Virus record (IMG/VR): IMGVR_UViG_3300033545_000001
Span: 32,001-96,000 of that record
Direction: 5' to 3' (one strand)
Length of the DNA: 64,000 bases
Origin: a virus
The notes under the pieces are model-generated. The model worked only from the letters and a program-made list of their open reading frames with translations. It did not search any database and was not told the DNA's origin. Within the stretch, counting starts at the first letter, position 1. Every line of letters begins with the position of its first letter. Of the stretch, positions 1 to 64,000 are shown piece after piece. A program made the translations under genes and the position numbers.

Positions 1-109
1 TGCGCTGCTCATGCTGAGCGTTCAACGCGGCTTCTACGTCATAGGCCGCTTGCTCGGGACTGTGATGCATGATCTGTCCGGCCGCATCCCTGACGTAGCC
101 CCCTGACAT
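1..109 (-). CDS. Partial hypothetical protein running off the window start (MSGGYVRDAAGQIMHH...)
   Basis: ATG at 109 on the minus strand, preceded by AAGGGA; frame is open to position 1. Confidence 0.5.
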   Translation of the reverse strand, partial: MSGGYVRDAAGQIMHHSPEQAAYDVEAALNAQHEQR

Positions 110-120
110 CAAATCCCTTA

Positions 121-264
121 TCATCCACGTGCCATCCTCCGCAGCGTCCGCGCGGTAGCGAAACCAGACCAGTTCATCCATGATCGGTCCTTTCCGGTAG
201 GGAGCCATGAGCGTCTCACAGACCCCGCCACAGACAAGGATGGTGTAGCCAACCGAAGCATCAT
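121..264 (-). CDS. Small hypothetical protein
   Basis: Part of ORF 121..306; stop lies just upstream of the next gene's RBS; start codon uncertain. Confidence 0.35.
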   Translation of the reverse strand: MMLRLATPSLSVAGSVRRSWLPTGKDRSWMNWSGFATARTLRRMARG

Positions 265-730
265 CGTAATCAGATCGTTATGATCGTAAGGTTCTAGGGA
301 GGTCAACGGCTCTTACTCATCTGGTGAGTAAGAGCGGCTAGATACAGTCATCAGAGATCTGATATCCCCATGAGCAGCGCTATTGCACTATCCATGTATA
401 TCAATGAATGAGCACAGCTTGTATCAAGAAACGTACATAGTCCTAGGTATGAGCACAAGTCATAGTTCTGGTATGTTTTCAATACCATTGCATATACGAA
501 TGTGATATCACATTAAGGTGTATTGAGCAGAGGTATTCAAACCACTACTAAAACAGAACCCTTATGAGCACAGCGCTATACATATAGACCTAGATATAGA
601 CCTATCCATAGACATATACATGCCCAGTGAGCAGCCCTGACAGCCTGCCCTAGATATAGCCCACGCGCCTCGCGCGCCCATACAGAGAGCCCGTCAGCAC
701 AGGCATACACACGCTAGGGCTACACCTAGC

Positions 731-783
731 CCTACACCTATCCGCACCACCCCGCGCCTTACCTACACCTATCCGCACCACCC
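731..783. repeat. 22-bp direct repeat CCTACACCTATCCGCACCACCC x2
   Basis: Exact copies at 731-752 and 762-783. Confidence 0.9.
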
Positions 784-955
784 AATAGTAAGGCACATCA
801 GCACACTGTCATAAGGCCATTGACCACTACATATAGATCCCCAGCACATACAAACCACTACATGTAGTCATTGACCAGCCACTGTGTACATTCACACCTA
901 TATATACTCACTGCATACACACACTGAGACACCTATATACATCAGCCTACTTACA

Positions 956-1059
956 TACACTCCCGAACGGTCGTGAGGTACACACTCTCATGTCAGCCTG
1001 CTCATACTCTGCTCATCTCATCACCCTTACACTCCCGAACGGTCGTGAGGTACACACTC
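956..1059. repeat. 32-bp direct repeat TACACTCCCGAACGGTCGTGAGGTACACACTC x2
   Basis: Exact copies at 956-987 and 1028-1059. Confidence 0.9.
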
Positions 1060-1425
1060 CATACAGCGCTAGCGCTACATATTCTTATATCCACATCCAT
1101 ACATACACAGTGTGGCAGTACCATGGCAGGGCTAGGATGTCAGAGGGTTGACGTAGGAGGGGCTTATATCAGGGTCCTGAGCCCAGAGGGAGGGGCGGTT
1201 TTAGCCGCCGGAGTATTTTTAGGATCTTGCTTCGATTGATTTAGGTGTAATTGTGTATATTAGGAACTTGATAAAATGATTAAGATCAGAGCATGAGTGT
1301 TCTATTATCGAACAAAACCATTGAGAATTCGTCTTGTGCACTGTAAAGTATAGGCTAAACGTTCTATTATCGAACACCAGACTGCTATTTAGGCTTAAAT
1401 CCTGAAAATCTGCCCCTCTACTAGG

Positions 1426-1455
1426 TTGACAAATGACAAGCAGCTGTGGTAGTCT
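1426..1455 (+). promoter_or_regulatory. Sigma70/HrdB-type early promoter
   Basis: TTGACA-N18-TAGTCT with TGG extended -10, upstream of the first rightward gene. Confidence 0.65.
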
Positions 1456-1485
1456 TGGAGCTTGGACAGCTGATAAGGAGGCACT

Positions 1486-1758
1486 GTGAGTGGTGTAGGC
1501 GAGAGCGACCTGCGAGAGGTTGAAGAGGCTGCTATGGCCGTTTTGGAGGTGGATGGCATATCTGTGGATTGGAATACTGGGCAGTTGCACAGGGCTGGCA
1601 TGTTCTCTGTCAAGGAGGATGTCTTGATGACTGGTGATGCCTATACCAGCGATGATTTAAGCATGGTTCAAGACATGGAATGGTTCTATGAGACTTCCCC
1701 GCTGGCATTCGGGGCTTTCGACTGCTATGAAGAGGCCAGATTTTGGAGCCATCCTTGA
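1486..1758 (+). CDS. Hypothetical acidic protein
   Basis: Strong RBS AAGGAGG before GTG; downstream of a promoter. Confidence 0.7.
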   Translation: MSGVGESDLREVEEAAMAVLEVDGISVDWNTGQLHRAGMFSVKEDVLMTGDAYTSDDLSMVQDMEWFYETSPLAFGAFDCYEEARFWSHP

Positions 1759-1874
1759 AAACCGTGCATCTTACTGTCCTGATCGATAGGGCTGGGGACC
1801 ACTACTACGATAGTCACTATTGTGACGGTTGTGTCCATAACTGTCCCCATGACGGCTGTGCTGCTATGAATTGA
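1755..1874 (+). CDS. 39-aa Cys/His-rich peptide
   Basis: TTG start overlaps the upstream stop, GGAG RBS; HYCDGCVHNCPHDGC. Confidence 0.45.
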   Translation: MKTVHLTVLIDRAGDHYYDSHYCDGCVHNCPHDGCAAMN

Positions 1875-1875
1875 G

Positions 1876-1904
1876 TTGACATTATCCTCAAGGTGTGCTA
1901 TAGT
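1876..1904 (+). promoter_or_regulatory. Sigma70-type promoter
   Basis: TTGACA-N17-TATAGT with TG extension. Confidence 0.7.
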
Positions 1905-1954
1905 GGTATCAAGAACCGGATGGGCCTGGGAAATAAGACAGTCCGAGGATACTC

Positions 1955-2140
1955 GTGGGTATTTCCATCACAGCCCTTTGGATAGGGGCTTCAGCAGTAA
2001 TTTATTGGCTGTGTGCTTCAACCGGATCCCCCCTACTGAGACTCTATGTCTGGCTATGGGTTAAATCTCACATGAGACTATGGAATGCCCAGTACAGGCA
2101 CAAGCTCGCTTATCAGGAGGAAGAGGATGAAAATGCCTGA
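1955..2140 (+). CDS. Small membrane protein
   Basis: Hydrophobic N-terminus, GAGG RBS, coupled to the next gene. Confidence 0.6.
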   Translation: MGISITALWIGASAVIYWLCASTGSPLLRLYVWLWVKSHMRLWNAQYRHKLAYQEEEDENA

Positions 2141-2417
2141 GACTATTGACTATGTAGCGTTTCTCCGATTCGACCGAGATGCGTCAACTACCTCTGACGA
2201 ATTCATGGCCAAAATTATCGTGACAGCCAGTATAAACAAGGCTGCCTTAGGGGTTGGCCTTAAAAGCGGGATCGCTGAACTTGACTTCAGCATTGTTGAA
2301 GGCCAGGAATGGAACGAGATCAAGCGTATCGCTTTAGAGACTGGCGGAGTCGAAATCATAGGGATCTATCGTAAAGATGAGATCGATGAAGAAGAGATAG
2401 CAGTCTACAATGGCTGA
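2133..2417 (+). CDS. Hypothetical protein
   Basis: ATG at 2133 with GAGG RBS, within ORF 2085..2417. Confidence 0.65.
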   Translation: MPETIDYVAFLRFDRDASTTSDEFMAKIIVTASINKAALGVGLKSGIAELDFSIVEGQEWNEIKRIALETGGVEIIGIYRKDEIDEEEIAVYNG

Positions 2418-2649
2418 TTCTACGAAGGCGTCTTGCGGCAGATGCAGTTCGAAATGGACTGGGATGGGACGTTGTCACTGTGGTGGCTGCCATCAGACAT
2501 TTGCGGGACTGAAAGCTTTCGATGCCCATCAGGTTGGAGGCAGTCCGTGTGTGGATCCAGCCCTGCGGGGTATGGTAGAAGTAAGCAAACCGTGGGGCAT
2601 TATGTGGAGCTTGGGTTCCAACCCTTATGAAAGACTCAATGAAGATTAA
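2410..2649 (+). CDS. Phage FDXHR-type zinc-binding protein
   Basis: CxxC..W.G...CHCxxCH.TF....AFDAHQ...C.DP pattern. Confidence 0.7.
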   Translation: MADSTKASCGRCSSKWTGMGRCHCGGCHQTFAGLKAFDAHQVGGSPCVDPALRGMVEVSKPWGIMWSLGSNPYERLNED

Positions 2650-2662
2650 TTGGAGATGAGAA

Positions 2663-2920
2663 GTGAAGAAGCTTGTCTACAGACTCATCTTCATGCTGGA
2701 TTACATCCCCCGCTATGGACGTACTTACACTATGCGGCCCGGGGATGAAGGAATAAGCTTCGGCAAGCCTGTTTGGAAATTCATGGGCACTGGCCTATGG
2801 GGATACAACATGCTTGACCATTTGAATCTTCTCGACGCGGCTTTAAAGCAATTATATGGCTCCGTTGATGAAATAGACGAGGGGAAGGCGCCTTCCCCCA
2901 TTCCTAAAAAGGAGAAATAA
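2663..2920 (+). CDS. Hypothetical protein
   Basis: GGAG RBS, operon context. Confidence 0.6.
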   Translation: MKKLVYRLIFMLDYIPRYGRTYTMRPGDEGISFGKPVWKFMGTGLWGYNMLDHLNLLDAALKQLYGSVDEIDEGKAPSPIPKKEK

Positions 2921-2924
2921 AACA

Positions 2925-3281
2925 ATGTTCAACACTAAAGCAATCAAGGCCGATCTGGAAGCCAAGCTGGCTCAGGTCAAGAAGGATGCAGAGAAGGCCG
3001 CTCAGACTCTGAGGGACCGTGTGGCGAACCTGGAGAAGACAGCTGAGGCTCTTGTCAAGGCCGATGCTCCAGTTGTGGCAGCCGATATTACCAAGATTGC
3101 AGCCGATCTGGCAGCCGTCGTTACCCGTGTAGAGGCTCTAGAGGCCACTGCCAAGGTTAAGGGCCTCCAGGAAGCTGCAACAGCCGCTGCGAACATCACT
3201 AAGGCAGCCAGCAAGGCTAAGGCAGCCAGCAAGGTTGAGGTAGCAGCACCAGCAGCAGAGGCTGTAACCGAGAAGGCCTGA
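2925..3281 (+). CDS. Ala/Lys-rich coiled-coil protein
   Basis: AAGGAG RBS, heptad pattern, followed by a terminator. Confidence 0.75.
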   Translation: MFNTKAIKADLEAKLAQVKKDAEKAAQTLRDRVANLEKTAEALVKADAPVVAADITKIAADLAAVVTRVEALEATAKVKGLQEAATAAANITKAASKAKAASKVEVAAPAAEAVTEKA

Positions 3282-3298
3282 TATTGACAACGGAGAAG

Positions 3299-3337
3299 GT
3301 CCCTGGTACCCTTGAGGTACTGGGGATTTTTCCTTTT
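3299..3337 (+). terminator. Probable intrinsic terminator, overlapping a possible promoter (TTGACA 3284, N17, TACCCT)
   Basis: TCCCTGGTACC/GGTACTGGGGA stem with G-U pairs, then a T-rich tract. Confidence 0.55.
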
Positions 3338-3344
3338 AAGGAGC

Positions 3345-3548
3345 ATGATGACTGACAAGAGAGCCCAGAGCAACAAGGTAAGAAGTCTTGAGAGCAGAGT
3401 GAAGACCCTGGAAAAAGGAATGCAGGCTCTAGCAGAGGCGTACTGGTCTCTCTATAGGGCCTACAACGCTAATATGCTGTATTTGGAGAAACATGGCATA
3501 TTGCCGCCATCCCCGCCTCCAGCTATTCACACTCCTGCCCATAATTAA
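3345..3548 (+). CDS. Hypothetical coiled-coil protein
   Basis: AAGGAG RBS before ATG at 3345. Confidence 0.65.
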   Translation: MMTDKRAQSNKVRSLESRVKTLEKGMQALAEAYWSLYRAYNANMLYLEKHGILPPSPPPAIHTPAHN

Positions 3549-3557
3549 GGAGAAGAT

Positions 3558-4064
3558 ATGTGCTTAGATGAAGAAGTTGTAATACTAGATATCCCAGAAG
3601 CAGAAATGCTGAAACGTTCAGACGATCCCTGGAAGGATGAGGAGAGATCGGACGGCAATTTCGGCCACTGTGGAGCCCACATCGTACACATCTACAAGAT
3701 TCCAAAAATGATCCCTATCGGGGAACCCGATAAGGTCAACGGTATTCTGTGGCAAATGTCCAAGGAGTCTGATACAGAGTTTGAGTATGAAGTAGATGTT
3801 CTCAAGCATCACTCTACTTGTGACGAGCTTCCGTACGACGTAGAATGCGCTTTAGATGCTCACCTGTGCCACGACGGTTGGCGTGAGCTGTTGGAGTCAA
3901 CCCAGTTCATGGAACCCTTCACAGAGACTCCTGAGGGCTTCTGGAAGGTATGGGTGTGCTGGGAGAAGTCTTGGGTGGACAACTGGAGTCACTGGGGATG
4001 GGACTATAGTGCGTACCTGGACTTCACCAGGATAGACGGCAAGGAATATGAAGCCTATGTATGA
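3558..4064 (+). CDS. Hypothetical acidic, Trp-rich protein
   Basis: AAGGAG RBS, 168-aa ORF. Confidence 0.7.
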   Translation: MCLDEEVVILDIPEAEMLKRSDDPWKDEERSDGNFGHCGAHIVHIYKIPKMIPIGEPDKVNGILWQMSKESDTEFEYEVDVLKHHSTCDELPYDVECALDAHLCHDGWRELLESTQFMEPFTETPEGFWKVWVCWEKSWVDNWSHWGWDYSAYLDFTRIDGKEYEAYV

Positions 4065-4371
4065 GGAAGTTACAGGAAGATCAGATGATAGAACTCCCAA
4101 TGAGCAGGACATGCTACGTTCTATCTATACTGAGAACCATCAGTATCAAGTGTGGGTGCACAGAGAGATGAAAGGCAACTTCTTACATGAAGAAGACGCT
4201 AAAAAGGCAGCAGCTCACATCTGGGAACACAAGGGTTACGATACAGTAAGATTCAGGTGGGAATCTCCTGTCTCTAATATACTATTACTGGAGATCCAAT
4301 CCCCTGCTGGGGACAGATGGATGACTTCAGATACTTTCATAGTACAGATAGACGTGAAAGTCTACAACTAG
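4048..4371 (+). CDS. Hypothetical protein
   Basis: Overlaps the upstream gene; ends at a terminator. Confidence 0.65.
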   Translation: MKPMYEEVTGRSDDRTPNEQDMLRSIYTENHQYQVWVHREMKGNFLHEEDAKKAAAHIWEHKGYDTVRFRWESPVSNILLLEIQSPAGDRWMTSDTFIVQIDVKVYN

Positions 4372-4372
4372 C

Positions 4373-4402
4373 AAAGGACCAGCTGATATCAGCTGGTCCT
4401 TT
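4373..4402. terminator. Bidirectional intrinsic terminator
   Basis: Perfect 30-bp palindrome AAAGGACCAGCTGATATCAGCTGGTCCTTT between convergent genes. Confidence 0.85.
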
Positions 4403-4409
4403 TACATCT

Positions 4410-4649
4410 TCATGGGGTTCCATCGGGATTAGCCCAAGAGAGACTGCTCAAGACAGTTGATTTATAAGACACTATGGCCTTCTTCGTCATCATCTGCCCT
4501 GTCCATAAACGAGCAAGTTCCCTACCCAGGGCATTAATCTCTTCCTGGGTAGGGTCCTGCTCTGCAAAACTGTCCACTGAAAGCTGCATCACCATATAAA
4601 TGGAAGGCAGCTCTTTTGCTACATCTAACTCAGAAGTTTCCATATTCAC
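4410..4649 (-). CDS. Hypothetical protein
   Basis: Follows Pnkp on the same strand and ends at the terminator. Confidence 0.55.
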   Translation of the reverse strand: MNMETSELDVAKELPSIYMVMQLSVDSFAEQDPTQEEINALGRELARLWTGQMMTKKAIVSYKSTVLSSLSWANPDGTP

Positions 4650-4655
4650 TACTAA

Positions 4656-5576
4656 CTAAAAATTACCGTACCCGACTTGTAGAGTACGAATGTTCATTTC
4701 TCTCCACAGTCTTACAATCTGATCACGATCATCCAAAGCGAACAGTACATTGTACTTACCGCGAATATGCTCATTGAATAGATCGTACTTTATGTTGAAG
4801 TCTGGCCTTTCACCATCTTCGTCTGCCCTCATGAGCAAGGTGCTGTCCATCTCGTCCAAGAAGAAGGCTTTTGCGAGCCACTTCTCAGTCTTGGCCTTGA
4901 CAGAAGGAGTTCCTTTACGCCCTGACAGGAAGAACACCTTGATAGGCGCGCCTCCTGCATCACGATAGGCTAGATCCAAAGCCCAGACTATCGAAGATAC
5001 AGTGTTGTCTACAAGATCCGTGTCGCATTTTTCGGCATCATAGGGATCTCTGCCATTGTGAATAGCCAAAGTACCGTCCAGGTCCACAATAATGGCATCA
5101 GGAAGGCCTCTAATCTTGCTAACCTTCTCCACCTGAGGCCATACGTTCATGTAAGCCTCTGACAGCTTCCATTTACCTATACTCTTTGCCATACTCCTGA
5201 TGACAGTTTCCCCAACGGGATTGTCTCGGAGAGCGTCTTGCTCAATGCACTTCTCGACGTTAACGTCAAGCAGACTGATCACCTTGAAGGAAGCTCTGCC
5301 GCCAATTCTGCGCCTGAGCAGTCCAGGGATCTTAGCATGCAAGTGTGTATTGTCTACGACAACATCCTGACCCTCCTCTACCGCAGCTTCTACAGCAGAC
5401 AGCATCGCCTCGATAGCGACCTTCTCCTTCTGCTTCGACCAAGATGCTTGACTTGTCCAGCCCATCATCTTGCGAGTGTCGTCAAGATTCACTCGCAGTG
5501 CGTTAATCTTCTTAGCCACAGTACTCTTTCCAGACCCAGGCAAACCGCAAAGCATAGTGATTTCAGGCTTAGCCAT
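4656..5576 (-). CDS. pseT: Polynucleotide kinase/3'-phosphatase (T4 PseT-like)
   Basis: N-terminal P-loop GLPGSGKST, VVVDNTH; C-terminal HAD DLDGT, FFLSGR, LDDRDQIVRLWR. Confidence 0.92.
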   Translation of the reverse strand: MAKPEITMLCGLPGSGKSTVAKKINALRVNLDDTRKMMGWTSQASWSKQKEKVAIEAMLSAVEAAVEEGQDVVVDNTHLHAKIPGLLRRRIGGRASFKVISLLDVNVEKCIEQDALRDNPVGETVIRSMAKSIGKWKLSEAYMNVWPQVEKVSKIRGLPDAIIVDLDGTLAIHNGRDPYDAEKCDTDLVDNTVSSIVWALDLAYRDAGGAPIKVFFLSGRKGTPSVKAKTEKWLAKAFFLDEMDSTLLMRADEDGERPDFNIKYDLFNEHIRGKYNVLFALDDRDQIVRLWREMNIRTLQVGYGNF

Positions 5577-5687
5577 TGTTTAAGTTCCTCTCTGCTACAG
5601 CTAGACACATATTTATAAAATCTATTAAAGAAGGCATAAAGAAAGGCCTGCCATCACTGTCACCACTGGTTTCTTGTTCATGGTTTC

Positions 5688-5716
5688 AGTATAGCAGGCC
5701 TTCTCTGATCGGTCAA
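5688..5716 (-). promoter_or_regulatory. Sigma70-type promoter upstream of Pnkp
   Basis: TTGACC-N17-TATACT with TG extension, ATG 6 nt downstream. Confidence 0.65.
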
Positions 5717-6942
5717 CTGTCAGCTGCGAATGGCTTGGTAGCTGCTGGCTTGAACAACTTCCAAGCCAGCTCTTCCAATTTCTTGTTATTCTGGTCTAGA
5801 AGGAAGAATAGTCCAGGCCTTACCAGGTTATATTTACTGGCTACTAGAAGAGCAAACTCCTTGCGATATTCCCCTGCCACAGGCAGATGGTCTCTATTGA
5901 AGTCAAGCTCTTTCAAAATATTGTCGAATGTTTCATTAACATGATCAATGTAGTCGTAAACATCTTTGATAAGACTGTTATTTACACTTATTACCCAGTC
6001 ACGAAATTCATCTGGGACATTCTCAAGGTATCCATAGAGGTCCAATCCTTGAGATACAACTTCCCAGATTGTTCGTTCTGTGCACCCTGTGAGTACTTTG
6101 TGCAACCGGAGGTAGTCCCCCAGCTTAATCTTACAGCGAGTACCGCTGCTGAAACGGATAACATAACCTTCTGCTTCAATACCAGAAGTGGTTTCGTCAT
6201 AATCTGATCCTTCACCAAATAAAATGTTTACATCGGCCATGGTTTGAAGATCGTCTAGACTAACACCTTGAGGCTCGAATTCAGGAACACTGCTGCCTAT
6301 AGGGTTCCAATCATTCTTGACGACTTGATTCAAGACCTCCTCCCCTGTAAGATTCCAGTAAGAAGTTATAAGAACCAAATCTTCACGGCTACCATAGTCT
6401 ACCACAATGCGATTGTCTGGATAGATTATCTCACATACATAAGTGTAGTCTACCAGCAAGGGATTGAACCAGCACCACACACAATCCGGGGCATTACCTT
6501 CCCCAGGATGTATGCAGCAGCCAGTAATTATTTTGTCCCTGAGGTATTTAGTAGCCCAAACAGCTTGATCGGAATGGAAAGAACCCTTAGTGGCGACATG
6601 CCACTCCCCAGCGTAGAAAAAGACAGTGGCCATAGAGCCGTCCATCTTAGAGAAGATCTGAAAATCTTCAGTCAGAGGAAGTCCTTGAGCGTAAGACTTG
6701 CCGTTAACATACTCTGAGTAGTTGAAGAACTTAGGCATACAGAACGCAACAATCTCTCCTGAGCTGTCAACCACAAGCCCCCTGCATTTACGAGTAGCAT
6801 CATTCCACACTGCGTCGAACTGAGCCAGCTCCGCATAAGTATACAAAGTCAAGGGCAGCTCACTATGCTTGACTACTCGAACCCAACCAGCTTCGATGGA
6901 AGCCTCAAGCTCTGCTACATCTAGGTACTCATCCAGCTGCAT
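5713..6942 (-). CDS. RNA ligase, T4 Rnl1 family
   Basis: CRGLV, PKFFNY, motif I KMDGS, ATKGSF, EIIYPDNRIVVDY, EGYV, KIK; start at MQLDEY with AGAGG RBS. Confidence 0.9.
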   Translation of the reverse strand: MQLDEYLDVAELEASIEAGWVRVVKHSELPLTLYTYAELAQFDAVWNDATRKCRGLVVDSSGEIVAFCMPKFFNYSEYVNGKSYAQGLPLTEDFQIFSKMDGSMATVFFYAGEWHVATKGSFHSDQAVWATKYLRDKIITGCCIHPGEGNAPDCVWCWFNPLLVDYTYVCEIIYPDNRIVVDYGSREDLVLITSYWNLTGEEVLNQVVKNDWNPIGSSVPEFEPQGVSLDDLQTMADVNILFGEGSDYDETTSGIEAEGYVIRFSSGTRCKIKLGDYLRLHKVLTGCTERTIWEVVSQGLDLYGYLENVPDEFRDWVISVNNSLIKDVYDYIDHVNETFDNILKELDFNRDHLPVAGEYRKEFALLVASKYNLVRPGLFFLLDQNNKKLEELAWKLFKPAATKPFAADS

Positions 6943-6955
6943 GGTGACAGTCCTC

Positions 6956-7144
6956 TCACTTGATCTTAAGACTAACATCTGTTAGGGTTTTTCTTGTATG
7001 GTACAGGAAATGAAATGCGCCCCCTACCCCCGCTACCCAGGTCAGGGGCATAACCCCTGCTGGACGATAGGTAGGAAGCCATTCGAAATTCCTTGTCCAC
7101 ATGGACTTCGAGGTGTTCCGACGATGCCCGCCCCCTGAGGCCAT
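6956..7144 (-). CDS. Small hypothetical protein
   Basis: Lies between a promoter and the ligase on the same strand. Confidence 0.45.
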   Translation of the reverse strand: MASGGGHRRNTSKSMWTRNFEWLPTYRPAGVMPLTWVAGVGGAFHFLYHTRKTLTDVSLKIK

Positions 7145-7230
7145 GACATCAATCTTTCGCTCTTATGGAGCCTGGCTATGCGGTCCAGATACAGAGTGCT
7201 CAGGTTAAGCCGAGCAGACGTACGTGAGTA

Positions 7231-7259
7231 ACTCTACCGTACTTGGAGCTGATTGTCAA
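7231..7259 (-). promoter_or_regulatory. Sigma70-type promoter
   Basis: TTGACA-N17-TAGAGT on the minus strand. Confidence 0.6.
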
Positions 7260-7278
7260 GTAGGCTCTGAGAGCCATT

Positions 7279-7554
7279 TTAAGGACTTCGTGGCCACGCC
7301 TGGCTGTACCTGTCGGCTACCTTGCCAAAACGGCTGGAGAAGGCCTTCTGTGCCTCTTCTAGGCTCTTACAGGACCATAGCGTCCTGAGTCCTACGAAGG
7401 TCGATTCTAGGAAGGCATCCGCTATCATGAGTATCATAATCAGCACGACGAAGGTGATGACGAAGGCAGCAGCTCCAGCTACAATAGCTAGTGCGGAGGC
7501 TGCTACTGCTCCTAAAGATAAGTATTTTATAGTGCGAGATAGTAAATAGATCAT
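7279..7554 (-). CDS. Membrane protein
   Basis: Long hydrophobic segment, AGGAGG RBS, promoter upstream. Confidence 0.7.
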   Translation of the reverse strand: MIYLLSRTIKYLSLGAVAASALAIVAGAAAFVITFVVLIMILMIADAFLESTFVGLRTLWSCKSLEEAQKAFSSRFGKVADRYSQAWPRSP

Positions 7555-7576
7555 AGTTCCTCCTTTCTATGACTCA

Positions 7577-7605
7577 AACCTACCACGAGAGTTGACAGAT
7601 GTCAA
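7577..7605 (-). promoter_or_regulatory. Sigma70-type promoter
   Basis: TTGACA-N17-TAGGTT with TGG extension. Confidence 0.6.
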
Positions 7606-7835
7606 GCGACAACAAGAGCAATGAGCAGCTTTCTGAGCGTCCTACCTGTGCAGGGTGTTCACAGTCCATTTGGAGTGGCATGTATTATATAGTTACTGTG
7701 GGCTTCATTGATGATATTATCTCTGCTGATGAGGAAGAATTGGACCATTACCATCTTCATTGCTTGGATCCTTACATTGTCCTATTCGGCCAGCTGCCTG
7801 GGGAGACTATTGCCATTACTTTGCACGGGGATTGA
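7599..7835 (+). CDS. Small putative zinc-binding protein
   Basis: CxxC ... HxxC; start uncertain. Confidence 0.5.
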   Translation: MSSDNKSNEQLSERPTCAGCSQSIWSGMYYIVTVGFIDDIISADEEELDHYHLHCLDPYIVLFGQLPGETIAITLHGD

Positions 7836-7861
7836 CATTTCTTTATTGAATATGGTATGAT
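7832..7861 (+). promoter_or_regulatory. Sigma70-type promoter for the phage sigma gene
   Basis: TTGACA-N18-TATGAT with TGG extension. Confidence 0.65.
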
Positions 7862-7896
7862 GTCTATACCAACCCTTCTAGGAAATAGGTATTAGG

Positions 7897-8454
7897 TTGA
7901 GCTTTACAGATTCTGAAATAGATGCTATACTGGCCCAATACGAGCCATGGGCACGTTGGAAGGCTAGGCAGTTTCCTAAGTTTCCCGCAGAAGACCTGGT
8001 TCAAGAAGCTCTTATAGCTATGTGGAAAGAGCTTAAGAAATATGATCCTGATAAGGGCATACCTGTGGATTACATCATGAAGAGAAGATGCTCTTGGCGA
8101 ATGATGGATATAGTAGCAGGCAAGCCTTGGACCTCTTCTGATCCTTACTACAGGCACACTGGACTGAAATTCACTGCTACTCCTATGGAAGAGATGTCTA
8201 GCCAGATTAGAGATCCTTCAGCAGAGCAGGCTTTTGATTCAGCAGAGTTTTCTGCACATGCTGGAGAAATAGCTGATGCTCTTAATGGACTGACATCTAG
8301 ACAGAGAGAATATGCCGTAGTAAGATTAATGTATGGATTTAAACAGTCAGAAATTATAGAACATTTTGGTTACGAGGCTCACGGTCTTCTGACAAAGAAG
8401 CATAAGGACCAACTTCGTGAGTCTTTATCTCATTTAGAGAGTTTGGTGAAGTAG
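7897..8454 (+). CDS. Phage-encoded sigma70-family RNA polymerase sigma factor
   Basis: Region 2 EDLVQEALIAMWKELKKYDPDKG; region 4 ALNGLTSRQREYAVVRLMYGFKQSEI. Confidence 0.85.
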   Translation: MSFTDSEIDAILAQYEPWARWKARQFPKFPAEDLVQEALIAMWKELKKYDPDKGIPVDYIMKRRCSWRMMDIVAGKPWTSSDPYYRHTGLKFTATPMEEMSSQIRDPSAEQAFDSAEFSAHAGEIADALNGLTSRQREYAVVRLMYGFKQSEIIEHFGYEAHGLLTKKHKDQLRESLSHLESLVK

Positions 8455-8745
8455 ATGCCTCAAGGTGGTGGCAAGGTAAGGGTAAAGCCTCCTGCATTCA
8501 AGAGAGATTCCATTGATCTTGGACGTCATGGACGTACATGGCAGACTCTTGAAGCTTATGATTTAGAAGTGGGGGATATTATCCAAGGAAAAGGGCTTGT
8601 AGAGTCTATCGAGTCGTCCGATCTGGGGACCGCCATAGGTCTGGTGCATATCAAGCTCATTATGGGAGATGTGCTTCACTACAGCCCAGAGGACAAGGTA
8701 GAAGCCTTCTCTAAGAAGCAGATCTTGACAGACGACAGCAAGTAG
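8455..8745 (+). CDS. Hypothetical protein
   Basis: Abuts the sigma gene stop. Confidence 0.65.
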   Translation: MPQGGGKVRVKPPAFKRDSIDLGRHGRTWQTLEAYDLEVGDIIQGKGLVESIESSDLGTAIGLVHIKLIMGDVLHYSPEDKVEAFSKKQILTDDSK

Positions 8746-8753
8746 TGTAGTAT
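8725..8753 (+). promoter_or_regulatory. Sigma70-type promoter
   Basis: TTGACA-N17-TAGTAT. Confidence 0.55.
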
Positions 8754-8821
8754 AGCCCCATGGTCACATTTAACGGATCGTCACTAAATTTTAATTAAAG
8801 GTTGAAAAGGAGGTAGCGTGT

Positions 8822-9811
8822 ATGTGGAGTCAGTTAACAGAAGCTGAGAAGTTGGATACTGCTAGAGAAGTTATCACAGCACTACGGGCAGCTGGCGAGA
8901 AGATCACTGGCCGAAATGTAGCAGAGCGTGTAGGGGCAGCTGAGAGAACAGGCCGTTCTTATCTCCAGAAGATTAAAGAGTGTTCAGGTGTTGAGGATTC
9001 TTTAGTTGGAACTCGCGATTTTCATAAACTTGAACATGTTAATTCAGAACCATCTGATCCTCAAGTTGCTTTTATTCTTCCTGACTGGCAAGTTGGCATG
9101 CATGATGCTGAGATCATTGAGAAGTCTTTGGCTCTTGCTGAGTATTTGCAGCCAGACAAGATTGTACATGTAGGCGATGAGAGTGATTGTACGGCTATCG
9201 GCCGTTGGGCTAAGGGCACCAAAGATGAGTGGGAGAGCAATCTGCAAGCTGAGATTGATACTACTCATGATTATTTAAGCCAGTTCCGTGATGTTTGTCC
9301 TCAGGCAACTTTCGATATCTGCTTCTCTAATCATATGCAGAGATTTGCAAATAGCATTGATACTCGTATTCCAGGCTTTAGAACATTAAGAGCCTTGACT
9401 ATTGAGTCTCTTTACGGCCTTCCTGAATTAGGGATCGAGATGCGCTACCAGCCGTTTGATCTTTTTCCTGATGTTATTGCAGCTCACGGGCATCAGTATG
9501 GCTTAACTTCTGCCGGACAGTATCAGAAGGGTTCTCAAGTTGTTAAGACTGCTGGCAAGAGCTTAATTGCTGGACATACTCACAGGCCAATTCTGGCTTC
9601 AGTAGCCCGAGGTTACAATGCTGACATGAGCACTGACTTTTACTTAAATGTAGGGTGCGCTATGGACTTTGACTCAGCAACATATATTTCCAGTCGACAG
9701 CCCGAGTGGGGCTTTGGCCTAGGCATTATTAGGCATGAGAATGGCATCAGTTATCCTGAGTTACTTATCGCTAGAGGAAGAAACTTTTATTACGACGGTC
9801 TTAAGTTCTAA
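8822..9811 (+). CDS. Calcineurin-like metallophosphoesterase with N-terminal HTH
   Basis: ILPDWQ, HVGDESD, SNH, AHGH, AGHTHR motifs. Confidence 0.85.
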   Translation: MWSQLTEAEKLDTAREVITALRAAGEKITGRNVAERVGAAERTGRSYLQKIKECSGVEDSLVGTRDFHKLEHVNSEPSDPQVAFILPDWQVGMHDAEIIEKSLALAEYLQPDKIVHVGDESDCTAIGRWAKGTKDEWESNLQAEIDTTHDYLSQFRDVCPQATFDICFSNHMQRFANSIDTRIPGFRTLRALTIESLYGLPELGIEMRYQPFDLFPDVIAAHGHQYGLTSAGQYQKGSQVVKTAGKSLIAGHTHRPILASVARGYNADMSTDFYLNVGCAMDFDSATYISSRQPEWGFGLGIIRHENGISYPELLIARGRNFYYDGLKF

Positions 9812-9822
9812 GAGAGGTAACA

Positions 9823-11262
9823 GTGGCTTCTGCGGCCGAAAATGCTCGCACACTTTTTGCAGCTATCGTTCCCAATAGGCGAGATTTACTTGAAAAGGCT
9901 ATTGCTGATCTAAGTCCAGAGCATTTCCATGATGAGACATGGCGAAACATGTTCATTGTCTTTCAATGGTATTACCAAATTGCTGGGGATGTACTTACTA
10001 AGAAGGCTCTTTCTGATGCTCTTGCTAAACTTCCCAGTAGTGATACTGGGAAGGTTCGTACTTATGAGGCTATTTATGATGGGTTAGAAGCACAGAGTGC
10101 TTCTGAAGCTGACTTTAGATGGTCTCTTGAGCAGATTAAGGATAAGTACGCTCATAATGCTACCCGAGATGAAATTCTTGAAGCCATGCAGGTATTACAA
10201 CATGGTATTCAAGATTCCAAAGGTGCGGAAATTAAGGGCCATGCTGCTGCACGAGAACGTCTTATGGCCAAGTTCGGACAGATTGATCTTCGTCTTAATG
10301 TTCAAGAGGCTCCTGATGGAGATGCTAGGGATGAAGAAGATGACATTCTTAAAGATTATGCTGATAAGAAGGCAATTCATCTATCTGGAACCAGTCCAGG
10401 TATTCAAATTGGCGTTCCTGCGCTAGATAAATACGTTGGAGGATTTCAACCTGGAGAACTTGACTTCGTACTAGGATATTCCAGTTCTGGCAAGACGAGT
10501 ATGTGTGTTCAAATTGCATGGTGGGCCTCTATTATGCAGAATATGAACGTAGTTTACGTTACAACTGAAACTCTTAGGCCTCAAGTACGTAGAAAAGTAA
10601 TTTCTAGACATTCAAAACTGCCTAAATTCGATATTACTGACGGTTTGAACTCTATAGATCTTAAGAGAGGCACTCTTTCTTCCTTGGAAGAGGATAAACT
10701 AAAGTTAGTAGTTAATGATTTCGCCAATAATCCAGAATATGGCGGATTTAGAATCATGCAGGCTTCTGAAGGAATGTCTATATCCAGTCTTAAGGTTAGA
10801 TTGCAGGCATTGCAGACTATAAAGCCTATTAATCTTGTTATTGTTGACGCTCTGTACATTTTAAAGTCCAATGAGCGAAGGCCTAATTCTAGAGATGAGC
10901 TTAATGAGACTATTCAGTCAGCTAAGAATCTAGCAACAACGTTTAATAATGGTAATGGTGTACCTATCATAACTCCGTGGCAGACTAGTCGAGAGCATAA
11001 GGAGCGTGCTGACAGAGATAAGCGTTACTCCATGGCAGCCATGGCAGAAACTGCTTATGCAGAACGCTTTGCCGATGTGGTTATCAGCCTGCTGGAACCT
11101 TCTCAGACTTCTAGGCACACAACTTTGTCAGCAGCTGTCATTAAGAATAGAGATGGAGAGCAATCTCCTAACATAGATATTGATGTTGACTATGCCACCA
11201 GTCATTTTACAGATTCTGGAAGAGTTGCCAATATGAGTACATCCAATCTGTTAGGCTTCTAA
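9823..11262 (+). CDS. dnaB: DnaB-like replicative helicase
   Basis: LDKYVGGFQPGEL, Walker A GYSSSGKT, LVIVDAL, ADVVISL, KNRDGE. Confidence 0.9.
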   Translation: MASAAENARTLFAAIVPNRRDLLEKAIADLSPEHFHDETWRNMFIVFQWYYQIAGDVLTKKALSDALAKLPSSDTGKVRTYEAIYDGLEAQSASEADFRWSLEQIKDKYAHNATRDEILEAMQVLQHGIQDSKGAEIKGHAAARERLMAKFGQIDLRLNVQEAPDGDARDEEDDILKDYADKKAIHLSGTSPGIQIGVPALDKYVGGFQPGELDFVLGYSSSGKTSMCVQIAWWASIMQNMNVVYVTTETLRPQVRRKVISRHSKLPKFDITDGLNSIDLKRGTLSSLEEDKLKLVVNDFANNPEYGGFRIMQASEGMSISSLKVRLQALQTIKPINLVIVDALYILKSNERRPNSRDELNETIQSAKNLATTFNNGNGVPIITPWQTSREHKERADRDKRYSMAAMAETAYAERFADVVISLLEPSQTSRHTTLSAAVIKNRDGEQSPNIDIDVDYATSHFTDSGRVANMSTSNLLGF

Positions 11263-11263
11263 G

Positions 11264-11302
11264 TCGATTGTCCCCTAAGAATCATTTATTTTCTTAGGGG
11301 AC
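11264..11302 (+). promoter_or_regulatory. Putative late promoter motif TCGAT plus RBS-occluding hairpin
   Basis: TCGATT then GTCCCCTAAGAA/TTCTTAGGGGAC stem ending 5 nt before ATG 11308. Confidence 0.6.
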
Positions 11303-11307
11303 TTTTT

Positions 11308-12396
11308 ATGTCTGAAAATACTAAGGCCGACCTTGAGGAAGTCCTAAGACTTGCCGCAGATGGGGCAGTAGCAGTTCAATCTTACCAGAAAACATCCACT
11401 TCTGGTAAATCTTTCCAAGTTAGTGCTGCCACGCGTGGTGCCCCTGGCCCAAAGAATGGTATTACCAATCCTGGTGGAGGCATTCGCTCTAGTCTGTCTA
11501 CTGGACGTTTGGCTAATGAGTCAGGCCATGAAGTAGGCGAAGCCATGGGGTCTCGTAATACTGTCACTGTTGGGTCTTCTGGCATTGGACGTTCTCCTTT
11601 GTCTCCATACGCTGCTGCTGGCGTTGCGACTCCTCCACATACTGCTGGAGCACTTGCAGCCGCCGCCAATGCTGCTACTGCTGGAGCGTCATTACAGGCT
11701 ACTGCTGTGGCCAATCAGGCAGCTTCTGCCGCTTCTGCCGCTTCTCGCGCAGCTACTGCAAGTTCAGCATCCAAGCCTTACAATTTTGTGAATTATCCCA
11801 GTACTGCAAAAACAGCTAAGACTCCGTACAATTTTACTACTTATCCTAAGTCTTCAAGTAGTGGAAGTTCCTCATCGTCATCTTCTGGAAGCTCTAAGTT
11901 AGCCAGCGCTTTGAGTATTGCTACTATAGGCATGAGAGCTGCTCGTCTCGGCCATTCAGGACTTGCTGGAGGGCATGGAGGTAACGGAGTGGGGAACGCT
12001 TTGAGCAGCATGGCTCAGAAGGCTCACGACACAGCGTCTAGAGATGCCAGTCAGACAGCCTCAGAGCATGCTAGCGAGACAGCATCACGCGATGCCCATG
12101 AAACAGCCTCTAGAGACGCTTCTAGGACCGCTTCAGAGCATGCCAGTGAGACGGCTGGGAGAGATGCTAGAAGGACTGCATCAGAACATGCCAGAGAAAC
12201 AGCTTCTAAGGATGCCAGAGAGACCGCTGAAAGAGATTCTCACAAAGCTGAAAGCGAAGTGACTAGTCTGACTATATCTCAGATTATTGACTTGCAGATT
12301 ATGCTAAGTCGTAAGGGATATCCTGTTAAAGTAGACGGCCGTCTTTCAAAAGAATTTATTGTTGTGGTGGATGCTTATCTGAAGGCAGCAAAATGA
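11308..12396 (+). CDS. Low-complexity Ser/Ala/Thr-rich repeat protein with possible C-terminal peptidoglycan-binding-like domain
   Basis: TASRDA/TASEHA repeats; C-terminal LQIMLSRKGYPVKVDG. Confidence 0.65.
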   Translation: MSENTKADLEEVLRLAADGAVAVQSYQKTSTSGKSFQVSAATRGAPGPKNGITNPGGGIRSSLSTGRLANESGHEVGEAMGSRNTVTVGSSGIGRSPLSPYAAAGVATPPHTAGALAAAANAATAGASLQATAVANQAASAASAASRAATASSASKPYNFVNYPSTAKTAKTPYNFTTYPKSSSSGSSSSSSSGSSKLASALSIATIGMRAARLGHSGLAGGHGGNGVGNALSSMAQKAHDTASRDASQTASEHASETASRDAHETASRDASRTASEHASETAGRDARRTASEHARETASKDARETAERDSHKAESEVTSLTISQIIDLQIMLSRKGYPVKVDGRLSKEFIVVVDAYLKAAK

Positions 12397-12698
12397 GTAT
12401 ATACACAGGCATGACCATAGCAGTTACAGTGGGAGCCTTTGATCAGGTAACTAAATTTCCTGTGTCAACTCCTGCTTGTACAGTTAATTTTTATGCTCCT
12501 CCAAAGAACCCAAGGCTGAATCCTACAGATCGAGTAGCCGATTATACGACTACTGGCACTTTCGATCCCAATCAGAATGTGTATGTAGCTACTATAAACA
12601 CAACTGGTTGGGTTGGAGGCACCTGGTACTACCAAGGCTTGTTGGACGATGGCGTTAATCAATCTTGGGAATATGGAACTTTCAATCTAGTTTCTTAG
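12393..12698 (+). CDS. Hypothetical beta-rich (Ig-like) protein, possibly structural
   Basis: ATGA overlap with the upstream stop; Thr/Tyr/Gly-rich. Confidence 0.6.
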   Translation: MSIYTGMTIAVTVGAFDQVTKFPVSTPACTVNFYAPPKNPRLNPTDRVADYTTTGTFDPNQNVYVATINTTGWVGGTWYYQGLLDDGVNQSWEYGTFNLVS

Positions 12699-12706
12699 GA
12701 CGTGTC

Positions 12707-12787
12707 ATGGGACAGCAAGTTAGTTACATTGCGTTAACAGTTAGGCCATACTTCGTGATCGAACTAGCCATAGTTGCGCTCACGTGA
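12707..12787 (+). CDS. 26-aa hydrophobic peptide
   Basis: AGGA RBS; MGQQVSYIALTVRPYFVIELAIVALT. Confidence 0.3.
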   Translation: MGQQVSYIALTVRPYFVIELAIVALT

Positions 12788-12802
12788 GAAGTCTGGTAGT
12801 AT
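12774..12802 (+). promoter_or_regulatory. Possible promoter for the rpf leader
   Basis: TTGCGC-N17-TAGTAT with TGG extension. Confidence 0.45.
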
Positions 12803-12815
12803 AACCCCTACGTGT

Positions 12816-12898
12816 CCTACCCGCCAGTCAACAGGGACTGGCACGCTAATTGAGGAACAGCATCTCCAGTAGCACAACCACACTGTAGCGTATGTAGG
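12816..12898 (+). ncRNA. Structured 5' leader of rpf (candidate cis-regulatory RNA)
   Basis: Nested stems CCTAC/GTAGG, GCCAGTC/GACTGGC, ACGCTA/TAGCGT, CAGT/ACTG. Confidence 0.45.
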
Positions 12899-12921
12899 CC
12901 CGCCGCTAAGGTAATCAACAT

Positions 12922-13512
12922 ATGTTGAAGTCCCGAGCTATCAAGCTAGTATCCGTCCCTCTCATTGCTGGCGCTGCTGTTCTAGTGTCAGGCGCTGCTG
13001 CTTTTGCAGATAGCGTAGTAGTACAACCGGGGGACACTATTTCAGGTATCGCAACTAAGGAAGGCATTTCCAACTGGGATCTCCTATACCAGGACAATCT
13101 TTCAGTTGTAGGTGCAAACCCTAACCTTATTTTCCCAGGTCAGGTTCTTCAAATTCCAGGGACTGGCGATACTTCAGCACCAGTAGCGTCAGTTGTAACA
13201 GTTCCACATGTTCATCACACTCAGCATACTAACAATTCAAGCAATACAAGTAATACTCCAGATCCAGTTTCTTCAATTAACTGGGATGCAGTGGCTCAGT
13301 GTGAATCGTCAGGGGATTGGTCAATTGACGATGGTAATGGTTTTTATGGCGGATTGCAATTCACAGAGTCCACTTGGCTCGCATATGGAGGCGGACAGTA
13401 TGCATCTTATGCTAATGAAGCTTCAAAGGCTGAGCAAGAGACTGTAGCGAATCGCGTTCTAGCAGGTCAGGGCATTGGCGCCTGGCCAGTATGTGGGCCA
13501 CGCGGGGAGTGA
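12922..13512 (+). CDS. rpf: Secreted resuscitation-promoting factor: signal peptide, LysM, Rpf transglycosylase
   Basis: AFA signal cleavage site; Lys[12 protein letters not shown]...[14 protein letters not shown]; Rpf [13 protein letters not shown]...YGGLQF...TW...[10 protein letters not shown]. Confidence 0.95.
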
Positions 13513-13522
13513 TCCCTGAAGG

Positions 13523-13551
13523 TTGACAAATGTAGCTGAGGGAGGTATACT
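13523..13551 (+). promoter_or_regulatory. Sigma70-type promoter, probably giving a leaderless mRNA
   Basis: TTGACA-N17-TATACT, ATG 13558 six nt after the -10. Confidence 0.7.
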
Positions 13552-13557
13552 GCTGGC

Positions 13558-13812
13558 ATGGCACTTCCACCTTATAATCCGCTAGCAGGCACCTCCCTCA
13601 GTGACGTATGGTATCTTAAGCGCAAAGCCCCTGCTGGTCGAGTGGTACATCTTATCGATCCGATCGGGCTGGGACCTCTCTGTGATATCCCTTTGCGCAA
13701 TGACTGGATTTATATTCCAGAAGAAGATACTATGCGTACTTGTGCAAAATGTAGAGGTGTAGAGTCGCAACTGTCTCAAAGTCAGGAGATAGACAATGAA
13801 AGACTCAGATAA
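13558..13812 (+). CDS. Small putative zinc-binding protein
   Basis: H...LC...TCAKC. Confidence 0.6.
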   Translation: MALPPYNPLAGTSLSDVWYLKRKAPAGRVVHLIDPIGLGPLCDIPLRNDWIYIPEEDTMRTCAKCRGVESQLSQSQEIDNERLR

Positions 13813-14038
13813 TACAGATAATTCTCTTACTGTAGATACAGCTACCACGTCAGAAGTGGTATCTGCTCTTCAAGAAGAAGCTGATAAAACTCATGAGAGT
13901 TTTAAGCTGGCTCTTAACGATGATGATATAGATGCAACTGATGCAGCATACGTTACCTATCAGAATGTAGATAATAAGAGACTGCAATTCGATAGAGCTG
14001 TAGTAGCTGCGAAGGAAGTCCTTGATCCGTCCGAATGA
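13796..14038 (+). CDS. Hypothetical acidic protein
   Basis: AGGAG RBS, operon context. Confidence 0.65.
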   Translation: MKDSDNTDNSLTVDTATTSEVVSALQEEADKTHESFKLALNDDDIDATDAAYVTYQNVDNKRLQFDRAVVAAKEVLDPSE

Positions 14039-14618
14039 GTCAATTATAGACATAGCAAATAAGATAGTCCCACTGCGAATTGTACTTGGCATGACTAATA
14101 TCTATGTCTCAGAATTCACTTATGGCAAGTCTATTAAAGCTCGATGTCCCTACGCTGATATCTACCATCTGACTGAAGATGCTGGGAAGAGCATGAGAGT
14201 GTATTCTGATACTAATACTGCCTTCTGCTATATGGGATGCGGCGTATTGAAGCCTGTGTCTGTATATGCTAAGCTTAATGGAGTCTCTTATAAAGACTCC
14301 GCGAAGTTTCTGCTGGAGAAGGTAGGACATAAGCTCAAAACCTTCGATGAGAAATGGGCAGATGCTGTAAGTGATACAGGTCCCCTTAAGTTGGAAGGTT
14401 ATAGAGAAGCATTAGACGAGATATGTCTCCAGCATTCTCAAGGCCAGTGGGGGCATCTCAAATATATGAGTTCTATATCGTCCTCTTTTTCTCAATTGTT
14501 GAGTATACTAGATAAAGCTCAATCTTACGATGATGCAGATAAGTGGCTGGACATAGCTAAGCAGCATATGTTGAAGCAGATAGACAGGGAGAAGCATCTT
14601 GAACTATCCGAAACTTAG
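14022..14618 (+). CDS. Primase zinc-binding (CHC2-like) domain protein without TOPRIM
   Basis: CPY...H...SMRVYSDTNTAFCYMGCG. Confidence 0.7.
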   Translation: MIRPNESIIDIANKIVPLRIVLGMTNIYVSEFTYGKSIKARCPYADIYHLTEDAGKSMRVYSDTNTAFCYMGCGVLKPVSVYAKLNGVSYKDSAKFLLEKVGHKLKTFDEKWADAVSDTGPLKLEGYREALDEICLQHSQGQWGHLKYMSSISSSFSQLLSILDKAQSYDDADKWLDIAKQHMLKQIDREKHLELSET

Positions 14619-14799
14619 AAGCTGGCTGACAGTTACTGAAGTAGCAGGAATACTTAATGTGTCACGTCAAGCAGTGCATAAAATGATTTCTGAAGGATCT
14701 TTCAGCACTGTACACTACTTAGGTGGCATTGAGAAGCCTATCTATGTAATTAGTGAGCTGGATAATCTTCTACAATCCAAGGAGGCCAAAAGAACTTGA
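14599..14799 (+). CDS. Excisionase/MerR-like HTH DNA-binding protein
   Basis: WLTVTEVAGILNVSRQAVHKMISEG. Confidence 0.8.
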   Translation: MNYPKLRSWLTVTEVAGILNVSRQAVHKMISEGSFSTVHYLGGIEKPIYVISELDNLLQSKEAKRT

Positions 14800-15014
14800 A
14801 GACCGTACTTAGTGTAGGGGATGTTCTTGATAAGTTAAGCGTGAAGGATACTGTGGTTACAGCTTCTCTTTTAGGCCTGGCCTACCATGCTTATATATGC
14901 CATAACACACTTAAATTTACAGCTCATCAGCATAAAAATGGGCACGCTACTGTGAGTCTCGGCCATACTCAGGCAGATATTCCTTTCGGGTTTAGTGCTG
15001 GGGAGGGCGATTAG
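14796..15014 (+). CDS. Hypothetical protein
   Basis: Translationally coupled on both sides. Confidence 0.55.
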   Translation: MKTVLSVGDVLDKLSVKDTVVTASLLGLAYHAYICHNTLKFTAHQHKNGHATVSLGHTQADIPFGFSAGEGD

Positions 15015-15712
15015 TGAGAAGTAACTCAGATATAATTGATTTTCTATCTAAGCATCACCCATTCTCGTTGGTAAGCGGAGATATTGACAGTATTACAATA
15101 GATGATGTAGTAAGTAAGTGCAGTACTGTCCTTTTAATAGAGCCAGTTGACCTTCTCGTAGTAACTGAACTTAATCAAGCTGCTACAGAAGAAGTTTCTC
15201 AGTTTTGCTCTACTAAGCCGTTTGGCTCTATGAAGCTTGTGGTTATCAATCTTAATGATGCCACAGCAAAAGCACAGAGAGCTCTTCTTTCCATACTGGA
15301 AAGTGTTAATGGGTATTTAAAGATTGTATTGTTTAGCAATAACTCATCCATACCTGGTATAGAATCTCGTTGCCAGGTATATAGGTTAAATGATAGACAT
15401 TTACCATCAGAAGATTCAAAGACCAGAGTCTTGAAAGCCCTTGCCTCCACTTCTCTGGGGGAAAGGGCTATGTTAGAGGCTGTAGCTAAAGAGTGGACTA
15501 GTGAGGATACTCTAGTGCTAAAGGATTGGGCCTGCGAGCGTTTGTCTGGTAGGTATGTGGCATTTATGGAAGTTGAAGTAGAGAATATAGGACTGTCAAA
15601 GGATTTTGCACAGTCCCTGCTGGAGGCTTTAGCTGTATTAAAGGCAGTTGAGCCTAGAAAAGCAATAATGTCAGTAATGTTAGCCTACATAGTGGCGTCT
15701 AAAGGAATATAA
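15014..15712 (+). CDS. Clamp loader delta-prime-like subunit (degenerate AAA+)
   Basis: KLVVINLNDATAKAQRALLSILE and IESRCQ (SRC motif). Confidence 0.7.
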   Translation: MRSNSDIIDFLSKHHPFSLVSGDIDSITIDDVVSKCSTVLLIEPVDLLVVTELNQAATEEVSQFCSTKPFGSMKLVVINLNDATAKAQRALLSILESVNGYLKIVLFSNNSSIPGIESRCQVYRLNDRHLPSEDSKTRVLKALASTSLGERAMLEAVAKEWTSEDTLVLKDWACERLSGRYVAFMEVEVENIGLSKDFAQSLLEALAVLKAVEPRKAIMSVMLAYIVASKGI

Positions 15713-16089
15713 TGACTGATAGTGAAGTTCAAACAGCTGAAGAGCTGCCTGAAGGTACTCCAGAAGAGCTACAAACTCAATTAGAGACTCTTTTAAGTAA
15801 GAATACTGAGATTGAGCAGAGAATGGCAACTACTTTCGGTGCTGGAATGCAGCCTGCCGACAAAGTTAATATTCGTCTTAACTGTCTTATGAGTATGGTA
15901 CTTCCCCCAGAGTTGAGGGTGAAAGTTGAAATCATGACTCAGACAATGCTCTTTACAGTACTTGAAAATATGTACACTGAAGTAGAGAAGCAGTTTGAAG
16001 AGTTTAAGAAGCAACAAGCTCAGCAAGATCTACTTCGTGGAGTACGTGGGGTTGACCCCAGCGCTACAGGCAGTCCTCTAATTGGCTAA
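15712..16089 (+). CDS. Hypothetical helical protein
   Basis: Coupled ORF. Confidence 0.65.
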   Translation: MTDSEVQTAEELPEGTPEELQTQLETLLSKNTEIEQRMATTFGAGMQPADKVNIRLNCLMSMVLPPELRVKVEIMTQTMLFTVLENMYTEVEKQFEEFKKQQAQQDLLRGVRGVDPSATGSPLIG

Positions 16090-17011
16090 CTATGTTCAGT
16101 GGAGCACCTCCAAGAAGCTGGCTAGGGCCATCTGGGTTTACGGTTCAGAGGAAGCGCTGAGGCTGGAGGTCTCTGAGTACGTCAGGGACTCTGTTAGAGC
16201 CTCAGACCTGGATAAATTATCGTTCGATGCTTCCTCTAGTAGTGAGCGTAGAATCTGGGAAGCTTTGTATGAGAAGTCCCTGTCAGATGATTCCTTAAGG
16301 CTTATTGAAGTATCCAATGCAGACAAGTTGTCAGATTTCTCTAAATTAACTGAATGGTTAGCCAATCATTCAAGGCATAGTACAGAAACTACTATTCTTT
16401 TTACTTCAGTTGAAGATCCTCCAGTAACATTTAAGCCTCCTAAGGCCATAGCAGTTAAATGTATTATGCCTAAGTCTGAAGATAGGCTACAGTGGGCTAT
16501 GGCAGTCGGAGGATTGTCAGAAACCTCTGCAAGGAGGTTGGTAGAGTATAAGAATGGCAATTTAGAGGGAATAAGAGATGTTTGCCTTAAGATTAAGAGG
16601 CTACTTCCAGATCTAGAAGGAATAGAAGTCACTACTGAGACTCTGGAGTCTTTAGACGAGCAAACTCCGGCAGGATTAGTAGAATCTATACTTGAGAAGA
16701 ACAAGGCAGAAGCATTTGCAGCAGTTGCCAAGGTTCCCACAGATGGCATAGGCAGAATTTTGTCATCTCTTGAATACAATATCAATCTTATAGATAAGCT
16801 TAAGCCTATTATAGCAGCACTGCCTAGAGGTTCTAAACTGGAACCTATTACAGGGTTTCCTATGTCAAGAGTCTCTGATATAGCTCCTCTGACTAGAATA
16901 TACGATCAAAGAGAGCTGCTCAGGAGCCGACAGTTAGTAGTACTTATGGAGTCATACAATAGACAAGGCATTACTGAGGGGATCTTGGAATCCTTGATCT
17001 CTTTATGGTAA
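16082..17011 (+). CDS. Clamp loader delta (HolA)-like subunit
   Basis: IWVYGSEEAL N-terminus, SL.DD..RLIEV.NADKL, size and context. Confidence 0.6.
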   Translation: MANYVQWSTSKKLARAIWVYGSEEALRLEVSEYVRDSVRASDLDKLSFDASSSSERRIWEALYEKSLSDDSLRLIEVSNADKLSDFSKLTEWLANHSRHSTETTILFTSVEDPPVTFKPPKAIAVKCIMPKSEDRLQWAMAVGGLSETSARRLVEYKNGNLEGIRDVCLKIKRLLPDLEGIEVTTETLESLDEQTPAGLVESILEKNKAEAFAAVAKVPTDGIGRILSSLEYNINLIDKLKPIIAALPRGSKLEPITGFPMSRVSDIAPLTRIYDQRELLRSRQLVVLMESYNRQGITEGILESLISLW

Positions 17012-17042
17012 AGTCGATGGTAAGTATGTAGCACCGTAGTAC

Positions 17043-17071
17043 TAGACAAGTGGAGGCCAGTATGGTATTCT
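17043..17071 (+). promoter_or_regulatory. Promoter for the ncRNA-tRNA transcript
   Basis: TAGACA-N17-TATTCT with TGG extension. Confidence 0.55.
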
Positions 17072-17117
17072 GTTCTAGTGGACTTACGTCCCCCATCCCG
17101 GAAACTGTGGGGAGGTT

Positions 17118-17202
17118 GGGCCGAATGGCGATTATGCGTAGCATGTATCCTTCGGCTTAAGGGGTGATCCGCATATCCGCTGCGGGCTACGCTCGCGGTC
17201 GG
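17118..17202 (+). ncRNA. Unidentified GC-rich structured RNA abutting tRNA-Gln
   Basis: Stems CCGA/TCGG, GCGA/TCGC, GCGTAGC/GCTACGC, CCGCA/TGCGG. Confidence 0.5.
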
Positions 17203-17274
17203 TCTTCAGTGGTGTAATTGGCAGCACGAATGACTCTGAATCATTTAGTGGAGGTTCGAATCCTCCCTGGAGAG
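17203..17274 (+). tRNA. tRNA-Gln (anticodon CTG)
   Basis: Acceptor TCTTCAG/CTGGAGA, D arm GTGT/GCAC, anticodon arm AATGA-CTCTGAA-TCATT, T arm GGAGG-TTCGAAT-CCTCC; no encoded CCA. Confidence 0.93.
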
Positions 17275-17297
17275 CAGTTAACCTTGTAGGGAATCTC

Positions 17298-17750
17298 ATG
17301 GCAGTGGACATCGTTACTCTGGCAGAAGCCTTGGGCAGTTCTGGCCTTTCTGTGCTTCTCTGGAATTTGTGGAACTCCAAGAGAATAGAAAAGTCGGCAC
17401 GCAAGGCTGAAGCACGCAATGATAAGCGTGAACCTCTTATTGAACAAAGCATTAACCTGGGCAACGTTGTCAAGGTTACTGAACTCATGCGTCAAGGAAT
17501 TCAAGAACTCGAAGATTCCAAGCATCGTCTGTCAGATGATATGAAAATTATGCAAGGTAAGTTTGAAGATCGCATCATAGATCTTACTAATGAGAATGCT
17601 CGCATAAGACGAGAGTTTTTGGAACAGCATACACTTGACAGAGATACTATCAAGGAACTTCTATCTCAGATTGACAAGCTTAAAGCATTAACAACAGTAA
17701 ACGCTGAAGCAATAGAATCAAATAAAACAAAATTAGAGCTTCTGTCCTAA
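17298..17750 (+). CDS. Membrane-anchored coiled-coil protein
   Basis: N-terminal hydrophobic helix then heptads. Confidence 0.7.
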   Translation: MAVDIVTLAEALGSSGLSVLLWNLWNSKRIEKSARKAEARNDKREPLIEQSINLGNVVKVTELMRQGIQELEDSKHRLSDDMKIMQGKFEDRIIDLTNENARIRREFLEQHTLDRDTIKELLSQIDKLKALTTVNAEAIESNKTKLELLS

Positions 17751-17780
17751 GGCAGACTCGAATAAAACTAAGGAACATCT

Positions 17781-19799
17781 GTGATTAAGGACTATGGATT
17801 AGTAGAATCTGTAGATGAGCTAAAGTTTTTGATGAGCAAGTTCCTTGAAGAAGGAACTCCTGTAGGCCTTGACATTGAAACAGGGTATGACGGACCAGAT
17901 AAGAAGAAGGCGTCTGTACATCCTGAAGAGGCTTACATTGTAGGAATTAGTTTCACTAATTCTCTAGATTGGGCACGATATGTGCCTCTTCGCCACGACT
18001 TTGAAGATAATTTTGATAATAAGGTCGTGGCTGAACTTATGTGGCCAGTTCTTAAGTCTGGCTTAACAGTAGCACATAACGCAAAGTTCGAGCTCAGCTT
18101 CTTAACGCCTTGGGTAATTGAATTCCTAGGTGAGGAAGTAGTTGGAGATGGCAGCTTTAAGGTTCTTTCAGATACTATGATTGAAGCTGCAATTACCTCT
18201 AACTACCGCAGCAATGGCCTGAAGGATCTTGTAGAGATTATCTTCGGTCATACCATGAAGCACTTCGTAGACCTTTTTGAAGGTGCTGGGGAGTCTCGTA
18301 ACCAGTATCTGCGTTTCAATGTGCTTCCTCTTACTCGCGTCAATGTAGATTATGCATGTGAAGACGCTCTATGGGCTTTGGCCCTTCATCAGCTGCACTA
18401 TCCAATGGTTAAAGACAGCTTTATTTACCAGCTTGAAATGGAAGTACTGTATGTTATTCTTGACATGCAGACTACTGGCGTGTGCTTTGACTGGGAGCTG
18501 ATGCGAAAGTACAGTGAGCAGTGTAAAAACTTCATGGATATTCAGTATGCTGCTATTCAAGATAAGTTCTCTGAAATGCTTGGCGAGAGAATTGAGATTA
18601 ATCTAGGATCTCCTAAGCAGGTGCAAGAACTGCTGTATGAAAAGTTGGGATTCTCTACTACTCGTTATACTAAGAGTACCAAAGATTCCGACAATCCTAA
18701 GATGTCTACTGACACTATTGCTCTTGAGGCTTTGGCTAATAAGCATCCTGTGGTTCGTATGCTTGTGGAATATAGAGAAGTTAAGAAATTGGTAGGCTCA
18801 TATCTTGACAAATATGAGCGTGACTATGGCTATGACCTTCTTCGTGAAGGTGTTGTACATCCAAGTTTGAATCAGGTTTTCGTAATCTCTGGACGATTCT
18901 CCGCAAAGGATCCTAACTATCAGCAACTTCCAGGCGGTAATAAGGAGTATCAAGCTCCCGATCCCCGTGCTGGAAAGAAGATGACACGTTATGAAGTTGC
19001 AGATGAATTTCTGGAGCTTTGTTTTCGAGACGTGGTAATTACTCCAGAAGGTTATTACGCTGTAGGCTTTGACTATGGTCAAGCTGAGCTTAGAGCCATT
19101 GCTGGAGAGGCTCAAGAGCCTTATCTTCTTGAAGCATTCGCTGATGGAGCAGATATTCACACGCGTGTTGCTTCTCTTATGTTTGGCGTACCTGAAGATC
19201 AAGTAGATTCTCCTATGCGTAAGAAGGGCAAGACTCTTAATTTCGCTTTGGCATTCCAGATGGCAGCAGATTCCCTAGCTGACAGGCTTGGTATTTCTGT
19301 GGAAGAGGCTGAAGAGCTGTACGCTAGATATTTCCAAGTACTTCCTAATGTTAAAAAGCTTATCCAAGACAAAATGGATCTTGGTCGAAAGAATGGTTAT
19401 TCTGTAACTAAGTTCGGCCGTAAGATGACCATTTGGGAGTACCAGGACAAGAGAAGGTTTATGCAGTCTAGGGCTGGACGTATGGCTTTCAATACTGTAA
19501 TTCAGGGGTCTGCTACTGGTGATGTGCCTAAAATTGCCATGGTCAGAGCTGTGAAGGCTTTGAAGAAGGCTGGCCTGTCAGATAAAGTTCATCTGGTAAT
19601 GAATATTCACGATGCTCTTGAGTTCTATGTCAGAGATGATGTGGATTATCAGACTGTTATTGATGTACTTGAGCCAGCAGTTATTTTCCCAGTGCCAGGA
19701 TGGCCTTCAATGGTAGCTGACTGGCATTATTGGAAGCGTTATGGATCATGTGTTGAGTTGAAGAAAAATGAAGATGGAAAGTGGGTAGAGAAGCACTAA
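17781..19799 (+). CDS. polA: Family A DNA polymerase with 3'-5' exonuclease
   Basis: Exo DIETG, HNAKFE, YACED; motif A DYGQAELR; motif B RKKGKTLNF; motif C IHDAL. Confidence 0.93.
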   Translation: MIKDYGLVESVDELKFLMSKFLEEGTPVGLDIETGYDGPDKKKASVHPEEAYIVGISFTNSLDWARYVPLRHDFEDNFDNKVVAELMWPVLKSGLTVAHNAKFELSFLTPWVIEFLGEEVVGDGSFKVLSDTMIEAAITSNYRSNGLKDLVEIIFGHTMKHFVDLFEGAGESRNQYLRFNVLPLTRVNVDYACEDALWALALHQLHYPMVKDSFIYQLEMEVLYVILDMQTTGVCFDWELMRKYSEQCKNFMDIQYAAIQDKFSEMLGERIEINLGSPKQVQELLYEKLGFSTTRYTKSTKDSDNPKMSTDTIALEALANKHPVVRMLVEYREVKKLVGSYLDKYERDYGYDLLREGVVHPSLNQVFVISGRFSAKDPNYQQLPGGNKEYQAPDPRAGKKMTRYEVADEFLELCFRDVVITPEGYYAVGFDYGQAELRAIAGEAQEPYLLEAFADGADIHTRVASLMFGVPEDQVDSPMRKKGKTLNFALAFQMAADSLADRLGISVEEAEELYARYFQVLPNVKKLIQDKMDLGRKNGYSVTKFGRKMTIWEYQDKRRFMQSRAGRMAFNTVIQGSATGDVPKIAMVRAVKALKKAGLSDKVHLVMNIHDALEFYVRDDVDYQTVIDVLEPAVIFPVPGWPSMVADWHYWKRYGSCVELKKNEDGKWVEKH

Positions 19800-20134
19800 T
19801 GAGAATACGTACAGGATATTCAGAGGAATTACAGCATAATAGTTGGGCAAAAGGTGACATAGATCTAGATTCTAATGATTTGGAAGGTCTTGCTGTAGAG
19901 TTTGACTTCAACCTAGCAGACTTGACACATACTCTGAAGTATGATATTCTATACTCAGAAGCCGAGAGACTGTTAACGATTAAGTACATCAGGGATGTGC
20001 AGCTTAAATCTCCTGGATCTCGTGACATGGATATTTTGAAAAGAAGGCTTGGTACTGTAACGAATTTGCTAGATAAACACGTTCAACTAGCTAAGAGGTT
20101 GTCGCATGGAGGAGATAGAGAAGAGGATAGCTGA
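19799..20134 (+). CDS. Hypothetical protein
   Basis: TAATG overlap with the polymerase stop. Confidence 0.6.
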   Translation: MRIRTGYSEELQHNSWAKGDIDLDSNDLEGLAVEFDFNLADLTHTLKYDILYSEAERLLTIKYIRDVQLKSPGSRDMDILKRRLGTVTNLLDKHVQLAKRLSHGGDREEDS

Positions 20135-20594
20135 GCTCCTAACAGAAGCTCTCAATCTACGCTCAGAATCGTCAATGCCTTATTCTGAAGCTTCTCCTCA
20201 AGTTGTTTTGAACTCTCTGCTGGACAACCGGCAGAGAGTTGATAGGCTTGAAGGAATTTATCTTCAAGTGATTCAGATTAGAGCACGTTTATCCAGAAAG
20301 ACTTCAGCTGTAAAGGCTGAAGCAGAAGATTCTTGGGCAGAAGCACTCGCTTCAATGAAATCCCAAGGATCTAGAAACAGAGATCAGTATGAAGGCCCTC
20401 GCGAAAGATATGCAGAGGCTGATCTCGCTACGTTGGAATTGAAACGTAAAGCCAGAAAAGCTGAAGAGCTTCTAGGCGTTGCAGTTGAAGCTGACGATGT
20501 TATAAAAACGGCCCTTAGAGGTCTAAATGAAGTAATTCAAGATCACCGTATATGGTTAAGATCACTACAGTTTCAAACATACTTAGAGAAATAG
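20106..20594 (+). CDS. Coiled-coil protein (possible recombination mediator)
   Basis: All-helical; located next to SSB-like and RecA genes. Confidence 0.55.
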   Translation: MEEIEKRIAELLTEALNLRSESSMPYSEASPQVVLNSLLDNRQRVDRLEGIYLQVIQIRARLSRKTSAVKAEAEDSWAEALASMKSQGSRNRDQYEGPRERYAEADLATLELKRKARKAEELLGVAVEADDVIKTALRGLNEVIQDHRIWLRSLQFQTYLEK

Positions 20595-20603
20595 GATAAC
20601 TAC

Positions 20604-21485
20604 ATGTCTAGAATTTCATTCACAGATGAAGTACCAGCCTCACAGCGCGGTGGAGATGTTTTCCCCAAGCTCAAGCTGAAGATGGGCGAGAAGGCCCGTG
20701 TAGCCCTGTTAGAAGGTCCAGAGCGTGTCTACGTTCACCAGTTCTACGAGCCAGTTATTGTGGATGGCAAGGGCGTTGAAGTTGAGAAGGAACGTCGTGA
20801 CAACAGTAAGTACAAGAAATGGGACGAGAAGTTCCTGAAGATTTTCCAGTGCCTTGGAGATGAGGGTACTCTCAACGAGAGCGGCGCAGACACTAAGAAC
20901 TGTCCAGCTTGCAAGGCCTCAGCACAATTCGATTATTTCAAGGCTCCAGTTCCACGTTACGCTCTTAACGTGATCAAGTACACCCTGAAGCCAAACGGCG
21001 ATATTGCTTCTCCTTATGCTCCAAGTGTGCAGGCTTGGGTGTTCGGTCCTCAGAAGTTCGAAGAGATCCGTAACATTGCCAGGGAAGGGTTCGATCTAAG
21101 CAAGGTGGACCTGGTTCTAGGACCATGTCAGCATGAGGATTTCCAGAAGTACACAATGACTGTATCTAACAAGGCAGCATGGCTGGAAAGCAAGGAGACT
21201 GAGAAGATCACTAAGGAGGTCTTCACAGAGAATCGTATTGATCCTCTAGATAAGGTTGTAGCAGCTCAGCTGGACTCTGATATCATTCAGACCTATGTTG
21301 ACCGTATCAGCCATGCATGGGGGATTATTCACGGCACTGTGGTTAGTCCAACAGAGGCAGTTATCGCAGCTTCTGAGTTTGCAGCTAATTCAACTCCTTC
21401 AGTGGACTTTGGTTCTTCATTTAGCGTGTCAGATGAGGTCCCTGTTCCAGATTTCGGCTCTCTATTGGATGGTATTGAGATCTAA
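20604..21485 (+). CDS. Probable single-stranded DNA-binding protein
   Basis: Cys cluster C...CPAC, aromatic beta core, acidic tail, replication context. Confidence 0.6.
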   Translation: MSRISFTDEVPASQRGGDVFPKLKLKMGEKARVALLEGPERVYVHQFYEPVIVDGKGVEVEKERRDNSKYKKWDEKFLKIFQCLGDEGTLNESGADTKNCPACKASAQFDYFKAPVPRYALNVIKYTLKPNGDIASPYAPSVQAWVFGPQKFEEIRNIAREGFDLSKVDLVLGPCQHEDFQKYTMTVSNKAAWLESKETEKITKEVFTENRIDPLDKVVAAQLDSDIIQTYVDRISHAWGIIHGTVVSPTEAVIAASEFAANSTPSVDFGSSFSVSDEVPVPDFGSLLDGIEI

Positions 21486-22042
21486 TGATTCTCGCGGTTG
21501 ACTTGGCTAGCAAGTTTTCCGCAGCTTGTATGATGAATGCCCAAGGGAGTGTCACTGCTGAGTGGCACTCCTGGGGCAGTTCTGAGGCTTCTTGGGTAAA
21601 TTCTCTGGTCGTCCAATCCAAGTTTGCGGACATAGTTCTTATAGAGGATTTGCCCTTTAGCTTGCGCATTTCTAAGACAGTTCGTGACGTGTACCGGTTG
21701 CAAGGCAGAATTATAGAGCAGATGGAGCAGCATATGTTCCACACACGTAAGATAGTATTCATTCCGCCCAAGCTATGGCAGGATTACTTCAAACCAGATG
21801 GAATGAAATCTGGGGATAAGAAGGCTGCTAAGAAGATAGCTGAGGAAAAATATGGATATGTTGCTACAGAATTATTGCATAAGGAATTGCATGGAGTAGA
21901 TCGCATACACGCTAGAAAGAGTATGGAAGATCACATTGATGCGTTTCTTATAGCACAGTACATGTTAGAGCAGTCTAGAGAACATGGATCTATAGACCAA
22001 GCAGTAGACAGCATTCCAAGGTTGGAGCGTTTAAATGCCTAA
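21485..22042 (+). CDS. RuvC-like Holliday junction resolvase
   Basis: ILAVDLA, VLIED, IPPKLWQ, DHIDAFLIA. Confidence 0.8.
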   Translation: MILAVDLASKFSAACMMNAQGSVTAEWHSWGSSEASWVNSLVVQSKFADIVLIEDLPFSLRISKTVRDVYRLQGRIIEQMEQHMFHTRKIVFIPPKLWQDYFKPDGMKSGDKKAAKKIAEEKYGYVATELLHKELHGVDRIHARKSMEDHIDAFLIAQYMLEQSREHGSIDQAVDSIPRLERLNA

Positions 22043-23198
22043 GGCTGCACGTGATGAAGTATCAGAGATTATTAAGAAATTCTCCAAAGAGATAGATATC
22101 GGCAGTATTGAAGATGTGACAGATCACATAGAAGGCCTTCCCACAGGTAATTTGGGGATTGATTACATCGTGGGTGTTGGAGGTCTTCCTGTAGGTCGAG
22201 TAGTTGAGAGTTATGGAGCTCCTTCTTCAGGAAAGACAACTCTGGCTCTTCAGACAGCTGCTGAGCTACAGCAGAAGATTATTGCCAATGGTAGTGATGA
22301 TTTCATTCTGTACATTGACTTTGAGCATGCTTTAGATAAGAAGTATTGCAAGTCTCTAGGGTTAGATCTGACTCATCCCAGTATTAAGGTAACTCAGCCT
22401 GACAGTTTAGAGACTGGCGCATCAATTGCTCGTAAGCTACTAGACACAGGTAAGGTTAAGCTACTTATTTGGGATTCTGTAGCAGAGGCTCAAGTAGAAG
22501 CAGTGAAGAAGGCCGAGACAGGGGACTTTGTTCCGCCAGTTAAGGCTAAGATTATGAAGCAGTTTTTAGAGCAGATCAATGATGTGCTGTACAGGACCAA
22601 GTGTACAGCTATTTTCATCAATCATGTTCAGGAAAAGATCACTATGAGTGGTCCTGCCCGTGGCATTGTATCTCAGACCACACCTGGTGGAGACGCTCTC
22701 AAATTTTACAGCAGTGTGAGACTTAAATTTACTCAAGGTAAGAAGAATCGTGGTAAGAGGTTCAGTCCTCTTATTAATGATTATGAAGAGTATCCAATCT
22801 CTACAGAAGTCAAGGTTACTGTAGAGAAAAACAAAGTTGCCGATCCCCATAAGTCCTGCATAGTGCTAGTAAGGTATGGCAGAGGATTCGATAACTTCTG
22901 GCAGGCTGTTCAAGTGCTAGAAGCTCATAAGAAGATCACACATAATGGCTCCTGGTTCTATTTTGATAGGACTCCAAGTCTTCTTATGCCTGGTCTTCCA
23001 GAAGCAGCGGGAAGATCTGGAGCGTTTCAGGGGGAAGACAAGCTTCTGAAATATGGGGAAGCAAATCCCGAATGGAGAGCTCATATTATCAATGCTGCTA
23101 TGGAAACTGTTAATTCTGCGATGCCTGGAGAAATTGAAGACATTGAAGAAGATGAAAGTAATGATATCGATCTAGGCGCATTTGTGGAGTTTTCATGA
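22035..23198 (+). CDS. recA: RecA/UvsX recombinase
   Basis: GGLPVGRVVESYGAPSSGKTT, IDFEHALD, WDSVA, TTPGGDALKFYSSVR, KNKV. Confidence 0.95.
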   Translation: MPKAARDEVSEIIKKFSKEIDIGSIEDVTDHIEGLPTGNLGIDYIVGVGGLPVGRVVESYGAPSSGKTTLALQTAAELQQKIIANGSDDFILYIDFEHALDKKYCKSLGLDLTHPSIKVTQPDSLETGASIARKLLDTGKVKLLIWDSVAEAQVEAVKKAETGDFVPPVKAKIMKQFLEQINDVLYRTKCTAIFINHVQEKITMSGPARGIVSQTTPGGDALKFYSSVRLKFTQGKKNRGKRFSPLINDYEEYPISTEVKVTVEKNKVADPHKSCIVLVRYGRGFDNFWQAVQVLEAHKKITHNGSWFYFDRTPSLLMPGLPEAAGRSGAFQGEDKLLKYGEANPEWRAHIINAAMETVNSAMPGEIEDIEEDESNDIDLGAFVEFS

Positions 23199-24283
23199 TT
23201 ACTGTAGATCAGATGAGATCTACGCTTATGACAGTAGATGAGGCTTACGAGACTTTATCTAAGTCAGAGCCTATAACTGAATATCCTTTGGAGACAGGAA
23301 ATTCTGTATTCTATCTTGATGATGCTTGGAATCATGGCCTAGATGCTAAGGATGGCAATGAGCAAGTAGGTGCTTCAGTGGTCATCGGGGGTCACGAGGT
23401 GCCCATGACGAAGGATGCGATACTTCAAGCAGCCTCTCTGTGCGGCCTCTCGGGGGCTTACGTGAAGAAGACGCCCTCCAAGCTCATTGAGCCCCACCTG
23501 AACTACTGGTACGGCTCTCAGGGGCTTGGTAATCGCCCTGCTAAGATTCTCGTGACCAATGAGGTAGCATCGGCTGTCACTCGTCAGAGTATTAATCCGT
23601 TCAGCAATATAAGACTGCTTGACAGCGTGCTGAATGGTATAAAAGATTCTTTTGGTGATGAAGAAGTATTAGTGGACTCTAAGTTCCATCATTCAGTCAC
23701 AGGAACCCACATGAGGCTGGTACTTCCACAGAGAAGTTTTATCATTAATGACAGCGGGGTGGATGATGACGAGTGGTGTATGGGACTAAGTTTCCATAAT
23801 TCGCTTGTAGGAAAGACTAAGACAAGTTTAGATGGTTATTTATTCCGTTGGTGGTGTTTGAATGGAGCTATCGATACTAAGGCTTCTTCAGGAACTTGGA
23901 CTAGGAGCATAGGACCTTCTGATGAGGATGGTATATACAGTTGGGCTAAAGAGATTGTAGGCAACATTATCAGCCCTCTTGATCAGTCAGCTCATCTCCT
24001 CCAAGAAATGACAAGTCAGTCTATTGAAGGAGATGTTAATCAAATTCTCAGTGATCTTTTTGAGGATTACAGGCTCCCTGCAAGAGACCGTAAGGCTATT
24101 ATTGCTAATATGGTAGAAGAAGATAGTCTTACTATGTATTCTCTTATGCAAGCAGTGACTGAGATAGCCAATGATATGAGTCTTAGTCCTTTAGAACAGG
24201 CAAAGCTTATGCATGTAGGAGGAGACTTAACACACTCTTCTGCACACCGATGCGAGTCTTGCCACAGGATAGAAAAGATGTAA
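23195..24283 (+). CDS. DUF932-like conserved phage protein
   Basis: NSLVGKT..SLDGYLFRWWCLNG and TMYSLMQAVTEIA patterns. Confidence 0.6.
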   Translation: MITVDQMRSTLMTVDEAYETLSKSEPITEYPLETGNSVFYLDDAWNHGLDAKDGNEQVGASVVIGGHEVPMTKDAILQAASLCGLSGAYVKKTPSKLIEPHLNYWYGSQGLGNRPAKILVTNEVASAVTRQSINPFSNIRLLDSVLNGIKDSFGDEEVLVDSKFHHSVTGTHMRLVLPQRSFIINDSGVDDDEWCMGLSFHNSLVGKTKTSLDGYLFRWWCLNGAIDTKASSGTWTRSIGPSDEDGIYSWAKEIVGNIISPLDQSAHLLQEMTSQSIEGDVNQILSDLFEDYRLPARDRKAIIANMVEEDSLTMYSLMQAVTEIANDMSLSPLEQAKLMHVGGDLTHSSAHRCESCHRIEKM

Positions 24284-24284
24284 T

Positions 24285-24851
24285 ATGAGAAGATACCACA
24301 GGGCTGACTACTCTGGGCAAACATTCGGAGAACTTATGGCTCTTGAAAGAGATTCAGAAAATTCTAAGAAATGGATTTGCGAGTGCAGTTGTGGAAAAGT
24401 TACTTCTGTGTTTGGAGGTAATTTGACTACTGGTAGAACCAAGTCCTGTGGACATCTTCTTGATAGGTATAGAAACAGCTCTCCAGGATATATGGGCTAT
24501 AAAGACATCTCTGGCCGTAAATGGGCCTCCATAAAGGCAGGGGCTGATGCTAGAGGTATAGATTTCATGCTTGATATAGAAGATGCGTGGGATTTATTCA
24601 GGGATCAGGATAGAAAATGCGCCTTGTCAGGACAGCCTCTGAAGTTTGATGAGAAGTCCTACACCAGGGATGGAAATGCTTCTTTGGATAGAATAGACTC
24701 ATCTATGTCATACACTTTAGATAATGTTCAATGGGTAGATAAGGCTATCAATATTAGTAAGTGGGCAATGTCAGATGCTGAGTTCATAGATATGTGCTGC
24801 TTGATAGCCGACTACCAGAGGTCTTGCCACAGGTTGAGCACTGTGGTATAA
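24285..24851 (+). CDS. Free-standing HNH-type homing endonuclease
   Basis: WICECSCG...L..G.TKSCG N-terminus; CALSG...ASLDRIDS...Y...NVQWV...IN..K. Confidence 0.85.
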   Translation: MRRYHRADYSGQTFGELMALERDSENSKKWICECSCGKVTSVFGGNLTTGRTKSCGHLLDRYRNSSPGYMGYKDISGRKWASIKAGADARGIDFMLDIEDAWDLFRDQDRKCALSGQPLKFDEKSYTRDGNASLDRIDSSMSYTLDNVQWVDKAINISKWAMSDAEFIDMCCLIADYQRSCHRLSTVV

Positions 24852-24852
24852 T
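24824..24852 (+). promoter_or_regulatory. Sigma70-type promoter
   Basis: TTGCCA-N17-TATAAT with TGTGG extension. Confidence 0.7.
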
Positions 24853-24877
24853 GGATTCCTGACATAGACGGTTAACC

Positions 24878-24912
24878 AAAGATCCCACACTGTGTCAGTG
24901 TGGGATCTTTTT
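24878..24912 (+). terminator. Intrinsic terminator-like hairpin
   Basis: AAAGATCCCACACTG-TGT-CAGTGTGGGATCTTT then TT. Confidence 0.75.
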
Positions 24913-24923
24913 ATGGAGTTAAA

Positions 24924-25838
24924 GTGATTAATAGTCTAGACATAAATAACTTTCAATCTCTAAAGTCTGTTCACATAGAGTTAGGTCCCTTGACTGTTAT
25001 TGTGGGGGATTCTAACTGTGGCAAGTCTGCCCTGGTTAGATCTGTACAAGCTTTAGCTAGTAATGTAAGAGGTAACTCTATAGTAACCCATGGGTACAAG
25101 ATTGCTTCTGTGTCAGCTACTACAGATTCAGCTAAAGTCACTTTGGAGAAAGGTGAAGGTCATGGGTCCTACAGAGTAGTTCATGGTGACAGTGAGAAAG
25201 AGTTCACTAAATTAGCTGGAGAAGTTCCAGAAGATGTTTCCAGAGTCTTGGAATTAGATCCTGTTAAAGAGGGTTTATCTCTTAACTTTGCTCCTCAACA
25301 TGAGCCTCCATTTCTTTTGACTTCTTCAGGGTCAGTAGTGGCTAGAACTTTGGGGGATTTGACAAAGGTCAGCACAGTTCTAGAGGCTGTTCGGGAAGCT
25401 AATAGACGCAGAACTTCTACTACCAGTGATTTGAAGTTGCGTAGCAAGGATTTAGACAGTCTTAGCAATGCTCCAGAACTACTCAATAGTTTGAATATTC
25501 GTAAAGATGCTGTTCATGCAGTAGGTAAGCTTATTATTGATATAAAGTTTATAGAATCTGAAATTGCCAAATTGGAAATCATAGCAAATTCTTTAGGCAA
25601 GTTGGATATTGAAGTACCATGTATTTATGACATATCTGAATTGGTTAAAGCTTACGAAGATTTCAGTACTCTGTATAAAAGCTTAGAGAGACTACGTGAA
25701 CTGACTATAGAAGTCACAGCTTGCGAAAGATTTTACGACAGTTGGACAGAGAGATCAGAAGTATTGGATAGAGAATTTCACGAAGCGCTAGAAGAGATAG
25801 GGGAATGTCCAATATGCGGTCAGAAGATTTCGAAGTGA
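24924..25838 (+). CDS. SbcC/Rad50-like ATPase, N-terminal half
   Basis: INNFQSL, Walker A GDSNCGKS, Q-loop, coiled coil, terminal zinc hook CPICG. Confidence 0.85.
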   Translation: MINSLDINNFQSLKSVHIELGPLTVIVGDSNCGKSALVRSVQALASNVRGNSIVTHGYKIASVSATTDSAKVTLEKGEGHGSYRVVHGDSEKEFTKLAGEVPEDVSRVLELDPVKEGLSLNFAPQHEPPFLLTSSGSVVARTLGDLTKVSTVLEAVREANRRRTSTTSDLKLRSKDLDSLSNAPELLNSLNIRKDAVHAVGKLIIDIKFIESEIAKLEIIANSLGKLDIEVPCIYDISELVKAYEDFSTLYKSLERLRELTIEVTACERFYDSWTERSEVLDREFHEALEEIGECPICGQKISK

Positions 25839-26188
25839 AAGATATTAGACCTAAAGGAATGTATGGAAGTGGTATGGTCCGAGAAGATGAAGGCGATAGA
25901 CCTAGATTCGATCTTCTCGTGATTGAAGATATGCCATATGAGCATCAACCTCTTACAAGATGGGCAGCTCTCCTAGCTAAGGGCGCTAAGAAGTACAGTG
26001 CTAGAAACTGGGAGAAGGCTAATAGTCCAGAGGAGTTGGAAAGATTCAAGTCTAGTGCTTTTAGACATTTCATGCAGTGGATGGCTGATGAAAAGGATGA
26101 AGATCATCTTACTATGGCATGGTTTAATATGATGGCTGCTGACTGCACGGAATGGAAGCTTAATGACAAACTACCTTCTGATAAGTGA
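25835..26188 (+). CDS. dATP/dGTP diphosphohydrolase-like (DUF5664) protein
   Basis: RPRFDLL...GAKKYSARNWEK...SAFRHF...EDHL...N. Confidence 0.75.
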   Translation: MKDIRPKGMYGSGMVREDEGDRPRFDLLVIEDMPYEHQPLTRWAALLAKGAKKYSARNWEKANSPEELERFKSSAFRHFMQWMADEKDEDHLTMAWFNMMAADCTEWKLNDKLPSDK

Positions 26189-27119
26189 TATTCATCTAGC
26201 AGATCATCCTCCAGCTTCCCGCAAAGAAGGCTACCTTGATGAGATTGTAAACTTGTTGTGGGACACAGTCAGGGTCGCTAAGCAGTATAACGCAGTGGCA
26301 GTATGGGCTGGGGACGTCTTTCATATCAAAACACCATCTCGTAATAGCCATGAGATGGTGGGATATGCGGTAGATATTGCTAAGTTGTATCCAAATGGTT
26401 TGTATATTGTACCAGGTAATCATGATCTAACTCACGATAGATTGGATTCCATATATTCTCAGCCTTTAGGTCAGTTATTTAAGCATGGTAGCATTACCAT
26501 GTTAACTGGCAAGCAGGCAATGGAAGATGGGTACAATATTTATGGCGTTCCATGGCTACAAAGATTTACAGATGAAGCAGTATACAAAGCTCTAGAGGGT
26601 TATAGAGACGAGCAGTGGGCCTTTGATGAGCATTCTTTGGTAGTTACACATGCTCCTATGTATCCTCCAGGCCGCGAGCTTAAATACGAATTTTATGATA
26701 CTCATAAATGGGCTTCTTGCATGGGTAACAGGGGCAGCGTATTCTATGGTCATGTGCACAATCCCCATGGAGTTTACGAGGTAGATGGCGTTAAATTCTG
26801 CAATAATGGAGCTCTCTCTAGGGGATCTTTGGATGAGAGTAATCTTACCCGAGAAGTTGTGGCTACTGTATGGTCTGATATCAATGGAGAGTTTTATAAA
26901 GTTCCTCTAAACTTCATTGATGCTAAAGATATATTCAGAATGGAAGTCAAGAGTACCCGAGAAGCTCAAGTCAAATTGGACGATTTCTTGGAATCTATTG
27001 GACAGACTTCTCTGGCAATTACTACTTCATCAGCAGTTATGGACCATATCAGATCACTAGGCTTGGGATCAGAAGTGGAAGTACTGATCCAGGAGCTTCT
27101 TGACAGCTGTGAAGTTTGA
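26163..27119 (+). CDS. sbcD: SbcD/Mre11-like nuclease
   Basis: SDIHL, AGDVFH, PGNHD, VTH, GHVH, NNGAL.R. Confidence 0.88.
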   Translation: MTNYLLISDIHLADHPPASRKEGYLDEIVNLLWDTVRVAKQYNAVAVWAGDVFHIKTPSRNSHEMVGYAVDIAKLYPNGLYIVPGNHDLTHDRLDSIYSQPLGQLFKHGSITMLTGKQAMEDGYNIYGVPWLQRFTDEAVYKALEGYRDEQWAFDEHSLVVTHAPMYPPGRELKYEFYDTHKWASCMGNRGSVFYGHVHNPHGVYEVDGVKFCNNGALSRGSLDESNLTREVVATVWSDINGEFYKVPLNFIDAKDIFRMEVKSTREAQVKLDDFLESIGQTSLAITTSSAVMDHIRSLGLGSEVEVLIQELLDSCEV

Positions 27120-27128
27120 TGCTAGACT
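27100..27128 (+). promoter_or_regulatory. Sigma70-type promoter
   Basis: TTGACA-N17-TAGACT with TG extension. Confidence 0.65.
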
Positions 27129-27152
27129 GGTCTCCTACCAAGGAGAGACAAC

Positions 27153-27653
27153 ATGCATCTGCCCCCAACGGGTAAGAAATTCAATGAGTTGATAGTTTGT
27201 GATTTAGATGGAACACTAGCAGATAACAGGCATAGGAAGCACTTAGTGCCAGAACAAGGAGAACTCAGAGATTGGACCCCCTACTCAAAGGCTTGTGTGG
27301 ATGACACTCCCATCAATGGAGTGATATCTTTGATTAACATGTTATGGAATCACTATGGCATATTTTTACTGAGTAATCGTGAATCATCTGCTATGGATGA
27401 GACCCGTTGGTGGCTGTCCAGGCATAAAGTTATGTATGATTTTATTCAGTTAAGAGAGCCTGGGGATGTTGAGGGCAGCTCTGAGTACAAAGTAAAGGCT
27501 ATTGACAGTCTTAGAGATGATGGATATACAGTTAATCTTCTCATAGACGACCTGCCTGCTACTTTTACTCAAGTAAGTGCTGCTGGGACGCCTGTAGTGT
27601 GTGTTAATCCTCTATATTCTGATATTAGTGTACCAGGAAAGATTCTCAAATGA
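27153..27653 (+). CDS. HAD phosphatase (Pnkp phosphatase-like)
   Basis: CDLDGTLA, LLSNR, K, LIDD. Confidence 0.85.
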   Translation: MHLPPTGKKFNELIVCDLDGTLADNRHRKHLVPEQGELRDWTPYSKACVDDTPINGVISLINMLWNHYGIFLLSNRESSAMDETRWWLSRHKVMYDFIQLREPGDVEGSSEYKVKAIDSLRDDGYTVNLLIDDLPATFTQVSAAGTPVVCVNPLYSDISVPGKILK

Positions 27654-28477
27654 GTGAAGAGAAAATGCTTTCAGTGTCTTGGAGCAGACTGAAGACTTGG
27701 GAGCATTGCAAGCAGAAGGCGTGGCTTCAAAGCGGAGGATTCAAAAGTCCTACTGCCAATACCAGGGTATTTTTCAGGGGTACTGTAACTGACCGAATTC
27801 TTAGAACTTGGCTTCAGGATGAGAATAGGCAATCAGAGCAAATGCCCAGCATGGTTGAAGAGTACATAGAGCTCTGTGAGCAGGAGCACAAAGACCAAGG
27901 GACTGGTATTGTACGTTGGAAATCTCCAACAGACAAGCAGGAATCTGTAGAGTGGTGCAAAGATCTTCTTACTAATATAGAGCCAATTGTACAAGAGTTG
28001 GTAGTACCTTATCTGCCTGATGTGTATGCTGATAAGCATCTGAAAGCAAAGATTACTATTCCTGATCGTGAAGGTAATCCCAAGGAAATTCTCATGACAG
28101 GAATTCTTGACATTCTTATAGATTCTCCAGAATTCCTCGCAGTGTACGATTTGAAGGCTACAGCTGACGAATCATATTGGAAGAAGACTATCATGCAGTT
28201 GGTTTTCTATACTATTATGTTAGAAGCTTCTGGTTATAAGTCTCCTGACGCTACTGCCCTTATTCAGCCTATGTGCAAAGAGCAGATTAAGTATATTGAT
28301 ATTACTGATCAACACAGAATGGCTCTTATGCAGAAAATTGTTGCTTATGCACACAGTGTTTGGGCAGCTGATTTCTCCCCAAAAGAGAGTGACGCAGGCT
28401 GTTTGAACTGGTGCGAAATGGCTCATGCCTGTGTCAAATTTAAGAAGAATGAGAGCGGGCGACTGAATTGGGTATAG
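27650..28477 (+). CDS. PD-(D/E)XK exonuclease (RecB/Cas4-like)
   Basis: SWSRLKTWEHC, GILDIL, VYDLKA, QLVFY, C-terminal C..WC....C. Confidence 0.85.
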   Translation: MSEEKMLSVSWSRLKTWEHCKQKAWLQSGGFKSPTANTRVFFRGTVTDRILRTWLQDENRQSEQMPSMVEEYIELCEQEHKDQGTGIVRWKSPTDKQESVEWCKDLLTNIEPIVQELVVPYLPDVYADKHLKAKITIPDREGNPKEILMTGILDILIDSPEFLAVYDLKATADESYWKKTIMQLVFYTIMLEASGYKSPDATALIQPMCKEQIKYIDITDQHRMALMQKIVAYAHSVWAADFSPKESDAGCLNWCEMAHACVKFKKNESGRLNWV

Positions 28478-28707
28478 AGTCCAGAGTTCAAAGTCTGAAG
28501 AATCAGCATGCTCAGGCACTTGATAAGAAGTACAAGGCGGAGGCTCACAAGGATGCTGCTGAGGCAGCTAAAAATGAGGCTCTGAGCCTGCTGAAGGAGA
28601 CTTGGGGCATTGATACCTTGGATGAGGCTAGAACTCTCATAAGGGAAAAGCATCGGGCTCTAGAGGCCCTTCTAGAGGAAGCGGAGGCGCAACTGAAGAA
28701 TGCCTGA
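28468..28707 (+). CDS. Small coiled-coil protein
   Basis: Heptad repeats, coupled ORF. Confidence 0.65.
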   Translation: MGIESRVQSLKNQHAQALDKKYKAEAHKDAAEAAKNEALSLLKETWGIDTLDEARTLIREKHRALEALLEEAEAQLKNA

Positions 28708-29812
28708 AATTCATGTACCTAAGCAAGTGCTAAAGTCTATTGTAGAAAGAGTTTCTGGGGCAGTTGCTACTTCAGGTGGAAATGTGGCTCTTCAGTGTTT
28801 TCATTTCAATGTGACTCCCCAGGCTATTACTGTCACAGCGTCAGATCAATCTAATACTCTGATGGTGACAGAGCCTGGGGGGTTCGACTCCTCATTCGAA
28901 TTCATGGCTTTGGCATCTAAATTCAAGCCAATTGTCAGACAGGCAGCAGACGGGCTCATACAGCTTGGAGTGTCTAACAATACTTTGACAGTAGTAGCTG
29001 GAAATACAGCCTGGGATATTAGGATGCCCGCAGTTACATATCCTAAGATATCCAAGTCTTCTGAAGTAGGATGTGAAATTTCCGTACCAGTACTTCGTGA
29101 AGCTATAAAGGCTACACGCAAGTCTATAGCAGAAGATCCCCTAAGGCCATCATTAAGAATGCTGTCTATTAGAAAAGGTTATATGACAGCTTGTGACGGT
29201 TCTAGATTATCTCAGATATCTTTGGGAGAAGACTTTCCGAAGGATTTCACTACTTCAGTGCCGTTAAATTCTGTAGCTCTGTTGGCAGAGTTGGTTAAGG
29301 ATAATGAATTTGATGTTGTGAAGATGTCTACTATAGACAGTCACAACATATTTGAAGTTGGCAATATAAAGCTATTTGCAAAGAAGTTAACTAACGATTT
29401 CCCCAATGTAGAGCAGTTAATGCTTCGTCCAGCTCTTGAGAATAAGCAAGAGCTGCTAGTAGATAGATTAGAGCTTATCAAGGCTATTGACAGAGTTCGT
29501 ATCAATGCAGATATAGAGACTGACGCCATGGGACTTTCTCTATCTGCGAAGAGTATTGCTGTGGCTTCTAGAGATAAAGATGGAAACAGTAGCACTGAGA
29601 TTATTCCTTCTAGTTGGATGGGCAAGGATAGAGTTTTAGTAGTTAATCATAAGTATTTGACAGCTTTAGTACGAGGAATATCTTCAGACGAGTGTCACTT
29701 CATGCTGGGGGAAGATACTAAGTCTAGAAAATCAGTACTTCTACTTAAAGATGAAGAGAGAGGCTTCAATGGGGTCATTCCACAGTTCTCAGGAACTGTC
29801 AAGATATTTTGA
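28700..29812 (+). CDS. dnaN: DNA polymerase III beta sliding clamp-like protein
   Basis: 370 aa; TASD, ACDGSRLS, FPNVEQL, VNHKYL, GVIP patterns. Confidence 0.85.
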   Translation: MPEIHVPKQVLKSIVERVSGAVATSGGNVALQCFHFNVTPQAITVTASDQSNTLMVTEPGGFDSSFEFMALASKFKPIVRQAADGLIQLGVSNNTLTVVAGNTAWDIRMPAVTYPKISKSSEVGCEISVPVLREAIKATRKSIAEDPLRPSLRMLSIRKGYMTACDGSRLSQISLGEDFPKDFTTSVPLNSVALLAELVKDNEFDVVKMSTIDSHNIFEVGNIKLFAKKLTNDFPNVEQLMLRPALENKQELLVDRLELIKAIDRVRINADIETDAMGLSLSAKSIAVASRDKDGNSSTEIIPSSWMGKDRVLVVNHKYLTALVRGISSDECHFMLGEDTKSRKSVLLLKDEERGFNGVIPQFSGTVKIF

Positions 29813-30428
29813 TGATAAGAAGAATAAACTAGCTCAAGATATTGGAGCTGCTAAAGTAGTCATAGAACGCAAAGCTGAGTTGGATAAAGAAGTAGTTCAT
29901 CTCACTGAACTTGTTGCTATTTTAGAAAAAGCTGCTGGCGTTCTAGCTAAGATTGGCGAAGAACGCCAGCAGGAAGCTCAGAATCAGATAGAATCTTTAG
30001 TAACCCAAGGATTACAGAAGATATTCGGAGACCATTTAGCATTTAAAGTAGTTCAGTCAGTCAAAGGTAGGACTCCAGTAGTAGAGTTTGTTATTCAGAC
30101 AACTTTGACAGATGGTAAGATTCGTGAAACTGATATTCTCAGCGCCATGGGCGGAGGAGTGTCAGCTGTAACAGGATTCCTGCTTAGACTTGTAGTACTG
30201 CTTCTTGACAAATCTAGGAAAAGCTCTATACTGGTACTAGATGAGACCTTCGCACATGTGTCTGATGCTTACCTGCCAGCTCTGTCAGAGTTTCTTAGGG
30301 AAGTGGTAGACAAAGCGCAGGTCCAGATTATAATGGTAACTCATCAGCATATATTCTCAGAAGTTGCAGATAAGGCTTATAGGTTCTCTCTAGACTCTAA
30401 TGGCTTTACTGTAGCTAGACCTTTGTAG
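29769..30428 (+). CDS. SbcC/Rad50-like ATPase, C-terminal half
   Basis: Coiled coil, signature MGGG, Walker B LVLDE, H-loop MVTHQ. Confidence 0.85.
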   Translation: MGSFHSSQELSRYFDDKKNKLAQDIGAAKVVIERKAELDKEVVHLTELVAILEKAAGVLAKIGEERQQEAQNQIESLVTQGLQKIFGDHLAFKVVQSVKGRTPVVEFVIQTTLTDGKIRETDILSAMGGGVSAVTGFLLRLVVLLLDKSRKSSILVLDETFAHVSDAYLPALSEFLREVVDKAQVQIIMVTHQHIFSEVADKAYRFSLDSNGFTVARPL

Positions 30429-30459
30429 GTCGATTGTTTTAGTCTAGGGAAGAGGTTAA

Positions 30460-32631
30460 ATGGACAGTTCGCTAGCATTGAAGTATCGTCCCAAGACATT
30501 TGATGGAGTTGTAGGGCAAAAGGCTGTATCTCAATTACTCAAACTCATGGTTAGCAAGGGAGCAGTTCCCCAAACCATTCTTTTGACAGGCCCAAAAGGA
30601 TCTGGTAAGACGAGTACTGCTAGAGTACTGGGAGCTGCTCTTAATTGCGATTTTGAAGATGATTCCCCGTGTGGGAAATGTCCTTCCTGTGAGGCCGTGT
30701 TCGATGGCTCGTCTCTTGACTACCGAGAGATAGACGCGTCCACTAACGGCCTTGTAGGGGACATTAGAAGGCTCCAGGAGGAGCTTCTGTACCAGACTCC
30801 AGGCAAGTGTCAGGTAGTCGTCCTGGACGAAGCTATGTCTCTGGATACTCCCTTACCTACTCCCTATGGTTGGACTTCCATGGGAGAAGTCCAAGAGGGG
30901 GATGAGGTACTAGGAGCAAATGGGCTTCCTGTTAAGGTTCTAAGAAAGACAGAAGTATTTTATGGTAAAGATTGCTACTTAGTGACACTTCAGGATGGCT
31001 CAAGTGTAACAGTTAGTGGTAATCATCTGTGGAAGGTACGGAGACAGTGGGGTGCTCCTGAAGTTAGAACTACGGAAGACTTAGCCAAGTACAAAACTCG
31101 GCTCCAGGTTCCAAGGGCACAGCCGTGGGTATTACCAGAGAAGCACTTAACAGTACCCCCATACTTGCTAGGGCTGTGGCTAGGAGATGGTGACTCAAAT
31201 GCCGCACACATTTCAGGTTTGTTGGAAGACGTACTATTTTACCAGACGGTATTAAATACTTTGGGTATTGAGACTAAGTTACTTAGGACACAGGAAGGGA
31301 AAGCTTCTAGACTAAGTTTTGCAGGCCCTAATGGAACGGGGCAAGTAAGGCGCCAAATAAGGACAGAGAAAGGGAAGCAAAGATACGGAAAGCCAATAGG
31401 CTACGCATATCCTCTGCGCGACAAGGCTGGCGATAGTCAGTCTGCTGCGCTGAGAAGCCTACCCTGCTATGGGAATAAGCACATACCTGAAGAGTATTTA
31501 CGAGGAAGTTACAGTCAGCGCGTAGAGCTACTCCAGGGGCTTATGGATTCCGATGGGTATGTAGGCAAAGACAGGCACTGCACTTATGTTGGTAATGATG
31601 ACCTTACCCTAGGCGTGATGGAACTGCTGGTGAGTCTAGGTCAGACGTGCACAAGGCGATGGGTTCAAGATGACAGGAGTCTACTAGGAGGCTACTTCAA
31701 GGTAGAGTTTTCTACAAGGAATGGTTTAGTTCCAGTAAAGCTTCCTAGAAAGGTAGTCAGGGTAGGGGACACTACAGATTGCTCAGAGTGGGTTAGCATA
31801 AAGTCCATAGAGCGCATAGAGTCTGTACCGGTGCAGTGCCTAGAGGTCGATAGCGAGGACCACCTTTTCCTGGCAGGATTATCAGGCACCGTAACACACA
31901 ACTGTCACGGCCTTAGCTCGGCTGCTGCCAATGCTCTTCTGAAGACACTGGAGGAAGCTCCTGAAGGAGTTGTTTTCGTTCTTGTGAGTACTGAGCCTGA
32001 AAAGATCATGTCTACCATTAGAAGTAGATGCATGACATTTCAATTTCGTAGAGTAGCTCCAGATATTATTGCTAAAAGGCTGTATGAAGTGAATCAGGCT
32101 GAGAAGTTAGATGTATCTACTGATGTGCTTGTCGCCATTGCTGATAGAGTTGATGGAGCGCTCAGGGATGCACTTATGCTTCTTGATCAAATCAGTAGGG
32201 CCGGAATATCAGATGTTACTTCGTTCAATTCGTTGTTCGGAACTCCTGATTTCGCGCCTCAACTTATTTCAGCGATGGAATCTGGCGACTTTGTAAGATC
32301 ATTTGATATATTGGATGATCATATTGCCATTACAGGTAATCCTTCAGCAGTACTTAACTCTGTAGTTGCTGCATTAAGAGATATAATGGTAATTCAAGGT
32401 GGTGGAAAGACTACTTTAAGATCCTCAGCTTTGAAATCTCGTACAGAACTGTCTAAAAGAATTTCAGCTATGAAACTAATGGCTGCCATGAGAGTCTTAT
32501 GGGATCTAAAGGTAAAGCTCAGAGTAGGAGAAGATTCTACGTCTGCTCTGAGTCTAGCTGTGACTATGATGATTTCAGTACTAGCAGATGAGAGTACATT
32601 AGTTCGAGAGAAAGTAAATGTAAGTGTCTGA
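30460..32631 (+). CDS. dnaX: DNA polymerase III gamma/tau clamp loader, intein-containing
   Basis: LALKYRPKTF, GPKGSGKTS, zinc module, VLDE|CHGLS..AANALLKTLEE, TIRSRC. Confidence 0.93.
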   Translation: MDSSLALKYRPKTFDGVVGQKAVSQLLKLMVSKGAVPQTILLTGPKGSGKTSTARVLGAALNCDFEDDSPCGKCPSCEAVFDGSSLDYREIDASTNGLVGDIRRLQEELLYQTPGKCQVVVLDEAMSLDTPLPTPYGWTSMGEVQEGDEVLGANGLPVKVLRKTEVFYGKDCYLVTLQDGSSVTVSGNHLWKVRRQWGAPEVRTTEDLAKYKTRLQVPRAQPWVLPEKHLTVPPYLLGLWLGDGDSNAAHISGLLEDVLFYQTVLNTLGIETKLLRTQEGKASRLSFAGPNGTGQVRRQIRTEKGKQRYGKPIGYAYPLRDKAGDSQSAALRSLPCYGNKHIPEEYLRGSYSQRVELLQGLMDSDGYVGKDRHCTYVGNDDLTLGVMELLVSLGQTCTRRWVQDDRSLLGGYFKVEFSTRNGLVPVKLPRKVVRVGDTTDCSEWVSIKSIERIESVPVQCLEVDSEDHLFLAGLSGTVTHNCHGLSSAAANALLKTLEEAPEGVVFVLVSTEPEKIMSTIRSRCMTFQFRRVAPDIIAKRLYEVNQAEKLDVSTDVLVAIADRVDGALRDALMLLDQISRAGISDVTSFNSLFGTPDFAPQLISAMESGDFVRSFDILDDHIAITGNPSAVLNSVVAALRDIMVIQGGGKTTLRSSALKSRTELSKRISAMKLMAAMRVLWDLKVKLRVGEDSTSALSLAVTMMISVLADESTLVREKVNVSV
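30832..31902 (+). mobile_element. Class 3 intein with LAGLIDADG endonuclease in DnaX
   Basis: Starts Ala (AMSLDTPLPTP), HLW, VQC, ends THN/C; LGLWLGDG and LQGLMDSDG. Confidence 0.9.
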
Positions 32632-33292
32632 TCTTCTTACCATAATCCCCACTAGGGGTCGCCCACATGTAATTATGAGTCTGTGGGAATCTTTTGTGAA
32701 TAATTCACAGGCATCGGACTTGATTCTGGCTCTAGATGATGATGATCCAACTCTTTCAGAGTATATGCTAATTGCTGAAAAGTGCTCTATAGATGTGAGA
32801 GTTGGGCAACGTTTAAGGTTGGGAGGAACTCTTAACTCTGTGGCACTGGAGTATTGTGACAAGTATCTTTATTTGGGATTTATGGGCGATGACCATAGGC
32901 CTAGAACTTTAGGCTGGGATGTAAATTATACAGAGGCACTACAGTCTAATCTGTTCGTATATGGCAATGATCTTCTCCAAAGTGAGAATCTTCCTACTCA
33001 GATAGCTATGAGTTCTTCTGTGGTAAAGACTTTGGGGTATATGAGCCCTCCAATTCTTATCCACATGTTTATAGATAATGCTTGGAAGGCATGGGGCGAT
33101 GGTACAGGAAGTATGAAGTACCTGCCTAATGTAGTAGTAGAGCATCTACATCCTGCTGCTGGGAAAGCTTCTACAGATACCAGGTATGATGAAGTATGGG
33201 CATACATGGATCCTGACTCAAAAAAGTGGCAGGAGTATAATGACTCTGGAGATCTAGAGTCTGACATAGATAAACTGCGAGGATTGCTATGA
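32624..33292 (+). CDS. Glycosyltransferase, GT-A/GT2-like
   Basis: IIPTRGRP, ALDDDD, FMGDD, EHLHP. Confidence 0.82.
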   Translation: MSDLLTIIPTRGRPHVIMSLWESFVNNSQASDLILALDDDDPTLSEYMLIAEKCSIDVRVGQRLRLGGTLNSVALEYCDKYLYLGFMGDDHRPRTLGWDVNYTEALQSNLFVYGNDLLQSENLPTQIAMSSSVVKTLGYMSPPILIHMFIDNAWKAWGDGTGSMKYLPNVVVEHLHPAAGKASTDTRYDEVWAYMDPDSKKWQEYNDSGDLESDIDKLRGLL

Positions 33293-33864
33293 CAGAGATA
33301 AGATTTTTTGATGAAGGAGTGGTCCCAGAGTGGACCACTCCTGAGTGGTATGCTGGAAGGGAAACAGCTCCTCATCTAGAACAGGATGGGCATAGAGAGC
33401 GTTTATTGGCTACAGCTGACATTATCAATACGCTCAAGCCAAAGTCTGTAGTAGATTTGGGAGCTGGAGATGGAGGCTTATTGTCTCAGCTAGAGTGCGA
33501 CAATAAGTGGGGGTATGATTTGCAGCAGACGAATGTGGACGTTGCTTGGAGTAATAGGCACGTGGATGTGAGACTACGGGACGTAGTCACTCATGGAGAT
33601 TTCATTACCTGGGGAGATTTAGCAGTTGCTACAGAGATGTTGGAACATCTTATTGACCCTCATGGATTCGTACGGTGGGTATATGGCCATGCCAAGTATT
33701 TTGTGGCTTCAAGTCCATGGCATGAAGTAGATGGTCCTCATTACGAGTTTCACACATGGGCCTGGGATATGGAAGGATTTAGAGCCATGTTCGAGTCAGC
33801 AGGATTCAAAGTATCTCAGCATGTCAAAGTTCAAGGCGCTCAGATAATAGTAGGCGTAAAGTGA
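33289..33864 (+). CDS. Class I SAM-dependent methyltransferase
   Basis: VVDLGAGDGGL, TEMLEHLIDP. Confidence 0.85.
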   Translation: MTEIRFFDEGVVPEWTTPEWYAGRETAPHLEQDGHRERLLATADIINTLKPKSVVDLGAGDGGLLSQLECDNKWGYDLQQTNVDVAWSNRHVDVRLRDVVTHGDFITWGDLAVATEMLEHLIDPHGFVRWVYGHAKYFVASSPWHEVDGPHYEFHTWAWDMEGFRAMFESAGFKVSQHVKVQGAQIIVGVK

Positions 33865-34736
33865 AGTCTGTACTGATTACAGGTTCTTCAGGATTTGTTG
33901 GACGCCACTTCATCAAGAAGCTGGAAGATGACAATGAGCTGCATCTTATAGATATTAAAGATGGTCAGGATGCCAGAGACTACTTCAGGTTTTCAGATAA
34001 GAGATATGACCTGGTAATTCACTTGGCGGCTGTTGTGGGAGGCCGAGAAACTATTGAGAGAGAGCCTCTTAAAGTAGCTGTAGATCTTTCTATTGATGCT
34101 GAAATGTTCCAGTGGGCTTTGCGTACTAAGCCTAGCAGAGTAGTATATTTCAGTTCTTCAGCAGCATATCCAATATCTTACCAGTCATTGTATAGAAGAA
34201 CTAGTCTATGGGAAGATGCAATAGATCTTAACAGTATAATGTCTCCAGATATGACGTATGGATTTGCAAAATTGGCTGGAGAATATCAAGCTAAATTCTT
34301 AGCAGAGGCTGGCATAAATACTCATGTATTCAGGCCTTTCTCAGGATATGGAGAGGATCAGGATTTGTCTTATCCATTCCCCTCATTTATAGCTAGAGGC
34401 GCTAGAAGAGAAGATCCGTTTCCCATTTGGGGTGATGGCAATGCTTGCAGAGATTTTATTCATATTGATGATATAGTAGATGCTGTGCTTAAGGCAATAG
34501 ATGAGGATATACGCGTGCCCGTTAACCTAGGGACTGGTATAGCTACTTCTTTCAATTCTCTAGCTTCCACAGTAGCTGAACAAGTAGGCTATAGTCCTCA
34601 GTTTGAGCATTTGCTAGACAAGCCAGTAGGAGTAGAGTACAGAGTGTGTACTAGCGAACTTATGAGATCATTCTATACTCCTAAGATTAGTCTTGAAGAA
34701 GGAGTAGCTAGATCCTTGAGAGCTTCTGGTGTATAG
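33861..34736 (+). CDS. NAD-dependent nucleotide-sugar epimerase/dehydratase
   Basis: ITGSSGFVG, HLAA, SS.A.Y, YGFAK, RDFIHIDD, NLGTG. Confidence 0.92.
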   Translation: MKSVLITGSSGFVGRHFIKKLEDDNELHLIDIKDGQDARDYFRFSDKRYDLVIHLAAVVGGRETIEREPLKVAVDLSIDAEMFQWALRTKPSRVVYFSSSAAYPISYQSLYRRTSLWEDAIDLNSIMSPDMTYGFAKLAGEYQAKFLAEAGINTHVFRPFSGYGEDQDLSYPFPSFIARGARREDPFPIWGDGNACRDFIHIDDIVDAVLKAIDEDIRVPVNLGTGIATSFNSLASTVAEQVGYSPQFEHLLDKPVGVEYRVCTSELMRSFYTPKISLEEGVARSLRASGV

Positions 34737-35448
34737 CGTAGTATTTACCTGCTACAACAGGCCAGAATTCCTTAAAGAGACGTTGGATTCTTGGGCTAAT
34801 GTCAGAGGTATAGAATCTTGGCGAAAATGGATATTTGTAGAGCCTAGTGATCGTAGAGATGAAGTACTCAGACTTATAGATAAAAGTCCTTTAGACTTTA
34901 CTGTAGTGCTTAATGAGTGGAAATTTGGCGTATTGCACAATCCTTGGGTGGCTTTAGACACAGCATTTTATAACGGGTCAGATTTCGCAGTGCTGGCTGA
35001 AGATGATATTATTGTCAGCACTGATACTGTAGAATATTTCACGTCCGCTAGCTCGATGTATAGTCCAGAAGAATTACTTGGAGTATCTGCCTTCACGTCT
35101 AACCTATCAGGAGACGACAGAAAACTAGTCAGGGCTCCTACTTTTGGCGGCTTAGTGTGGGGTGTATGGAAGAAATCATGGTATGATCATCTTAGGGATA
35201 CTTGGGACCACGATTACTCCACTCATAATGGCATTCCTGGAGAACAGTCAGGATGGGATTGGAATATAAGTACACGTATAATGCCTCAGCTTGGCAAAAG
35301 ATTCATATCTCCCGATGTAAGCAGATCAAGGCATATTGGACGCTATGGAATGCATATAACTGTGCAAGACTTTGACAGTATATCTCCAAGTCCTAGTTTT
35401 GTATTGGATAGATCTCCAATAGAATACTATGATGGAGGTGATTATTAA
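34729..35448 (+). CDS. Glycosyltransferase, GT-A fold
   Basis: TCYNRPEFL, LAEDD, GWDW, SRSRHIG. Confidence 0.8.
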   Translation: MYSVVFTCYNRPEFLKETLDSWANVRGIESWRKWIFVEPSDRRDEVLRLIDKSPLDFTVVLNEWKFGVLHNPWVALDTAFYNGSDFAVLAEDDIIVSTDTVEYFTSASSMYSPEELLGVSAFTSNLSGDDRKLVRAPTFGGLVWGVWKKSWYDHLRDTWDHDYSTHNGIPGEQSGWDWNISTRIMPQLGKRFISPDVSRSRHIGRYGMHITVQDFDSISPSPSFVLDRSPIEYYDGGDY

Positions 35449-36002
35449 TGAAATGGTCAATTTTGATATTGACTCAGGTATCTAGAGAAAAGTATTTACA
35501 TTATCTATTGCAAACTCTTGAACCTCAAGTAGAGCAGTACTCTGACCAGGTAGAGCTTATCATTAGATATTGTGATAGTAGAATGTCTGTAGGAGACAAT
35601 CGCCAGACTATGAGAGAGCAAGCCAAAGGCGAATACTCTAATTTTATAGATGATGACGATCTTGTTTCTACTGCTTACGTCAGAGATCTATTACCTTTGA
35701 TGGATGGAGTAGATTTCATAGGCCATAGAATTAGCAGATATGATGATGAAGTATTTACAGGAGAGTATGAGCACTCTCTAAGACATAAAGGATCTTCAAG
35801 TCCCCACTCTACTCCTCATGTCAATCCTACTAAAACAGAACTAGCCCTTAAAGTTCCAATGTCTGGAGGCTATGGGGAAGATAGGCGTTGGTGGTATGAG
35901 CTTATGGACAGTAATCTCATAGTAACAGAGAATTACTTAGATGAAGTAGAGTACTCATATTATTATAGATCCAATAAGTCTGATGGTGTAGCCACAAGTT
36001 AA
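35448..36002 (+). CDS. Glycosyltransferase, GT2-like
   Basis: WSILI, AKGEYSNFIDDDD, GED. Confidence 0.82.
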   Translation: MKWSILILTQVSREKYLHYLLQTLEPQVEQYSDQVELIIRYCDSRMSVGDNRQTMREQAKGEYSNFIDDDDLVSTAYVRDLLPLMDGVDFIGHRISRYDDEVFTGEYEHSLRHKGSSSPHSTPHVNPTKTELALKVPMSGGYGEDRRWWYELMDSNLIVTENYLDEVEYSYYYRSNKSDGVATS

Positions 36003-36009
36003 TAATAAT

Positions 36010-36044
36010 CCGATTGTCCTCCATAGAAACGTTTCTATGGAGGA
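36010..36044 (+). promoter_or_regulatory. Putative late promoter CCGAT plus 28-bp palindrome covering the RBS
   Basis: CCGATTG then TCCTCCATAGAAACGTTTCTATGGAGGA, which contains the GGAGGA RBS. Confidence 0.65.
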
Positions 36045-36050
36045 TTTGTC

Positions 36051-36809
36051 GTGTCTGGATTAGATATAGTCGAGTTGGCAGCCGCAGCTGCTTTAACTCC
36101 TACTCAAGCCGTAAGGCTTCAGACTCTTGATGATTACCCATCTTCTGTCATTGGTTGGATGTCCAAACTTCCCTGGGATTGGCCCCATGCTGTTCCACTA
36201 GACAAGATAGATTTCTCCAATAAGGCCAGTTGGAATGCCCAGGCTAATCAAGATAAGATTGAGCATTTCAAGAAGAAGATTACTAAGGGTACCCTAAAGC
36301 CAGCTATACTTGTGATGCCAAAAGGCGAGACTAGGTATGTAGTAGTGGATGGCCATCACAGAGCTTTGACCTGCTTGGAATTGAATAGGCCTTTATTGTC
36401 TTGGACTGCTGATGCTCCGGAACATGACGGTCCTTGGGATGTAATGCATGATTCTCAGAAGCACGGGTCATCTATAAAGGCTTCTTACAGCGAGTCAGAG
36501 CAGATACTGAGACTGAATAGGGAAGGCACTTCTGTAGAGAAGGCCAGCACTGTTCAGCCAGTAGGCCCCAAGCCTCTTTGGCATAAAACCAAGCCAAAGC
36601 CTTGGCATTTACCAGCCTATATAGAGCATATTGCCAATGCTTTGATAGCTCATGGACATTCTGAGTCTGAAGCTATTCAGATAGCAGTAGGTGTAGTAAA
36701 GAGATGGGCTTCTGGAGGCGGAAAGGTAGATGCCAACACAAGGCAGGCTGCCCAGAAGGCTCTAGGAGAATGGAATGCCGAGAAAGCAGCTGCTCACGGG
36801 AGTAAGTAA
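36051..36809 (+). CDS. ParB/Srx-like domain protein, possibly head-associated
   Basis: KPAILV...VVVDGHHRA; separate C-terminal helical domain. Confidence 0.7.
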   Translation: MSGLDIVELAAAAALTPTQAVRLQTLDDYPSSVIGWMSKLPWDWPHAVPLDKIDFSNKASWNAQANQDKIEHFKKKITKGTLKPAILVMPKGETRYVVVDGHHRALTCLELNRPLLSWTADAPEHDGPWDVMHDSQKHGSSIKASYSESEQILRLNREGTSVEKASTVQPVGPKPLWHKTKPKPWHLPAYIEHIANALIAHGHSESEAIQIAVGVVKRWASGGGKVDANTRQAAQKALGEWNAEKAAAHGSK

Positions 36810-37177
36810 TGATTGATGTAGTTACAACATATCCTATTACGTTTGAGCAGGGAACGCCTTATCAATATACTTATATTTGGTCTACTAACGGGTCAGTAAA
36901 TGATCTTACAGGCTATACAGCTCGTATGCATATAGTTACCGATCTTGTTAATAAAGTTCCCATCTTAACACTAACTTCTGATGGCACAACTGCTCCTAAT
37001 ACTTCCATAACTCTTGGAGGAACAGCAGGAACTGTTACTGTCAATTTAACTGATGCTGCCACTGCTGCTATGAATTACGATACTGGGTATTATGCTCTTC
37101 TTGTGCAATCTCCAGGAGGCGTCAATTACAAGCTTATGGAAGGCACTGTGACAGTTGCGCTAGGATTGAGCTACTAA
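36809..37177 (+). CDS. Probable virion structural protein (BppU N-terminal-like)
   Basis: EQG...DLTGYTARMHI...GTVTV pattern. Confidence 0.6.
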   Translation: MIDVVTTYPITFEQGTPYQYTYIWSTNGSVNDLTGYTARMHIVTDLVNKVPILTLTSDGTTAPNTSITLGGTAGTVTVNLTDAATAAMNYDTGYYALLVQSPGGVNYKLMEGTVTVALGLSY

Positions 37178-37614
37178 TGACTGATATTGCAGAGCATGCC
37201 CAGAAGGTTTCTCACAGTTACACTGTGCACTATCCTCCACATCCTGCCCGTGAAGATGATCCCCACTATAAAGATTTCAATCATTTCCATAGGACAACTA
37301 AGAATGATCCTGAGATTTATCAGTGCGCCATAGGTAAGCACAGAGGTGACTTCTCTGAATGTTCTGTAGACAAGCCTCTTGAAACTCATCATTCTCATGT
37401 TGAGTTTTCTTTACAGAATGGTATAGATTTACAGTGGTTGGAGAAAGACTATCCAGGTATTTCTAATCCTGATGAATTAGGAGCGTGGGTAGAATCAGCA
37501 GATAACCTTCAATGGCTTTGCGAAAGGCACCATAGAGGTTCGGGCGGAGTTCATGTAGTTTCAGCTGCTGACTATGAGGCTGAACGCTATGTGAGAAATC
37601 TTACTTCTGACTAA
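37177..37614 (+). CDS. HNH-like protein
   Basis: CAIG...C...LETHH...NLQWLCERHH. Confidence 0.55.
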   Translation: MTDIAEHAQKVSHSYTVHYPPHPAREDDPHYKDFNHFHRTTKNDPEIYQCAIGKHRGDFSECSVDKPLETHHSHVEFSLQNGIDLQWLEKDYPGISNPDELGAWVESADNLQWLCERHHRGSGGVHVVSAADYEAERYVRNLTSD

Positions 37615-37659
37615 TCCGATGGTTAATTCAGGTATACCACTATTTTATTGGAGTTTGTA

Positions 37660-38391
37660 ATGAGCTCATCACAGCTAGAGCTGGTCATTGAACTTGCTGC
37701 TAGGAAGAAGTTCTCTAAGATCGCTGACGACAACATGAAGGATCAGACAAAGTTTCCAGCTGCGTCTGTTCCTGTAGGTGGCGTCAATGCTGAAGATGGC
37801 TCTTCAGCAGAGACAGCTCCCCCAATTGTTCCAGCCGCTAGTCATGACGATTGGCAGGACAATGAGGATATGCACTCTATGGGAGTGACTATTGGTCCTG
37901 CTGGTGACGTTATGCATGGTGCTATGAAGATTGGCAACATTGTAACTATTCCCAAGGGTAAGAACCGTTATATCGGTATCCATCACCCTTCTGGCGCACT
38001 GACTGACGCACACCCTAATCGTGCTCGTGCTGCCATGGAACTTCGTACACTTCATCATTTCCTTCCTCATCACAATGAGAAGGGCGCACATCCTGGCATG
38101 GCTTTATCAGCTGAGCAGGAATTTGCCACAGTTATAGCACTTGCAGCTAAGAATCAGGAACGTACAGCTTCTGAAGGAATGGCTAAGTACGGGGATGTAG
38201 AGTATGCAGATCCTAAGAACAAGGCTTACCCTATAAATAATGCTGAGAGGGTAAAAGCTGCTCGGGACTATGTAAATCATCCAGATGATGCTGCTAAATA
38301 TCCTCGTAATGGAGTTAGTTTAGAGTCTGTAAAAGCTAAGATAAAGTCAGCTGCTAAGAAGTTTGGCGTAGAGATTAGCGAAGACAACTAG
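37660..38391 (+). CDS. Hypothetical protein with C-terminal DUF6582-like domain
   Basis: YADPKNKAYPIN..ERVKAA..Y...IKSAAKKFGVEI; GGAG RBS before ATG 37660. Confidence 0.6.
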   Translation: MSSSQLELVIELAARKKFSKIADDNMKDQTKFPAASVPVGGVNAEDGSSAETAPPIVPAASHDDWQDNEDMHSMGVTIGPAGDVMHGAMKIGNIVTIPKGKNRYIGIHHPSGALTDAHPNRARAAMELRTLHHFLPHHNEKGAHPGMALSAEQEFATVIALAAKNQERTASEGMAKYGDVEYADPKNKAYPINNAERVKAARDYVNHPDDAAKYPRNGVSLESVKAKIKSAAKKFGVEISEDN

Positions 38392-38431
38392 TATAAAGTA
38401 GAACTAAGCCCAATAATTAGGCCCGGAGCCA

Positions 38432-40318
38432 ATGAGTAAGTTCGCACAACTCTTTGCAGAAGAGCCCCCAGAGCCAATAGCTCCAGTAGGGGGCTCTAAT
38501 GCTTATGCCCTTGAAGACCTGCTTGAAGAGATCCCTGTGTCTTTGGAAGTATTCATCAGAGACAAGAAGTACCTTGGGGATGCTACTTTTAAGCCTAGTG
38601 ACATTCAAGCAGATGCTATTAAGCACATTGAACGTATATACTTTGCTGACATGTACCCAAGTATGGGCGAATATGAGCCTTATTGGCTAGATGATATTAG
38701 AATGACTAACTTCCATGCCCTTCAGTGGGGAAAGGGAGCTGGCAAGGATTCTATCTGCCGCATGTCATTCCTCAGGGTAGCTTATCTGTTCTCATGTCTT
38801 AAGAATCCACAGGCTTATTTTGGCATTCCTGATGATGATGATGTTCATATGCTTAATGTTGCTATGTCTGCCAAACAGGCGCAAAGAGCATTCTTCAATC
38901 CTTTGAAGAAGAATGTTAAGAAGGGTTGGTTTAAGGACAAGGCAGATTGCACTGTATCTGAAATCACCTTCGCTAAGGGACTAATTGGAATATCAGGACA
39001 TTCAGAAACAGAGTCTCAGGAAGGTCTTAACCTGCTGCTGGGAATCTGTGACGAGATTGACGGTTTCAAGACTAAGGCAGACTTGGCAAGGAATCAAGGA
39101 GCTTCTCTAAGAGATTCTACCCGTAGCGCTGAATCCATCATGAACATGATGAGATCTTCTGGAATTACTAGATTCCCGGAAACATTCAAACAGGTTTACA
39201 TTAGCTTCCCTCGCTACCTTGGATCTACTATTCAGCAGAAGACTCAGCAGGGTTATGATGATATTGCTGAGAATGGCAGTAATTCAAGATGGTTTTCTTC
39301 TGGACCTTATGCTACGTGGGAAGTAAAGCCAAGTGCCAAGAAATGGCATTTCTCTGAAGAGTACAAAGAGAATCGCCATGAAGCTATGGCTAAATATGAA
39401 TGCAAGCCAAGCTTTGCCGCTGACCCTTACTACAAGAATCCAATGGCTGTAGAGGCTTGCTTTAGACATGAAGAAATTCCTTCAGTTACTGTCTCTTATG
39501 TATGCGACGGTAACGTGTGGAGGCCAGATTACGAATTCTCAGAAGATTTCTACCCTATTCAGGGCGCTCAGTATGCTATGCATGCAGACCTTGCAGTCAA
39601 GGGAGACCGTGCGGGTATAGCGATGGCTCATGTAGTAAGGAATGAGTTGGTAGAGAAAGAGATCTTTGGAGAAGGCGGAGAAATCATTCGTGTGAATGAC
39701 ATGCTGCCCTATGTAAAGACTGACTTTATTATAACTTTTGAAGCCGACCTGTCAGCTGATCCTTTCCGAGAGATTCAGATACGTTGGGCTAGAGACTTGT
39801 GGGCTGAACTTAAGCTTAGAGGATTCAATATTCGTCAGTTCAGTTTCGACGGTTATCAGAGTACAGAAAGTCGTCAAGAGTTAGAGCGCCTGGGAGTAGA
39901 TTCTCCAGTTATCTCTACTGACCGTACTGAAGATCCTTGGAAGACTTTGAGAGACCTTATGTATGGTGGTAGAGTATCTATGCCTTATACTGACATTCTG
40001 CGTAATGAGCTTCTAGGTCTTACTAAGCGTACAAATGGTAAGATAGACCATACTTCCCTAGGAAGTAAGGATATGGCTGATGCTTTCGCGTGTGCCTGCA
40101 CAGGAGCCATTATGCTAGGAGGCTCAGAAGCTGCTAGTGGGGCCAGAGCTTACTATTCTAAAGTTGAATTCTCTGGAGATAGTTATGAATCTATTCCAGA
40201 GTTGAAGTTTGATGATAGAGATGTATTCAACATGGGGCAATTTGGCCATGAGTTTGATAATATGATTGAAGGAGACGGCTGGTCTGGCGATGGAGGATCT
40301 CTAGCTAACTGGTTATAA
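38432..40318 (+). CDS. terL: Terminase large subunit
   Basis: Walker A WGKGAGKD, Walker B ICDEID, RNase H-like HADLA...FDGYQS...KDMADA. Confidence 0.88.
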   Translation: MSKFAQLFAEEPPEPIAPVGGSNAYALEDLLEEIPVSLEVFIRDKKYLGDATFKPSDIQADAIKHIERIYFADMYPSMGEYEPYWLDDIRMTNFHALQWGKGAGKDSICRMSFLRVAYLFSCLKNPQAYFGIPDDDDVHMLNVAMSAKQAQRAFFNPLKKNVKKGWFKDKADCTVSEITFAKGLIGISGHSETESQEGLNLLLGICDEIDGFKTKADLARNQGASLRDSTRSAESIMNMMRSSGITRFPETFKQVYISFPRYLGSTIQQKTQQGYDDIAENGSNSRWFSSGPYATWEVKPSAKKWHFSEEYKENRHEAMAKYECKPSFAADPYYKNPMAVEACFRHEEIPSVTVSYVCDGNVWRPDYEFSEDFYPIQGAQYAMHADLAVKGDRAGIAMAHVVRNELVEKEIFGEGGEIIRVNDMLPYVKTDFIITFEADLSADPFREIQIRWARDLWAELKLRGFNIRQFSFDGYQSTESRQELERLGVDSPVISTDRTEDPWKTLRDLMYGGRVSMPYTDILRNELLGLTKRTNGKIDHTSLGSKDMADAFACACTGAIMLGGSEAASGARAYYSKVEFSGDSYESIPELKFDDRDVFNMGQFGHEFDNMIEGDGWSGDGGSLANWL

Positions 40319-40363
40319 GATCTACCGATGATTTACGTATATAGACTATCATAGGAGTTGTCC

Positions 40364-43225
40364 ATGCCTAAGGGTAACGAGGAAGAGATTCGACCAGATG
40401 ACGTGGTTGAACTTGCCTCTCAGCAGGAGAATCCTGGATATGCCAACTCTGGTGTTACCGGGCCAAGCAACATGGGTGCTGTTGGTGATACAGGCCTGAT
40501 CATACCCAAGCCACGTAAGAAAGATCTTAATCTAGAACGTGGTGTTACTTTCTCTTACCCATTTTCCACTCAGTACCATGACTTGTGGGAATTGTGGCGA
40601 ACTGAGAAGGTTACTGTAAAGCAGCTTGAAGTAATGCGTCGTACAGACGGACATGCAAGAGCTTTGTACAGTATGATAACTATGCCTATTAGAGCTTGCC
40701 TTAAAACTGCCTCTGTTGCACCTATATCAGGAATAGAAGGTGGTACTGATGAGGCCAACTTCATTAATCTAATGCTTAATCTTCCACCAGCAGCTGGTGG
40801 AATGGTAGTGCCAATGAATCAGTTTATTGCTCAGATGCTTTTGGGTACTTTCCATGGATTCTCTGCATTTGAAATGGTGTACTGGGTTCCTAGAAAGGGA
40901 CCTCTTGCAGGTAAGGTTACTCTGAAGAAGGCTTCATGGCGTCCAGCTGATACTATTCACTTTTTGACTAACGATCAGGCTGAATTTGCGGGTTGGCGTC
41001 AAAGATGTCTGACAGGAGATACTAAGATCTCCCTGCTAGACGGCACAGAGCCTCGAATCGATGACATGGTTAAGCGCTGGGAGGCTGGCGAGCAGTTCTG
41101 GGTATATTCCAGCACGCTAGACGGCCACGTGGTTCCTGGTAAAGTTTCTTACGCTACCAAGACTAGTGACAGCGAGAAGCTTGTAGAGGTAGAGCTGGAC
41201 AACGGAGAGAAGGTACGCTGCACTCATACTCATCCATGGCTTCTACGGTCAGGCGAGTACAAGCGCGCAGACGCGCTACAGCCTGGTGATAGTCTAATGC
41301 CCCTGTATCGTAAAAACCAGAAGTTGAACTCGTACTCAGGTCAGGAGTACGAGTGGGTTTCTCATCCCGCAGGTACTTGGGAGCCTACGCATCGTATGGT
41401 GAGCCGGGAACTAGGATTCGGCGTTCGTGGAGGAGAAGTCATCCATCACGGTTTTGAGGGAGAGGGTCATCTTAATAACGATCCTAGAAATCTTCAACGC
41501 CTTACAAGCGCCCAGCACAGAGAACTCCATGAAAAGTTGGGCCAGGAGGGCAATAAGGCTCTCAGGGCTTGGCAGCATAATGCTTCTCCTGAGACGCTCT
41601 CTGCTATTGGAACAGGAGCAGCCAACAAGCGTTGGAGTAATCCTGACTATCGCCAGCTCCGCTCCGAGCAGTTTAGAGCTCAGAGAGAGCAGTGGATAGC
41701 TGATGGCATAGACCTAGAAAATACTAGACGTCATGACATTACTTTCGAAGTCATTGATGAGGCTGCTCGTAAGACTGTCTCTGAAGGTAAGAAGTTGTCT
41801 CAGGCAGTTCTTCAGGAAGAGCTAGGATGTTCCAAGGACGTGCTGCTTGCTCGAATGAGAGAAGCAGGATATCCAGACTGGAAGACGTACAAGTGGACGC
41901 TGGTTCAGAGAGATGCGGATTGGGCTCGTAAGTCAGGCGCTCCAGTTAACCACAAGGTGACTGCTGTCAGATTCTTGGATGAGCCCGAAGCTGTCTATGA
42001 CATCGAAGTTGAGGACTACCACAACTTTGCTCTGTCTGCTGGAGTGTTCGTTCACAATACGTTCCAGCATGGTCGTTACATTGATGTTCTGTTGCCTAAT
42101 GATACTGCACTTGTTTATACTTGTCGCGCAGAAGAAGCCCCTTTCTATGGTGTTTCTATGTTTGAAACAGCTTTCTGGCATTACGACAAAAAAGTCAAGA
42201 TGTACTACTTGGCACACCTTGCAGCACAGAAGGGTGCCATTGGTACACGTATTGGCCACATGCCTCCAAACCCAAACAAGGCTGACGTTGACCATTTCCT
42301 AGAGCAGTTAGGCAAACTAGGTACTCAGCAGTTTATGGCGATGCCTATTGACTGGGATGTGGATGTAGTTCAAGAAGCTGGTAAGTTCGACTACATTAGT
42401 TTTATCGAGCATCACAATCACATGATGTCTGAGTCTGTAATGGCTGGATTCATGGATGGTAACGCTACTGGTGGAAATACTCCCCAAGTAGACTTCAGTA
42501 CTCAGGATGATACTTTGTTCATTCAGATGCTTGAAACCATCATGGATGATATTGCTTCTGTTATCAATAATCAGCTTATACCTAGATTCATTGATTGGAA
42601 CTTCGGAACTGGACTATACCCAACATTCAAGTGGGGTCCATTTACTGATGAGCAGAAGGACGCCATTCGTCTTGCCTTCAATCAGCTCTCAATGGCACCT
42701 ACAATCAATATGGAGCCTGAACTATGGCAGGCACTTCAGCTTAAGTGGGCTGAAGATCTTGGCATCAACACTGACACTGATATTCTACAGTCTCGTTGGG
42801 ATATGCAAAATGCTCAGCAGCAGGATCTTGCAGGGCTTAATTACAAGACTCAGCTTGTGGAGGCTAAAAATGCTTTGGACATGGCTGTTAATCCGCCACC
42901 TCCAATGCCTCCAGCTGGTCCTGTAGGAGCCCCTACAGCCGCTCCTAAGGCTGCCCCAGCTAAGAAAGTAGCTGCCAAGAAGACAGCTACTCCAGCCAAA
43001 GCTGCGACGGCTCCAGTTAAGGCAGTAGCAACACCTGCCAAGGCGACTCCTGCAAAGACAGCAGCCAAGGTGACTGAGGCCACAACTTCAGCCTCTACCC
43101 ATGCTGCTCCGAGCAAGCAGAATTCGGGGAATTCTAACCCTACTCAGGGTTCTAAGCAGTTGAGTCCTAAATCAGCTGCCCAGAAGGATGAAGATCGTCA
43201 GGATGAGAGAAAGCGTGGCCACTGA
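40364..43225 (+). CDS. Portal protein (DUF935/Mu gp29-like), intein-containing, with Ala/Lys/Pro-rich tail
   Basis: Follows TerL; HGFSAFEMVY, PFYGVSMFETAFW, NQLIPRFIDWNFG. Confidence 0.85.
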   Translation: MPKGNEEEIRPDDVVELASQQENPGYANSGVTGPSNMGAVGDTGLIIPKPRKKDLNLERGVTFSYPFSTQYHDLWELWRTEKVTVKQLEVMRRTDGHARALYSMITMPIRACLKTASVAPISGIEGGTDEANFINLMLNLPPAAGGMVVPMNQFIAQMLLGTFHGFSAFEMVYWVPRKGPLAGKVTLKKASWRPADTIHFLTNDQAEFAGWRQRCLTGDTKISLLDGTEPRIDDMVKRWEAGEQFWVYSSTLDGHVVPGKVSYATKTSDSEKLVEVELDNGEKVRCTHTHPWLLRSGEYKRADALQPGDSLMPLYRKNQKLNSYSGQEYEWVSHPAGTWEPTHRMVSRELGFGVRGGEVIHHGFEGEGHLNNDPRNLQRLTSAQHRELHEKLGQEGNKALRAWQHNASPETLSAIGTGAANKRWSNPDYRQLRSEQFRAQREQWIADGIDLENTRRHDITFEVIDEAARKTVSEGKKLSQAVLQEELGCSKDVLLARMREAGYPDWKTYKWTLVQRDADWARKSGAPVNHKVTAVRFLDEPEAVYDIEVEDYHNFALSAGVFVHNTFQHGRYIDVLLPNDTALVYTCRAEEAPFYGVSMFETAFWHYDKKVKMYYLAHLAAQKGAIGTRIGHMPPNPNKADVDHFLEQLGKLGTQQFMAMPIDWDVDVVQEAGKFDYISFIEHHNHMMSESVMAGFMDGNATGGNTPQVDFSTQDDTLFIQMLETIMDDIASVINNQLIPRFIDWNFGTGLYPTFKWGPFTDEQKDAIRLAFNQLSMAPTINMEPELWQALQLKWAEDLGINTDTDILQSRWDMQNAQQQDLAGLNYKTQLVEAKNALDMAVNPPPPMPPAGPVGAPTAAPKAAPAKKVAAKKTATPAKAATAPVKAVATPAKATPAKTAAKVTEATTSASTHAAPSKQNSGNSNPTQGSKQLSPKSAAQKDEDRQDERKRGH
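41006..42058 (+). mobile_element. Class 1 intein with HNH endonuclease in the portal
   Basis: CLTGDTKI start, CTHTHPW block B, VYDIEVEDYHNF, VHN/T end; HRMV...IHH...NNDPRNL...H. Confidence 0.92.
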
Positions 43226-43392
43226 TGAACTCGGTGAAGTTTGCTAGAATTCAGCGCAAGATATTTGAACGCTACATGAGCCATTCATTGCATTGCCAGA
43301 AGAATTCCTCTGGGCAAGAATGCAATGAATGTGGTAGTCATAGATTAAAATATTGCGCTATGTGGCATAGTCGCGGGTTAAGAACTCTTTAG
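43225..43392 (+). CDS. 55-aa Cys/His-containing peptide
   Basis: TGATG overlap with the portal stop; H..HC...CNEC. Confidence 0.4.
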   Translation: MNSVKFARIQRKIFERYMSHSLHCQKNSSGQECNECGSHRLKYCAMWHSRGLRTL

Positions 43393-43434
43393 TCCGATAA
43401 ATCAATAGACGTAAACTTTCACAAGGAGTCATCA

Positions 43435-44559
43435 ATGCCTGAAGAGCTAAGTATTTTCCCTTCGCAAGGGGATGACTGGGTAGAGTTGGCTCGTGTTAAG
43501 AGTGGAACTCTATTTCGTAAGCATATTCTCAATAAGGGAGTGCTTATCCATCCTGCTACAAAAGCAAAAATTACTATCGACGATGACTTTGTTTCTAAGT
43601 TGAAGCAGAACTTCGCAAATAATGTTTGTGATATTGTTCAGGTTCCCCTGGCTGACGACAATAATCAGCATTCAGAAAGCCCTGAGCGCAATCAAGGTGA
43701 AGTAGTAGGTGTGGAAGAAGAGAATGGCAAGGTTTATGCCATTATCGATGCTCGTACTGATGACGCGAAGAAGAATCTAGGTAAGACTTGGCTAGGCGCA
43801 TCAGCCATGCTCAGTACTAATTATGTAGATACTGCTACTGGTGAGCGTGTGGGTCCAACCCTTTTGCATGTGGCTGTGACAAATAGGCCTTACGTGACAG
43901 GCTTAGAACAGTATCAAGAGATTATAGCAGCTTCCAATAGCGATCCAGATTCCACTGTTGTGGTATATGAAACTGAAGAAGTTGTGGAAGAAGAAACTTC
44001 AGAAGAAGTGCAGGCATCTGCCGATAGATTAAATGATGAGACGCTGGAAGCGTCTTCGCCTACTGAGGAGAATAAGACAATGACTCGTGAAGAGTTGATT
44101 GCGGCCCTCGCAGAGCATGGCATTGATGTCCCTGCTCTTCAGGCCGCTGCTGAAGAGGCAGAGGCCAACGCAGCTCTCTCAAATCAGCTTGCCGACAAGC
44201 TTGCTGAGACCCTTGAGCTAACTAACGGTTCAGTAGACACAGAAACCCTAATTGGTGCTATCGCTCAGGTGCACTCAGAGAAGGTTGAACTGTCTAACCG
44301 TGTACAGGGTCTAGAGCGTGCGCAGGCTGAGCATGTAGTAAGTGGCCTAATCAATGAGGGCTATGTACTGCCAGCGCAGAAGGACGTATATGTTGAATTG
44401 CGTCTATCAAACCCAGAGACTTTCAAGCGCCTAATCCCTAGTGAGCCAGTTGTAAAGCTGAGCGCTATGGTGGGCCAGGAATCACTCGATGACCAGACGA
44501 AGGATGACCTGAACATTGACGACGAGATTACTCGTCTCACTGCTCGTGTAGGTCAGTAA
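43435..44559 (+). CDS. Prohead protease/scaffold (Mu gpI-like)
   Basis: NQHS, GASA, GPTLLHVAVTNRPYVTGL; helical C-terminal half. Confidence 0.8.
   Translation: MPEELSIFPSQGDDWVELARVKSGTLFRKHILNKGVLIHPATKAKITIDDDFVSKLKQNFANNVCDIVQVPLADDNNQHSESPERNQGEVVGVEEENGKVYAIIDARTDDAKKNLGKTWLGASAMLSTNYVDTATGERVGPTLLHVAVTNRPYVTGLEQYQEIIAASNSDPDSTVVVYETEEVVEEETSEEVQASADRLNDETLEASSPTEENKTMTREELIAALAEHGIDVPALQAAAEEAEANAALSNQLADKLAETLELTNGSVDTETLIGAIAQVHSEKVELSNRVQGLERAQAEHVVSGLINEGYVLPAQKDVYVELRLSNPETFKRLIPSEPVVKLSAMVGQESLDDQTKDDLNIDDEITRLTARVGQ
44080..44559 (+). CDS. Nested in-frame scaffold protein
   Basis: Internal GAGGAG RBS at 44065 before ATG 44080; GCCGATAG motif at 44020. Confidence 0.65.
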   Translation: MTREELIAALAEHGIDVPALQAAAEEAEANAALSNQLADKLAETLELTNGSVDTETLIGAIAQVHSEKVELSNRVQGLERAQAEHVVSGLINEGYVLPAQKDVYVELRLSNPETFKRLIPSEPVVKLSAMVGQESLDDQTKDDLNIDDEITRLTARVGQ

Positions 44560-44587
44560 TTCCCGATTAAGATAGGAAAACGAAGCA

Positions 44588-45082
44588 ATGGCTAACGACT
44601 ACACTTCGGGAATTTACACTCCAGGTGATTCATACCAGGAGATTCCAGTTCCCGGATTCATCAAGCCTACTCACACATATGGTGAGACTTTTGGTGACGA
44701 ATTCCACGCACCTACAGTATTTGAACTTCTAGCCTCTACAGATGGCGGCTTCACTCAGCGCGGTGTTATTCTAGCTGGTGGGCAGGGAGTTCTACTTACA
44801 GGAACTGTTCTAGGTCAGTTCACATCAGGTGCTAATCAGTACCTATACGGTGTATACAACGCATCTCACAGTGATGGTTCTCAGATTCCTCTGGGTTTCC
44901 TACGTAATGGTGTAGACACTGGTGGCACAAACAGTCCAGCAGGTCTTCCAGCAACAAACGTTGCAGGTCTTCTTGTAGACCGTGGAATTCTTAACTACAA
45001 CGTAATTTCAGGACTAGACACTAACGCTATCAACAGTCTAAACGGCCGTCTTGATAACGCTGTTAATCGTTTCTACTTCTAA
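44588..45082 (+). CDS. Head decoration protein (lambda gpD/HDPD-like)
   Basis: GQGVLLTGTVLG...Y....SDGSQ.P.GFL; lies between scaffold and capsid. Confidence 0.75.
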   Translation: MANDYTSGIYTPGDSYQEIPVPGFIKPTHTYGETFGDEFHAPTVFELLASTDGGFTQRGVILAGGQGVLLTGTVLGQFTSGANQYLYGVYNASHSDGSQIPLGFLRNGVDTGGTNSPAGLPATNVAGLLVDRGILNYNVISGLDTNAINSLNGRLDNAVNRFYF

Positions 45083-45091
45083 GATTAGCAA

Positions 45092-45125
45092 AAGAAAGAC
45101 CCTCTCAATTGAGAGGGTCTTTCTT
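45092..45125. terminator. Bidirectional terminator
   Basis: Palindrome AAGAAAGACCCTCTCAATTGAGAGGGTCTTTCTT between convergent genes. Confidence 0.85.
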
Positions 45126-45780
45126 ATTTCTCTGACAGGTATTTAGCAAGGTGCAGTAATCTGTCAGGGTTATCTTTAAAGAAGCCTTCTGTAATGTTGC
45201 ATTCTAAATGAAGTAGGCCTCTTATGCATTTTCCACATGATGCCCCTCTCGAACAGCAGGCGTGGTCATGATCTATGACTAGTCTTCTGCCCTCTTCTGG
45301 GGGTTCTAAGCATCCTATGCATACTCCTGCCTGGTTATTTAAAAGCTCTATATATTTATGCGAGCTTATGGAATATCTTTGGAAAGCTTCTTCTTTTCTC
45401 CTGCACTCCCAAGAACAGTAGATTTGCCTGTTTGGCGAATATGTTCTGGATACAATAAATTCTTTGCCGCAGAAAGCATGAGCACATATTTTCTGAATTA
45501 TGGGCCTGCCTGGGCAGTGTATCCCGCAGGTAATTTGATTTGAAGCTCTTGGTACGTATTCATTGCCACATACTGTACACACGCTTAAAGTGACATAGTT
45601 TGCTTTAGACATATCCCTAGCTTTAGCTGTGTACCTACACCTCCTAGGTGAAGGGCAGAACTTTTGACTTTTCCTTACAGGGATGTAGTTTTCATTGCAT
45701 ACAGGGCAAAATCTTACAGACTTATCCCATATTCTATCTTTTCTGGTTCCCATTTTTCCCTTTCTACAGACTTCTGTCAT
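45124..45780 (-). CDS. Endonuclease VII-like homing endonuclease with zinc-finger repeats
   Basis: Three CxxC...Q..C...C repeats; Q.GVCIGC...IDHDH.CC...CGKCIRGLL...CN; start uncertain. Confidence 0.85.
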   Translation of the reverse strand: MTEVCRKGKMGTRKDRIWDKSVRFCPVCNENYIPVRKSQKFCPSPRRCRYTAKARDMSKANYVTLSVCTVCGNEYVPRASNQITCGIHCPGRPIIQKICAHAFCGKEFIVSRTYSPNRQIYCSWECRRKEEAFQRYSISSHKYIELLNNQAGVCIGCLEPPEEGRRLVIDHDHACCSRGASCGKCIRGLLHLECNITEGFFKDNPDRLLHLAKYLSEK

Positions 45781-45942
45781 ATTAATATTAATCGGAAGTT
45801 CTGTCAAGTAACTTCCGATAGACTAACTAGGCACTCCTAGTGCTAGGTCAGCTGAGTGGGCTCACTAGAGCGGCGCAGACCGGTCACTGTAAATTATTGT
45901 GACGCTGCCCTTATTGTCCGTTTATATATAGGAGTCCCCTTT

Positions 45943-47007
45943 ATGCCTAATATTTCACTACTTGAGCCAATGGTCCTTAATGGAGTAGTGCAGAAGTTCA
46001 CAGCCCCTCAGAACCTGGCTCTTCTGCCTAATATCCCATCTAGCCCATCAAACGCACCTGACTATGTGACATGGGACGTTCTAAAGGGTAGTCGTCAGCT
46101 TGCAGGCTTCAACCTGCCAGGTGCTGAGGCTCAGACTGTAGACCAGCTTGGTCGTACACAGGAAAGCGCTCAGCTCGCTTACATCCGTCTAAAGAAGGTT
46201 TTCCAGCCACAGCTTATGCACTGGCTACGTGAGCCTGGACAGATTGCTACGACAAATGCTGAGGCTATGGTCCTTCGAGAGCTTCAGGATCTTTCACAGC
46301 GTATTGATCTTGTACAGGAGCAGCTCCTATGGAATGCTCTCCGTGGAACTAGTACAATCACTTACCCAGATGGATCATCAGCAACAGTTAACTATGGTTT
46401 CCCAAGCTCTCACATTGTTACTCCGTCTGTTGGCTGGGCTACAGCTACTCCAGAGAACATCATCAACGATCTTGTTACTTGGAAGCGTCTAGTACAGACA
46501 CACGGTCGCGTTAAGCCAACCACAGCTTACTGTTCAATCTTGACTATTCAGTCTATCTTCAACTCATTCGCAGCTAATGCAACTGCTGTAGTAACAGTTG
46601 GCACACCAACTAATACTCAGGCTGTTGCGCCAATGGGTGGAATGCTTTCAGATCGTATGAAGGACACATACTACACCAACGGAATTCTTCCTGGATTCGC
46701 TGGACTTGACTGGATTCCAGTTGAGGAAGTATACACCAACTCAACAGGTTACCTAACAAGGTTCGTTGGCGATGGTACTTCAAACAACGCTGAGGTCTTC
46801 CTTGGTAACTTCACTGAGCAGCGTCCTTTCGAGGTTAAGCTTGGTAAGTCTGCTGACGACTCAGCTCCAGAAGGAATGTACGGCAAGTTCACCAAGACTT
46901 GGAAGCAGGAAGACCCTTCTGCTCGTATCGTACTAATGGAACTACACTTCCTCCCAGTTGTGTACCGTCCAGAGCAGTTCATCTATTGCGCTAATGCATA
47001 CGCATAA
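45943..47007 (+). CDS. Major capsid protein (lambda gpE-like)
   Basis: AGGAG RBS before ATG 45943; size, position, strong codon bias, downstream terminator. Confidence 0.85.
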   Translation: MPNISLLEPMVLNGVVQKFTAPQNLALLPNIPSSPSNAPDYVTWDVLKGSRQLAGFNLPGAEAQTVDQLGRTQESAQLAYIRLKKVFQPQLMHWLREPGQIATTNAEAMVLRELQDLSQRIDLVQEQLLWNALRGTSTITYPDGSSATVNYGFPSSHIVTPSVGWATATPENIINDLVTWKRLVQTHGRVKPTTAYCSILTIQSIFNSFAANATAVVTVGTPTNTQAVAPMGGMLSDRMKDTYYTNGILPGFAGLDWIPVEEVYTNSTGYLTRFVGDGTSNNAEVFLGNFTEQRPFEVKLGKSADDSAPEGMYGKFTKTWKQEDPSARIVLMELHFLPVVYRPEQFIYCANAYA

Positions 47008-47021
47008 TAATTAATTGATTG

Positions 47022-47052
47022 AGGACCGGCTTCGGCCGGTCCTTTTCATTTT
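47022..47052 (+). terminator. Intrinsic terminator
   Basis: AGGACCGGC-TTCG-GCCGGTCCT then a T tract. Confidence 0.9.
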
Positions 47053-47085
47053 CCGATTGTTTAGATAGACTTTAAGGAGACTAAA

Positions 47086-47400
47086 TTGAAGAATATAAGA
47101 GTATTCAATATTGAAGTCGCTTCAAATGGCGTAGTTGGTATGTTCACTGAGACTCAAATGCCTCAGGGTCCATGTAACGTATATATTACCGGCGGTAATG
47201 AAGAAGTAACTCGTCTGTATGTAGTAGATAGTGACGATCCTAATTCAGCAAGGTTTCCCTTCCAGGGTATCTGGATAACAGATGGCTCGGAGATTTATAT
47301 ATTGAACGCACATCCTAAAGACAGCGTGACATTACAAGTATTGTTCACTCCTGTAGTATTAGAGCAAACAGCTCCTACACAGGAGACCGAGTCAGCATAG
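47086..47400 (+). CDS. Hypothetical protein
   Basis: AAGGAG RBS, CCGAT motif upstream. Confidence 0.65.
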   Translation: MKNIRVFNIEVASNGVVGMFTETQMPQGPCNVYITGGNEEVTRLYVVDSDDPNSARFPFQGIWITDGSEIYILNAHPKDSVTLQVLFTPVVLEQTAPTQETESA

Positions 47401-47414
47401 CACTGGAGATTAGA

Positions 47415-47927
47415 ATGCCTAGAGCATCAACTACTGCACGCACATCTGTCAGAGCTACTAATAAGAAGGAAGTAGTTGAAGAATTGATTGCGGTGGAAGA
47501 AATTCTTCAACAAGAAGTACAGGAAGAGCTAGTAGAGATTGAGAAGATAGAAGAAGCTATTACTGAACTAGAATCACAGAATGATATAATTCTGCTGCAT
47601 TTTGTGAGAGATGGTGTAACAGCTTTCGGCACAGTGTGGTATGCTGGCCAGGAGATAGAAGTTGAGAGAGGCTCAGAGTACTTTAGGCAGACTCTTGATC
47701 GTAATGGAAATTCTTGGCTTGACAGATCAGAAGAAGACAGACTTGAAAAAGGTCCTCTGTCTTGGAAGTTAGGGCCTTCTGAAATTAAGAATGAGCTTAT
47801 AGAATACCCTGAAAACTTTGATCCTCACGGAATGACTTACCATAAAGGTGAATGGCTCGATCTTACAATGCTTAGACTGCGTGCCGAAAAGGAAGTTGCG
47901 AGAGGTCGCAACATTCCTAACAACTAA
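47415..47927 (+). CDS. Hypothetical acidic protein
   Basis: GGAG RBS, virion module context. Confidence 0.65.
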   Translation: MPRASTTARTSVRATNKKEVVEELIAVEEILQQEVQEELVEIEKIEEAITELESQNDIILLHFVRDGVTAFGTVWYAGQEIEVERGSEYFRQTLDRNGNSWLDRSEEDRLEKGPLSWKLGPSEIKNELIEYPENFDPHGMTYHKGEWLDLTMLRLRAEKEVARGRNIPNN

Positions 47928-47936
47928 GGACATTTC

Positions 47937-48542
47937 ATGGGTGACGGATTCCCAACATTTACTGTAGCTCAATTGGCTCAATTCTCTGGCAGGCCACTAC
48001 AGTCATATACCCCATATGCTGATCAAGCATTGATTCAAGCTGTAGTAATTTTTATGCTTGTTACTCAGGTAGAGTCATGGCCTACAGATGCATTATCTCA
48101 GCAGATTGCTACACTGGGCATCCTTCAGTATGCAGATGTATTAGTTCTAGAGCAGCCATTCCAGCAGGTTACTCACAACCCATTCCAGAGTCAGACAATT
48201 GGTTCTACTTCCTACTCTAAGCCAACAGCCTACATGCGTGGAAATGCACAGGCTAATGCTCTTAAGGGTGAGGCTACAGGAATTCCATTCTTTGACTACG
48301 CAGTACAGAAGCTTGCTCTTCGTACAGAGTTCGGCGGAATTTACGGGTTCTCACTAGAGCTTGAAATGGGTCGCGGAGATGGCGATGTTTGGGTACGTGT
48401 AGATCACAAGACTGGTGAAATTAAGCTAGTAGGTCCAGCAGAGCGCGATCGTGAGCTTGGAATCTTCGCTGGTGGAGATATGAATGCTGAGAATTGGCCC
48501 GCCGATGAAGGTAATGGCAGCTCAGGCGGGATGTGGTCATAA
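47937..48542 (+). CDS. Probable head-tail adaptor
   Basis: FQSQTIGSTSYSK motif; synteny. Confidence 0.65.
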   Translation: MGDGFPTFTVAQLAQFSGRPLQSYTPYADQALIQAVVIFMLVTQVESWPTDALSQQIATLGILQYADVLVLEQPFQQVTHNPFQSQTIGSTSYSKPTAYMRGNAQANALKGEATGIPFFDYAVQKLALRTEFGGIYGFSLELEMGRGDGDVWVRVDHKTGEIKLVGPAERDRELGIFAGGDMNAENWPADEGNGSSGGMWS

Positions 48543-49058
48543 GTGGCTAGAGTGCAAGAGCCTTACTGTAATCAGCCACACTGTGAAGATGAGTCTTTTT
48601 CCTTAGACATGTGTAGAAGGCATTATTCTAAGCATTTAAAAGGCAGAGGGCCTAAGTCATGTGAGCATTGCAGTGTTCCTATGAATAATTTAGGCAGAAA
48701 CCAAGGCCAGCGTAAGTATTGTTCTACATGCTCTCCAGTAGGGGATTCTGAAGCTAATCAGCTTTTATGGAAATACCAATTGTCTCGTCCAGAGTATGAT
48801 GCTATGTATGAAGATCAGTTGGGCTTGTGTGCTATGCCAGGGTGTGACAGAGAAGCTAAAGAAGTAGATCACTGGCACGGCTGCACAGAGGGCCATAAAA
48901 ATCATAGGGCTTGTAGTAAGTGTGTTAGAGCATTACTGTGTAGGAATTGTAATAATAGACTAGAGCCAGTGGAGGACGAAATGTTTAGAGAAGCAGCACT
49001 GGCCTATCTAGATCAGTTTGAAAACCCTGGCAGTGGCGGAGGAGGTATGTGGAGCTGA
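48543..49058 (+). CDS. Endonuclease VII-like homing endonuclease
   Basis: KYQLS..EY..M...Q.G.CA...VDHWH...CVRALLC..CN. Confidence 0.85.
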   Translation: MARVQEPYCNQPHCEDESFSLDMCRRHYSKHLKGRGPKSCEHCSVPMNNLGRNQGQRKYCSTCSPVGDSEANQLLWKYQLSRPEYDAMYEDQLGLCAMPGCDREAKEVDHWHGCTEGHKNHRACSKCVRALLCRNCNNRLEPVEDEMFREAALAYLDQFENPGSGGGGMWS

Positions 49059-49528
49059 TGGCTGGCTACAGTAATCTTAGAACTTCATACAGTTCTATTG
49101 TTCAGGTTAGGCGATTGGTAGCTGGATCTGGACCAGGACGTATAAATGGAGCCCCTAACTATACTTGGGGCAATTCTTCAGATATCATTGACGACTATTG
49201 GGGAGTTCCTGGCCAGATGCAGTGCCGTTTGGACGTACAGTTTGTACGTCCTGGTAGTGGAGCTCCTATGCCTGCTGAATCAGCTACAGTGATTCCTCGT
49301 GTTGGAACTGTATTCTATGATATTCCAGACGATCCTTCCTATGTAAGGGCTGGAGATCATTTAATAGGTATATCAGGAGCTTTCGCTGGAAATACTTTTG
49401 AAATAAGAGTTATTCCTGAACCAGCTCAAGACTATTTTGGCCCAACACACATGGAAGCTCAAATAGTAGAGATTGCTATTGATCTTGATCTATACCCAGG
49501 AGTTGAGCCGGGAAGTATCACGAGGTGA
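49058..49528 (+). CDS. Probable head closure/stopper protein
   Basis: TGATG overlap, GGAGGAGG RBS; VRAGDHL, FEI; synteny. Confidence 0.6.
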   Translation: MAGYSNLRTSYSSIVQVRRLVAGSGPGRINGAPNYTWGNSSDIIDDYWGVPGQMQCRLDVQFVRPGSGAPMPAESATVIPRVGTVFYDIPDDPSYVRAGDHLIGISGAFAGNTFEIRVIPEPAQDYFGPTHMEAQIVEIAIDLDLYPGVEPGSITR

Positions 49529-49531
49529 TGT

Positions 49532-50278
49532 ATGTCAGAGAAGATACATGTCACTGTTGATACTAGTCAGGTAGATAAAGAGCTTAACAGGCTTATACAA
49601 GCTCCTGATATGAAGACTACAGTTGCCTTCAACAGTCTATTCGCTGAAATTACGGCTGAGGTTATGGCCATCATTCACGTAGAGACAGGTTCCCTTAAGA
49701 CAACTGCTAGATGGGAAGTAGATCCTTTTCCAACAGGCTGGCAGGGAACTGTCCATGTCGGTGGAGCAGCTCCAGGCGAGATTAATGATCCTGCATACTA
49801 TGGCGTGTTCGAATTGGCACGTGGAGGATCTCACTTTTTCTTCGCTCCTGCCTATGCCGAAGTGCCTTCAAAGATGACAGACATTATTATGGACTTCTTT
49901 GCTGGTGGGGATGCTGGTATGGCAGAACAAGCTGCCACTCCGACACCAGGAATTGGAGGAGCTGCAAAACTTCTCGGTAAGTCTGTAGAAGGAACTGCCA
50001 GGCATGAGGCTAAGAATACAGAGAAGAAAGTCAAGAAGAAGGTAGAGAAGACTTTCGAGCAGATGGCGAAAGAGGAAGAACGTAGGAATGAGAAACTATT
50101 TCCTGGTGCTTACTCTGGTCGTGGTGGAGAAGGTTTGAAGAGATCTGCCAGTACAAAGGCTGCTCAAGAAGGAGCAGAATCTAGTGATCGTACAGCTGAG
50201 GCTAGTAAATTGTACGGAATAGATTCCCCTAAAATAAAGCCTCATCGCGTCACTAGGGCACGTAGGAGAAACTTCTAA
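49532..50278 (+). CDS. Probable neck/tail completion protein (HK97 gp10-like)
   Basis: HVETGSLK...YGVFE..RG...FFAPA. Confidence 0.6.
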   Translation: MSEKIHVTVDTSQVDKELNRLIQAPDMKTTVAFNSLFAEITAEVMAIIHVETGSLKTTARWEVDPFPTGWQGTVHVGGAAPGEINDPAYYGVFELARGGSHFFFAPAYAEVPSKMTDIIMDFFAGGDAGMAEQAATPTPGIGGAAKLLGKSVEGTARHEAKNTEKKVKKKVEKTFEQMAKEEERRNEKLFPGAYSGRGGEGLKRSASTKAAQEGAESSDRTAEASKLYGIDSPKIKPHRVTRARRRNF

Positions 50279-50829
50279 TGGCTATTATAGCTGGTAACAA
50301 TAATTATCCTGATGACATTGTGCGCGGCTGTGTAAAGTATCTACTTGGCATACCTGATGTCGCCAATATTGTAGGAGCTGATTTCAACGGTCCTTGGATA
50401 TTTGAAGGTACCTGCGGGGTTAGAATGCAAGGTCAGTCTGTCAAGACTCCAGGCAGCGCAGTGACTTCTCTAGTAGTATACAGGGCTGGTAATTGGGGCA
50501 CTCCAGCGCCAGGCATGACTGCTGAATTTCCGAAGTTGGGATTTGAAATCTGGGCAGATCCTCCCAGAGAGATTAATCCCGATACTGGAAAGGGAGAAGT
50601 AACTCGTCCACAAGATGCTAGAATAGCATCTGACTATCTTTACAGTGCTTTAGACTATTACATGAATAGAACATCCCGAGGATTGGTGATGTTCGGTGAT
50701 GTATATACATGGGATTCAGTAAGACTGTCTTCAATGTCTTATCTTCCCACAATGCCTGCTGATGATCATACTACTATGGGCACATGCTCATATGGGATAC
50801 AGACAGCAAACTTCTTTACTCCTTCTTAA
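50278..50829 (+). CDS. Probable tail terminator
   Basis: Synteny and size. Confidence 0.5.
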   Translation: MAIIAGNNNYPDDIVRGCVKYLLGIPDVANIVGADFNGPWIFEGTCGVRMQGQSVKTPGSAVTSLVVYRAGNWGTPAPGMTAEFPKLGFEIWADPPREINPDTGKGEVTRPQDARIASDYLYSALDYYMNRTSRGLVMFGDVYTWDSVRLSSMSYLPTMPADDHTTMGTCSYGIQTANFFTPS

Positions 50830-50855
50830 ATAATCATACTTGAGCCCTGGAGGCC

Positions 50856-52031
50856 ATGATGTTACAGAACGAAGGACCGCTCAAGGTCCTTATCTCTGCT
50901 CCTATGTCACGATACAGTGGTTACGGATCAGATGGAATTGATATGGCTTTGGCCCTTGCAGGTAAAGGCGTAGATGTTTATTTGCAGCCAACCAATGTAC
51001 AGCCTCCACTTCCACAAGAAGTCGCCAACCTTCTTACGAAGAATCTAGAAGCTCCTTTTGATCTTATGATTCACCATGTAGATCCAGGTCAGCTTAATGC
51101 TCGTGAAGAACAGCGTGTGGCTTGTGACCTAGTTATTGGATGGTCCATGTGGGAATTCTCAACATTGGATAATCTTTCAGGTAAGTCTTCATTCAAGAAG
51201 CGCACTAAGAACTTTGATGCTCTTGTAGGATACACTGATGTGTGTAAGGGAGCCTTTGAAGATTATGCTCCTAAGAAGATGCCCATAGGAGTTCTTCAAG
51301 GCGGTTTTGACGCTGATCGTTGGAACTACATGGAACGTGATTGGTTCAGTCCTAGATTTAGCTTCATTATGAATGGTCAGCTAGGGGATAGAAAGAATCC
51401 TTGGGTAGCTATTGCTGCTTTCCAAGAATTGAAGGATGAGTATCCTGAAGAGTTTGAACCAGCAGAATTTCATCTTCATACTACAGTAAGAACTATTCCT
51501 CCCATCATTGAGGAAGCAATCCCCAAGCTTAGAATACATTATCAGACATTTACTGATAATGAGATGCATGCATTCTATAAGAGTGGTCATGTTCTTCTTG
51601 CTCCTTCCAGAGGAGAAGGAAAGAATCTTCCGGCTCTTGAGATGTTCTCAGCTGGTGGAAGTGTAATCTACACTAATTGGGGCGGACATAAAAACTGGGG
51701 CTCTGATATGTATGGCTATCCTATCGATTATAATCTTGTGCCTATCGGTAGCAGCAAGTATCCTGACTGCAAGTGGGCTGAAATCGACAAGGATGAATTA
51801 AAGGCAACAATGCTTCATTGCTTCCGTAACAGAGACGAAGTAAGGCTTAAGGGATTAAATGGGTCTAGATTCATTCCAGAAGCTTTCTCCTGGGATACTG
51901 TTATGGATCAGTTCTTTAGAAATCTTCCAGACCTTATACCTGGTAAGGGTCATGAAGTCAAGATGAAGTATGATGATGTACTTCGTGAAACTTCTAGAAG
52001 GTATACGAGTCGAGGCGTTAGATATGCCTGA
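50856..52031 (+). CDS. GT-B (GT4-like) glycosyltransferase
   Basis: SGYG, RKNP, PSRGEGKNLPALE, TNWGG. Confidence 0.85.
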   Translation: MMLQNEGPLKVLISAPMSRYSGYGSDGIDMALALAGKGVDVYLQPTNVQPPLPQEVANLLTKNLEAPFDLMIHHVDPGQLNAREEQRVACDLVIGWSMWEFSTLDNLSGKSSFKKRTKNFDALVGYTDVCKGAFEDYAPKKMPIGVLQGGFDADRWNYMERDWFSPRFSFIMNGQLGDRKNPWVAIAAFQELKDEYPEEFEPAEFHLHTTVRTIPPIIEEAIPKLRIHYQTFTDNEMHAFYKSGHVLLAPSRGEGKNLPALEMFSAGGSVIYTNWGGHKNWGSDMYGYPIDYNLVPIGSSKYPDCKWAEIDKDELKATMLHCFRNRDEVRLKGLNGSRFIPEAFSWDTVMDQFFRNLPDLIPGKGHEVKMKYDDVLRETSRRYTSRGVRYA

Positions 52032-52308
52032 GGTTGAAATTAGATGCCCTGAAGGGCCTCAGCGATTATTCATGAAGATGAGGCTGAGTGATAATGCTGA
52101 TGAGCGTCCTCATATAATTCAAGGTCTCAACTTGATGGAACTTGCTTGTTCCGATTGTGCCAGAGCTTACCGCAAAAGAGATCCAGAAATATTCAGAATA
52201 CTTCATCGTTATGCCATAGATGGAGATCTGGTAGAAAGCATAGTACAGTATAAAGATGGATCTGAAGTGATTAACAGCATATGGGATGTAACTGCCGATT
52301 ATAAGTAG
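52024..52308 (+). CDS. Small zinc-ribbon-like protein
   Basis: EIRCP...LF.K...ELACSDC; GAGG RBS before ATG 52024. Confidence 0.6.
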   Translation: MPEVEIRCPEGPQRLFMKMRLSDNADERPHIIQGLNLMELACSDCARAYRKRDPEIFRILHRYAIDGDLVESIVQYKDGSEVINSIWDVTADYK

Positions 52309-52362
52309 GAGAGGCCGTGAGCCTCAGCTTACGCACTTTCTGTATAGTGAGGTTTATACAAT

Positions 52363-52971
52363 ATGGCACAGCTCTTCTCAGGGAATGACGAAGCCTTCTC
52401 TCTGATTGCGGCTTCTATTCTTAACGGAACTACTGGCGCTGAAGCTCAGCCCATCTATGGTATCCGTACAGGAACCCTATCTGCTAACATCAGCCAGTTT
52501 GACAATACTGGTAATGACCGTGTGCTATCGCACTGGGTATGGTCAGACTACGCCACAGTGACAATTGAGTCTGGATACATTCCATGGGCAATGTATGCTA
52601 ACATTACTGGTACATCTATTACATCTTCAGGTACAGCTGGCGCTGACTACTACGCCTTGCCTCTCTGGGACTACAATTCGCTGAACCAGCCAACTCAGTC
52701 AATGCGTCTACGTTCTGCTTCTAAGGATTCCCTTGGACAAGTTCGTACATTTGACATGATTCTTTACAAGGTTCAGTTCAACCCAATCAACTTCACAGGT
52801 CCAGCTTACAAGACAGGTCTTACCTTCTCTTGCTCTGGAACTGCCTTGTACTCTCAGTTTGACGAGGCTGGAAACACTCTAACCAACCTATGTATTGGTA
52901 GAATCGTTTCTTCTCCTGGACAGGCTGGATTCTCAACAACAGCCTCTTACGGTCAAGGTCTTTCTACCTGA
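52363..52971 (+). CDS. Major tail tube protein
   Basis: About 200 aa, Thr/Ser/Gly-rich, directly before the chaperones and tape measure. Confidence 0.75.
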   Translation: MAQLFSGNDEAFSLIAASILNGTTGAEAQPIYGIRTGTLSANISQFDNTGNDRVLSHWVWSDYATVTIESGYIPWAMYANITGTSITSSGTAGADYYALPLWDYNSLNQPTQSMRLRSASKDSLGQVRTFDMILYKVQFNPINFTGPAYKTGLTFSCSGTALYSQFDEAGNTLTNLCIGRIVSSPGQAGFSTTASYGQGLST

Positions 52972-52993
52972 TCTTAGTCAGATGCTCGTGGGA

Positions 52994-53013
52994 TGGCCCC
53001 TCGCAAGAGGGGC
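52994..53013 (+). terminator. Hairpin after the tail tube gene
   Basis: GGCCCCTC-GCAA-GAGGGGCC; weak U tract. Confidence 0.55.
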
Positions 53014-53072
53014 CTCTCCCTTAAAACTTAATATAACATTAATTATCGATAAGCCTCGGAGGCTAGAAACTA

Positions 53073-53645
53073 ATGTCTGAACTAGACGCGCTTGATCCCG
53101 TACCAGGTACTATTACTTTATCCACTGGTGCTGAGGTCAAGCTTCTTGATTTGAAGGCCCGACAGTTCTTCAAGCTGCTACGTATCATTTCTCATGGTCC
53201 AGCTATGGCAGCTCTCTCTAACTCTAATAACCTGCTTCAGGGCGATCCTGAAGCAGTTGTTATGCGTCTAGTCGGATTCCTTCTAGTGAGTATCCCAGAT
53301 GCTTACGATGAGACACTTGCATTCCTTCAGGACATGGTACAGCCAATTGATCTTAAGGAAATTCCTACCAATGGTGACAAGGTATCAAAACAGTCTGCCA
53401 CTGAGCATAATCAGGCACAGTGGAATGAACTTGCCAAGGCTTTGGACAATCCAGAGATCGAAGATGTTGTAGATCTAGTAGACGCCATTATCAAGCGTGA
53501 GTCAGCTGATCTGGTGGCCCTGGGAAAAAAGGTAGCCAGCCTGTTCCGAGTAGCGGAGAAGACAGGCCAGTTAGAGAAGCCTACACCCCAGAAATCCCAG
53601 GGTCAGAGTACCTCGGGGGCTTCAGCAAAGCGTTCGACACGATAA
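53073..53645 (+). CDS. Tail assembly chaperone (G-like)
   Basis: Position; contains GGGAAAA slippery site at 53522. Confidence 0.8.
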   Translation: MSELDALDPVPGTITLSTGAEVKLLDLKARQFFKLLRIISHGPAMAALSNSNNLLQGDPEAVVMRLVGFLLVSIPDAYDETLAFLQDMVQPIDLKEIPTNGDKVSKQSATEHNQAQWNELAKALDNPEIEDVVDLVDAIIKRESADLVALGKKVASLFRVAEKTGQLEKPTPQKSQGQSTSGASAKRSTR

Positions 53646-54097
53646 GTTCTGAGTATGGATGGTCAGACAAGAAGGTAATGAATCTGACCATTAAGCGTAT
53701 CAGGCAGATCACTGCTGCTATAGCTGAGAGAAAGTTCTATGAGGACAAGAGAAATCGTTCTTACAGTACTTGGACCGTGCAATCTCTAGCTCATATTATA
53801 GCCTCTAATGGAATGTTGGATGAGAAGAGTTCTAAGAAGATTCATGAGTATATTAGTGAAGACATATTCTTAGAAATCCCAGCTGAGCGTGAAATCAGAG
53901 AGAAGCAGAAGGTCAAGGATATTGCCAATAGTTTCAAAGATCTTGGCGATTACGAGCGTATCATGCAAAATCTTCCAGAAGGCTTTACTGGGGGAATGGG
54001 AGCTATGGGAGGGCTCGCGGCTATTGCTGAAACTTCCTCAAGTGGTGAAATGTTAATTAGTATTGCCGATCTACCTGACGGCCCTCCTGAGCTGTAA
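53522..54097 (+). CDS. Tail assembly chaperone -1 frameshift extension (GT-like)
   Basis: The -1 frame is open from GGGAAAA through EYGWSDKKVMNLT into ORF 53678..54097. Confidence 0.8.
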   Translation, partial: GKKGSQPVPSSGEDRPVREAYTPEIPGSEYLGGFSKAFDTISSEYGWSDKKVMNLTIKRIRQITAAIAERKFYEDKRNRSYSTWTVQSLAHIIASNGMLDEKSSKKIHEYISEDIFLEIPAEREIREKQKVKDIANSFKDLGDYERIMQNLPEGFTGGMGAMGGLAAIAETSSSGEMLISIADLPDGPPEL

Positions 54098-54128
54098 GAA
54101 GGTCGATAGTAGTATTGGATAGACTTAG

Positions 54129-54160
54129 AACCGACACAGACTATCTGTGTCGGTTTCTTT
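54129..54160 (+). terminator. Intrinsic terminator-like hairpin before the tape measure gene
   Basis: AACCGACACAGA-CTA-TCTGTGTCGGTT then TCTTT. Confidence 0.7.
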
Positions 54161-54188
54161 GTTAGAGCGCATGACGCGGAGGTAAGCA

Positions 54189-57100
54189 GTGCCTAGTGTA
54201 CCTGGAGATCACACATACGATGTGGTTTATCGCGCAACTGCTGACTTCACAGATCTCTTCGCTGAAGTAGCAGCAGCCAAGGCTGCGATGGAAGAGCTCA
54301 AAGAGAGCACTGACGATACCAACTCTTCTAGTGAAGATGGCGCTAAGGCCGCCGCAGATGCTGAGGAAGCTCGCACTAAGGCGATGCAGGATGCCTCAAA
54401 GGCAGCCAAGGAATATGAGCAGCAGCAATTGTTGCTCAACAAGGCTGAGAACAATGGCTTCAACACGCCCCAGGAAGCTAAAGCTTTCCGTGATCAAGAT
54501 ACTCAGAGTCTTTTACAGCACAACATTCAAGAAAATGGTGGACGCACAAGTCCAGACCAGGCTCTTCAAGATATTCGCAATAAGACTGCTGCCCTAAATA
54601 GTGAGAATGCATCTCTTGCTGAAATGCGAGAGACCATTGATGAGTCCACTAACTCTCTCCAGGATGCCAGTAAGGCAGCTCAAGATTTTCAAGACAGCCT
54701 AGAAGATCTTGAAGAAGGTTCTCAGGATGTTAAGCAGGCTGTAGAAGATACAGGTCAAGCTCTAGATGATTTCTCTTCTAAGTCTAAGAGTGCTGGAAGT
54801 AATGCTTCTCAAACTGGAAACAATCTAAAAGATATTGCTGAGGGAGCTTCTATAGCTGCCAGGGGTATTGATGATGTAAATCAATCTCTTGATGAAAGCT
54901 CTAAGGCATTTTTGGAATATCAGCAAGCTCGCAAAGATGCCAACTCTGCTGCAAACCAGACTCCTACAACTTCATTAAACACTTCTATTGGCAATGCCTC
55001 AACTGACATTGAAGAGGCCATGCGTGAGCAAGCAGCAGCAATTGCTGCTGCCAATCAGTCTCGCAATAACATGTCAGCTGAATCGTTAGCAGAGTCAGCT
55101 GAAAAGAATGCTGCAAACAATGTCTCTACTGGGCTGTTCTCGGCAGAGGCTCTTAATGGCGCAAAGAACTTTGCAGAAGAAGTAGAGGAAGAAGTAACTC
55201 CTGCTGTCAAGAATGCTGACAGTGCTTTGAAGGCTGCTGGGCAATCTGCTTCTGGTCTAAGCGATGAATTTGAAGCTTCTACTGCTCAAGGTGTTGTTTT
55301 ATCAGCTGCTATGGCTGACGTGGACAAGAAGGTAGAAGGACTTTCTAATAACCTCAGCAGCGGCTTCTCTTCTGCTTTTGTTAAGCAGCTGGGTGGAGTT
55401 CTCAAGGATTACAATTCTGTAGCTAAGGCCGCTACTGGCTTAGATGACCCTTCTGCACGTCAGTGGGTAGTTGATACAGGCAATGAACTTGACAGTCTGG
55501 CTGTGCAGCTTCAGGAGACTCAGAAGGGCATAGAGGGAGTTGGAGGAGCATTTGAATCCTCTGGGGATGATGCTGACAACTTCGGAACTGTGCTTTCAAA
55601 GGTTAATAGTGCGTCTGCTGTAATTCTAGCTAGTAACCTAGAATCTATTGAGAACAAGCTAGCTAAGATGCACAGCGATCTTGAGACTGGCGGTAATGAC
55701 TGGGATACCTTTGCATCAAGTATTGCCAAGACTAACTCGCAGCTGAATGCTGCCACAAAGCAAGCAGCTGCACTAGATGATCCTGCTGCTAAGAATGCTG
55801 TAACTGATCTTAAGATTGCATTCGATTCTTTGTCTATGCAGGCATTGGCATCTAGAGATGATGTTGATGTATTCACTGCTTCTGAAATGAAGAACAGTGC
55901 AGCTTCGGTAATTCTAGCTAGTAATATAGAAGCTATTGAAGACAAGCTCACTAAGATGAGCACTGATCTAGAAGCTGGTGGAAACGACTGGGATGCCTTC
56001 TCAGTAAGTATTGCTAAGACCAACGCTCAGCTTAACGCTGCTTCGAAGCAGGCAGATGCTCTAGATGATCCTGATGCAAAGAATGCTGTCAATGATTTGA
56101 AGGAAGCCTTTGGTTACCTATCTCAGCAGGCACTTGCATCTAAGGACGACCTAGATGTATTCACTGCTGCTGAGAGCAAGAACAGTGCAACTTCTGTACT
56201 GCTTTCTAGTAACATAGACAGTGTAAGGTCTAAGGTAGACGATCTAGAGAATTCTCTGAAGTCTGGGGACTCTGCCTGGAATGACTTCATTGTAGCTCTA
56301 ACTAAGGCCAACACTGAGTTGGCAGGCGTAGGAAAGCAGGCTGGGACTCTAGGAGATACTGAATCTAGAAATTCTATAAATGCTCTACAGCTAGCTCTTA
56401 ATGATATAGCTGTACAGGCTCTAGGCTCTAAAGATGATTTGGGAGCATTCAAGACTGCTGAGGATGTGGCAGCTGAGAGTGCTGCCAAGCTTGCTGCTGC
56501 CACAAAAGATGCAAAGACAGCTGCCTATGAGGCAACAACCACTTATAAAATATTCGCTAGTGGCCTTAAGGCAATTTCTAATGAATTTGCATCTTTGTCT
56601 GCTCAGACAAAAGCAGAAGGCGGAGGAAGTGGATTCTTAGGATTCCTAGGTAATTTCTTAGGTGGAGGACTTAGCGGAGTTTCTTCAGGATTCAATGCTC
56701 TAGCTACTGCTGCTGGAAGCGCACTTCCCCTAGTTCTAGGTCTTTCTGTAGCTATTCCTGCTGTTGCTACAGCTATTGTAGGTCTTGCCACAATAGTTGG
56801 AGGTTTAGTAGGCGCTATGGCGCCAATGGTGGGTATATTTATCACCTTCTTGCCTATTATTCTAGGTGTGGCAGAGGCTGCTGGAGTTCTATATCTTGCT
56901 ATTGAACCACTGATCTCTGCTGTCAATGAATTCAGACAGGCTACTACCAAGAGCGGAGCAGAAGCTGCCCTCAAGGGACTTAGTCCTGTCATGGCACAGG
57001 CAGCTAAAGACATTGCTGGATTTATCAAGGCTCTTACTGGAGCTAAGGGAGCCCTTAAGGATATTGGCACTGAGGTATTCTCTCCTCTCCTGGGATCTCT

Positions 57101-60100
57101 TAGTAAGTTAAGTACTGTAATTAAGCCTGTTGAAGAGGCTTTGAATACAATGGCTGGAGCTGCGGGTAAGTTCCTACAGCCAGTTCTTGCTGGATTCGTC
57201 AATTTCTTGGACAGCTCTAATTTCCAAACCTTGACAAAAGCAGCTGCTGACGGACTTGTGTACTTTGGTGGAACTGTATCCAACTTCCTAGATGCTTTGG
57301 GCAAGTTGGCAACTGATGCTGCTCCTTACACAGTTCAAATTGCTAAGATATTTGATGATCTGTCAAAGGCTCTAAATACATCTGTATCTGTAGGATCTAG
57401 TGATGGAAGTATCAGCACATTCCTCAATCAGATGATGACAGGATTTGGAATCCTGTTTAACATCATCAGTGGAATCTTTGATATTCTAGCCAAGTGGGGT
57501 CCTGCTCTTGCTCCTATTGGCAATCTTATTGGAAATGATCTAGCTAAGGGACTCCATGATGCAGCTAATGCTGCTGACAGTGTTGACTTTAAGCAGTGGA
57601 ACAGTGAGCTTACCCAGTTCATTTCAGGAATTGGAACAGCGGCCAAGGGTATTGGTACACTATTTGCAGCTCTAGTAAATAACAAGTTCCTAGGATTCCT
57701 TGGAGACATCCTTACTGATATTGGACATATTGCTACTGCTCTGGCTCCTATTGTCAAGTTCTTTACTGACATTGTTGCAGGATCTCTACCTGCTCTACAG
57801 AAGATATTCAATGATATCTCTGGTGTAGTAGTGGGCATATTGAAGCCTATTGATGACTTCCTGGATAAGGTAGAGCAGAACAAGGACGCCATGAAGGTCC
57901 TTTCCGGAATCTTCACTGCTTTGGCTTCTCTGGTTATCGCTGGAAGTGTTCTCTCATTCTTCAGCATGCTGGGAGGATTGGCAGGTAAGGGATTCTCAGG
58001 CCTTATAGATCTTATCAACAAGATCCCTGGAATCAATCTTCCTGGAGGATCAGGCGGAAGTAGTGGAAGTAGCACTCCCGTAGTAAGCGCTATCAACAAG
58101 CTTGGTGTTGATGTAAGTGCTAATGCTGATGAGAATGCTGCAAAGATTGTCACAGCTATTACTGGGGAAGAGACTGAAGAAGGAGTAGCAGGAGAAGGTG
58201 AATCAGCAGCTGGTGCTGAAGCTGCTGGTATTGGAGCTACTGCTACTATTGCGGGCATTGTTACTGCTGTTTTGGCATTCCTTGGTGCAGGATTCCTTAT
58301 CTACGAGATTATTCATGGAGCTGCTGATCCTAATTCTACGGTTCACAGGGCTAACAGTTATGTTACTCAGCATGATGGGGCTAATTGGTGGGACAGGGAA
58401 GTAGCTGGACCCGCTGATAGAGATGTGTATGATCCTACTGGCCGTGGAATTGCTGGCGCCGCTAAGGGTCTTGCTGATATTAATAAGACTGCTGTTCCTG
58501 ACTTCTTTACAGATGACACTCAGTGGGAGAAGGATGCTAATAAGGCAATGATCGCATTCTTCACAGGTAACGCTGGTTGGGAGAAGGCATCTAATACAGC
58601 TATTCCTGACTTCTTCACAGACAAGTCTGAATGGGAAAGGACTGCGCAGAGAGCTGTAGGGGACTTCTTTACCAATAATGATGAGTGGGAGAAGGCTTCT
58701 GAAACAGCAGTTGGACATTTCTTCACAGACAACACTGCTTGGGAAAAGGCTGCTAATCATGCTATAGCTGATTTCTTTACAGACAATACTGGCTGGGAGA
58801 AGGCTGCTGATAAGTCTATTTCAGGGTGGTTCAGCAGTGCTGGCGAATGGTTCATGCGTGATGTGTATGAGCCTATCGAGAAGTGGGTAACTAACGACTT
58901 TGTCGGATTCTTCACTAACTCAGTAGCCCGCTGGTTTACTGATGCTGGCTCATGGTTCATGAGAGATGTTTATGAGCCTGTAAAGAATTGGGTTACTGGA
59001 GACTTTGTAAACTTCTTTACTAGCTCTATTCCTCACTGGTTCGATGATGTAACCACTTGGTTCATGAGAGATGTCTATAATCCAGTAGAGCATTGGGTTA
59101 TGAATGATATCCCTGGATTTTTCACTAATTCTATCCCTAACTGGTTCTCCAGTGTGTGGAAGGAATTCCAGAAGAATGTTGTTGATCCTATTGGTAACTG
59201 GCTGACGGGTACTGGAAGTGATTCACTGACAGGATTCTTTGAAGCTGGATTCAAGGATGCTCTTAACGCTGTAATCAAGGACGTATTCAACAACGGACTT
59301 ATCCATCTATTGAATGATGCTCTTGGTGTAGTAGGTCTGAAGATTCCTAACATTCCTACATTCGCAGCAGGAGGCCATGTACAAGGCAACCTAGGAGAAG
59401 CTGATAACAGCGATTCTGTATGGGCTAAACTGACTCCCGGAGAATTCGTTATTCGTAAGAGAGCTGCTGCTGCTCTTGGACCAGACACTCTGGCTCAATT
59501 GAATCAGGCAGACAGGCCAGGAGCTATTGGCAAGCACGCTAATGGAGGATACGCAGGAGCCTTCGCAGGCGGCGGTATAGTAGGAGACGTAGAAGGCTGG
59601 GGAAGCAGCCTGCTTTCAGGTGCTGAGGGCCTAGTAGGAGACGTGGCTAGCTGGGCTTCAAGTTTCGTCTCCGGAGCCCTACAGAGTACGTTTAATGAAG
59701 CTTACAAGGCTATCGTTAATCCTATCCTTGGCACCTTGCCTTCAGGCACTATTCCTACAGGAATGGCTACCTTGGCTGCTGGAAGTGTGAAGAATGCTGT
59801 AGATGTGTTCTTAGGAGCTCAGGATCAGAAGGCTGATGCTGCTGCAACAGGAGCAGTTGGAGGCTCTCTTCCAACTGGAGATCACAAGCAGATCATTGTT
59901 GAAGCTCTTCAGGCTGCTGGAGTTGCTGCTAATCAATGGCCTGTGTGGGAAACAGGATTGAACACTCTTATTACAAGAGAGTCTAGTTGGAATCCATCTT
60001 CTGTTAACACAACTGACTCTAACGCTGCTGCTGGGAATCCTTCAGAAGGACTTGCTCAGACAACTGGTACTACCTTCAATGAGTACCATGTGCCAGGAAC

Positions 60101-60470
60101 TTCTGACGACATTCTAGATCCTGTAGCTAATGTTGCTGCTGCCATTAAGTATATTGAAGATGTATATGGTTCAATTACTAATGTTCAGCAGGCTAATGCC
60201 AATGAGCCTCCAAAGGGTTATGCTACAGGCGGATTCGTGGGAGATCCAACTTTGGGAATGGGATTTGCTGCTGGAGGTTACAGTATGGCTCCTACAGCTG
60301 GAACTCCTTCAATGAAGTCTCAGGCTGGAATGAATGCTGGTGGAAGACTTTCTGGTCCTGGAGTTCATGTGGAAAATTTGAACATCACTAATCCAATTCC
60401 AGAGCAGTCAGGCGATTCTCTACAGAGAGCAATGACTCGCTTGCGCGTCTATGACGGGAGAGGCAACTAA
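54189..60470 (+). CDS. Tape measure protein with C-terminal SLT lytic transglycosylase
   Basis: 2093 aa, helical, Trp/Phe repeats, FAAGG...LTPGEFVI, RESSWNP...EGLAQ...DPVANVAAAIKY. Confidence 0.93.
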   Translation: MPSVPGDHTYDVVYRATADFTDLFAEVAAAKAAMEELKESTDDTNSSSEDGAKAAADAEEARTKAMQDASKAAKEYEQQQLLLNKAENNGFNTPQEAKAFRDQDTQSLLQHNIQENGGRTSPDQALQDIRNKTAALNSENASLAEMRETIDESTNSLQDASKAAQDFQDSLEDLEEGSQDVKQAVEDTGQALDDFSSKSKSAGSNASQTGNNLKDIAEGASIAARGIDDVNQSLDESSKAFLEYQQARKDANSAANQTPTTSLNTSIGNASTDIEEAMREQAAAIAAANQSRNNMSAESLAESAEKNAANNVSTGLFSAEALNGAKNFAEEVEEEVTPAVKNADSALKAAGQSASGLSDEFEASTAQGVVLSAAMADVDKKVEGLSNNLSSGFSSAFVKQLGGVLKDYNSVAKAATGLDDPSARQWVVDTGNELDSLAVQLQETQKGIEGVGGAFESSGDDADNFGTVLSKVNSASAVILASNLESIENKLAKMHSDLETGGNDWDTFASSIAKTNSQLNAATKQAAALDDPAAKNAVTDLKIAFDSLSMQALASRDDVDVFTASEMKNSAASVILASNIEAIEDKLTKMSTDLEAGGNDWDAFSVSIAKTNAQLNAASKQADALDDPDAKNAVNDLKEAFGYLSQQALASKDDLDVFTAAESKNSATSVLLSSNIDSVRSKVDDLENSLKSGDSAWNDFIVALTKANTELAGVGKQAGTLGDTESRNSINALQLALNDIAVQALGSKDDLGAFKTAEDVAAESAAKLAAATKDAKTAAYEATTTYKIFASGLKAISNEFASLSAQTKAEGGGSGFLGFLGNFLGGGLSGVSSGFNALATAAGSALPLVLGLSVAIPAVATAIVGLATIVGGLVGAMAPMVGIFITFLPIILGVAEAAGVLYLAIEPLISAVNEFRQATTKSGAEAALKGLSPVMAQAAKDIAGFIKALTGAKGALKDIGTEVFSPLLGSLSKLSTVIKPVEEALNTMAGAAGKFLQPVLAGFVNFLDSSNFQTLTKAAADGLVYFGGTVSNFLDALGKLATDAAPYTVQIAKIFDDLSKALNTSVSVGSSDGSISTFLNQMMTGFGILFNIISGIFDILAKWGPALAPIGNLIGNDLAKGLHDAANAADSVDFKQWNSELTQFISGIGTAAKGIGTLFAALVNNKFLGFLGDILTDIGHIATALAPIVKFFTDIVAGSLPALQKIFNDISGVVVGILKPIDDFLDKVEQNKDAMKVLSGIFTALASLVIAGSVLSFFSMLGGLAGKGFSGLIDLINKIPGINLPGGSGGSSGSSTPVVSAINKLGVDVSANADENAAKIVTAITGEETEEGVAGEGESAAGAEAAGIGATATIAGIVTAVLAFLGAGFLIYEIIHGAADPNSTVHRANSYVTQHDGANWWDREVAGPADRDVYDPTGRGIAGAAKGLADINKTAVPDFFTDDTQWEKDANKAMIAFFTGNAGWEKASNTAIPDFFTDKSEWERTAQRAVGDFFTNNDEWEKASETAVGHFFTDNTAWEKAANHAIADFFTDNTGWEKAADKSISGWFSSAGEWFMRDVYEPIEKWVTNDFVGFFTNSVARWFTDAGSWFMRDVYEPVKNWVTGDFVNFFTSSIPHWFDDVTTWFMRDVYNPVEHWVMNDIPGFFTNSIPNWFSSVWKEFQKNVVDPIGNWLTGTGSDSLTGFFEAGFKDALNAVIKDVFNNGLIHLLNDALGVVGLKIPNIPTFAAGGHVQGNLGEADNSDSVWAKLTPGEFVIRKRAAAALGPDTLAQLNQADRPGAIGKHANGGYAGAFAGGGIVGDVEGWGSSLLSGAEGLVGDVASWASSFVSGALQSTFNEAYKAIVNPILGTLPSGTIPTGMATLAAGSVKNAVDVFLGAQDQKADAAATGAVGGSLPTGDHKQIIVEALQAAGVAANQWPVWETGLNTLITRESSWNPSSVNTTDSNAAAGNPSEGLAQTTGTTFNEYHVPGTSDDILDPVANVAAAIKYIEDVYGSITNVQQANANEPPKGYATGGFVGDPTLGMGFAAGGYSMAPTAGTPSMKSQAGMNAGGRLSGPGVHVENLNITNPIPEQSGDSLQRAMTRLRVYDGRGN

Positions 60471-60518
60471 CTGCCGCTTGTAGTAAAAGTACAGTCATTG
60501 CGCAGTTAGGAGCCTTTT

Positions 60519-60566
60519 ATGAAGTGCAGTTCTTGCTTGGAGAAGTATGATGGACGTGGAAACTAA
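60519..60566 (+). pseudogene. Probable homing-endonuclease remnant fused to a duplicate of the tape measure 3' end
   Basis: AGGAG RBS; MKCSSCLEK-YDGRGN*, where YDGRGN* equals the TMP C-terminus. Confidence 0.6.
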
Positions 60567-60587
60567 TGGAGCCCATGGAGGCGTTAG

Positions 60588-61478
60588 ATGACTAACAGCG
60601 ATAACGAATATTGGTTCGTAGGTGGAACCAGTCTGAATCAGTACTGCTGGGCTGTTAACACTTTTGCTGCTGGACGAGCTGTTCCAGTTCTGCGTGGAAA
60701 TAACATTCAAGTAGCTTACATTCCCGGTCAGATTCATCGTCAGAAGTATCCTGACAGTAGAACTTTGGACTTTGCCATGTTTGTGGCTGCTGTTGATCCC
60801 ACAACTGATCAGCCTCCATCTCAGGCACAGAAGCTGATGTTCAGCAACAATGTAAAGACATTACAGAAATTGTTCTATAATTACAATGGTCAGGTTGCTG
60901 GACAGCAGATTCCTCTTACACGTCAATGGTACTATTCTCTTCCAATAAATATAGGAATGCCTCAAGGTGTTCCCACTATGGTACAGGCAACAGCTCAAGC
61001 TGAAATAGCTGGGGACCTTCAACTTACTATGAATGGTCCCCATTCGGCTAGTCTTACAGTAAGTCTTTTGTTAGCTGATCCCTATTTCTATGGGCCAGCT
61101 ATTACAGGAGCTGTACCAGTTAACACTACTGCCTCAAGTGTTATCAATACTGGTGATGATGTTGCTGCGTATTTCAATAATTCAGTAACATTGTATGGTC
61201 CTTTGCAATATCCTAGGCTATTGAATGCTACAACAAGTCCAAATACATGGTTCCAGCTTAATACTGTTATCTTAGCTGGGGATTCTGTAACACTGGATAT
61301 TGCCAACTTCACAGCTTATAGAGCTTCTGACGGGGCTAACCTGTCAGGACTTCTGAGCCATTCGGGGACTACTAGGTGGATGAGTTATTATCCAGGAGTT
61401 AACAGTCTTATTCTGAGTTCTAATAATAGCGGAGATACAGGAAGTGCTACATTTTCCTTTGTACCTCCTTATGTCTAA
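60588..61478 (+). CDS. Distal tail (Dit-like) protein
   Basis: Directly after TMP; LADPYFYG, PGVNSL patterns. Confidence 0.75.
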   Translation: MTNSDNEYWFVGGTSLNQYCWAVNTFAAGRAVPVLRGNNIQVAYIPGQIHRQKYPDSRTLDFAMFVAAVDPTTDQPPSQAQKLMFSNNVKTLQKLFYNYNGQVAGQQIPLTRQWYYSLPINIGMPQGVPTMVQATAQAEIAGDLQLTMNGPHSASLTVSLLLADPYFYGPAITGAVPVNTTASSVINTGDDVAAYFNNSVTLYGPLQYPRLLNATTSPNTWFQLNTVILAGDSVTLDIANFTAYRASDGANLSGLLSHSGTTRWMSYYPGVNSLILSSNNSGDTGSATFSFVPPYV

Positions 61479-61528
61479 TCCGATTGTTTATATGATTTTA
61501 CTCCTAGAGTCCATGGAGACCAGCATAC

Positions 61529-61723
61529 ATGACCCAAAATCGTTCTTTTTCTGCTGATCACGATCACTCTTGCTGCCCAAACCCTGCAAAAAGTTGCGGA
61601 GAGTGTATAAGAGGACTGTTATGTCAACGTTGTAATATGGCTTTGGGTCTCCTAGCTGATAATGTAGAAACTTTATTGAGGGCAGTAAATTACCTAAGTG
61701 GTGAGTCTAATTACACAGAATAG
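61529..61723 (+). pseudogene. Truncated endonuclease VII-like gene (C-terminal part only)
   Basis: DHDHSCC...[19 protein letters not shown]...RAVNYL; upstream domains absent. Confidence 0.8.
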
Positions 61724-62663
61724 ATATTACTCTAATCTAGCTCAGGCAACATTTATTGCCAATACAGGCGGATTAGGTATTTCTACAGCTTCTCTTCAGG
61801 TTACTGCTAATGAGAACTGGCCTACTCAGTTTCCATTCGCTCTTTGGTTAGAGCCGAATACTAACAATGCTGAAGTAGTCCTTGTAACATCTGGAAGTGG
61901 CACTTCTATTAGTCCTTATGCCATTACACGTGGCTATGATGGAACTATTGCCTTTGCTCACGCTTCTGGAGCTATTGTAACCCCTGGCGTTATTGAGCTT
62001 GACCTGGCTGATCCTCAGAATCATATTAATCTATCAGGATCGACTTCAGGTGCTCACGGTCTTCCAGCCTCAGCTTGGTTGGGAGGACAGCTTCAGCTTA
62101 TCAGCACTCAGACTGTCCTCACTCCACAGCCAACTGTGACTTTCAACTCAGCTGTGTTTGCAACTATTCCATCATCTATAAATCACCTGCTAGTAATGGT
62201 TCAGGCTCTGTCCTCTTCCCTGGCTAATAATAATGATTATTTAATGGTACAGTATAATGGATATACAGGCAGCTTTTACTGTGATGAATTCCTTCTAAAT
62301 GTCAATGGGACTAACACCACTGGCAACTCTGCCTCTAACACTTCCTCATCAGGTATGACTAACAACTGGCATATCAACTCCAGCATGGCTACTTGTGGAG
62401 TTATTATGACTACTGATGATGGAATAGCTTCTACAGGATACTGTGAGGTAGTATTCCCTAACTTTAAGAATACTGCAAATACTGCTCCAAGAGGTCATAA
62501 CTTCAAATTCGGTGGAAGTAATAACACAGTTCCTTATATAATCTCAGGGAATGGCAGTGGATCTTGTGCTAATGTGACAGCTCCTATTACTTCACTGACA
62601 TTCCAGACTATTCTAGGGTATAACTTCACAGCTAACTCTGTATTCCAGCTGTATGGTTTCTAG
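61698..62663 (+). CDS. Minor tail/fibre protein, paralog 1
   Basis: About 130-aa N-terminal domain shared with the next gene; start codon uncertain. Confidence 0.75.
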
Positions 62664-62671
62664 GGAGAATT

Positions 62672-63601
62672 ATGTCTACTCAGAATAGATACTACAGTAA
62701 TCTTGGCCAGGGGACCTTCATTACCAACACTGGTGGACTGACAGCTAGCGCATCTGCTCTTACTGTTCAATCTAGCGGAAACTGGCCCACTCAATTTCCT
62801 TTCACTGTGCGACTGGAACCAGGAACTGCTAATGAGGAAGTTGCTCTAGTAACATCTGGAGCTGGAACGGCTGCCACGCCTTATCAGCTACAAAGAGGAT
62901 ATGATGGCACTAATCAGTTAGTACATGCTCAAGGAGCTTCTGTAATTCCTGGATTCTGTCAGCTGGACTTTTCTCAAGCAGGTCAGCACATTAATTTGAC
63001 AGGTTCAGCTTCAGGTGCTCACGGTCTTCCAGCCGGAGCGTGGCTTGGTGGAACTCAGCAACTTATCAATAAGTATGCTTACACAGCATTCTCAGGAACA
63101 CAGCTTAACATTACTAGCATTCCCCAGACATTCAGTCATCTTAGATTGATTTATAGCCTTAGAGGCAATGGAACTACTACAGGTCACTTTGGAGCGAGCG
63201 TTCCTTTCGGAGATGCTCTCCAGATGGCAATGAATGGTGTGACAACCGCTACTTATACTGGTCTTTACACTATACAGTATCCAGGAACTTCCACACCTTC
63301 TGGGACTATCACTCCTGGTGCAGCATTCAATTGTGGCATTATATGGAATCAATACTATGCTACTCCAGGTATGGGTAATGGATATGTGGATATCTTCTCA
63401 TATGCTGATACTACAGGCATTAAGCAGGTAAGTTTCAATGGTTCCGCTTCTGATCATGGAAGTGCTTATGGTGCTGTATTTGGATGGGCTGGTCCTGGAG
63501 GATCTTCCAATGCTCATGCTATAACTTCTATACAACTCAGTGTGTCTGGATCTTCTTCAGGATTTATAGCTGGTAACGTCTGGCTTTACGGAATTTCATA
63601 G
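62672..63601 (+). CDS. Minor tail/fibre protein, paralog 2
   Basis: GGGAG RBS; [30 protein letters not shown] shared with paralog 1. Confidence 0.8.
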   Translation: MSTQNRYYSNLGQGTFITNTGGLTASASALTVQSSGNWPTQFPFTVRLEPGTANEEVALVTSGAGTAATPYQLQRGYDGTNQLVHAQGASVIPGFCQLDFSQAGQHINLTGSASGAHGLPAGAWLGGTQQLINKYAYTAFSGTQLNITSIPQTFSHLRLIYSLRGNGTTTGHFGASVPFGDALQMAMNGVTTATYTGLYTIQYPGTSTPSGTITPGAAFNCGIIWNQYYATPGMGNGYVDIFSYADTTGIKQVSFNGSASDHGSAYGAVFGWAGPGGSSNAHAITSIQLSVSGSSSGFIAGNVWLYGIS

Positions 63602-63606
63602 GAGTA

Positions 63607-64000
63607 ATGATGATAATCGAGCAAGCATCTACCATTAAGTGGACAGCTCATGCTTCTGTACACAAGTGGGATGTTGACCAGTACGATTGGCTAATTCGTA
63701 AGTATGGTCCTGATGCTGATATCATGCAGTACTTGGATCAGGTAAAGCCTTATGAAATTGTAGATGCTCCAGGTAACCTTCTCACTTATGTGGGATTGGC
63801 ATTTCTACTGTCTAACCTAACAGGTGTAACAACAACTACTTCATCTCAGCTACTTGCTAATGGCTACATGCCCATAGGAGTTGGAGATGGTGGAGGAACT
63901 GTCCCTACAGCGGCTGTAACAGACTCTGATCTTACAGCTTCTAGCAATAAGTACTATAATCCTATAGATGCTGCATATCCGGCTGTAGGAGCTGCTGGGG
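63607..64000 (+). CDS. Partial minor tail protein (runs off the window end)
   Basis: AGGAG before ATG; GNLLTYVG...IGVGDG...TDSDL pattern; open to the end. Confidence 0.7.
   Translation, partial: MMIIEQASTIKWTAHASVHKWDVDQYDWLIRKYGPDADIMQYLDQVKPYEIVDAPGNLLTYVGLAFLLSNLTGVTTTTSSQLLANGYMPIGVGDGGGTVPTAAVTDSDLTASSNKYYNPIDAAYPAVGAAG

Follow-up and report, generated by a model that had tools for sequence, protein, structure and literature searches.

Group I introns and inteins house homing endonucleases inside genes without destroying them, and they need RNA or protein splicing. Gene-end-carrying endonuclease cassettes are known from fungal mitochondria. As described in the part of Beaudet et al. 2013 (PMC3630166) drawn on here, mobile endonuclease ORFs (mORFs) of Glomus mitochondria form 'gene hybrids' with atp6, atp9, cox2 and nad3, in which an in-phase inserted C-terminus is followed by the endonuclease ORF and by the native C-terminus displaced downstream; some mORFs are in phase with the host gene. 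The native copy is near that of close relatives; the inserted one is far more distant in DNA (64-81% alike) than in protein (94-100%). The same part cites the cases of Allomyces macrogynus atp6, Rhizopus atp9 and Mortierella cox2, and part of a study of Endoconidiophora reports C-terminal duplications adjoining endonuclease ORFs (PMC6279837).

The T4 seg and mob free-standing endonucleases undergo 'intronless homing' (Edgell, Gibb and Belfort 2010, PMC2988022), spreading by cutting the endonuclease-free allele with co-conversion of flanks. They lie between genes without a substitute gene end, their start can overlap the upstream stop (e.g. mobE after nrdA), and this review makes no mention of duplication. 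The T4-like MobA element with gene 60 bypass, for which we relied on part of Manning and Atkins (bioRxiv 10.1101/2022.08.31.505936, citing Bonocora et al. 2011), places an HNH homing endonuclease within phage coding sequence, with neither intron nor intein. Its homR is a diverged homologue of the stretch holding the element's own nick site; the element is absent from near-identical phages and exists in decayed and 'hit and run' forms. MobA deletes the native stretch, leaving a gene split into two polypeptides with novel extensions and a 50-nt translational bypass.

Here we describe four sites (S1-S4) in an uncultured tailed phage at which a duplicated gene end is joined to an endonuclease ORF or its remnant, an arrangement for which we found no description in the phage literature. 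The sites share the order of parts (S1-S3) and the unequal divergence of the two copies with fungal mORFs. Unlike the mORFs, which are organellar, of the LAGLIDADG or GIY-YIG type and duplicate tens to hundreds of codons, the phage sites have Endonuclease VII-type and HNH-like ORFs and duplicated ends of 4-14 codons; the displaced native end still serves the next gene (stop, ribosome site, start), and a 5'-end version is also present. The sites differ from seg and mob in having a substitute gene end, and from MobA in keeping the host gene as one ORF together with the native end. In contrast to genes with introns or inteins, each host ORF here already encodes a complete protein.

Sequence data and scope
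The sequence is IMG/VR record IMGVR_UViG_3300033545_000001 (genome 119,392 bp). The window, i.e. the whole stretch analysed, comprises 64,000 nucleotides (positions 32,001-96,000 of the record), and all coordinates are those of the window. Other-strain data for S1-S4 were taken from Logan contigs and protein clusters rather than from whole aligned genomes. Statistics on shared C-terminal suffixes covered all 2,508 ORFs of at least 12 aa in the 119,392-bp genome.

Results and discussion
Layout of the four sites

S1 (24256-24851), S2 (48500-49058) and S3 (60437-60566) are invaded 3' ends, at which the order is host gene body, diverged replacement end, endonuclease ORF or remnant, and in-frame native end. 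S4 (61529-61727) lies at a 5' end and mirrors this order. Two of the endonuclease genes are intact (S1, S2) and two are decayed (S3, S4). Each host ORF runs unbroken to its stop, with no gap needing bypass. A sequence-only reading of this DNA had reported the four duplicated ends, each with one copy fused in frame to an endonuclease ORF or remnant, and all were recovered where it had placed them. Depending on the site, the native end still carries a stop or start, a ribosome site or a promoter-like motif of the original gene end; the takeover of original signals that had been claimed is borne out by the ribosome site and stop/start at S2, the ribosome site and start at S4 and the promoter-like match at S1. 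A search of the window with Rfam models at gathering score returned a single match, a tRNA, and no intron, and the Hint domain was absent from Pfam scans of the ORFs.

TQNR and SCHR, the repeats at S4 and S1, are just four residues long, which would suit chance similarity between short peptides of neighbouring ORFs. Suffixes of at least five C-terminal residues were common to 3 of 39,205 same-strand ORF pairs whose stops lie no more than 1,500 nt apart (S3, S2 and one tiny-ORF pair outside the window), and to 5 of 1,538,781 more distant pairs, from which about 0.13 near pairs would be expected. These statistics and the insert-free alleles in contigs, which fall exactly at repeat boundaries, refute chance as the source of the repeats, and a 13-nt exact repeat at S1 also speaks against it; we give it practically no credence.

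Site S1

23195..24283, + strand: host gene, 362 aa, conserved phage protein (phrog_1362), function unassigned
24257..24283, + strand: replacement end, SCHRIEKM and stop, with which the host gene now terminates
24285..24851, + strand: HNH-like endonuclease ORF, 188 aa, running in frame into the native end
24822..24851, + strand: native end, SCHRLSTVV and stop, fused to the endonuclease and overlapping a promoter-like match (24824-24852)
24879..24909, + strand: terminator-like hairpin past the native end, 14 pairs then five U (-25.2 kcal/mol, z -3.77)

Both copies spell SCHR with the same codons, and the exact repeat GTCTTGCCACAGG starts at 24256 and 24821. P0001 and P0124 (363 aa, 99% identical to the host protein) end in SCHRLSTVV, as in the fused copy, and host relatives at 79-90% identity end in SCHR[LI][SN][PT][VM]V. 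The SCHRIEKM end recurs in P0125, P0126 and P0129; none of the 74 retrieved host homologues had the IEKM tail. The promoter-like match in the fused copy is TTGCCA-17-TATAAT (11/12), and the consensus scan that gave it did not list the hairpin.

The S1 ORF matched PHROG HNH and endonuclease families (E 1e-19) and had no Pfam or NCBIfam match. Its model (pLDDT 90.8) had HNH nucleases as top Foldseek rows, with a best E of 0.025 and none at or below 0.001. We label it HNH-like because of the PHROG families and this weak fold match. In an alignment reading of the motif, Arg replaces the general-base His of HNH enzymes, and all 40 aligned family members share D135-R136; the protein may not cleave DNA by the usual route.

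Site S2

47937..48542, + strand: host gene, 201 aa, virion-region protein without family match
48500..48542, + strand: replacement end (..PADEGNGSSGGMWS and stop), which differs from its native counterpart in nucleotides as well as residues
48543..49058, + strand: Endonuclease VII ORF, 171 aa (phrog_2914), with a GTG start immediately after the host stop
49020..49058, + strand: native end (ENPGSGGGGMWS and stop), fused to the endonuclease and holding GGAGGAGG at 49039-49046

Both copies end in GGMWS and stop, and across these six codons 6/18 nt and no residues differ. The repeat is longer than first reported, at least 12 codons, and is not purely synonymous (ENPGSGGGGMWS vs EGNGSSGGMWS before the stop). 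Since residues and length both differ from the native end, 'recoded' does not suit this substitute end. Relatives P0075, P0076 and P0080 (82-98% identity) end in WPAQENPGSGGGGMWS, the fused copy or near variants of it; the replacement end was also found in P0111 and P0123. Within the fused copy, GGAGGAGG lies 11 nt upstream of the next gene's ATG, and stop and start overlap in TGATG (49058).

The ORF matched PF02945 (E 4.9e-10, 39.6 bits, cut-off 23.6). This family has conserved D-H..H and C..N motifs, among which we take the catalytic residues to lie; in our alignment the S2 enzyme has DHWH vs DHDH in four paralogues and retains the C, K, C, R, C and N columns further along.

The endonuclease is skipped in contigs of sequencing runs X2, X3 and X6, which come from other samples. 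Contigs of X2 and X6 pass directly to the fused copy (joints 48499>49020 and 48499>49023, respectively); they diverge from the window past 48499, and by hand reading the divergence at S2 begins at 48500. Other alleles (X3, X6) join at 6-nt runs common to both copies, TGGCAG (48515/49028) and ATGTGG (48531/49047).

Site S3

54189..60470, + strand: host gene for the tape measure protein (2093 aa), with SLT domain PF01464 on record
60437..60470, + strand: replacement end (TRLRVYDGRGN and stop), codons differing from the empty allele
60480..60509, + strand: third, decayed tape measure end (VVKVQSLRS and stop), in frame past the stop and resembling RVRVQGVRG of relative G001
60519..60566, + strand: mini-ORF of 15 codons (MKCSSCLEKYDGRGN and stop), an MKCSSCLEK stub with AGGAG, then native YDGRGN and stop (60546-60566)

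YDGRGN and stop terminate both the tape measure gene and the mini-ORF, with 5/21 nt and no residues differing. The endonuclease remnant proposed for this site is present as an N-terminal stub with its own ribosome site; its K-C-x-x-C motif also occurs in the other endonucleases compared, and at nine codons it is too short for family assignment.

A 20,323-nt contig of X3, with flanks about 99.7% identical to the window (6 other letters in 58500-60436), lacks the inserts of both S3 and S4, and the fused-copy codons are its sole copy. At S3 it matches through 60436, has 13 other letters and resumes at 60546 (joint 60436>60546). By hand count, 9/11 codons (12 nt) and no residues of the replacement end differ from this empty allele. 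The five codons preceding the duplicated part are also respelled, whereas the flank differs by about 0.3%. The divergence patches beside the inserts at S3 and S2 fit the co-conversion by which intronless homing is recognised.

The third end has 17/27 nt in common with the G001 end and its stop at the same position (hand count). Locus L012 has a full Endonuclease VII gene at the equivalent position, between tape measure and Dit; this endonuclease ends in LAGRGMA and the preceding tape measure in LAGRGLA, with a TAATG overlap with Dit. Tape measure ends of relatives at 75-81% identity read RAMTRLRVY[DN]G[RH]G[NS], and P0133 has an identical end at 79% identity; because the end peptide is conserved among relatives, a diverged donor can supply the same peptide in other codons.

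Site S4

61529..61723, + strand: truncated Endonuclease VII ORF, 64 aa, whose ribosome site, ATG and opening five codons (61529-61543) are the native ones of the fibre gene
61698..61727, + strand: replacement start (GTG GTG .. VSLITQNRY), overlapped by the last codons of the endonuclease remnant
61698..62663, + strand: host gene, tail fibre protein, 321 aa (phrog_38058)

The remnant starts with MTQNR and continues into positions 36-81 of 82 of PF02945, the C-terminal half (E 1.6e-13, 50.8 bits). TQNR occurs in both copies with 4/12 nt and no residues differing, and fibre protein relatives begin MTQNRYY or MTAQNRYY. The remnant's ribosome site and start align with the upstream region in G001. 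No clear ribosome site was seen at the replacement start, so expression of the fibre gene from it is putative. The X3 contig skips 61545-61727 (joint 61544>61728). In X4, other sequence of at least 255 + 66 letters stands exactly at 61544/61545, the point at which the window's remnant lacks its N-terminal half. A fibre paralogue at 62672-63601 is not invaded.

Of the enzyme families first named, Endonuclease VII therefore stands by Pfam for S2 and S4, S1 is HNH-like without a Pfam match, and S3 is not assignable. The assertion that the peptide is kept in different codons at three of the four sites holds for S3 and S4, and at S2 for the last six codons but not for the longer repeat, which has residue changes.

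Insert-free alleles and the order of events

As the sequence-only reading had predicted, insert-free alleles at all four sites have a single copy, the one that is fused to the endonuclease in the window (contigs, near-identical proteins). Contigs of near-identical strains either have or lack each of the S2-S4 inserts at a single precise position, and proteins indicate the same for S1; a minus-strand Endonuclease VII gene (45124-45807) likewise varies in presence among such contigs. All four sites are insert-free in relatives G001 and G002. The same layout was found at L111/L113/L114 (LEGLRK and stop) and L115 (VETN and stop), among the 79 of 80 Endonuclease VII loci that were analysable.

These alleles bear on two other histories. 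Phages often carry short tandem duplications in their genomes, and junctions duplicated by replication or recombination errors could later have received endonucleases between the copies, the link being secondary. We consider this very improbable, as the endonuclease frame enters the second copy at 4/4 sites and also at L012, L111 and L115, every insert-free allele seen has a single copy, and no two-copy insert-free strain was seen among the contigs compared. Alternatively, the carrier state could be ancestral and all insert-free alleles secondary deletions; the S2 alleles of X3 and X6 record 23, which keep the left part of the substitute end, do look like deletions. However, the empty alleles of S1, S3 and S4 and the native S2 alleles of X2/X6 have native-type codons only, relatives down to 75-82% identity have single native-type ends, and G001 and G002 are insert-free throughout, leaving this history slightly more improbable still.

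Probable homing cassettes in terminal codons

S1-S4 are probably free-standing homing endonuclease cassettes inserted into terminal codons of phage genes. The sequences show how the sites are built, that near-identical strains have or lack the inserts, which of the two copies is native, and the local patches of divergence; that the enzymes cut, where they cut, that carriers are immune and which way the cassettes moved is inferred from them. Each cassette comprises a substitute gene end that has a stop or start of its own and an endonuclease ORF without a far boundary, which reads into the native end (3' sites) or from the native start (5'). With a substitute end in place for the host gene, the host protein is complete without splicing, and the downstream gene retains its ribosome site and overlapping stop-start. 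The carrier genome lacks an uninterrupted native end; in mixed infection, the enzyme would cut that of a cassette-free phage, and repair would copy the cassette plus a short donor flank. Substitute ends would keep the peptide where it is conserved, in other codons, because they are carried with the enzyme through diverged relatives, and divergence of the copies should reduce both self-cleavage and recombinational loss between them. Later, the endonuclease would decay (truncated at S4, a stub at S3) or be deleted between short repeats, with the substitute end staying in use. The empty state, the longer insert and the repeat-joined S2 alleles together look like such a cycle of gain, decay and loss.

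The replacement ends had been read as recoded for immunity. Import from a diverged relative is a simpler origin than purpose-made recoding; same peptide, other codons appears best explained by such import during homing, although no donor lineage with any substitute end as its native end was found. Recoding in place, by exact duplication and then synonymous changes selected for endonuclease resistance and against recombinational loss, is unlikely. All changes at S3 and S4 are synonymous, and the S1 repeat, still identical over 13 nt, and the nearly identical L012 repeats would fit a young stage. Against this, the S1 and S2 substitute ends differ from the native ends in residues and length, and the TCA/AGC serine switch at S2 is unreachable by single synonymous steps. 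The S3 patch begins abruptly in a flank about 99.7% identical, like a conversion tract, and its spacer holds a third end similar to that of a foreign lineage. Mitochondrial inserted ends also group with other lineages, in the part of PMC3630166 used here.

The proposal of a splicing-free alternative to introns and inteins is supported, but the principle was already known from fungal mitochondria and partly from T4 MobA. Judged by sequence, the phage cassettes share the fungal mORF design and belong to another family.

Conclusions
Empty, occupied, decayed and deleted natural alleles in one phage population show that endonuclease genes can settle in coding sequence, needing neither introns nor inteins, if they bring a spare gene end. 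This explains several oddities that annotators of phage genomes come across: stray short ORFs, the S3 stub among them; gene ends at which synonymous changes suddenly cluster; and endonucleases whose terminal residues duplicate those of a neighbouring gene. Few Endonuclease VII-type homing enzymes have been characterised, F-CphI being one according to part of PMC6083498; the native junction and the two carrier junctions offer defined substrates for the specificity of such enzymes.

Terminus-replacing cassettes could be a general, undescribed niche for selfish nucleases in phage genes and a main driver of gene-end and junction evolution, a generalisation that we offer tentatively and do not yet favour. 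If true, every hop would swap or respell the terminal codons of a virion or replication gene and copy junction signals, the enzyme might even bind the retained native end to control the downstream promoter, by analogy with I-TevI, which controls its own promoter in this way, and working 'scar' ends and small debris ORFs would remain once the enzyme has decayed.

Results

Duplicated gene ends at four insertion sites
Four endonuclease insertions, S1 to S4, occupy the ends of host genes, three at 3′ ends (S1-S3) and one at a 5′ start (S4). The terminal repeats claimed for them by the sequence-only reading were all found where it had placed them. The copy fused in frame to the endonuclease ORF is called the native end here, and the copy that the host gene now uses is called the newcomer, substitute or working end.

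Host genes and inserted ORFs at the four sites (window positions)
23195-24283: S1 host gene, conserved phage protein, ending SCHRIEKM*
24285-24851: S1 ORF, ending SCHRLSTVV*
47937-48542: S2 host gene, virion-region protein, ending EGNGSSGGMWS*
48543-49058: S2 Endonuclease VII ORF, ending ENPGSGGGGMWS*
stop at 60470: S3 host gene, tape measure, ending TRLRVYDGRGN*
60519-60566: S3 15-codon ORF, ending YDGRGN*
61529-61723: S4 ORF, MTQNR followed by the C-terminal half of an Endonuclease VII
61698-62663: S4 host gene, tail fibre, with the second copy of the repeat at its start

At S1 the copies are an exact 13-nt repeat at 24256 and 24821. At the other three sites the peptide is kept and the codons differ, as had been described: 6 of 18 nt are changed at S2, 5 of 21 at S3 and 4 of 12 at S4, with no residue change over the repeated residues. 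Five or more identical C-terminal residues are found in 3 of the 39,205 same-strand ORF pairs of the whole genome whose stops are no more than 1.5 kb apart, and S2 and S3 are two of these three. The same criterion picks out 5 of 1,538,781 more distant pairs, which gives an expectation of about 0.13 near pairs. The third near pair, ILTSG, consists of the last five residues of two tiny adjacent ORFs at genome 24944-25069 (-), outside the window, and may be due to a short DNA repeat. A second fibre paralogue at 62672-63601 also has the conserved N-terminal motif targeted at S4 and carries no insert.

Nature of the enzymes
Pfam assigns the S2 and S4 products to the Endonuclease VII family; four paralogues share DHDH at a position that reads DHWH in the S2 protein. 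The viral family to which the S1 protein belongs is very large, with 37,199 representatives at E ≤0.001. The S1 protein had no Pfam match even at E 10, no NCBIfam match and no match by sequence to solved structures (myoglobin at E 0.68), and a Pfam scan of 10 of its 150 listed relatives returned sub-threshold rows only. In the Atlas the S1 protein fell into unnamed viral clusters, and those of Endonuclease VII and HNH type came up only at 0.88-0.90. Foldseek with its structural model (pLDDT 90.8) ranked HNH nucleases first (PacI and Cas9 HNH domains), none of which reached E 0.001. The family has an invariant D-R which, by our reading of the alignment, stands where HNH enzymes have D-H. We regard the S1 protein as a candidate HNH-like endonuclease.

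Alleles without inserts
The viral contig from which the window is taken (119,392 bp, 46% G+C, rated 89% complete; the window is its bases 32001-96000) has numerous endonuclease genes, with six Endonuclease VII matches (PF02945), five of them over the cut-off, and four HNH matches (PF01844) in the whole genome. The nearest named phage in a protein search, Microbacterium phage Magritte (37-38% identity, two proteins), is too distant to help. DNA searches of a phage collection with 1.7 kb around S2 and 2.7 kb around S1 gave no match, and all relatives returned by a metagenome scan were at 60% identity or less. Viral-contig relatives of the S2 and S1 host proteins were gathered by scans using alignments as the query, and two viral contigs, G001 (126 kb, 55-64% protein identity) and G002 (124 kb, 31-41%), were used as outgroups. 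Near-identical strains are present in public runs of other samples, and Logan contigs of four such runs (X2, X3, X4 and X6) were placed on window 44000-63900. S1 lies beyond the stretch covered, and its allele evidence comes from proteins. Elsewhere in the window, replication-region genes surround a lone tRNA gene at 17203-17274 (+) (Rfam RF00005, 63.8 bits).

The sequence-only reading had predicted that an empty allele would hold a single copy matching the endonuclease-fused version, and such alleles were recovered for all four sites (X2, X3 and X6 contigs, and proteins for S1). A 20,323-nt X3 contig, with six letters other than the window's within 58500-60436, skips 60437-60545 at S3 and has 13 other letters instead. 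Read by hand in frame, the last 11 residues of its tape measure allele are the same as the window's; YDGRGN* is spelled as in the window's second copy and TRLRV with other codons, such that 9 of 11 codons (12 nt) and no residues differ from the window's working end. At S4 the same contig skips 61545-61727, with two other letters, and its fibre gene has the native ATG and the codons that are fused to the remnant in the window, followed directly by YYSNL. In G001 the fibre gene has one start, MTQNRYY, preceded by an alignable ribosome-site region, and the gap between the tape measure gene and Dit, the gene next after it, is 22 nt only. At S2, X2 and X6 contigs depart from the window at 48499 and, after an intervening 7 or 10 letters, rejoin it at 49020 or 49023. 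By hand reading they encode WPAQENPGSGGGGMWS, the endonuclease-fused copy, and this end is also found in the homologous proteins P0075, P0076 and P0080 (98, 90 and 82% identity). For S1, two 363-aa proteins 99% identical to the host protein (P0001 and P0124) end in SCHRLSTVV, the fused copy, and relatives at 79-90% identity end in SCHR[LI][SN][PT][VM]V. Since insert-free alleles and close-relative proteins carry the fused copy, the fused end is the native one, and the working end the newcomer, at all four sites. The window-type ends are found on other contigs too, IEKM of S1 in P0125, P0126 and P0129, and PADEGNGSSGGMWS of S2 in P0111 and P0123.

Other differences between strains were also observed. 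An Endonuclease VII gene at 45124-45807 (-) (PF02945, E 2.7e-16), just before a capsid-region gene on the opposite strand at 45856, is missing from the X3 contig (joint 45084>45943), and X4 has other sequence at the same place. Within the tape measure gene, X3 has a 6-nt insertion at 58217 and about 225 nt replaced at 58339-58565, and X4 has the same 33 extra letters at 58500/58586; the gene varies in length in its repeat region. On one 132,780-nt contig, a single 359-aa ORF spans the S2 host gene and the gene after it (P0118, of the S2 host protein cluster); the frame shifts in the last codons, through either a genuine frameshift or a misassembly.

Signals in the retained native ends
The sequence-only reading also held that the inserts take over the original expression signals, and the sequences at S1, S2 and S4 are consistent with this. 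The S2 native end includes GGAGGAGG at 49039-49046, and its TGA overlaps the ATG of the next gene at 49058 (TGATG type). Similar stop-start overlaps occur in two other viral loci, L012 (TAATG) and L111 (ATGA); in L111 the ATG of the first copy is changed to GTG and used as the enzyme's own start. The S1 native end overlaps a promoter-like TTGCCA-17-TATAAT (11/12 consensus match, with TG). Next after it, folding found a 14-pair hairpin with a U-run (an energy match), which was absent from the output of a consensus terminator scan. The S4 remnant occupies the native ribosome site and start, leaving the fibre gene with a GTG before which no ribosome site is evident. Programmed frameshifting or readthrough linking the remnant to the fibre gene was considered and dropped, as no signal was found.

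Origin of the substitute ends
Tape measure relatives P0132-P0135 (75-81% identical in the region) end in RAMTRLRVY[DN]G[RH]G[NS], with that of P0133 being identical. Because the end is conserved as a peptide, it could come from a diverged donor with its residues kept and its codons changed. At S3 the change from near-identical flank to divergent patch is abrupt, as would be expected for a conversion tract. The S2 newcomer differs from the native end in residues and length, including a TCA/AGC serine switch. Its EGNG motif is common to relatives P0084, P0085 and P0093 (52-67% identity), which may be a lead to its source. IEKM, the S1 newcomer, is similar to the IKKV(V) endings found in a group at 62-64% identity (P0011, P0014). 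A third end, VVKVQSLRS* at 60480-60509, is present in decayed form in the S3 spacer, in frame after the stop, and resembles the G001 end RVRVQGVRG* (17 of 27 nt shared by hand count). Taken together, the conserved tape measure peptide, the abrupt S3 patch, the S1 and S2 newcomer differences and the third S3 end favor import of the substitute ends with the enzyme. Recoding in place, which is compatible with import, would also yield ends such as that of S3, where 9 of 11 codons changed without residue change, and is less favored. Of the "recoded replacement terminus" proposed earlier, the diverged substitute end thus stands, whereas recoding as its origin gives way to probable import.

Probable decay and loss of the enzymes
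At S4, X4 contigs match the window up to 61544 and from 61545, with at least 255 and at least 66 other letters at that point, and both junctions are in frame by hand reading. The enzyme in X4 is thus most likely longer than the window's remnant and perhaps complete, the remnant having lost its N-terminal half and with it PF02945 positions 1-35. The S3 remainder consists of nine N-terminal codons with their own AGGAG site. Two more insert-free S2 alleles (X3 and X6 record 23) have joints exactly at 6-nt runs common to both copies, TGGCAG and ATGTGG, and retain the left part of the newcomer. The best reading is that recombination between the copies deleted the enzyme; less parsimoniously, one of the two alleles would represent the lineage where the newcomer end originated.

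Recurrence elsewhere
In 1 of 23 viral loci around Dit relatives (L012, a high-G+C phage), a full Endonuclease VII gene (PF02945, E 2.3e-19) lies at the tape measure/Dit junction in the same layout as S3. By eye, no repeated host end was seen in ORFs of 22/23 and 17/17 loci around Dit, nor in the ORF lists of 11 S2-host and 13 S1-host loci, several high-GC or cut loci having unclear ORF calls. An alignment of five such enzymes was used to fetch 80 Endonuclease VII loci, 79 of which were analysable and gave 195 enzyme/upstream-ORF pairs. A shared terminal run of at least four residues occurred in four pairs and four loci (L111, L113, L114 and L115), and L152 shared three terminal residues. Because L111, L113 and L114 share one arrangement, these represent two independent cases. 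Cross-pairing between loci gave 17 such runs in 15,210, six of which were L111, L113 and L114 paired among themselves.

The genome's seven remaining endonuclease genes have no convincing end in common with their neighbors. Isolated 4-mers at other endonuclease genes (PKRT, GWNS, RNIG and PGSG) are at chance level, and a shared RWSSG reflects two tRNA-Glu 5′ ends. Outside the window, genome 117400-119392 has eight tRNA genes, among which lie an HNH gene (117646-118113) and an Endonuclease VII gene (118189-614). This Endonuclease VII gene begins directly after tRNA-Glu(CTC) and overlaps tRNA-Glu(TTC) with its last 22 nt. The arrangement is reminiscent of T4, where seg genes lie in a tRNA region. 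Also outside the window, an Endonuclease VII gene at 109120-109689 is flanked by two long ORFs, by their sequences putative small- and large-subunit genes of ribonucleotide reductase; it runs over the end of the first of them and has no repeated end. The G001 tape measure gene (1-3960 of its locus) has a long insert starting CVPLDTMILTKRGW that looks intein-like.

Discussion

The layout of S1-S4 is that of mobile endonuclease ORFs of fungal mitochondria, where the inserted C-terminus likewise differs strongly in DNA but hardly in protein, and the native C-terminus is like that of close relatives (PMC3630166; PMC6279837). The nearest published phage relative is the MobA element, which brings along a diverged homologue of its target; unlike the four sites here, it splits the host gene and needs a bypass (bioRxiv 10.1101/2022.08.31.505936). 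For T4 free-standing endonucleases, a review notes start-stop overlaps but not duplication (PMC2988022). A full-text literature search, at the level of main texts, turned up no phage endonuclease with a duplicated gene end on each side, including in PMC10448857, PMC12724721, PMC2988022 and PMC2248197. Within that literature, the design is already known in fungal mitochondria, and no description of a phage version was found.

Conclusions

Sequence comparison confirms the observation, and it supports the anatomy proposed in the earlier interpretation and what that interpretation had foreseen for empty alleles; cleavage by the enzymes and immunity of the carrier are predicted features of it. We read the four sites and the alleles of other strains as stages of a life cycle. 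Whatever their origin, the diverged copies would reduce self-cleavage and recombinational loss.

Follow-up and report, generated by a model that had tools for sequence, protein, structure and literature searches.

Homing endonuclease genes reportedly follow the life cycle described by Goddard and Burt, which consists of invasion, fixation, degeneration and loss and in which precise loss restores the target. The seg and mob genes of phage T4 lie between genes or in introns, and to our knowledge they have not been described with a recoded end of the invaded gene. Free-standing nucleases of the T4 type spread by cutting the empty allele during co-infection, and a dead element can persist and be carried along; T4 mobE is reported to support homing in trans of I-TevIII, a homing endonuclease that is itself defunct (PMC2790892). 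In the passages of an ICP1 survey that use the term, ‘duplication’ refers to repeats within nuclease genes and not to host-gene termini (PMC10448857). Gene hybrids made by mobile endonuclease ORFs (mORFs) are described from fungal mitochondria, in atp6 of Allomyces macrogynus and in atp6, atp9, cox2 and nad3 of Glomus. As described there, an mORF invades the terminal part of an essential gene and brings along a foreign version of its C-terminus; the native C-terminus remains downstream and agrees with that of a sister genome free of the insertion, whereas the inserted version has diverged (PMC3630166). WHO elements at FBA1 in Torulaspora and Lachancea yeasts replace the 3' end of their target at each integration, without splicing, and the relevant passages present WHO proteins as clustered, intein-like LAGLIDADG/zinc-finger nucleases of a eukaryotic chromosome (PMC7282813).

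Here we analyze a soil phage locus with the same kind of terminus duplication, located in a 64,000-nt stretch (the window) of the 119-kb record IMGVR_UViG_3300033545_000001. Between the genes for the tape measure protein (TMP) and the distal tail protein (Dit), 109 nt replace 13 nt, and this replacement is most probably the scar of a collapsed free-standing homing-endonuclease cassette. We assign it with good confidence to the class formed by mORFs and WHO elements of fungal mitochondria and yeast. As in the mORF system, the displaced copy is that of the empty allele and the inserted copy is divergent in DNA. Unlike there, the host is a phage tail gene, the sister cassettes carry nucleases of the Endonuclease VII type, the replaced stretch comprises only 11 codons and is protein-identical, and the nuclease would be deleted down to nine codons. 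Where mORFs and WHO elements have an endonuclease ORF between the terminus copies, the TMP locus has a 15-codon ORF only. The replaced 3' end is shared with WHO elements as presented in the cited passages, but those occur in clusters whereas this is a single phage scar. The life cycle of Goddard and Burt is mirrored in the presence of empty, intact, half-deleted and almost fully deleted states among near-identical genomes; in contrast to precise loss, the TMP scar is imprecise and would be a cleavage-resistant allele without a nuclease. In the phage literature searched, we found no description of nucleases with re-spelled replacement ends.

Table 1 Positions of the features at the TMP-Dit junction and at the sister sites, in window coordinates.
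Feature	Position	Strand	Basis or remark
Sister site A: intact 171-aa Endonuclease VII gene	48543..49058	+	PF02945, E 7.7e-12
TMP gene (2093 aa)	54189..60470	+	ORF list; TMP PHROG matches on last 499 aa
Imported recoded TMP end	60437..60470	+	Third base of Thr codon, R L R V Y D G R G N, stop
Hairpin	60458..60518	+	Predicted fold; inverted repeat I1
Leader of the putative cassette, 48 nt	60471..60518	+	Contains AGGAG; absent from empty allele
Mini-ORF MKCSSCLEKYDGRGN, stop	60519..60566	+	Nine putative cassette codons fused in frame to displaced native TMP end
Displaced native TMP end (Y D G R G N stop)	60546..60566	+	Continuous with native TMP-Dit spacer; ends TMP in X3
Native TMP-Dit spacer, 21 nt	60567..60587	+	Dit GGAGG at 60577-60581
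Dit gene	60588..61478	+	phrog_33, E 5e-11; 60% identical to L002 homologue
Sister site 2: truncated 64-aa Endonuclease VII ORF	61529..61723	+	PF02945 positions 36-81, E 4.5e-14
Tail gene with replaced start	61698..62663	+	Begins (M) and ten residues not shown; recoded T Q N R Y at 61713-61727

A duplicated tape measure end and an allele without it

The last 499 aa of the TMP gene match 13 PHROG families, most of them annotated as TMP (best E 1.6e-29). The protein ends in AMTRLRVYDGRGN, and the same residues end all four variants of its cluster (P0086-P0089). An aromatic-x-G-x-R motif in the TMP C-terminus is conserved across relatives.

The copy that closes the TMP ORF (60450-60470) reads TATGACGGGAGAGGCAACTAA, and 96 nt further on, in frame with it, stands a second copy that reads TATGATGGACGTGGAAACTAA. 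The original prediction had described the 3' end as duplicated with only synonymous changes, and this is what we find: the copies agree in 16 of 21 nt and the five differences in their seven codons are all silent (GAC/GAT, GGG/GGA, AGA/CGT with two and GGC/GGA). A repeat search recovers the same pair (family D1). Chance is an unlikely origin, given that shuffling the 200 nt downstream gave a 16/21 match in only 11 of 20,000 trials, and that only 40 of 300,000 random sets of five changes to the 21-mer were entirely silent. Two in-frame stops (TAA 60468 and TAG 60507) lie between the TMP end and the ORF closed by the second copy, hence read-through does not connect the two.

A 20,323-nt contig from another sequencing run (X3, depth 12) lacks 60437-60545 of the window. 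Compared with window positions 59000-62500 it has 14 differing letters in 3,209 aligned nt (99.56% identical, corresponding to a flank divergence of 0.44%), and its joint runs from 60436 to 60546 with 13 other letters in place of the 109-nt insert. Its TMP closes with the residues T R L R V Y D G R G N, the stop being that of the copy which lies downstream in the window, and Dit follows after 21 nt. The junction was read by hand against the window flanks, and the empty allele is represented by one contig from one run. Since X3 ends its TMP on the downstream copy, that copy is the native one, and window 60437-60545 is an insert bearing a recoded TMP end. The two near-identical genomes thus show a presence/absence polymorphism at one precise site. 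The original prediction of a recoded end left behind had the polarity reversed: the copy in the mini-ORF is letter for letter the end used by X3, and the recoded copy is the one that TMP now uses, with a recoding that also takes in the five preceding codons (T R L R V). Over these 11 codons, 12 of 36 nt differ between the window and X3 with the protein unchanged, an outcome seen in none of 300,000 trials of 12 random substitutions. The inserted codons are rarer in the genome than the native ones (CGC 0.11, GTC 0.10 and GGG 0.10).

The mini-ORF and its leader

As predicted originally, the second copy closes a 15-codon ORF behind an AGGAG, which lies at 60508-60512, 6 nt upstream of the ATG (60519-60521). 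The 48-nt leader has no further copy in the 119-kb record, nor has the insert as a whole, for which the best chance match elsewhere in the record is 13 nt. The leader is predicted to form a hairpin with the end of TMP, in which the 5' arm consists of the recoded last TMP codons plus stop and the 3' arm contains the Shine-Dalgarno sequence of the mini-ORF. Its stability is -25.8 kcal/mol (z -3.58), with 1 of 200 shuffles equally stable. The fold of the whole region 60420-60600 is ordinary (z -1.1), as is that of 60500-60600 (z +0.6), and only the 73-nt hairpin is exceptional. Because this hairpin pairs the recoded TMP end with the mini-ORF Shine-Dalgarno sequence, replacement end and leader look like one unit. 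A promoter and terminator scan of 59800-61200 gave nothing within the insert, and Rfam covariance models run over 59800-62000 (E<=1) gave no group I intron or other relevant RNA element. The sole Rfam match, a snoRNA inside Dit, was taken as chance (22 bits against a gathering score of 65).

The CxxC start of the mini-ORF was originally likened to the zinc fingers of other endonucleases, and this likeness holds: M[KR]x(0-1)CxxC opens 16 of 54 Endonuclease VII homologues, compared with 2 of 2988 ATG frames in the genome, the mini-ORF being one of the two. The other frame (at 13732) is unrelated, being an internal Met of an 84-aa ORF. A start of the MKCxxC type is thus frequent but not universal in the PF02945 family, and in the mini-ORF it is a lead that points to this family while falling short of proven homology. 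The catalytic DHDH...C..C.RG.LC..CN core of Endonuclease_7 (PF02945) is absent from the 15 residues.

Sister sites and the junction in relatives

Two neighboring sites in the window share the layout of the TMP junction and have recognizable Endonuclease VII genes (Table 1); a further Endonuclease VII protein of the phage is encoded at 45124..45807 on the minus strand. At site A, the intact nuclease gene continues in frame into the native end (ENPGSGGGGMWS, stop) that was displaced from the upstream gene 47937..48542, and this upstream gene now closes with a divergent replacement end (DEGNGSSGGMWS, stop). The relatives P0072, P0074 and P0083 end in ..QENPG(S/N)GGGGMWS, and ENPGSGGGGMWS is the end that the upstream gene bears in relatives (P0072). 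At site 2, 1 kb downstream of the TMP scar, the first codons of the ORF (MTQNR, 61529-61544) are the native start of the following tail gene, captured by the ORF, and that gene has a replacement start; the empty-form protein (P0066, 317 aa) and the homologue in the closest distant relative (L002) both start with MTQNRYY. The site 2 ORF equals a 170-aa nuclease form (P0010) minus residues 6-111, an in-frame deletion of 106 codons, with 57 of 59 tail residues identical. The 170-aa form occurs in a close relative, loose ends of a contig from a further run (X4) at 61544|61545 read as this form, and X3 lacks the ORF (joint 61544 to 61728). The site 2 nuclease thus represents an intermediate stage of collapse. 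A point against the cassette reading of the TMP scar is that sites A and 4 have no equivalent of the 48-nt leader, their nuclease ORFs beginning 0-1 nt past the upstream stop. No GIY-YIG matches (PF01541) were found in the record, and its HNH and HNH_3 matches all lie outside the window.

The order of TMP followed by Dit is kept in relatives, and profiles together with gene order identify the pair. A DNA search with 59900-61100 against 50,697 phage records gave no match, and the Dit protein retrieved 10 phage records with identities under 60%. Closer Dit variants are P0002 and P0005 (~90% identical), with further variants on contigs of 132,780 nt (P0003) and 5,539 nt (P0004). Related loci number 2 in IMG/VR, 17 in JGI metagenomes and 1 in GTDB genomes, at identities of <=60% in collections from which records very near the window were possibly excluded. 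The C-terminal 299 aa of TMP recovered 30 IMG/VR loci (37-73% identity), and among these Dit homology is absent apart from L046, which is on the same contig as L002. The single-copy junction that relatives were originally expected to reveal, if not a full endonuclease gene, is present in X3 and in all 17 readable distant TMP-Dit junctions (18 loci). The gap between the two genes is -4 to 22 nt in 15 of them and 71 nt (script-measured) in two near-identical loci; in L002 it is 22 nt, comparable to the native 21 nt. A full-length endonuclease between TMP and Dit was seen in no relative or run examined. Outside the four TMP variants, the terminal residues of TMP end none of the 89 collected proteins.

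Proposed course of events and rival explanations

The original prediction of a collapsed endonuclease insertion stands as the best explanation, given an empty allele at 99.6% identity and two sister Endonuclease VII sites. No relative with a full endonuclease at the TMP-Dit site was found, and the identity of the nuclease is therefore drawn from analogy and a 6-residue N-terminal motif, not from homology. By this analogy the lost cassette was probably Endonuclease VII / HNH-like. No nuclease remains at the site, and the nine surviving cassette codons are too few for a homology test. Also counting against the reading, a degenerate back-translation of these codons matched no stretch in IMG/VR, and a degenerate pattern for Y D G R G N and stop, which would reveal a donor TMP, gave 16 stretches there, none of them related to TMP or Dit. 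The data establish the insertion, its polarity, the silent recoding, the presence/absence polymorphism and the sister sites. We infer that a nuclease was encoded by the lost ORF and cleaved the empty allele, and that the leftover frame may persist because it still brings ribosomes to the native stop before Dit.

In the proposed course, the cassette would have inserted into TMP 21 nt before the end of the stop codon, bringing the re-spelled last 11 TMP codons and a stop. As insertion would remove the conserved TMP C-terminus, the cassette would have carried its own copy of that end, in a different spelling such that the nuclease target is restored in neither copy and recombination between them is poor. 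Displaced downstream, the last six native codons with their stop would have stayed attached to the native spacer and the Dit start. The nuclease ORF may have started at ATG 60519 and, keeping its frame across the displaced end, terminated at the native stop, and a ribosome finishing TMP would open the hairpin covering the ribosome-binding site of this ORF. A later in-frame internal deletion would then have erased nearly all of the nuclease, leaving MKCSSCLEK fused to YDGRGN and the stop.

The foreign-looking codon usage of the inserted end, and the fact that nuclease sequence is not present at the TMP-Dit site, would also suit an endonuclease-independent import, in which a legitimate crossover on one side and an illegitimate one on the other brought in a patch from a diverged phage. 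In the donor, a TMP with identical 11 C-terminal residues would have been followed by a 48-nt spacer and the beginning of a small gene, and the right join would have fallen at an accidental position 21 nt before the recipient TMP stop. We consider such a patch unlikely: it must reproduce by accident the layout seen at the two sites of the window that bear nucleases, share its frame with the displaced end and open with the MKCxxC motif of the family, and a gene between TMP and Dit was seen in no relative examined, near or far.

The mini-ORF could also be a selected small gene, which either encodes a peptide that imitates the YDGRGN end of TMP in the tail tip or serves as a translational relay to Dit, with the silent-only differences reflecting purifying selection on both copies. 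Its strong Shine-Dalgarno sequence at 6 nt, intact frame and stop, which is the native TMP stop 21 nt before Dit, are compatible with this, as is the conserved aromatic-x-G-x-R motif of the TMP C-terminus. However, the downstream copy is the unchanged native end, so the silent differences need no selection on the mini-ORF, and the virtually identical phage X3 does without it. This makes a selected gene highly improbable.

The record is a metagenome assembly and both alleles occur in nature, which raises the question of an artefact stacking two strain alleles of the TMP end. The insert form is nevertheless found, with 0-2 differences, in contigs from three other runs of other studies: X4 (60308-60500) and X5 (60302-60483) contain its left side and X6 (60526-60807) its right side, none of these listed pieces spanning 60501-60525. 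In addition, the 75 nt that separate the two copies match neither allele, and we regard an artefact as extremely unlikely. Tandem duplication of the last 96 nt of TMP in place, followed by divergence, would explain why the copies are in frame and exactly 96 nt apart, but we reject it as having practically no chance, as the 96-nt units share 40 of 96 nt in register with the likeness limited to the 3' end (the final three 12-nt blocks agree at 9, 7 and 7 positions, the others at 2 to 5) and flanks 99.6% identical to the empty allele leave too little time for divergence.

The collapsed cassette accounts for an odd, purposeful-looking duplication without a new gene. Together with the two neighboring sites, the TMP scar would place all stages of the homing-endonuclease life cycle among phage genomes that are ~99.6% identical, and suggests that a re-spelled replacement end allows phage nucleases to insert within the terminal or initial codons of essential tail genes. 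A more speculative and rather doubtful extension is that the scar is a non-autonomous homing element, served in trans by a cognate nuclease from a co-infecting relative or another cassette, with its frame selected for coupling to Dit. Such an element would retain the cleavage-resistant junction and homology arms, enough to spread given the nuclease, and ribosomes coming off the TMP stop would unfold the hairpin and read the mini-ORF as far as the native stop, 21 nt short of Dit. If true, the mini-ORF would preserve the ancestral translational coupling of TMP to Dit, and collapse of the cassette would be limited to in-frame deletions, as at site 2. Both deletions are in frame, which leads to the idea that coupling to a downstream essential gene may constrain element decay. 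For annotation, short in-frame ORFs that echo the terminal residues of a neighboring gene may serve as a signature of past nuclease invasion, and short ORFs of this kind may also flag recombination boundaries.

Duplicated end of the tape measure gene

The source record, an uncultured virus of 119,392 nt with 46% G+C whose bases 32001-96000 make up the window, carries the 3' end of its tape measure protein (TMP) gene twice before the distal tail protein (Dit) gene begins. The first copy (TAT GAC GGG AGA GGC AAC TAA, 60450-60470) closes TMP and the second (TAT GAT GGA CGT GGA AAC TAA, 60546-60566) lies in the same reading frame 96 nt further on, where it closes a 15-codon mini-ORF. As the original prediction had it, the five differences across the seven codons are all silent and an AGGAG (60508-60512) precedes the ATG of the mini-ORF. 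A 16/21 match within 200 nt arose in 11 of 20,000 shuffles, and five random substitutions gave a silent outcome in 40 of 300,000 trials; chance is an unlikely source of the copy pair.

Features of the TMP-Dit region and Endonuclease VII loci (window positions)
Feature	Position	Strand	Remarks
TMP gene	54189..60470	+	ORF, 2093 aa
Dit gene	60588..61478	+	next gene after TMP
Mini-ORF	ATG 60519..TAA 60566	+	MKCSSCLEKYDGRGN, then stop; closed by second TMP-end copy
PF02945 match	45133-45384	minus	above curated cut-off
PF02945 match	48759-49013		above curated cut-off
PF02945 match	61535-61699		above curated cut-off
Site A, intact Endonuclease VII ORF	48543..49058	+	171 aa; PF02945
Site 2, truncated Endonuclease VII ORF	61529..61723	+	64 aa; PF02945

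Parts of 59000-62000 are present in twenty public sequencing runs, and contigs of four runs from four other studies were aligned on 59000-62500. A 20,323-nt contig of run X3 (depth 12) matches 59000-60436, 60546-61544 and 61728-62500 with 2, 4 and 8 other letters, respectively (14 differences in 3,209 nt, 99.56% identity), and between 60436 and 60546 it has 13 letters (AAGGCTGAGGGTA) where the window has 109. Joined by hand to the window flanks, the junction reads AC/A AGG CTG AGG GTA/TAT GAT GGA CGT GGA AAC TAA (slashes mark the joins) and translates as T R L R V Y D G R G N stop, followed directly by a 21-nt spacer and Dit. This single-copy junction identifies the downstream copy as the native TMP end and window positions 60437-60545 as an insert. 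The polarity is the reverse of that predicted: the recoded end is the current end of TMP, and the copy on the mini-ORF is the native one.

Over its first 34 nt the insert spells the last 11 TMP codons differently at 12 nucleotides, yet encodes the same amino acids (insert/native ACT/ACA, CGC/AGG, TTG/CTG, CGC/AGG, GTC/GTA, GAC/GAT, GGG/GGA, AGA/CGT and GGC/GGA), a silent outcome that none of 300,000 random 12-substitution trials gave; the C-terminal residues are identical in all four TMP variants of the 90% cluster. Each of the three Arg codons has changed codon family (CGN to AGR or the reverse), and usage in this genome is lower for the imported codons (CGC 0.11, GTC 0.10, GGG 0.10) than for those of the native end (GTA 0.40, GGA 0.40, GAT 0.66). 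Since divergence is concentrated in the recoded end (one third of positions versus 0.44% in the flanks), this end was imported as a block and did not arise by local drift. Parts of the insert also occur with 0-2 differences in other runs (left part in X4, 60308-60500, and X5, 60302-60483; right part in X6, 60526-60807), so the filled form is not an artefact of one assembly; 60501-60525 is bridged by no independent piece among those listed. Several flank variants relative to the window, among them 59738, 60230, 60863 and 60996, are common to runs X3 and X4, yet the two runs differ in insert state, which indicates that presence or absence does not simply follow strain descent, although X4 is a metagenome whose contigs may derive from more than one strain.

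Loci found through Dit homologues (2 in IMG/VR, 17 in metagenomes, one of these being the contig of locus L002, and 1 genome) never exceed 60% identity. Junctions were examined at 18 loci (L002, L003 and L051-L066), 17 of which are readable, L066 having too little upstream DNA; L003 and L064 are the same virus twice, and L060/L061 and L062/L063 are near-duplicate pairs. The TMP-Dit gap is -4 to 22 nt in 15 of the 17, and in the near-identical L062 and L063 the scripted gap is 71 nt, where the Dit start may be misplaced. No gene lies between TMP and Dit in the 17 readable junctions, and the single-copy junction that was to be sought in relatives is found in all of them as well as in the X3 contig. 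At 117 nt the window is the outlier, and subtracting 96 nt leaves 21 nt, comparable to 22 nt in L002. An aromatic-x-G-x-R motif is common to the TMP C-termini of relatives (for example RVYGGRG, RVQGVRG and TYLGGKR, each before the stop), which marks YDGRGN as the conserved native end of the protein family.

Endonuclease VII genes and sister sites

A profile search gives six Endonuclease_7 (PF02945) matches in the record, five of them above the curated cut-off. The layout of the TMP site recurs at two of the three above-cut-off loci in the window, sites A and 2. The site A nuclease ends in ...AYLDQF-ENPGSGGGGMWS and stop; the gene upstream ends in ...NWPAQENPGSGGGGMWS in close relatives (variant P0072), and in the window (47937..48542) it has an amino-acid-divergent replacement end, ...NWPADEGNGSSGGMWS. 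The matching ends in relatives indicate that the nuclease ORF runs in frame into the native end of the upstream gene; this displaced end also carries the SD of the next gene and a TGATG overlap. The site A nuclease cluster also has a 125-aa form (P0070) and a 359-aa fusion product (P0080).

Site 2, 1 kb 3' of the TMP duplication, has the mirror-image layout, at a gene start. Its ORF opens on ATG ACC CAA AAT CGT (MTQNR), the captured native start of the next tail gene; in that gene (61698-62663) T Q N R Y is re-spelled ACA CAG AAT AGA TAT, and the candidate starts are GTG or ATT only, without a clear SD. X3 omits 61545-61727 (2 letters between) and represents the empty allele, reading MTQNRYYTNL, the same start as in the L002 homologue and in variant P0066, a 317-aa protein encoded on a 132,780-nt contig. 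Among longer homologues of the 64-aa ORF the best is P0010 (170 aa, PF02945, E 2.7e-32), which sits on a 5,539-nt contig; Dit and tail-gene variants of the same clusters are likewise recorded on a 5,539-nt contig. P0010 begins MTQNRY and ends in the 59 residues of the site 2 ORF (57/59 identical), which is therefore P0010 minus residues 6-111, a loss of 106 codons in frame. Loose ends of X4 at 61544/61545, read by hand, have the P0010 form (YEVCNLKGSS... and ...ATPWDYNQQ). The X3, P0010/X4 and window forms thus show one cassette empty, full and half-deleted in this population. The TMP site fits the next stage of decay, in which the body has been lost but the start, the end and the frame remain. 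Neither deletion shifted the reading frame, and the whole decay series is captured among near-identical genomes.

Other arrangements were also seen. A 227-aa Endonuclease VII protein (45124-45807) is encoded by the one late-region gene that clearly lies on the minus strand, between plus-strand ORFs 44588..45082 and 45856..47007, and its flanks show no terminus duplication. Beyond the window end, at ~118114-118668 of G000:C1, an Endonuclease VII gene (VKQCIKC...) lies between two mutually alignable 77-nt stretches, its last codons overlapping the second. Within 24257-24851, ORF 24285..24851 starts 1 nt after the stop of the upstream gene, and an identical 13-nt string, GTCTTGCCACAGG (S C H R), stands near the ends of both ORFs; this repeat is not recoded, unlike the other sites.

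The mini-ORF and its leader

The mini-ORF had been noted for a CxxC start like the zinc fingers of the other endonucleases, and the comparison gives a lead in this direction. An M[KR]x(0-1)CxxC start is present in 16 of 54 Endonuclease VII family homologues (for example MRCSSCKRE and MKTCSSC) versus 2 of the 2,988 frames in the whole record that begin with ATG and stay open for 10 codons or more; one of the two is the mini-ORF, and the other begins at a Met inside an unrelated ORF. When the 73 nt of 60452-60524 are folded, 60458-60518 forms a 61-nt hairpin (-25.8 kcal/mol, z -3.58, stability matched by 1 of 200 shuffles), in which the recoded GGG AGA GGC AAC TAA and four further bases pair with the AGGAG-bearing stretch. 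Hairpins that mask the RBS are known from nuclease genes of the T4 type. Here the SD of the mini-ORF would be released by a ribosome that completes TMP. The mini-ORF may have a role in Dit expression. By hand count, the native codons would break three of the seven outer-stem pairs, and the replacement end and leader therefore look co-adapted.

A probable terminus-replacing cassette

The duplication is likely a scar left by a homing cassette of the terminus-replacing kind, and the mini-ORF would then be a 15-codon relic on which the native TMP end is stranded. The proposed collapse of an endonuclease insertion agrees with the insert relative to the empty allele and with the PF02945 sister sites, but a full-length nuclease at the TMP-Dit site was not found in the examined relatives or runs; pattern searches of IMG/VR gave no donor of the recoded TMP end or cassette. 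The putative nuclease would have cleaved the empty allele.

The closest described systems are fungal mitochondrial mobile endonuclease ORFs (PMC3630166), which bring a foreign C-terminus for atp6, atp9, cox2 or nad3 with them; the native C-terminus remains downstream and matches that of the uninvaded sister species, the inserted copy being the divergent one. Passages of PMC7282813 describe yeast WHO elements, in which the FBA1 3' end is replaced at each integration, and 3'-end replacement of the target gene is common to these and the fungal ORFs. Movement of a defunct nuclease gene in trans is on record for T4 (PMC2790892). No description of terminus-replacing cassettes in phages was found by full-text literature searches or in passages of PMC10448857, a survey of phage nuclease genes.

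At 59000-59100 the contigs of all four runs go back ~100 nt with 4 letters between, an effect at the edge of the aligned stretch that may be an alignment artefact, and several places in L002, offset from one another, match the C-terminal 499 aa of TMP. Together these point to tandem repeat units in TMP, possibly varying in copy number; TMP variants measure 2093, 2098 and 2028 aa.
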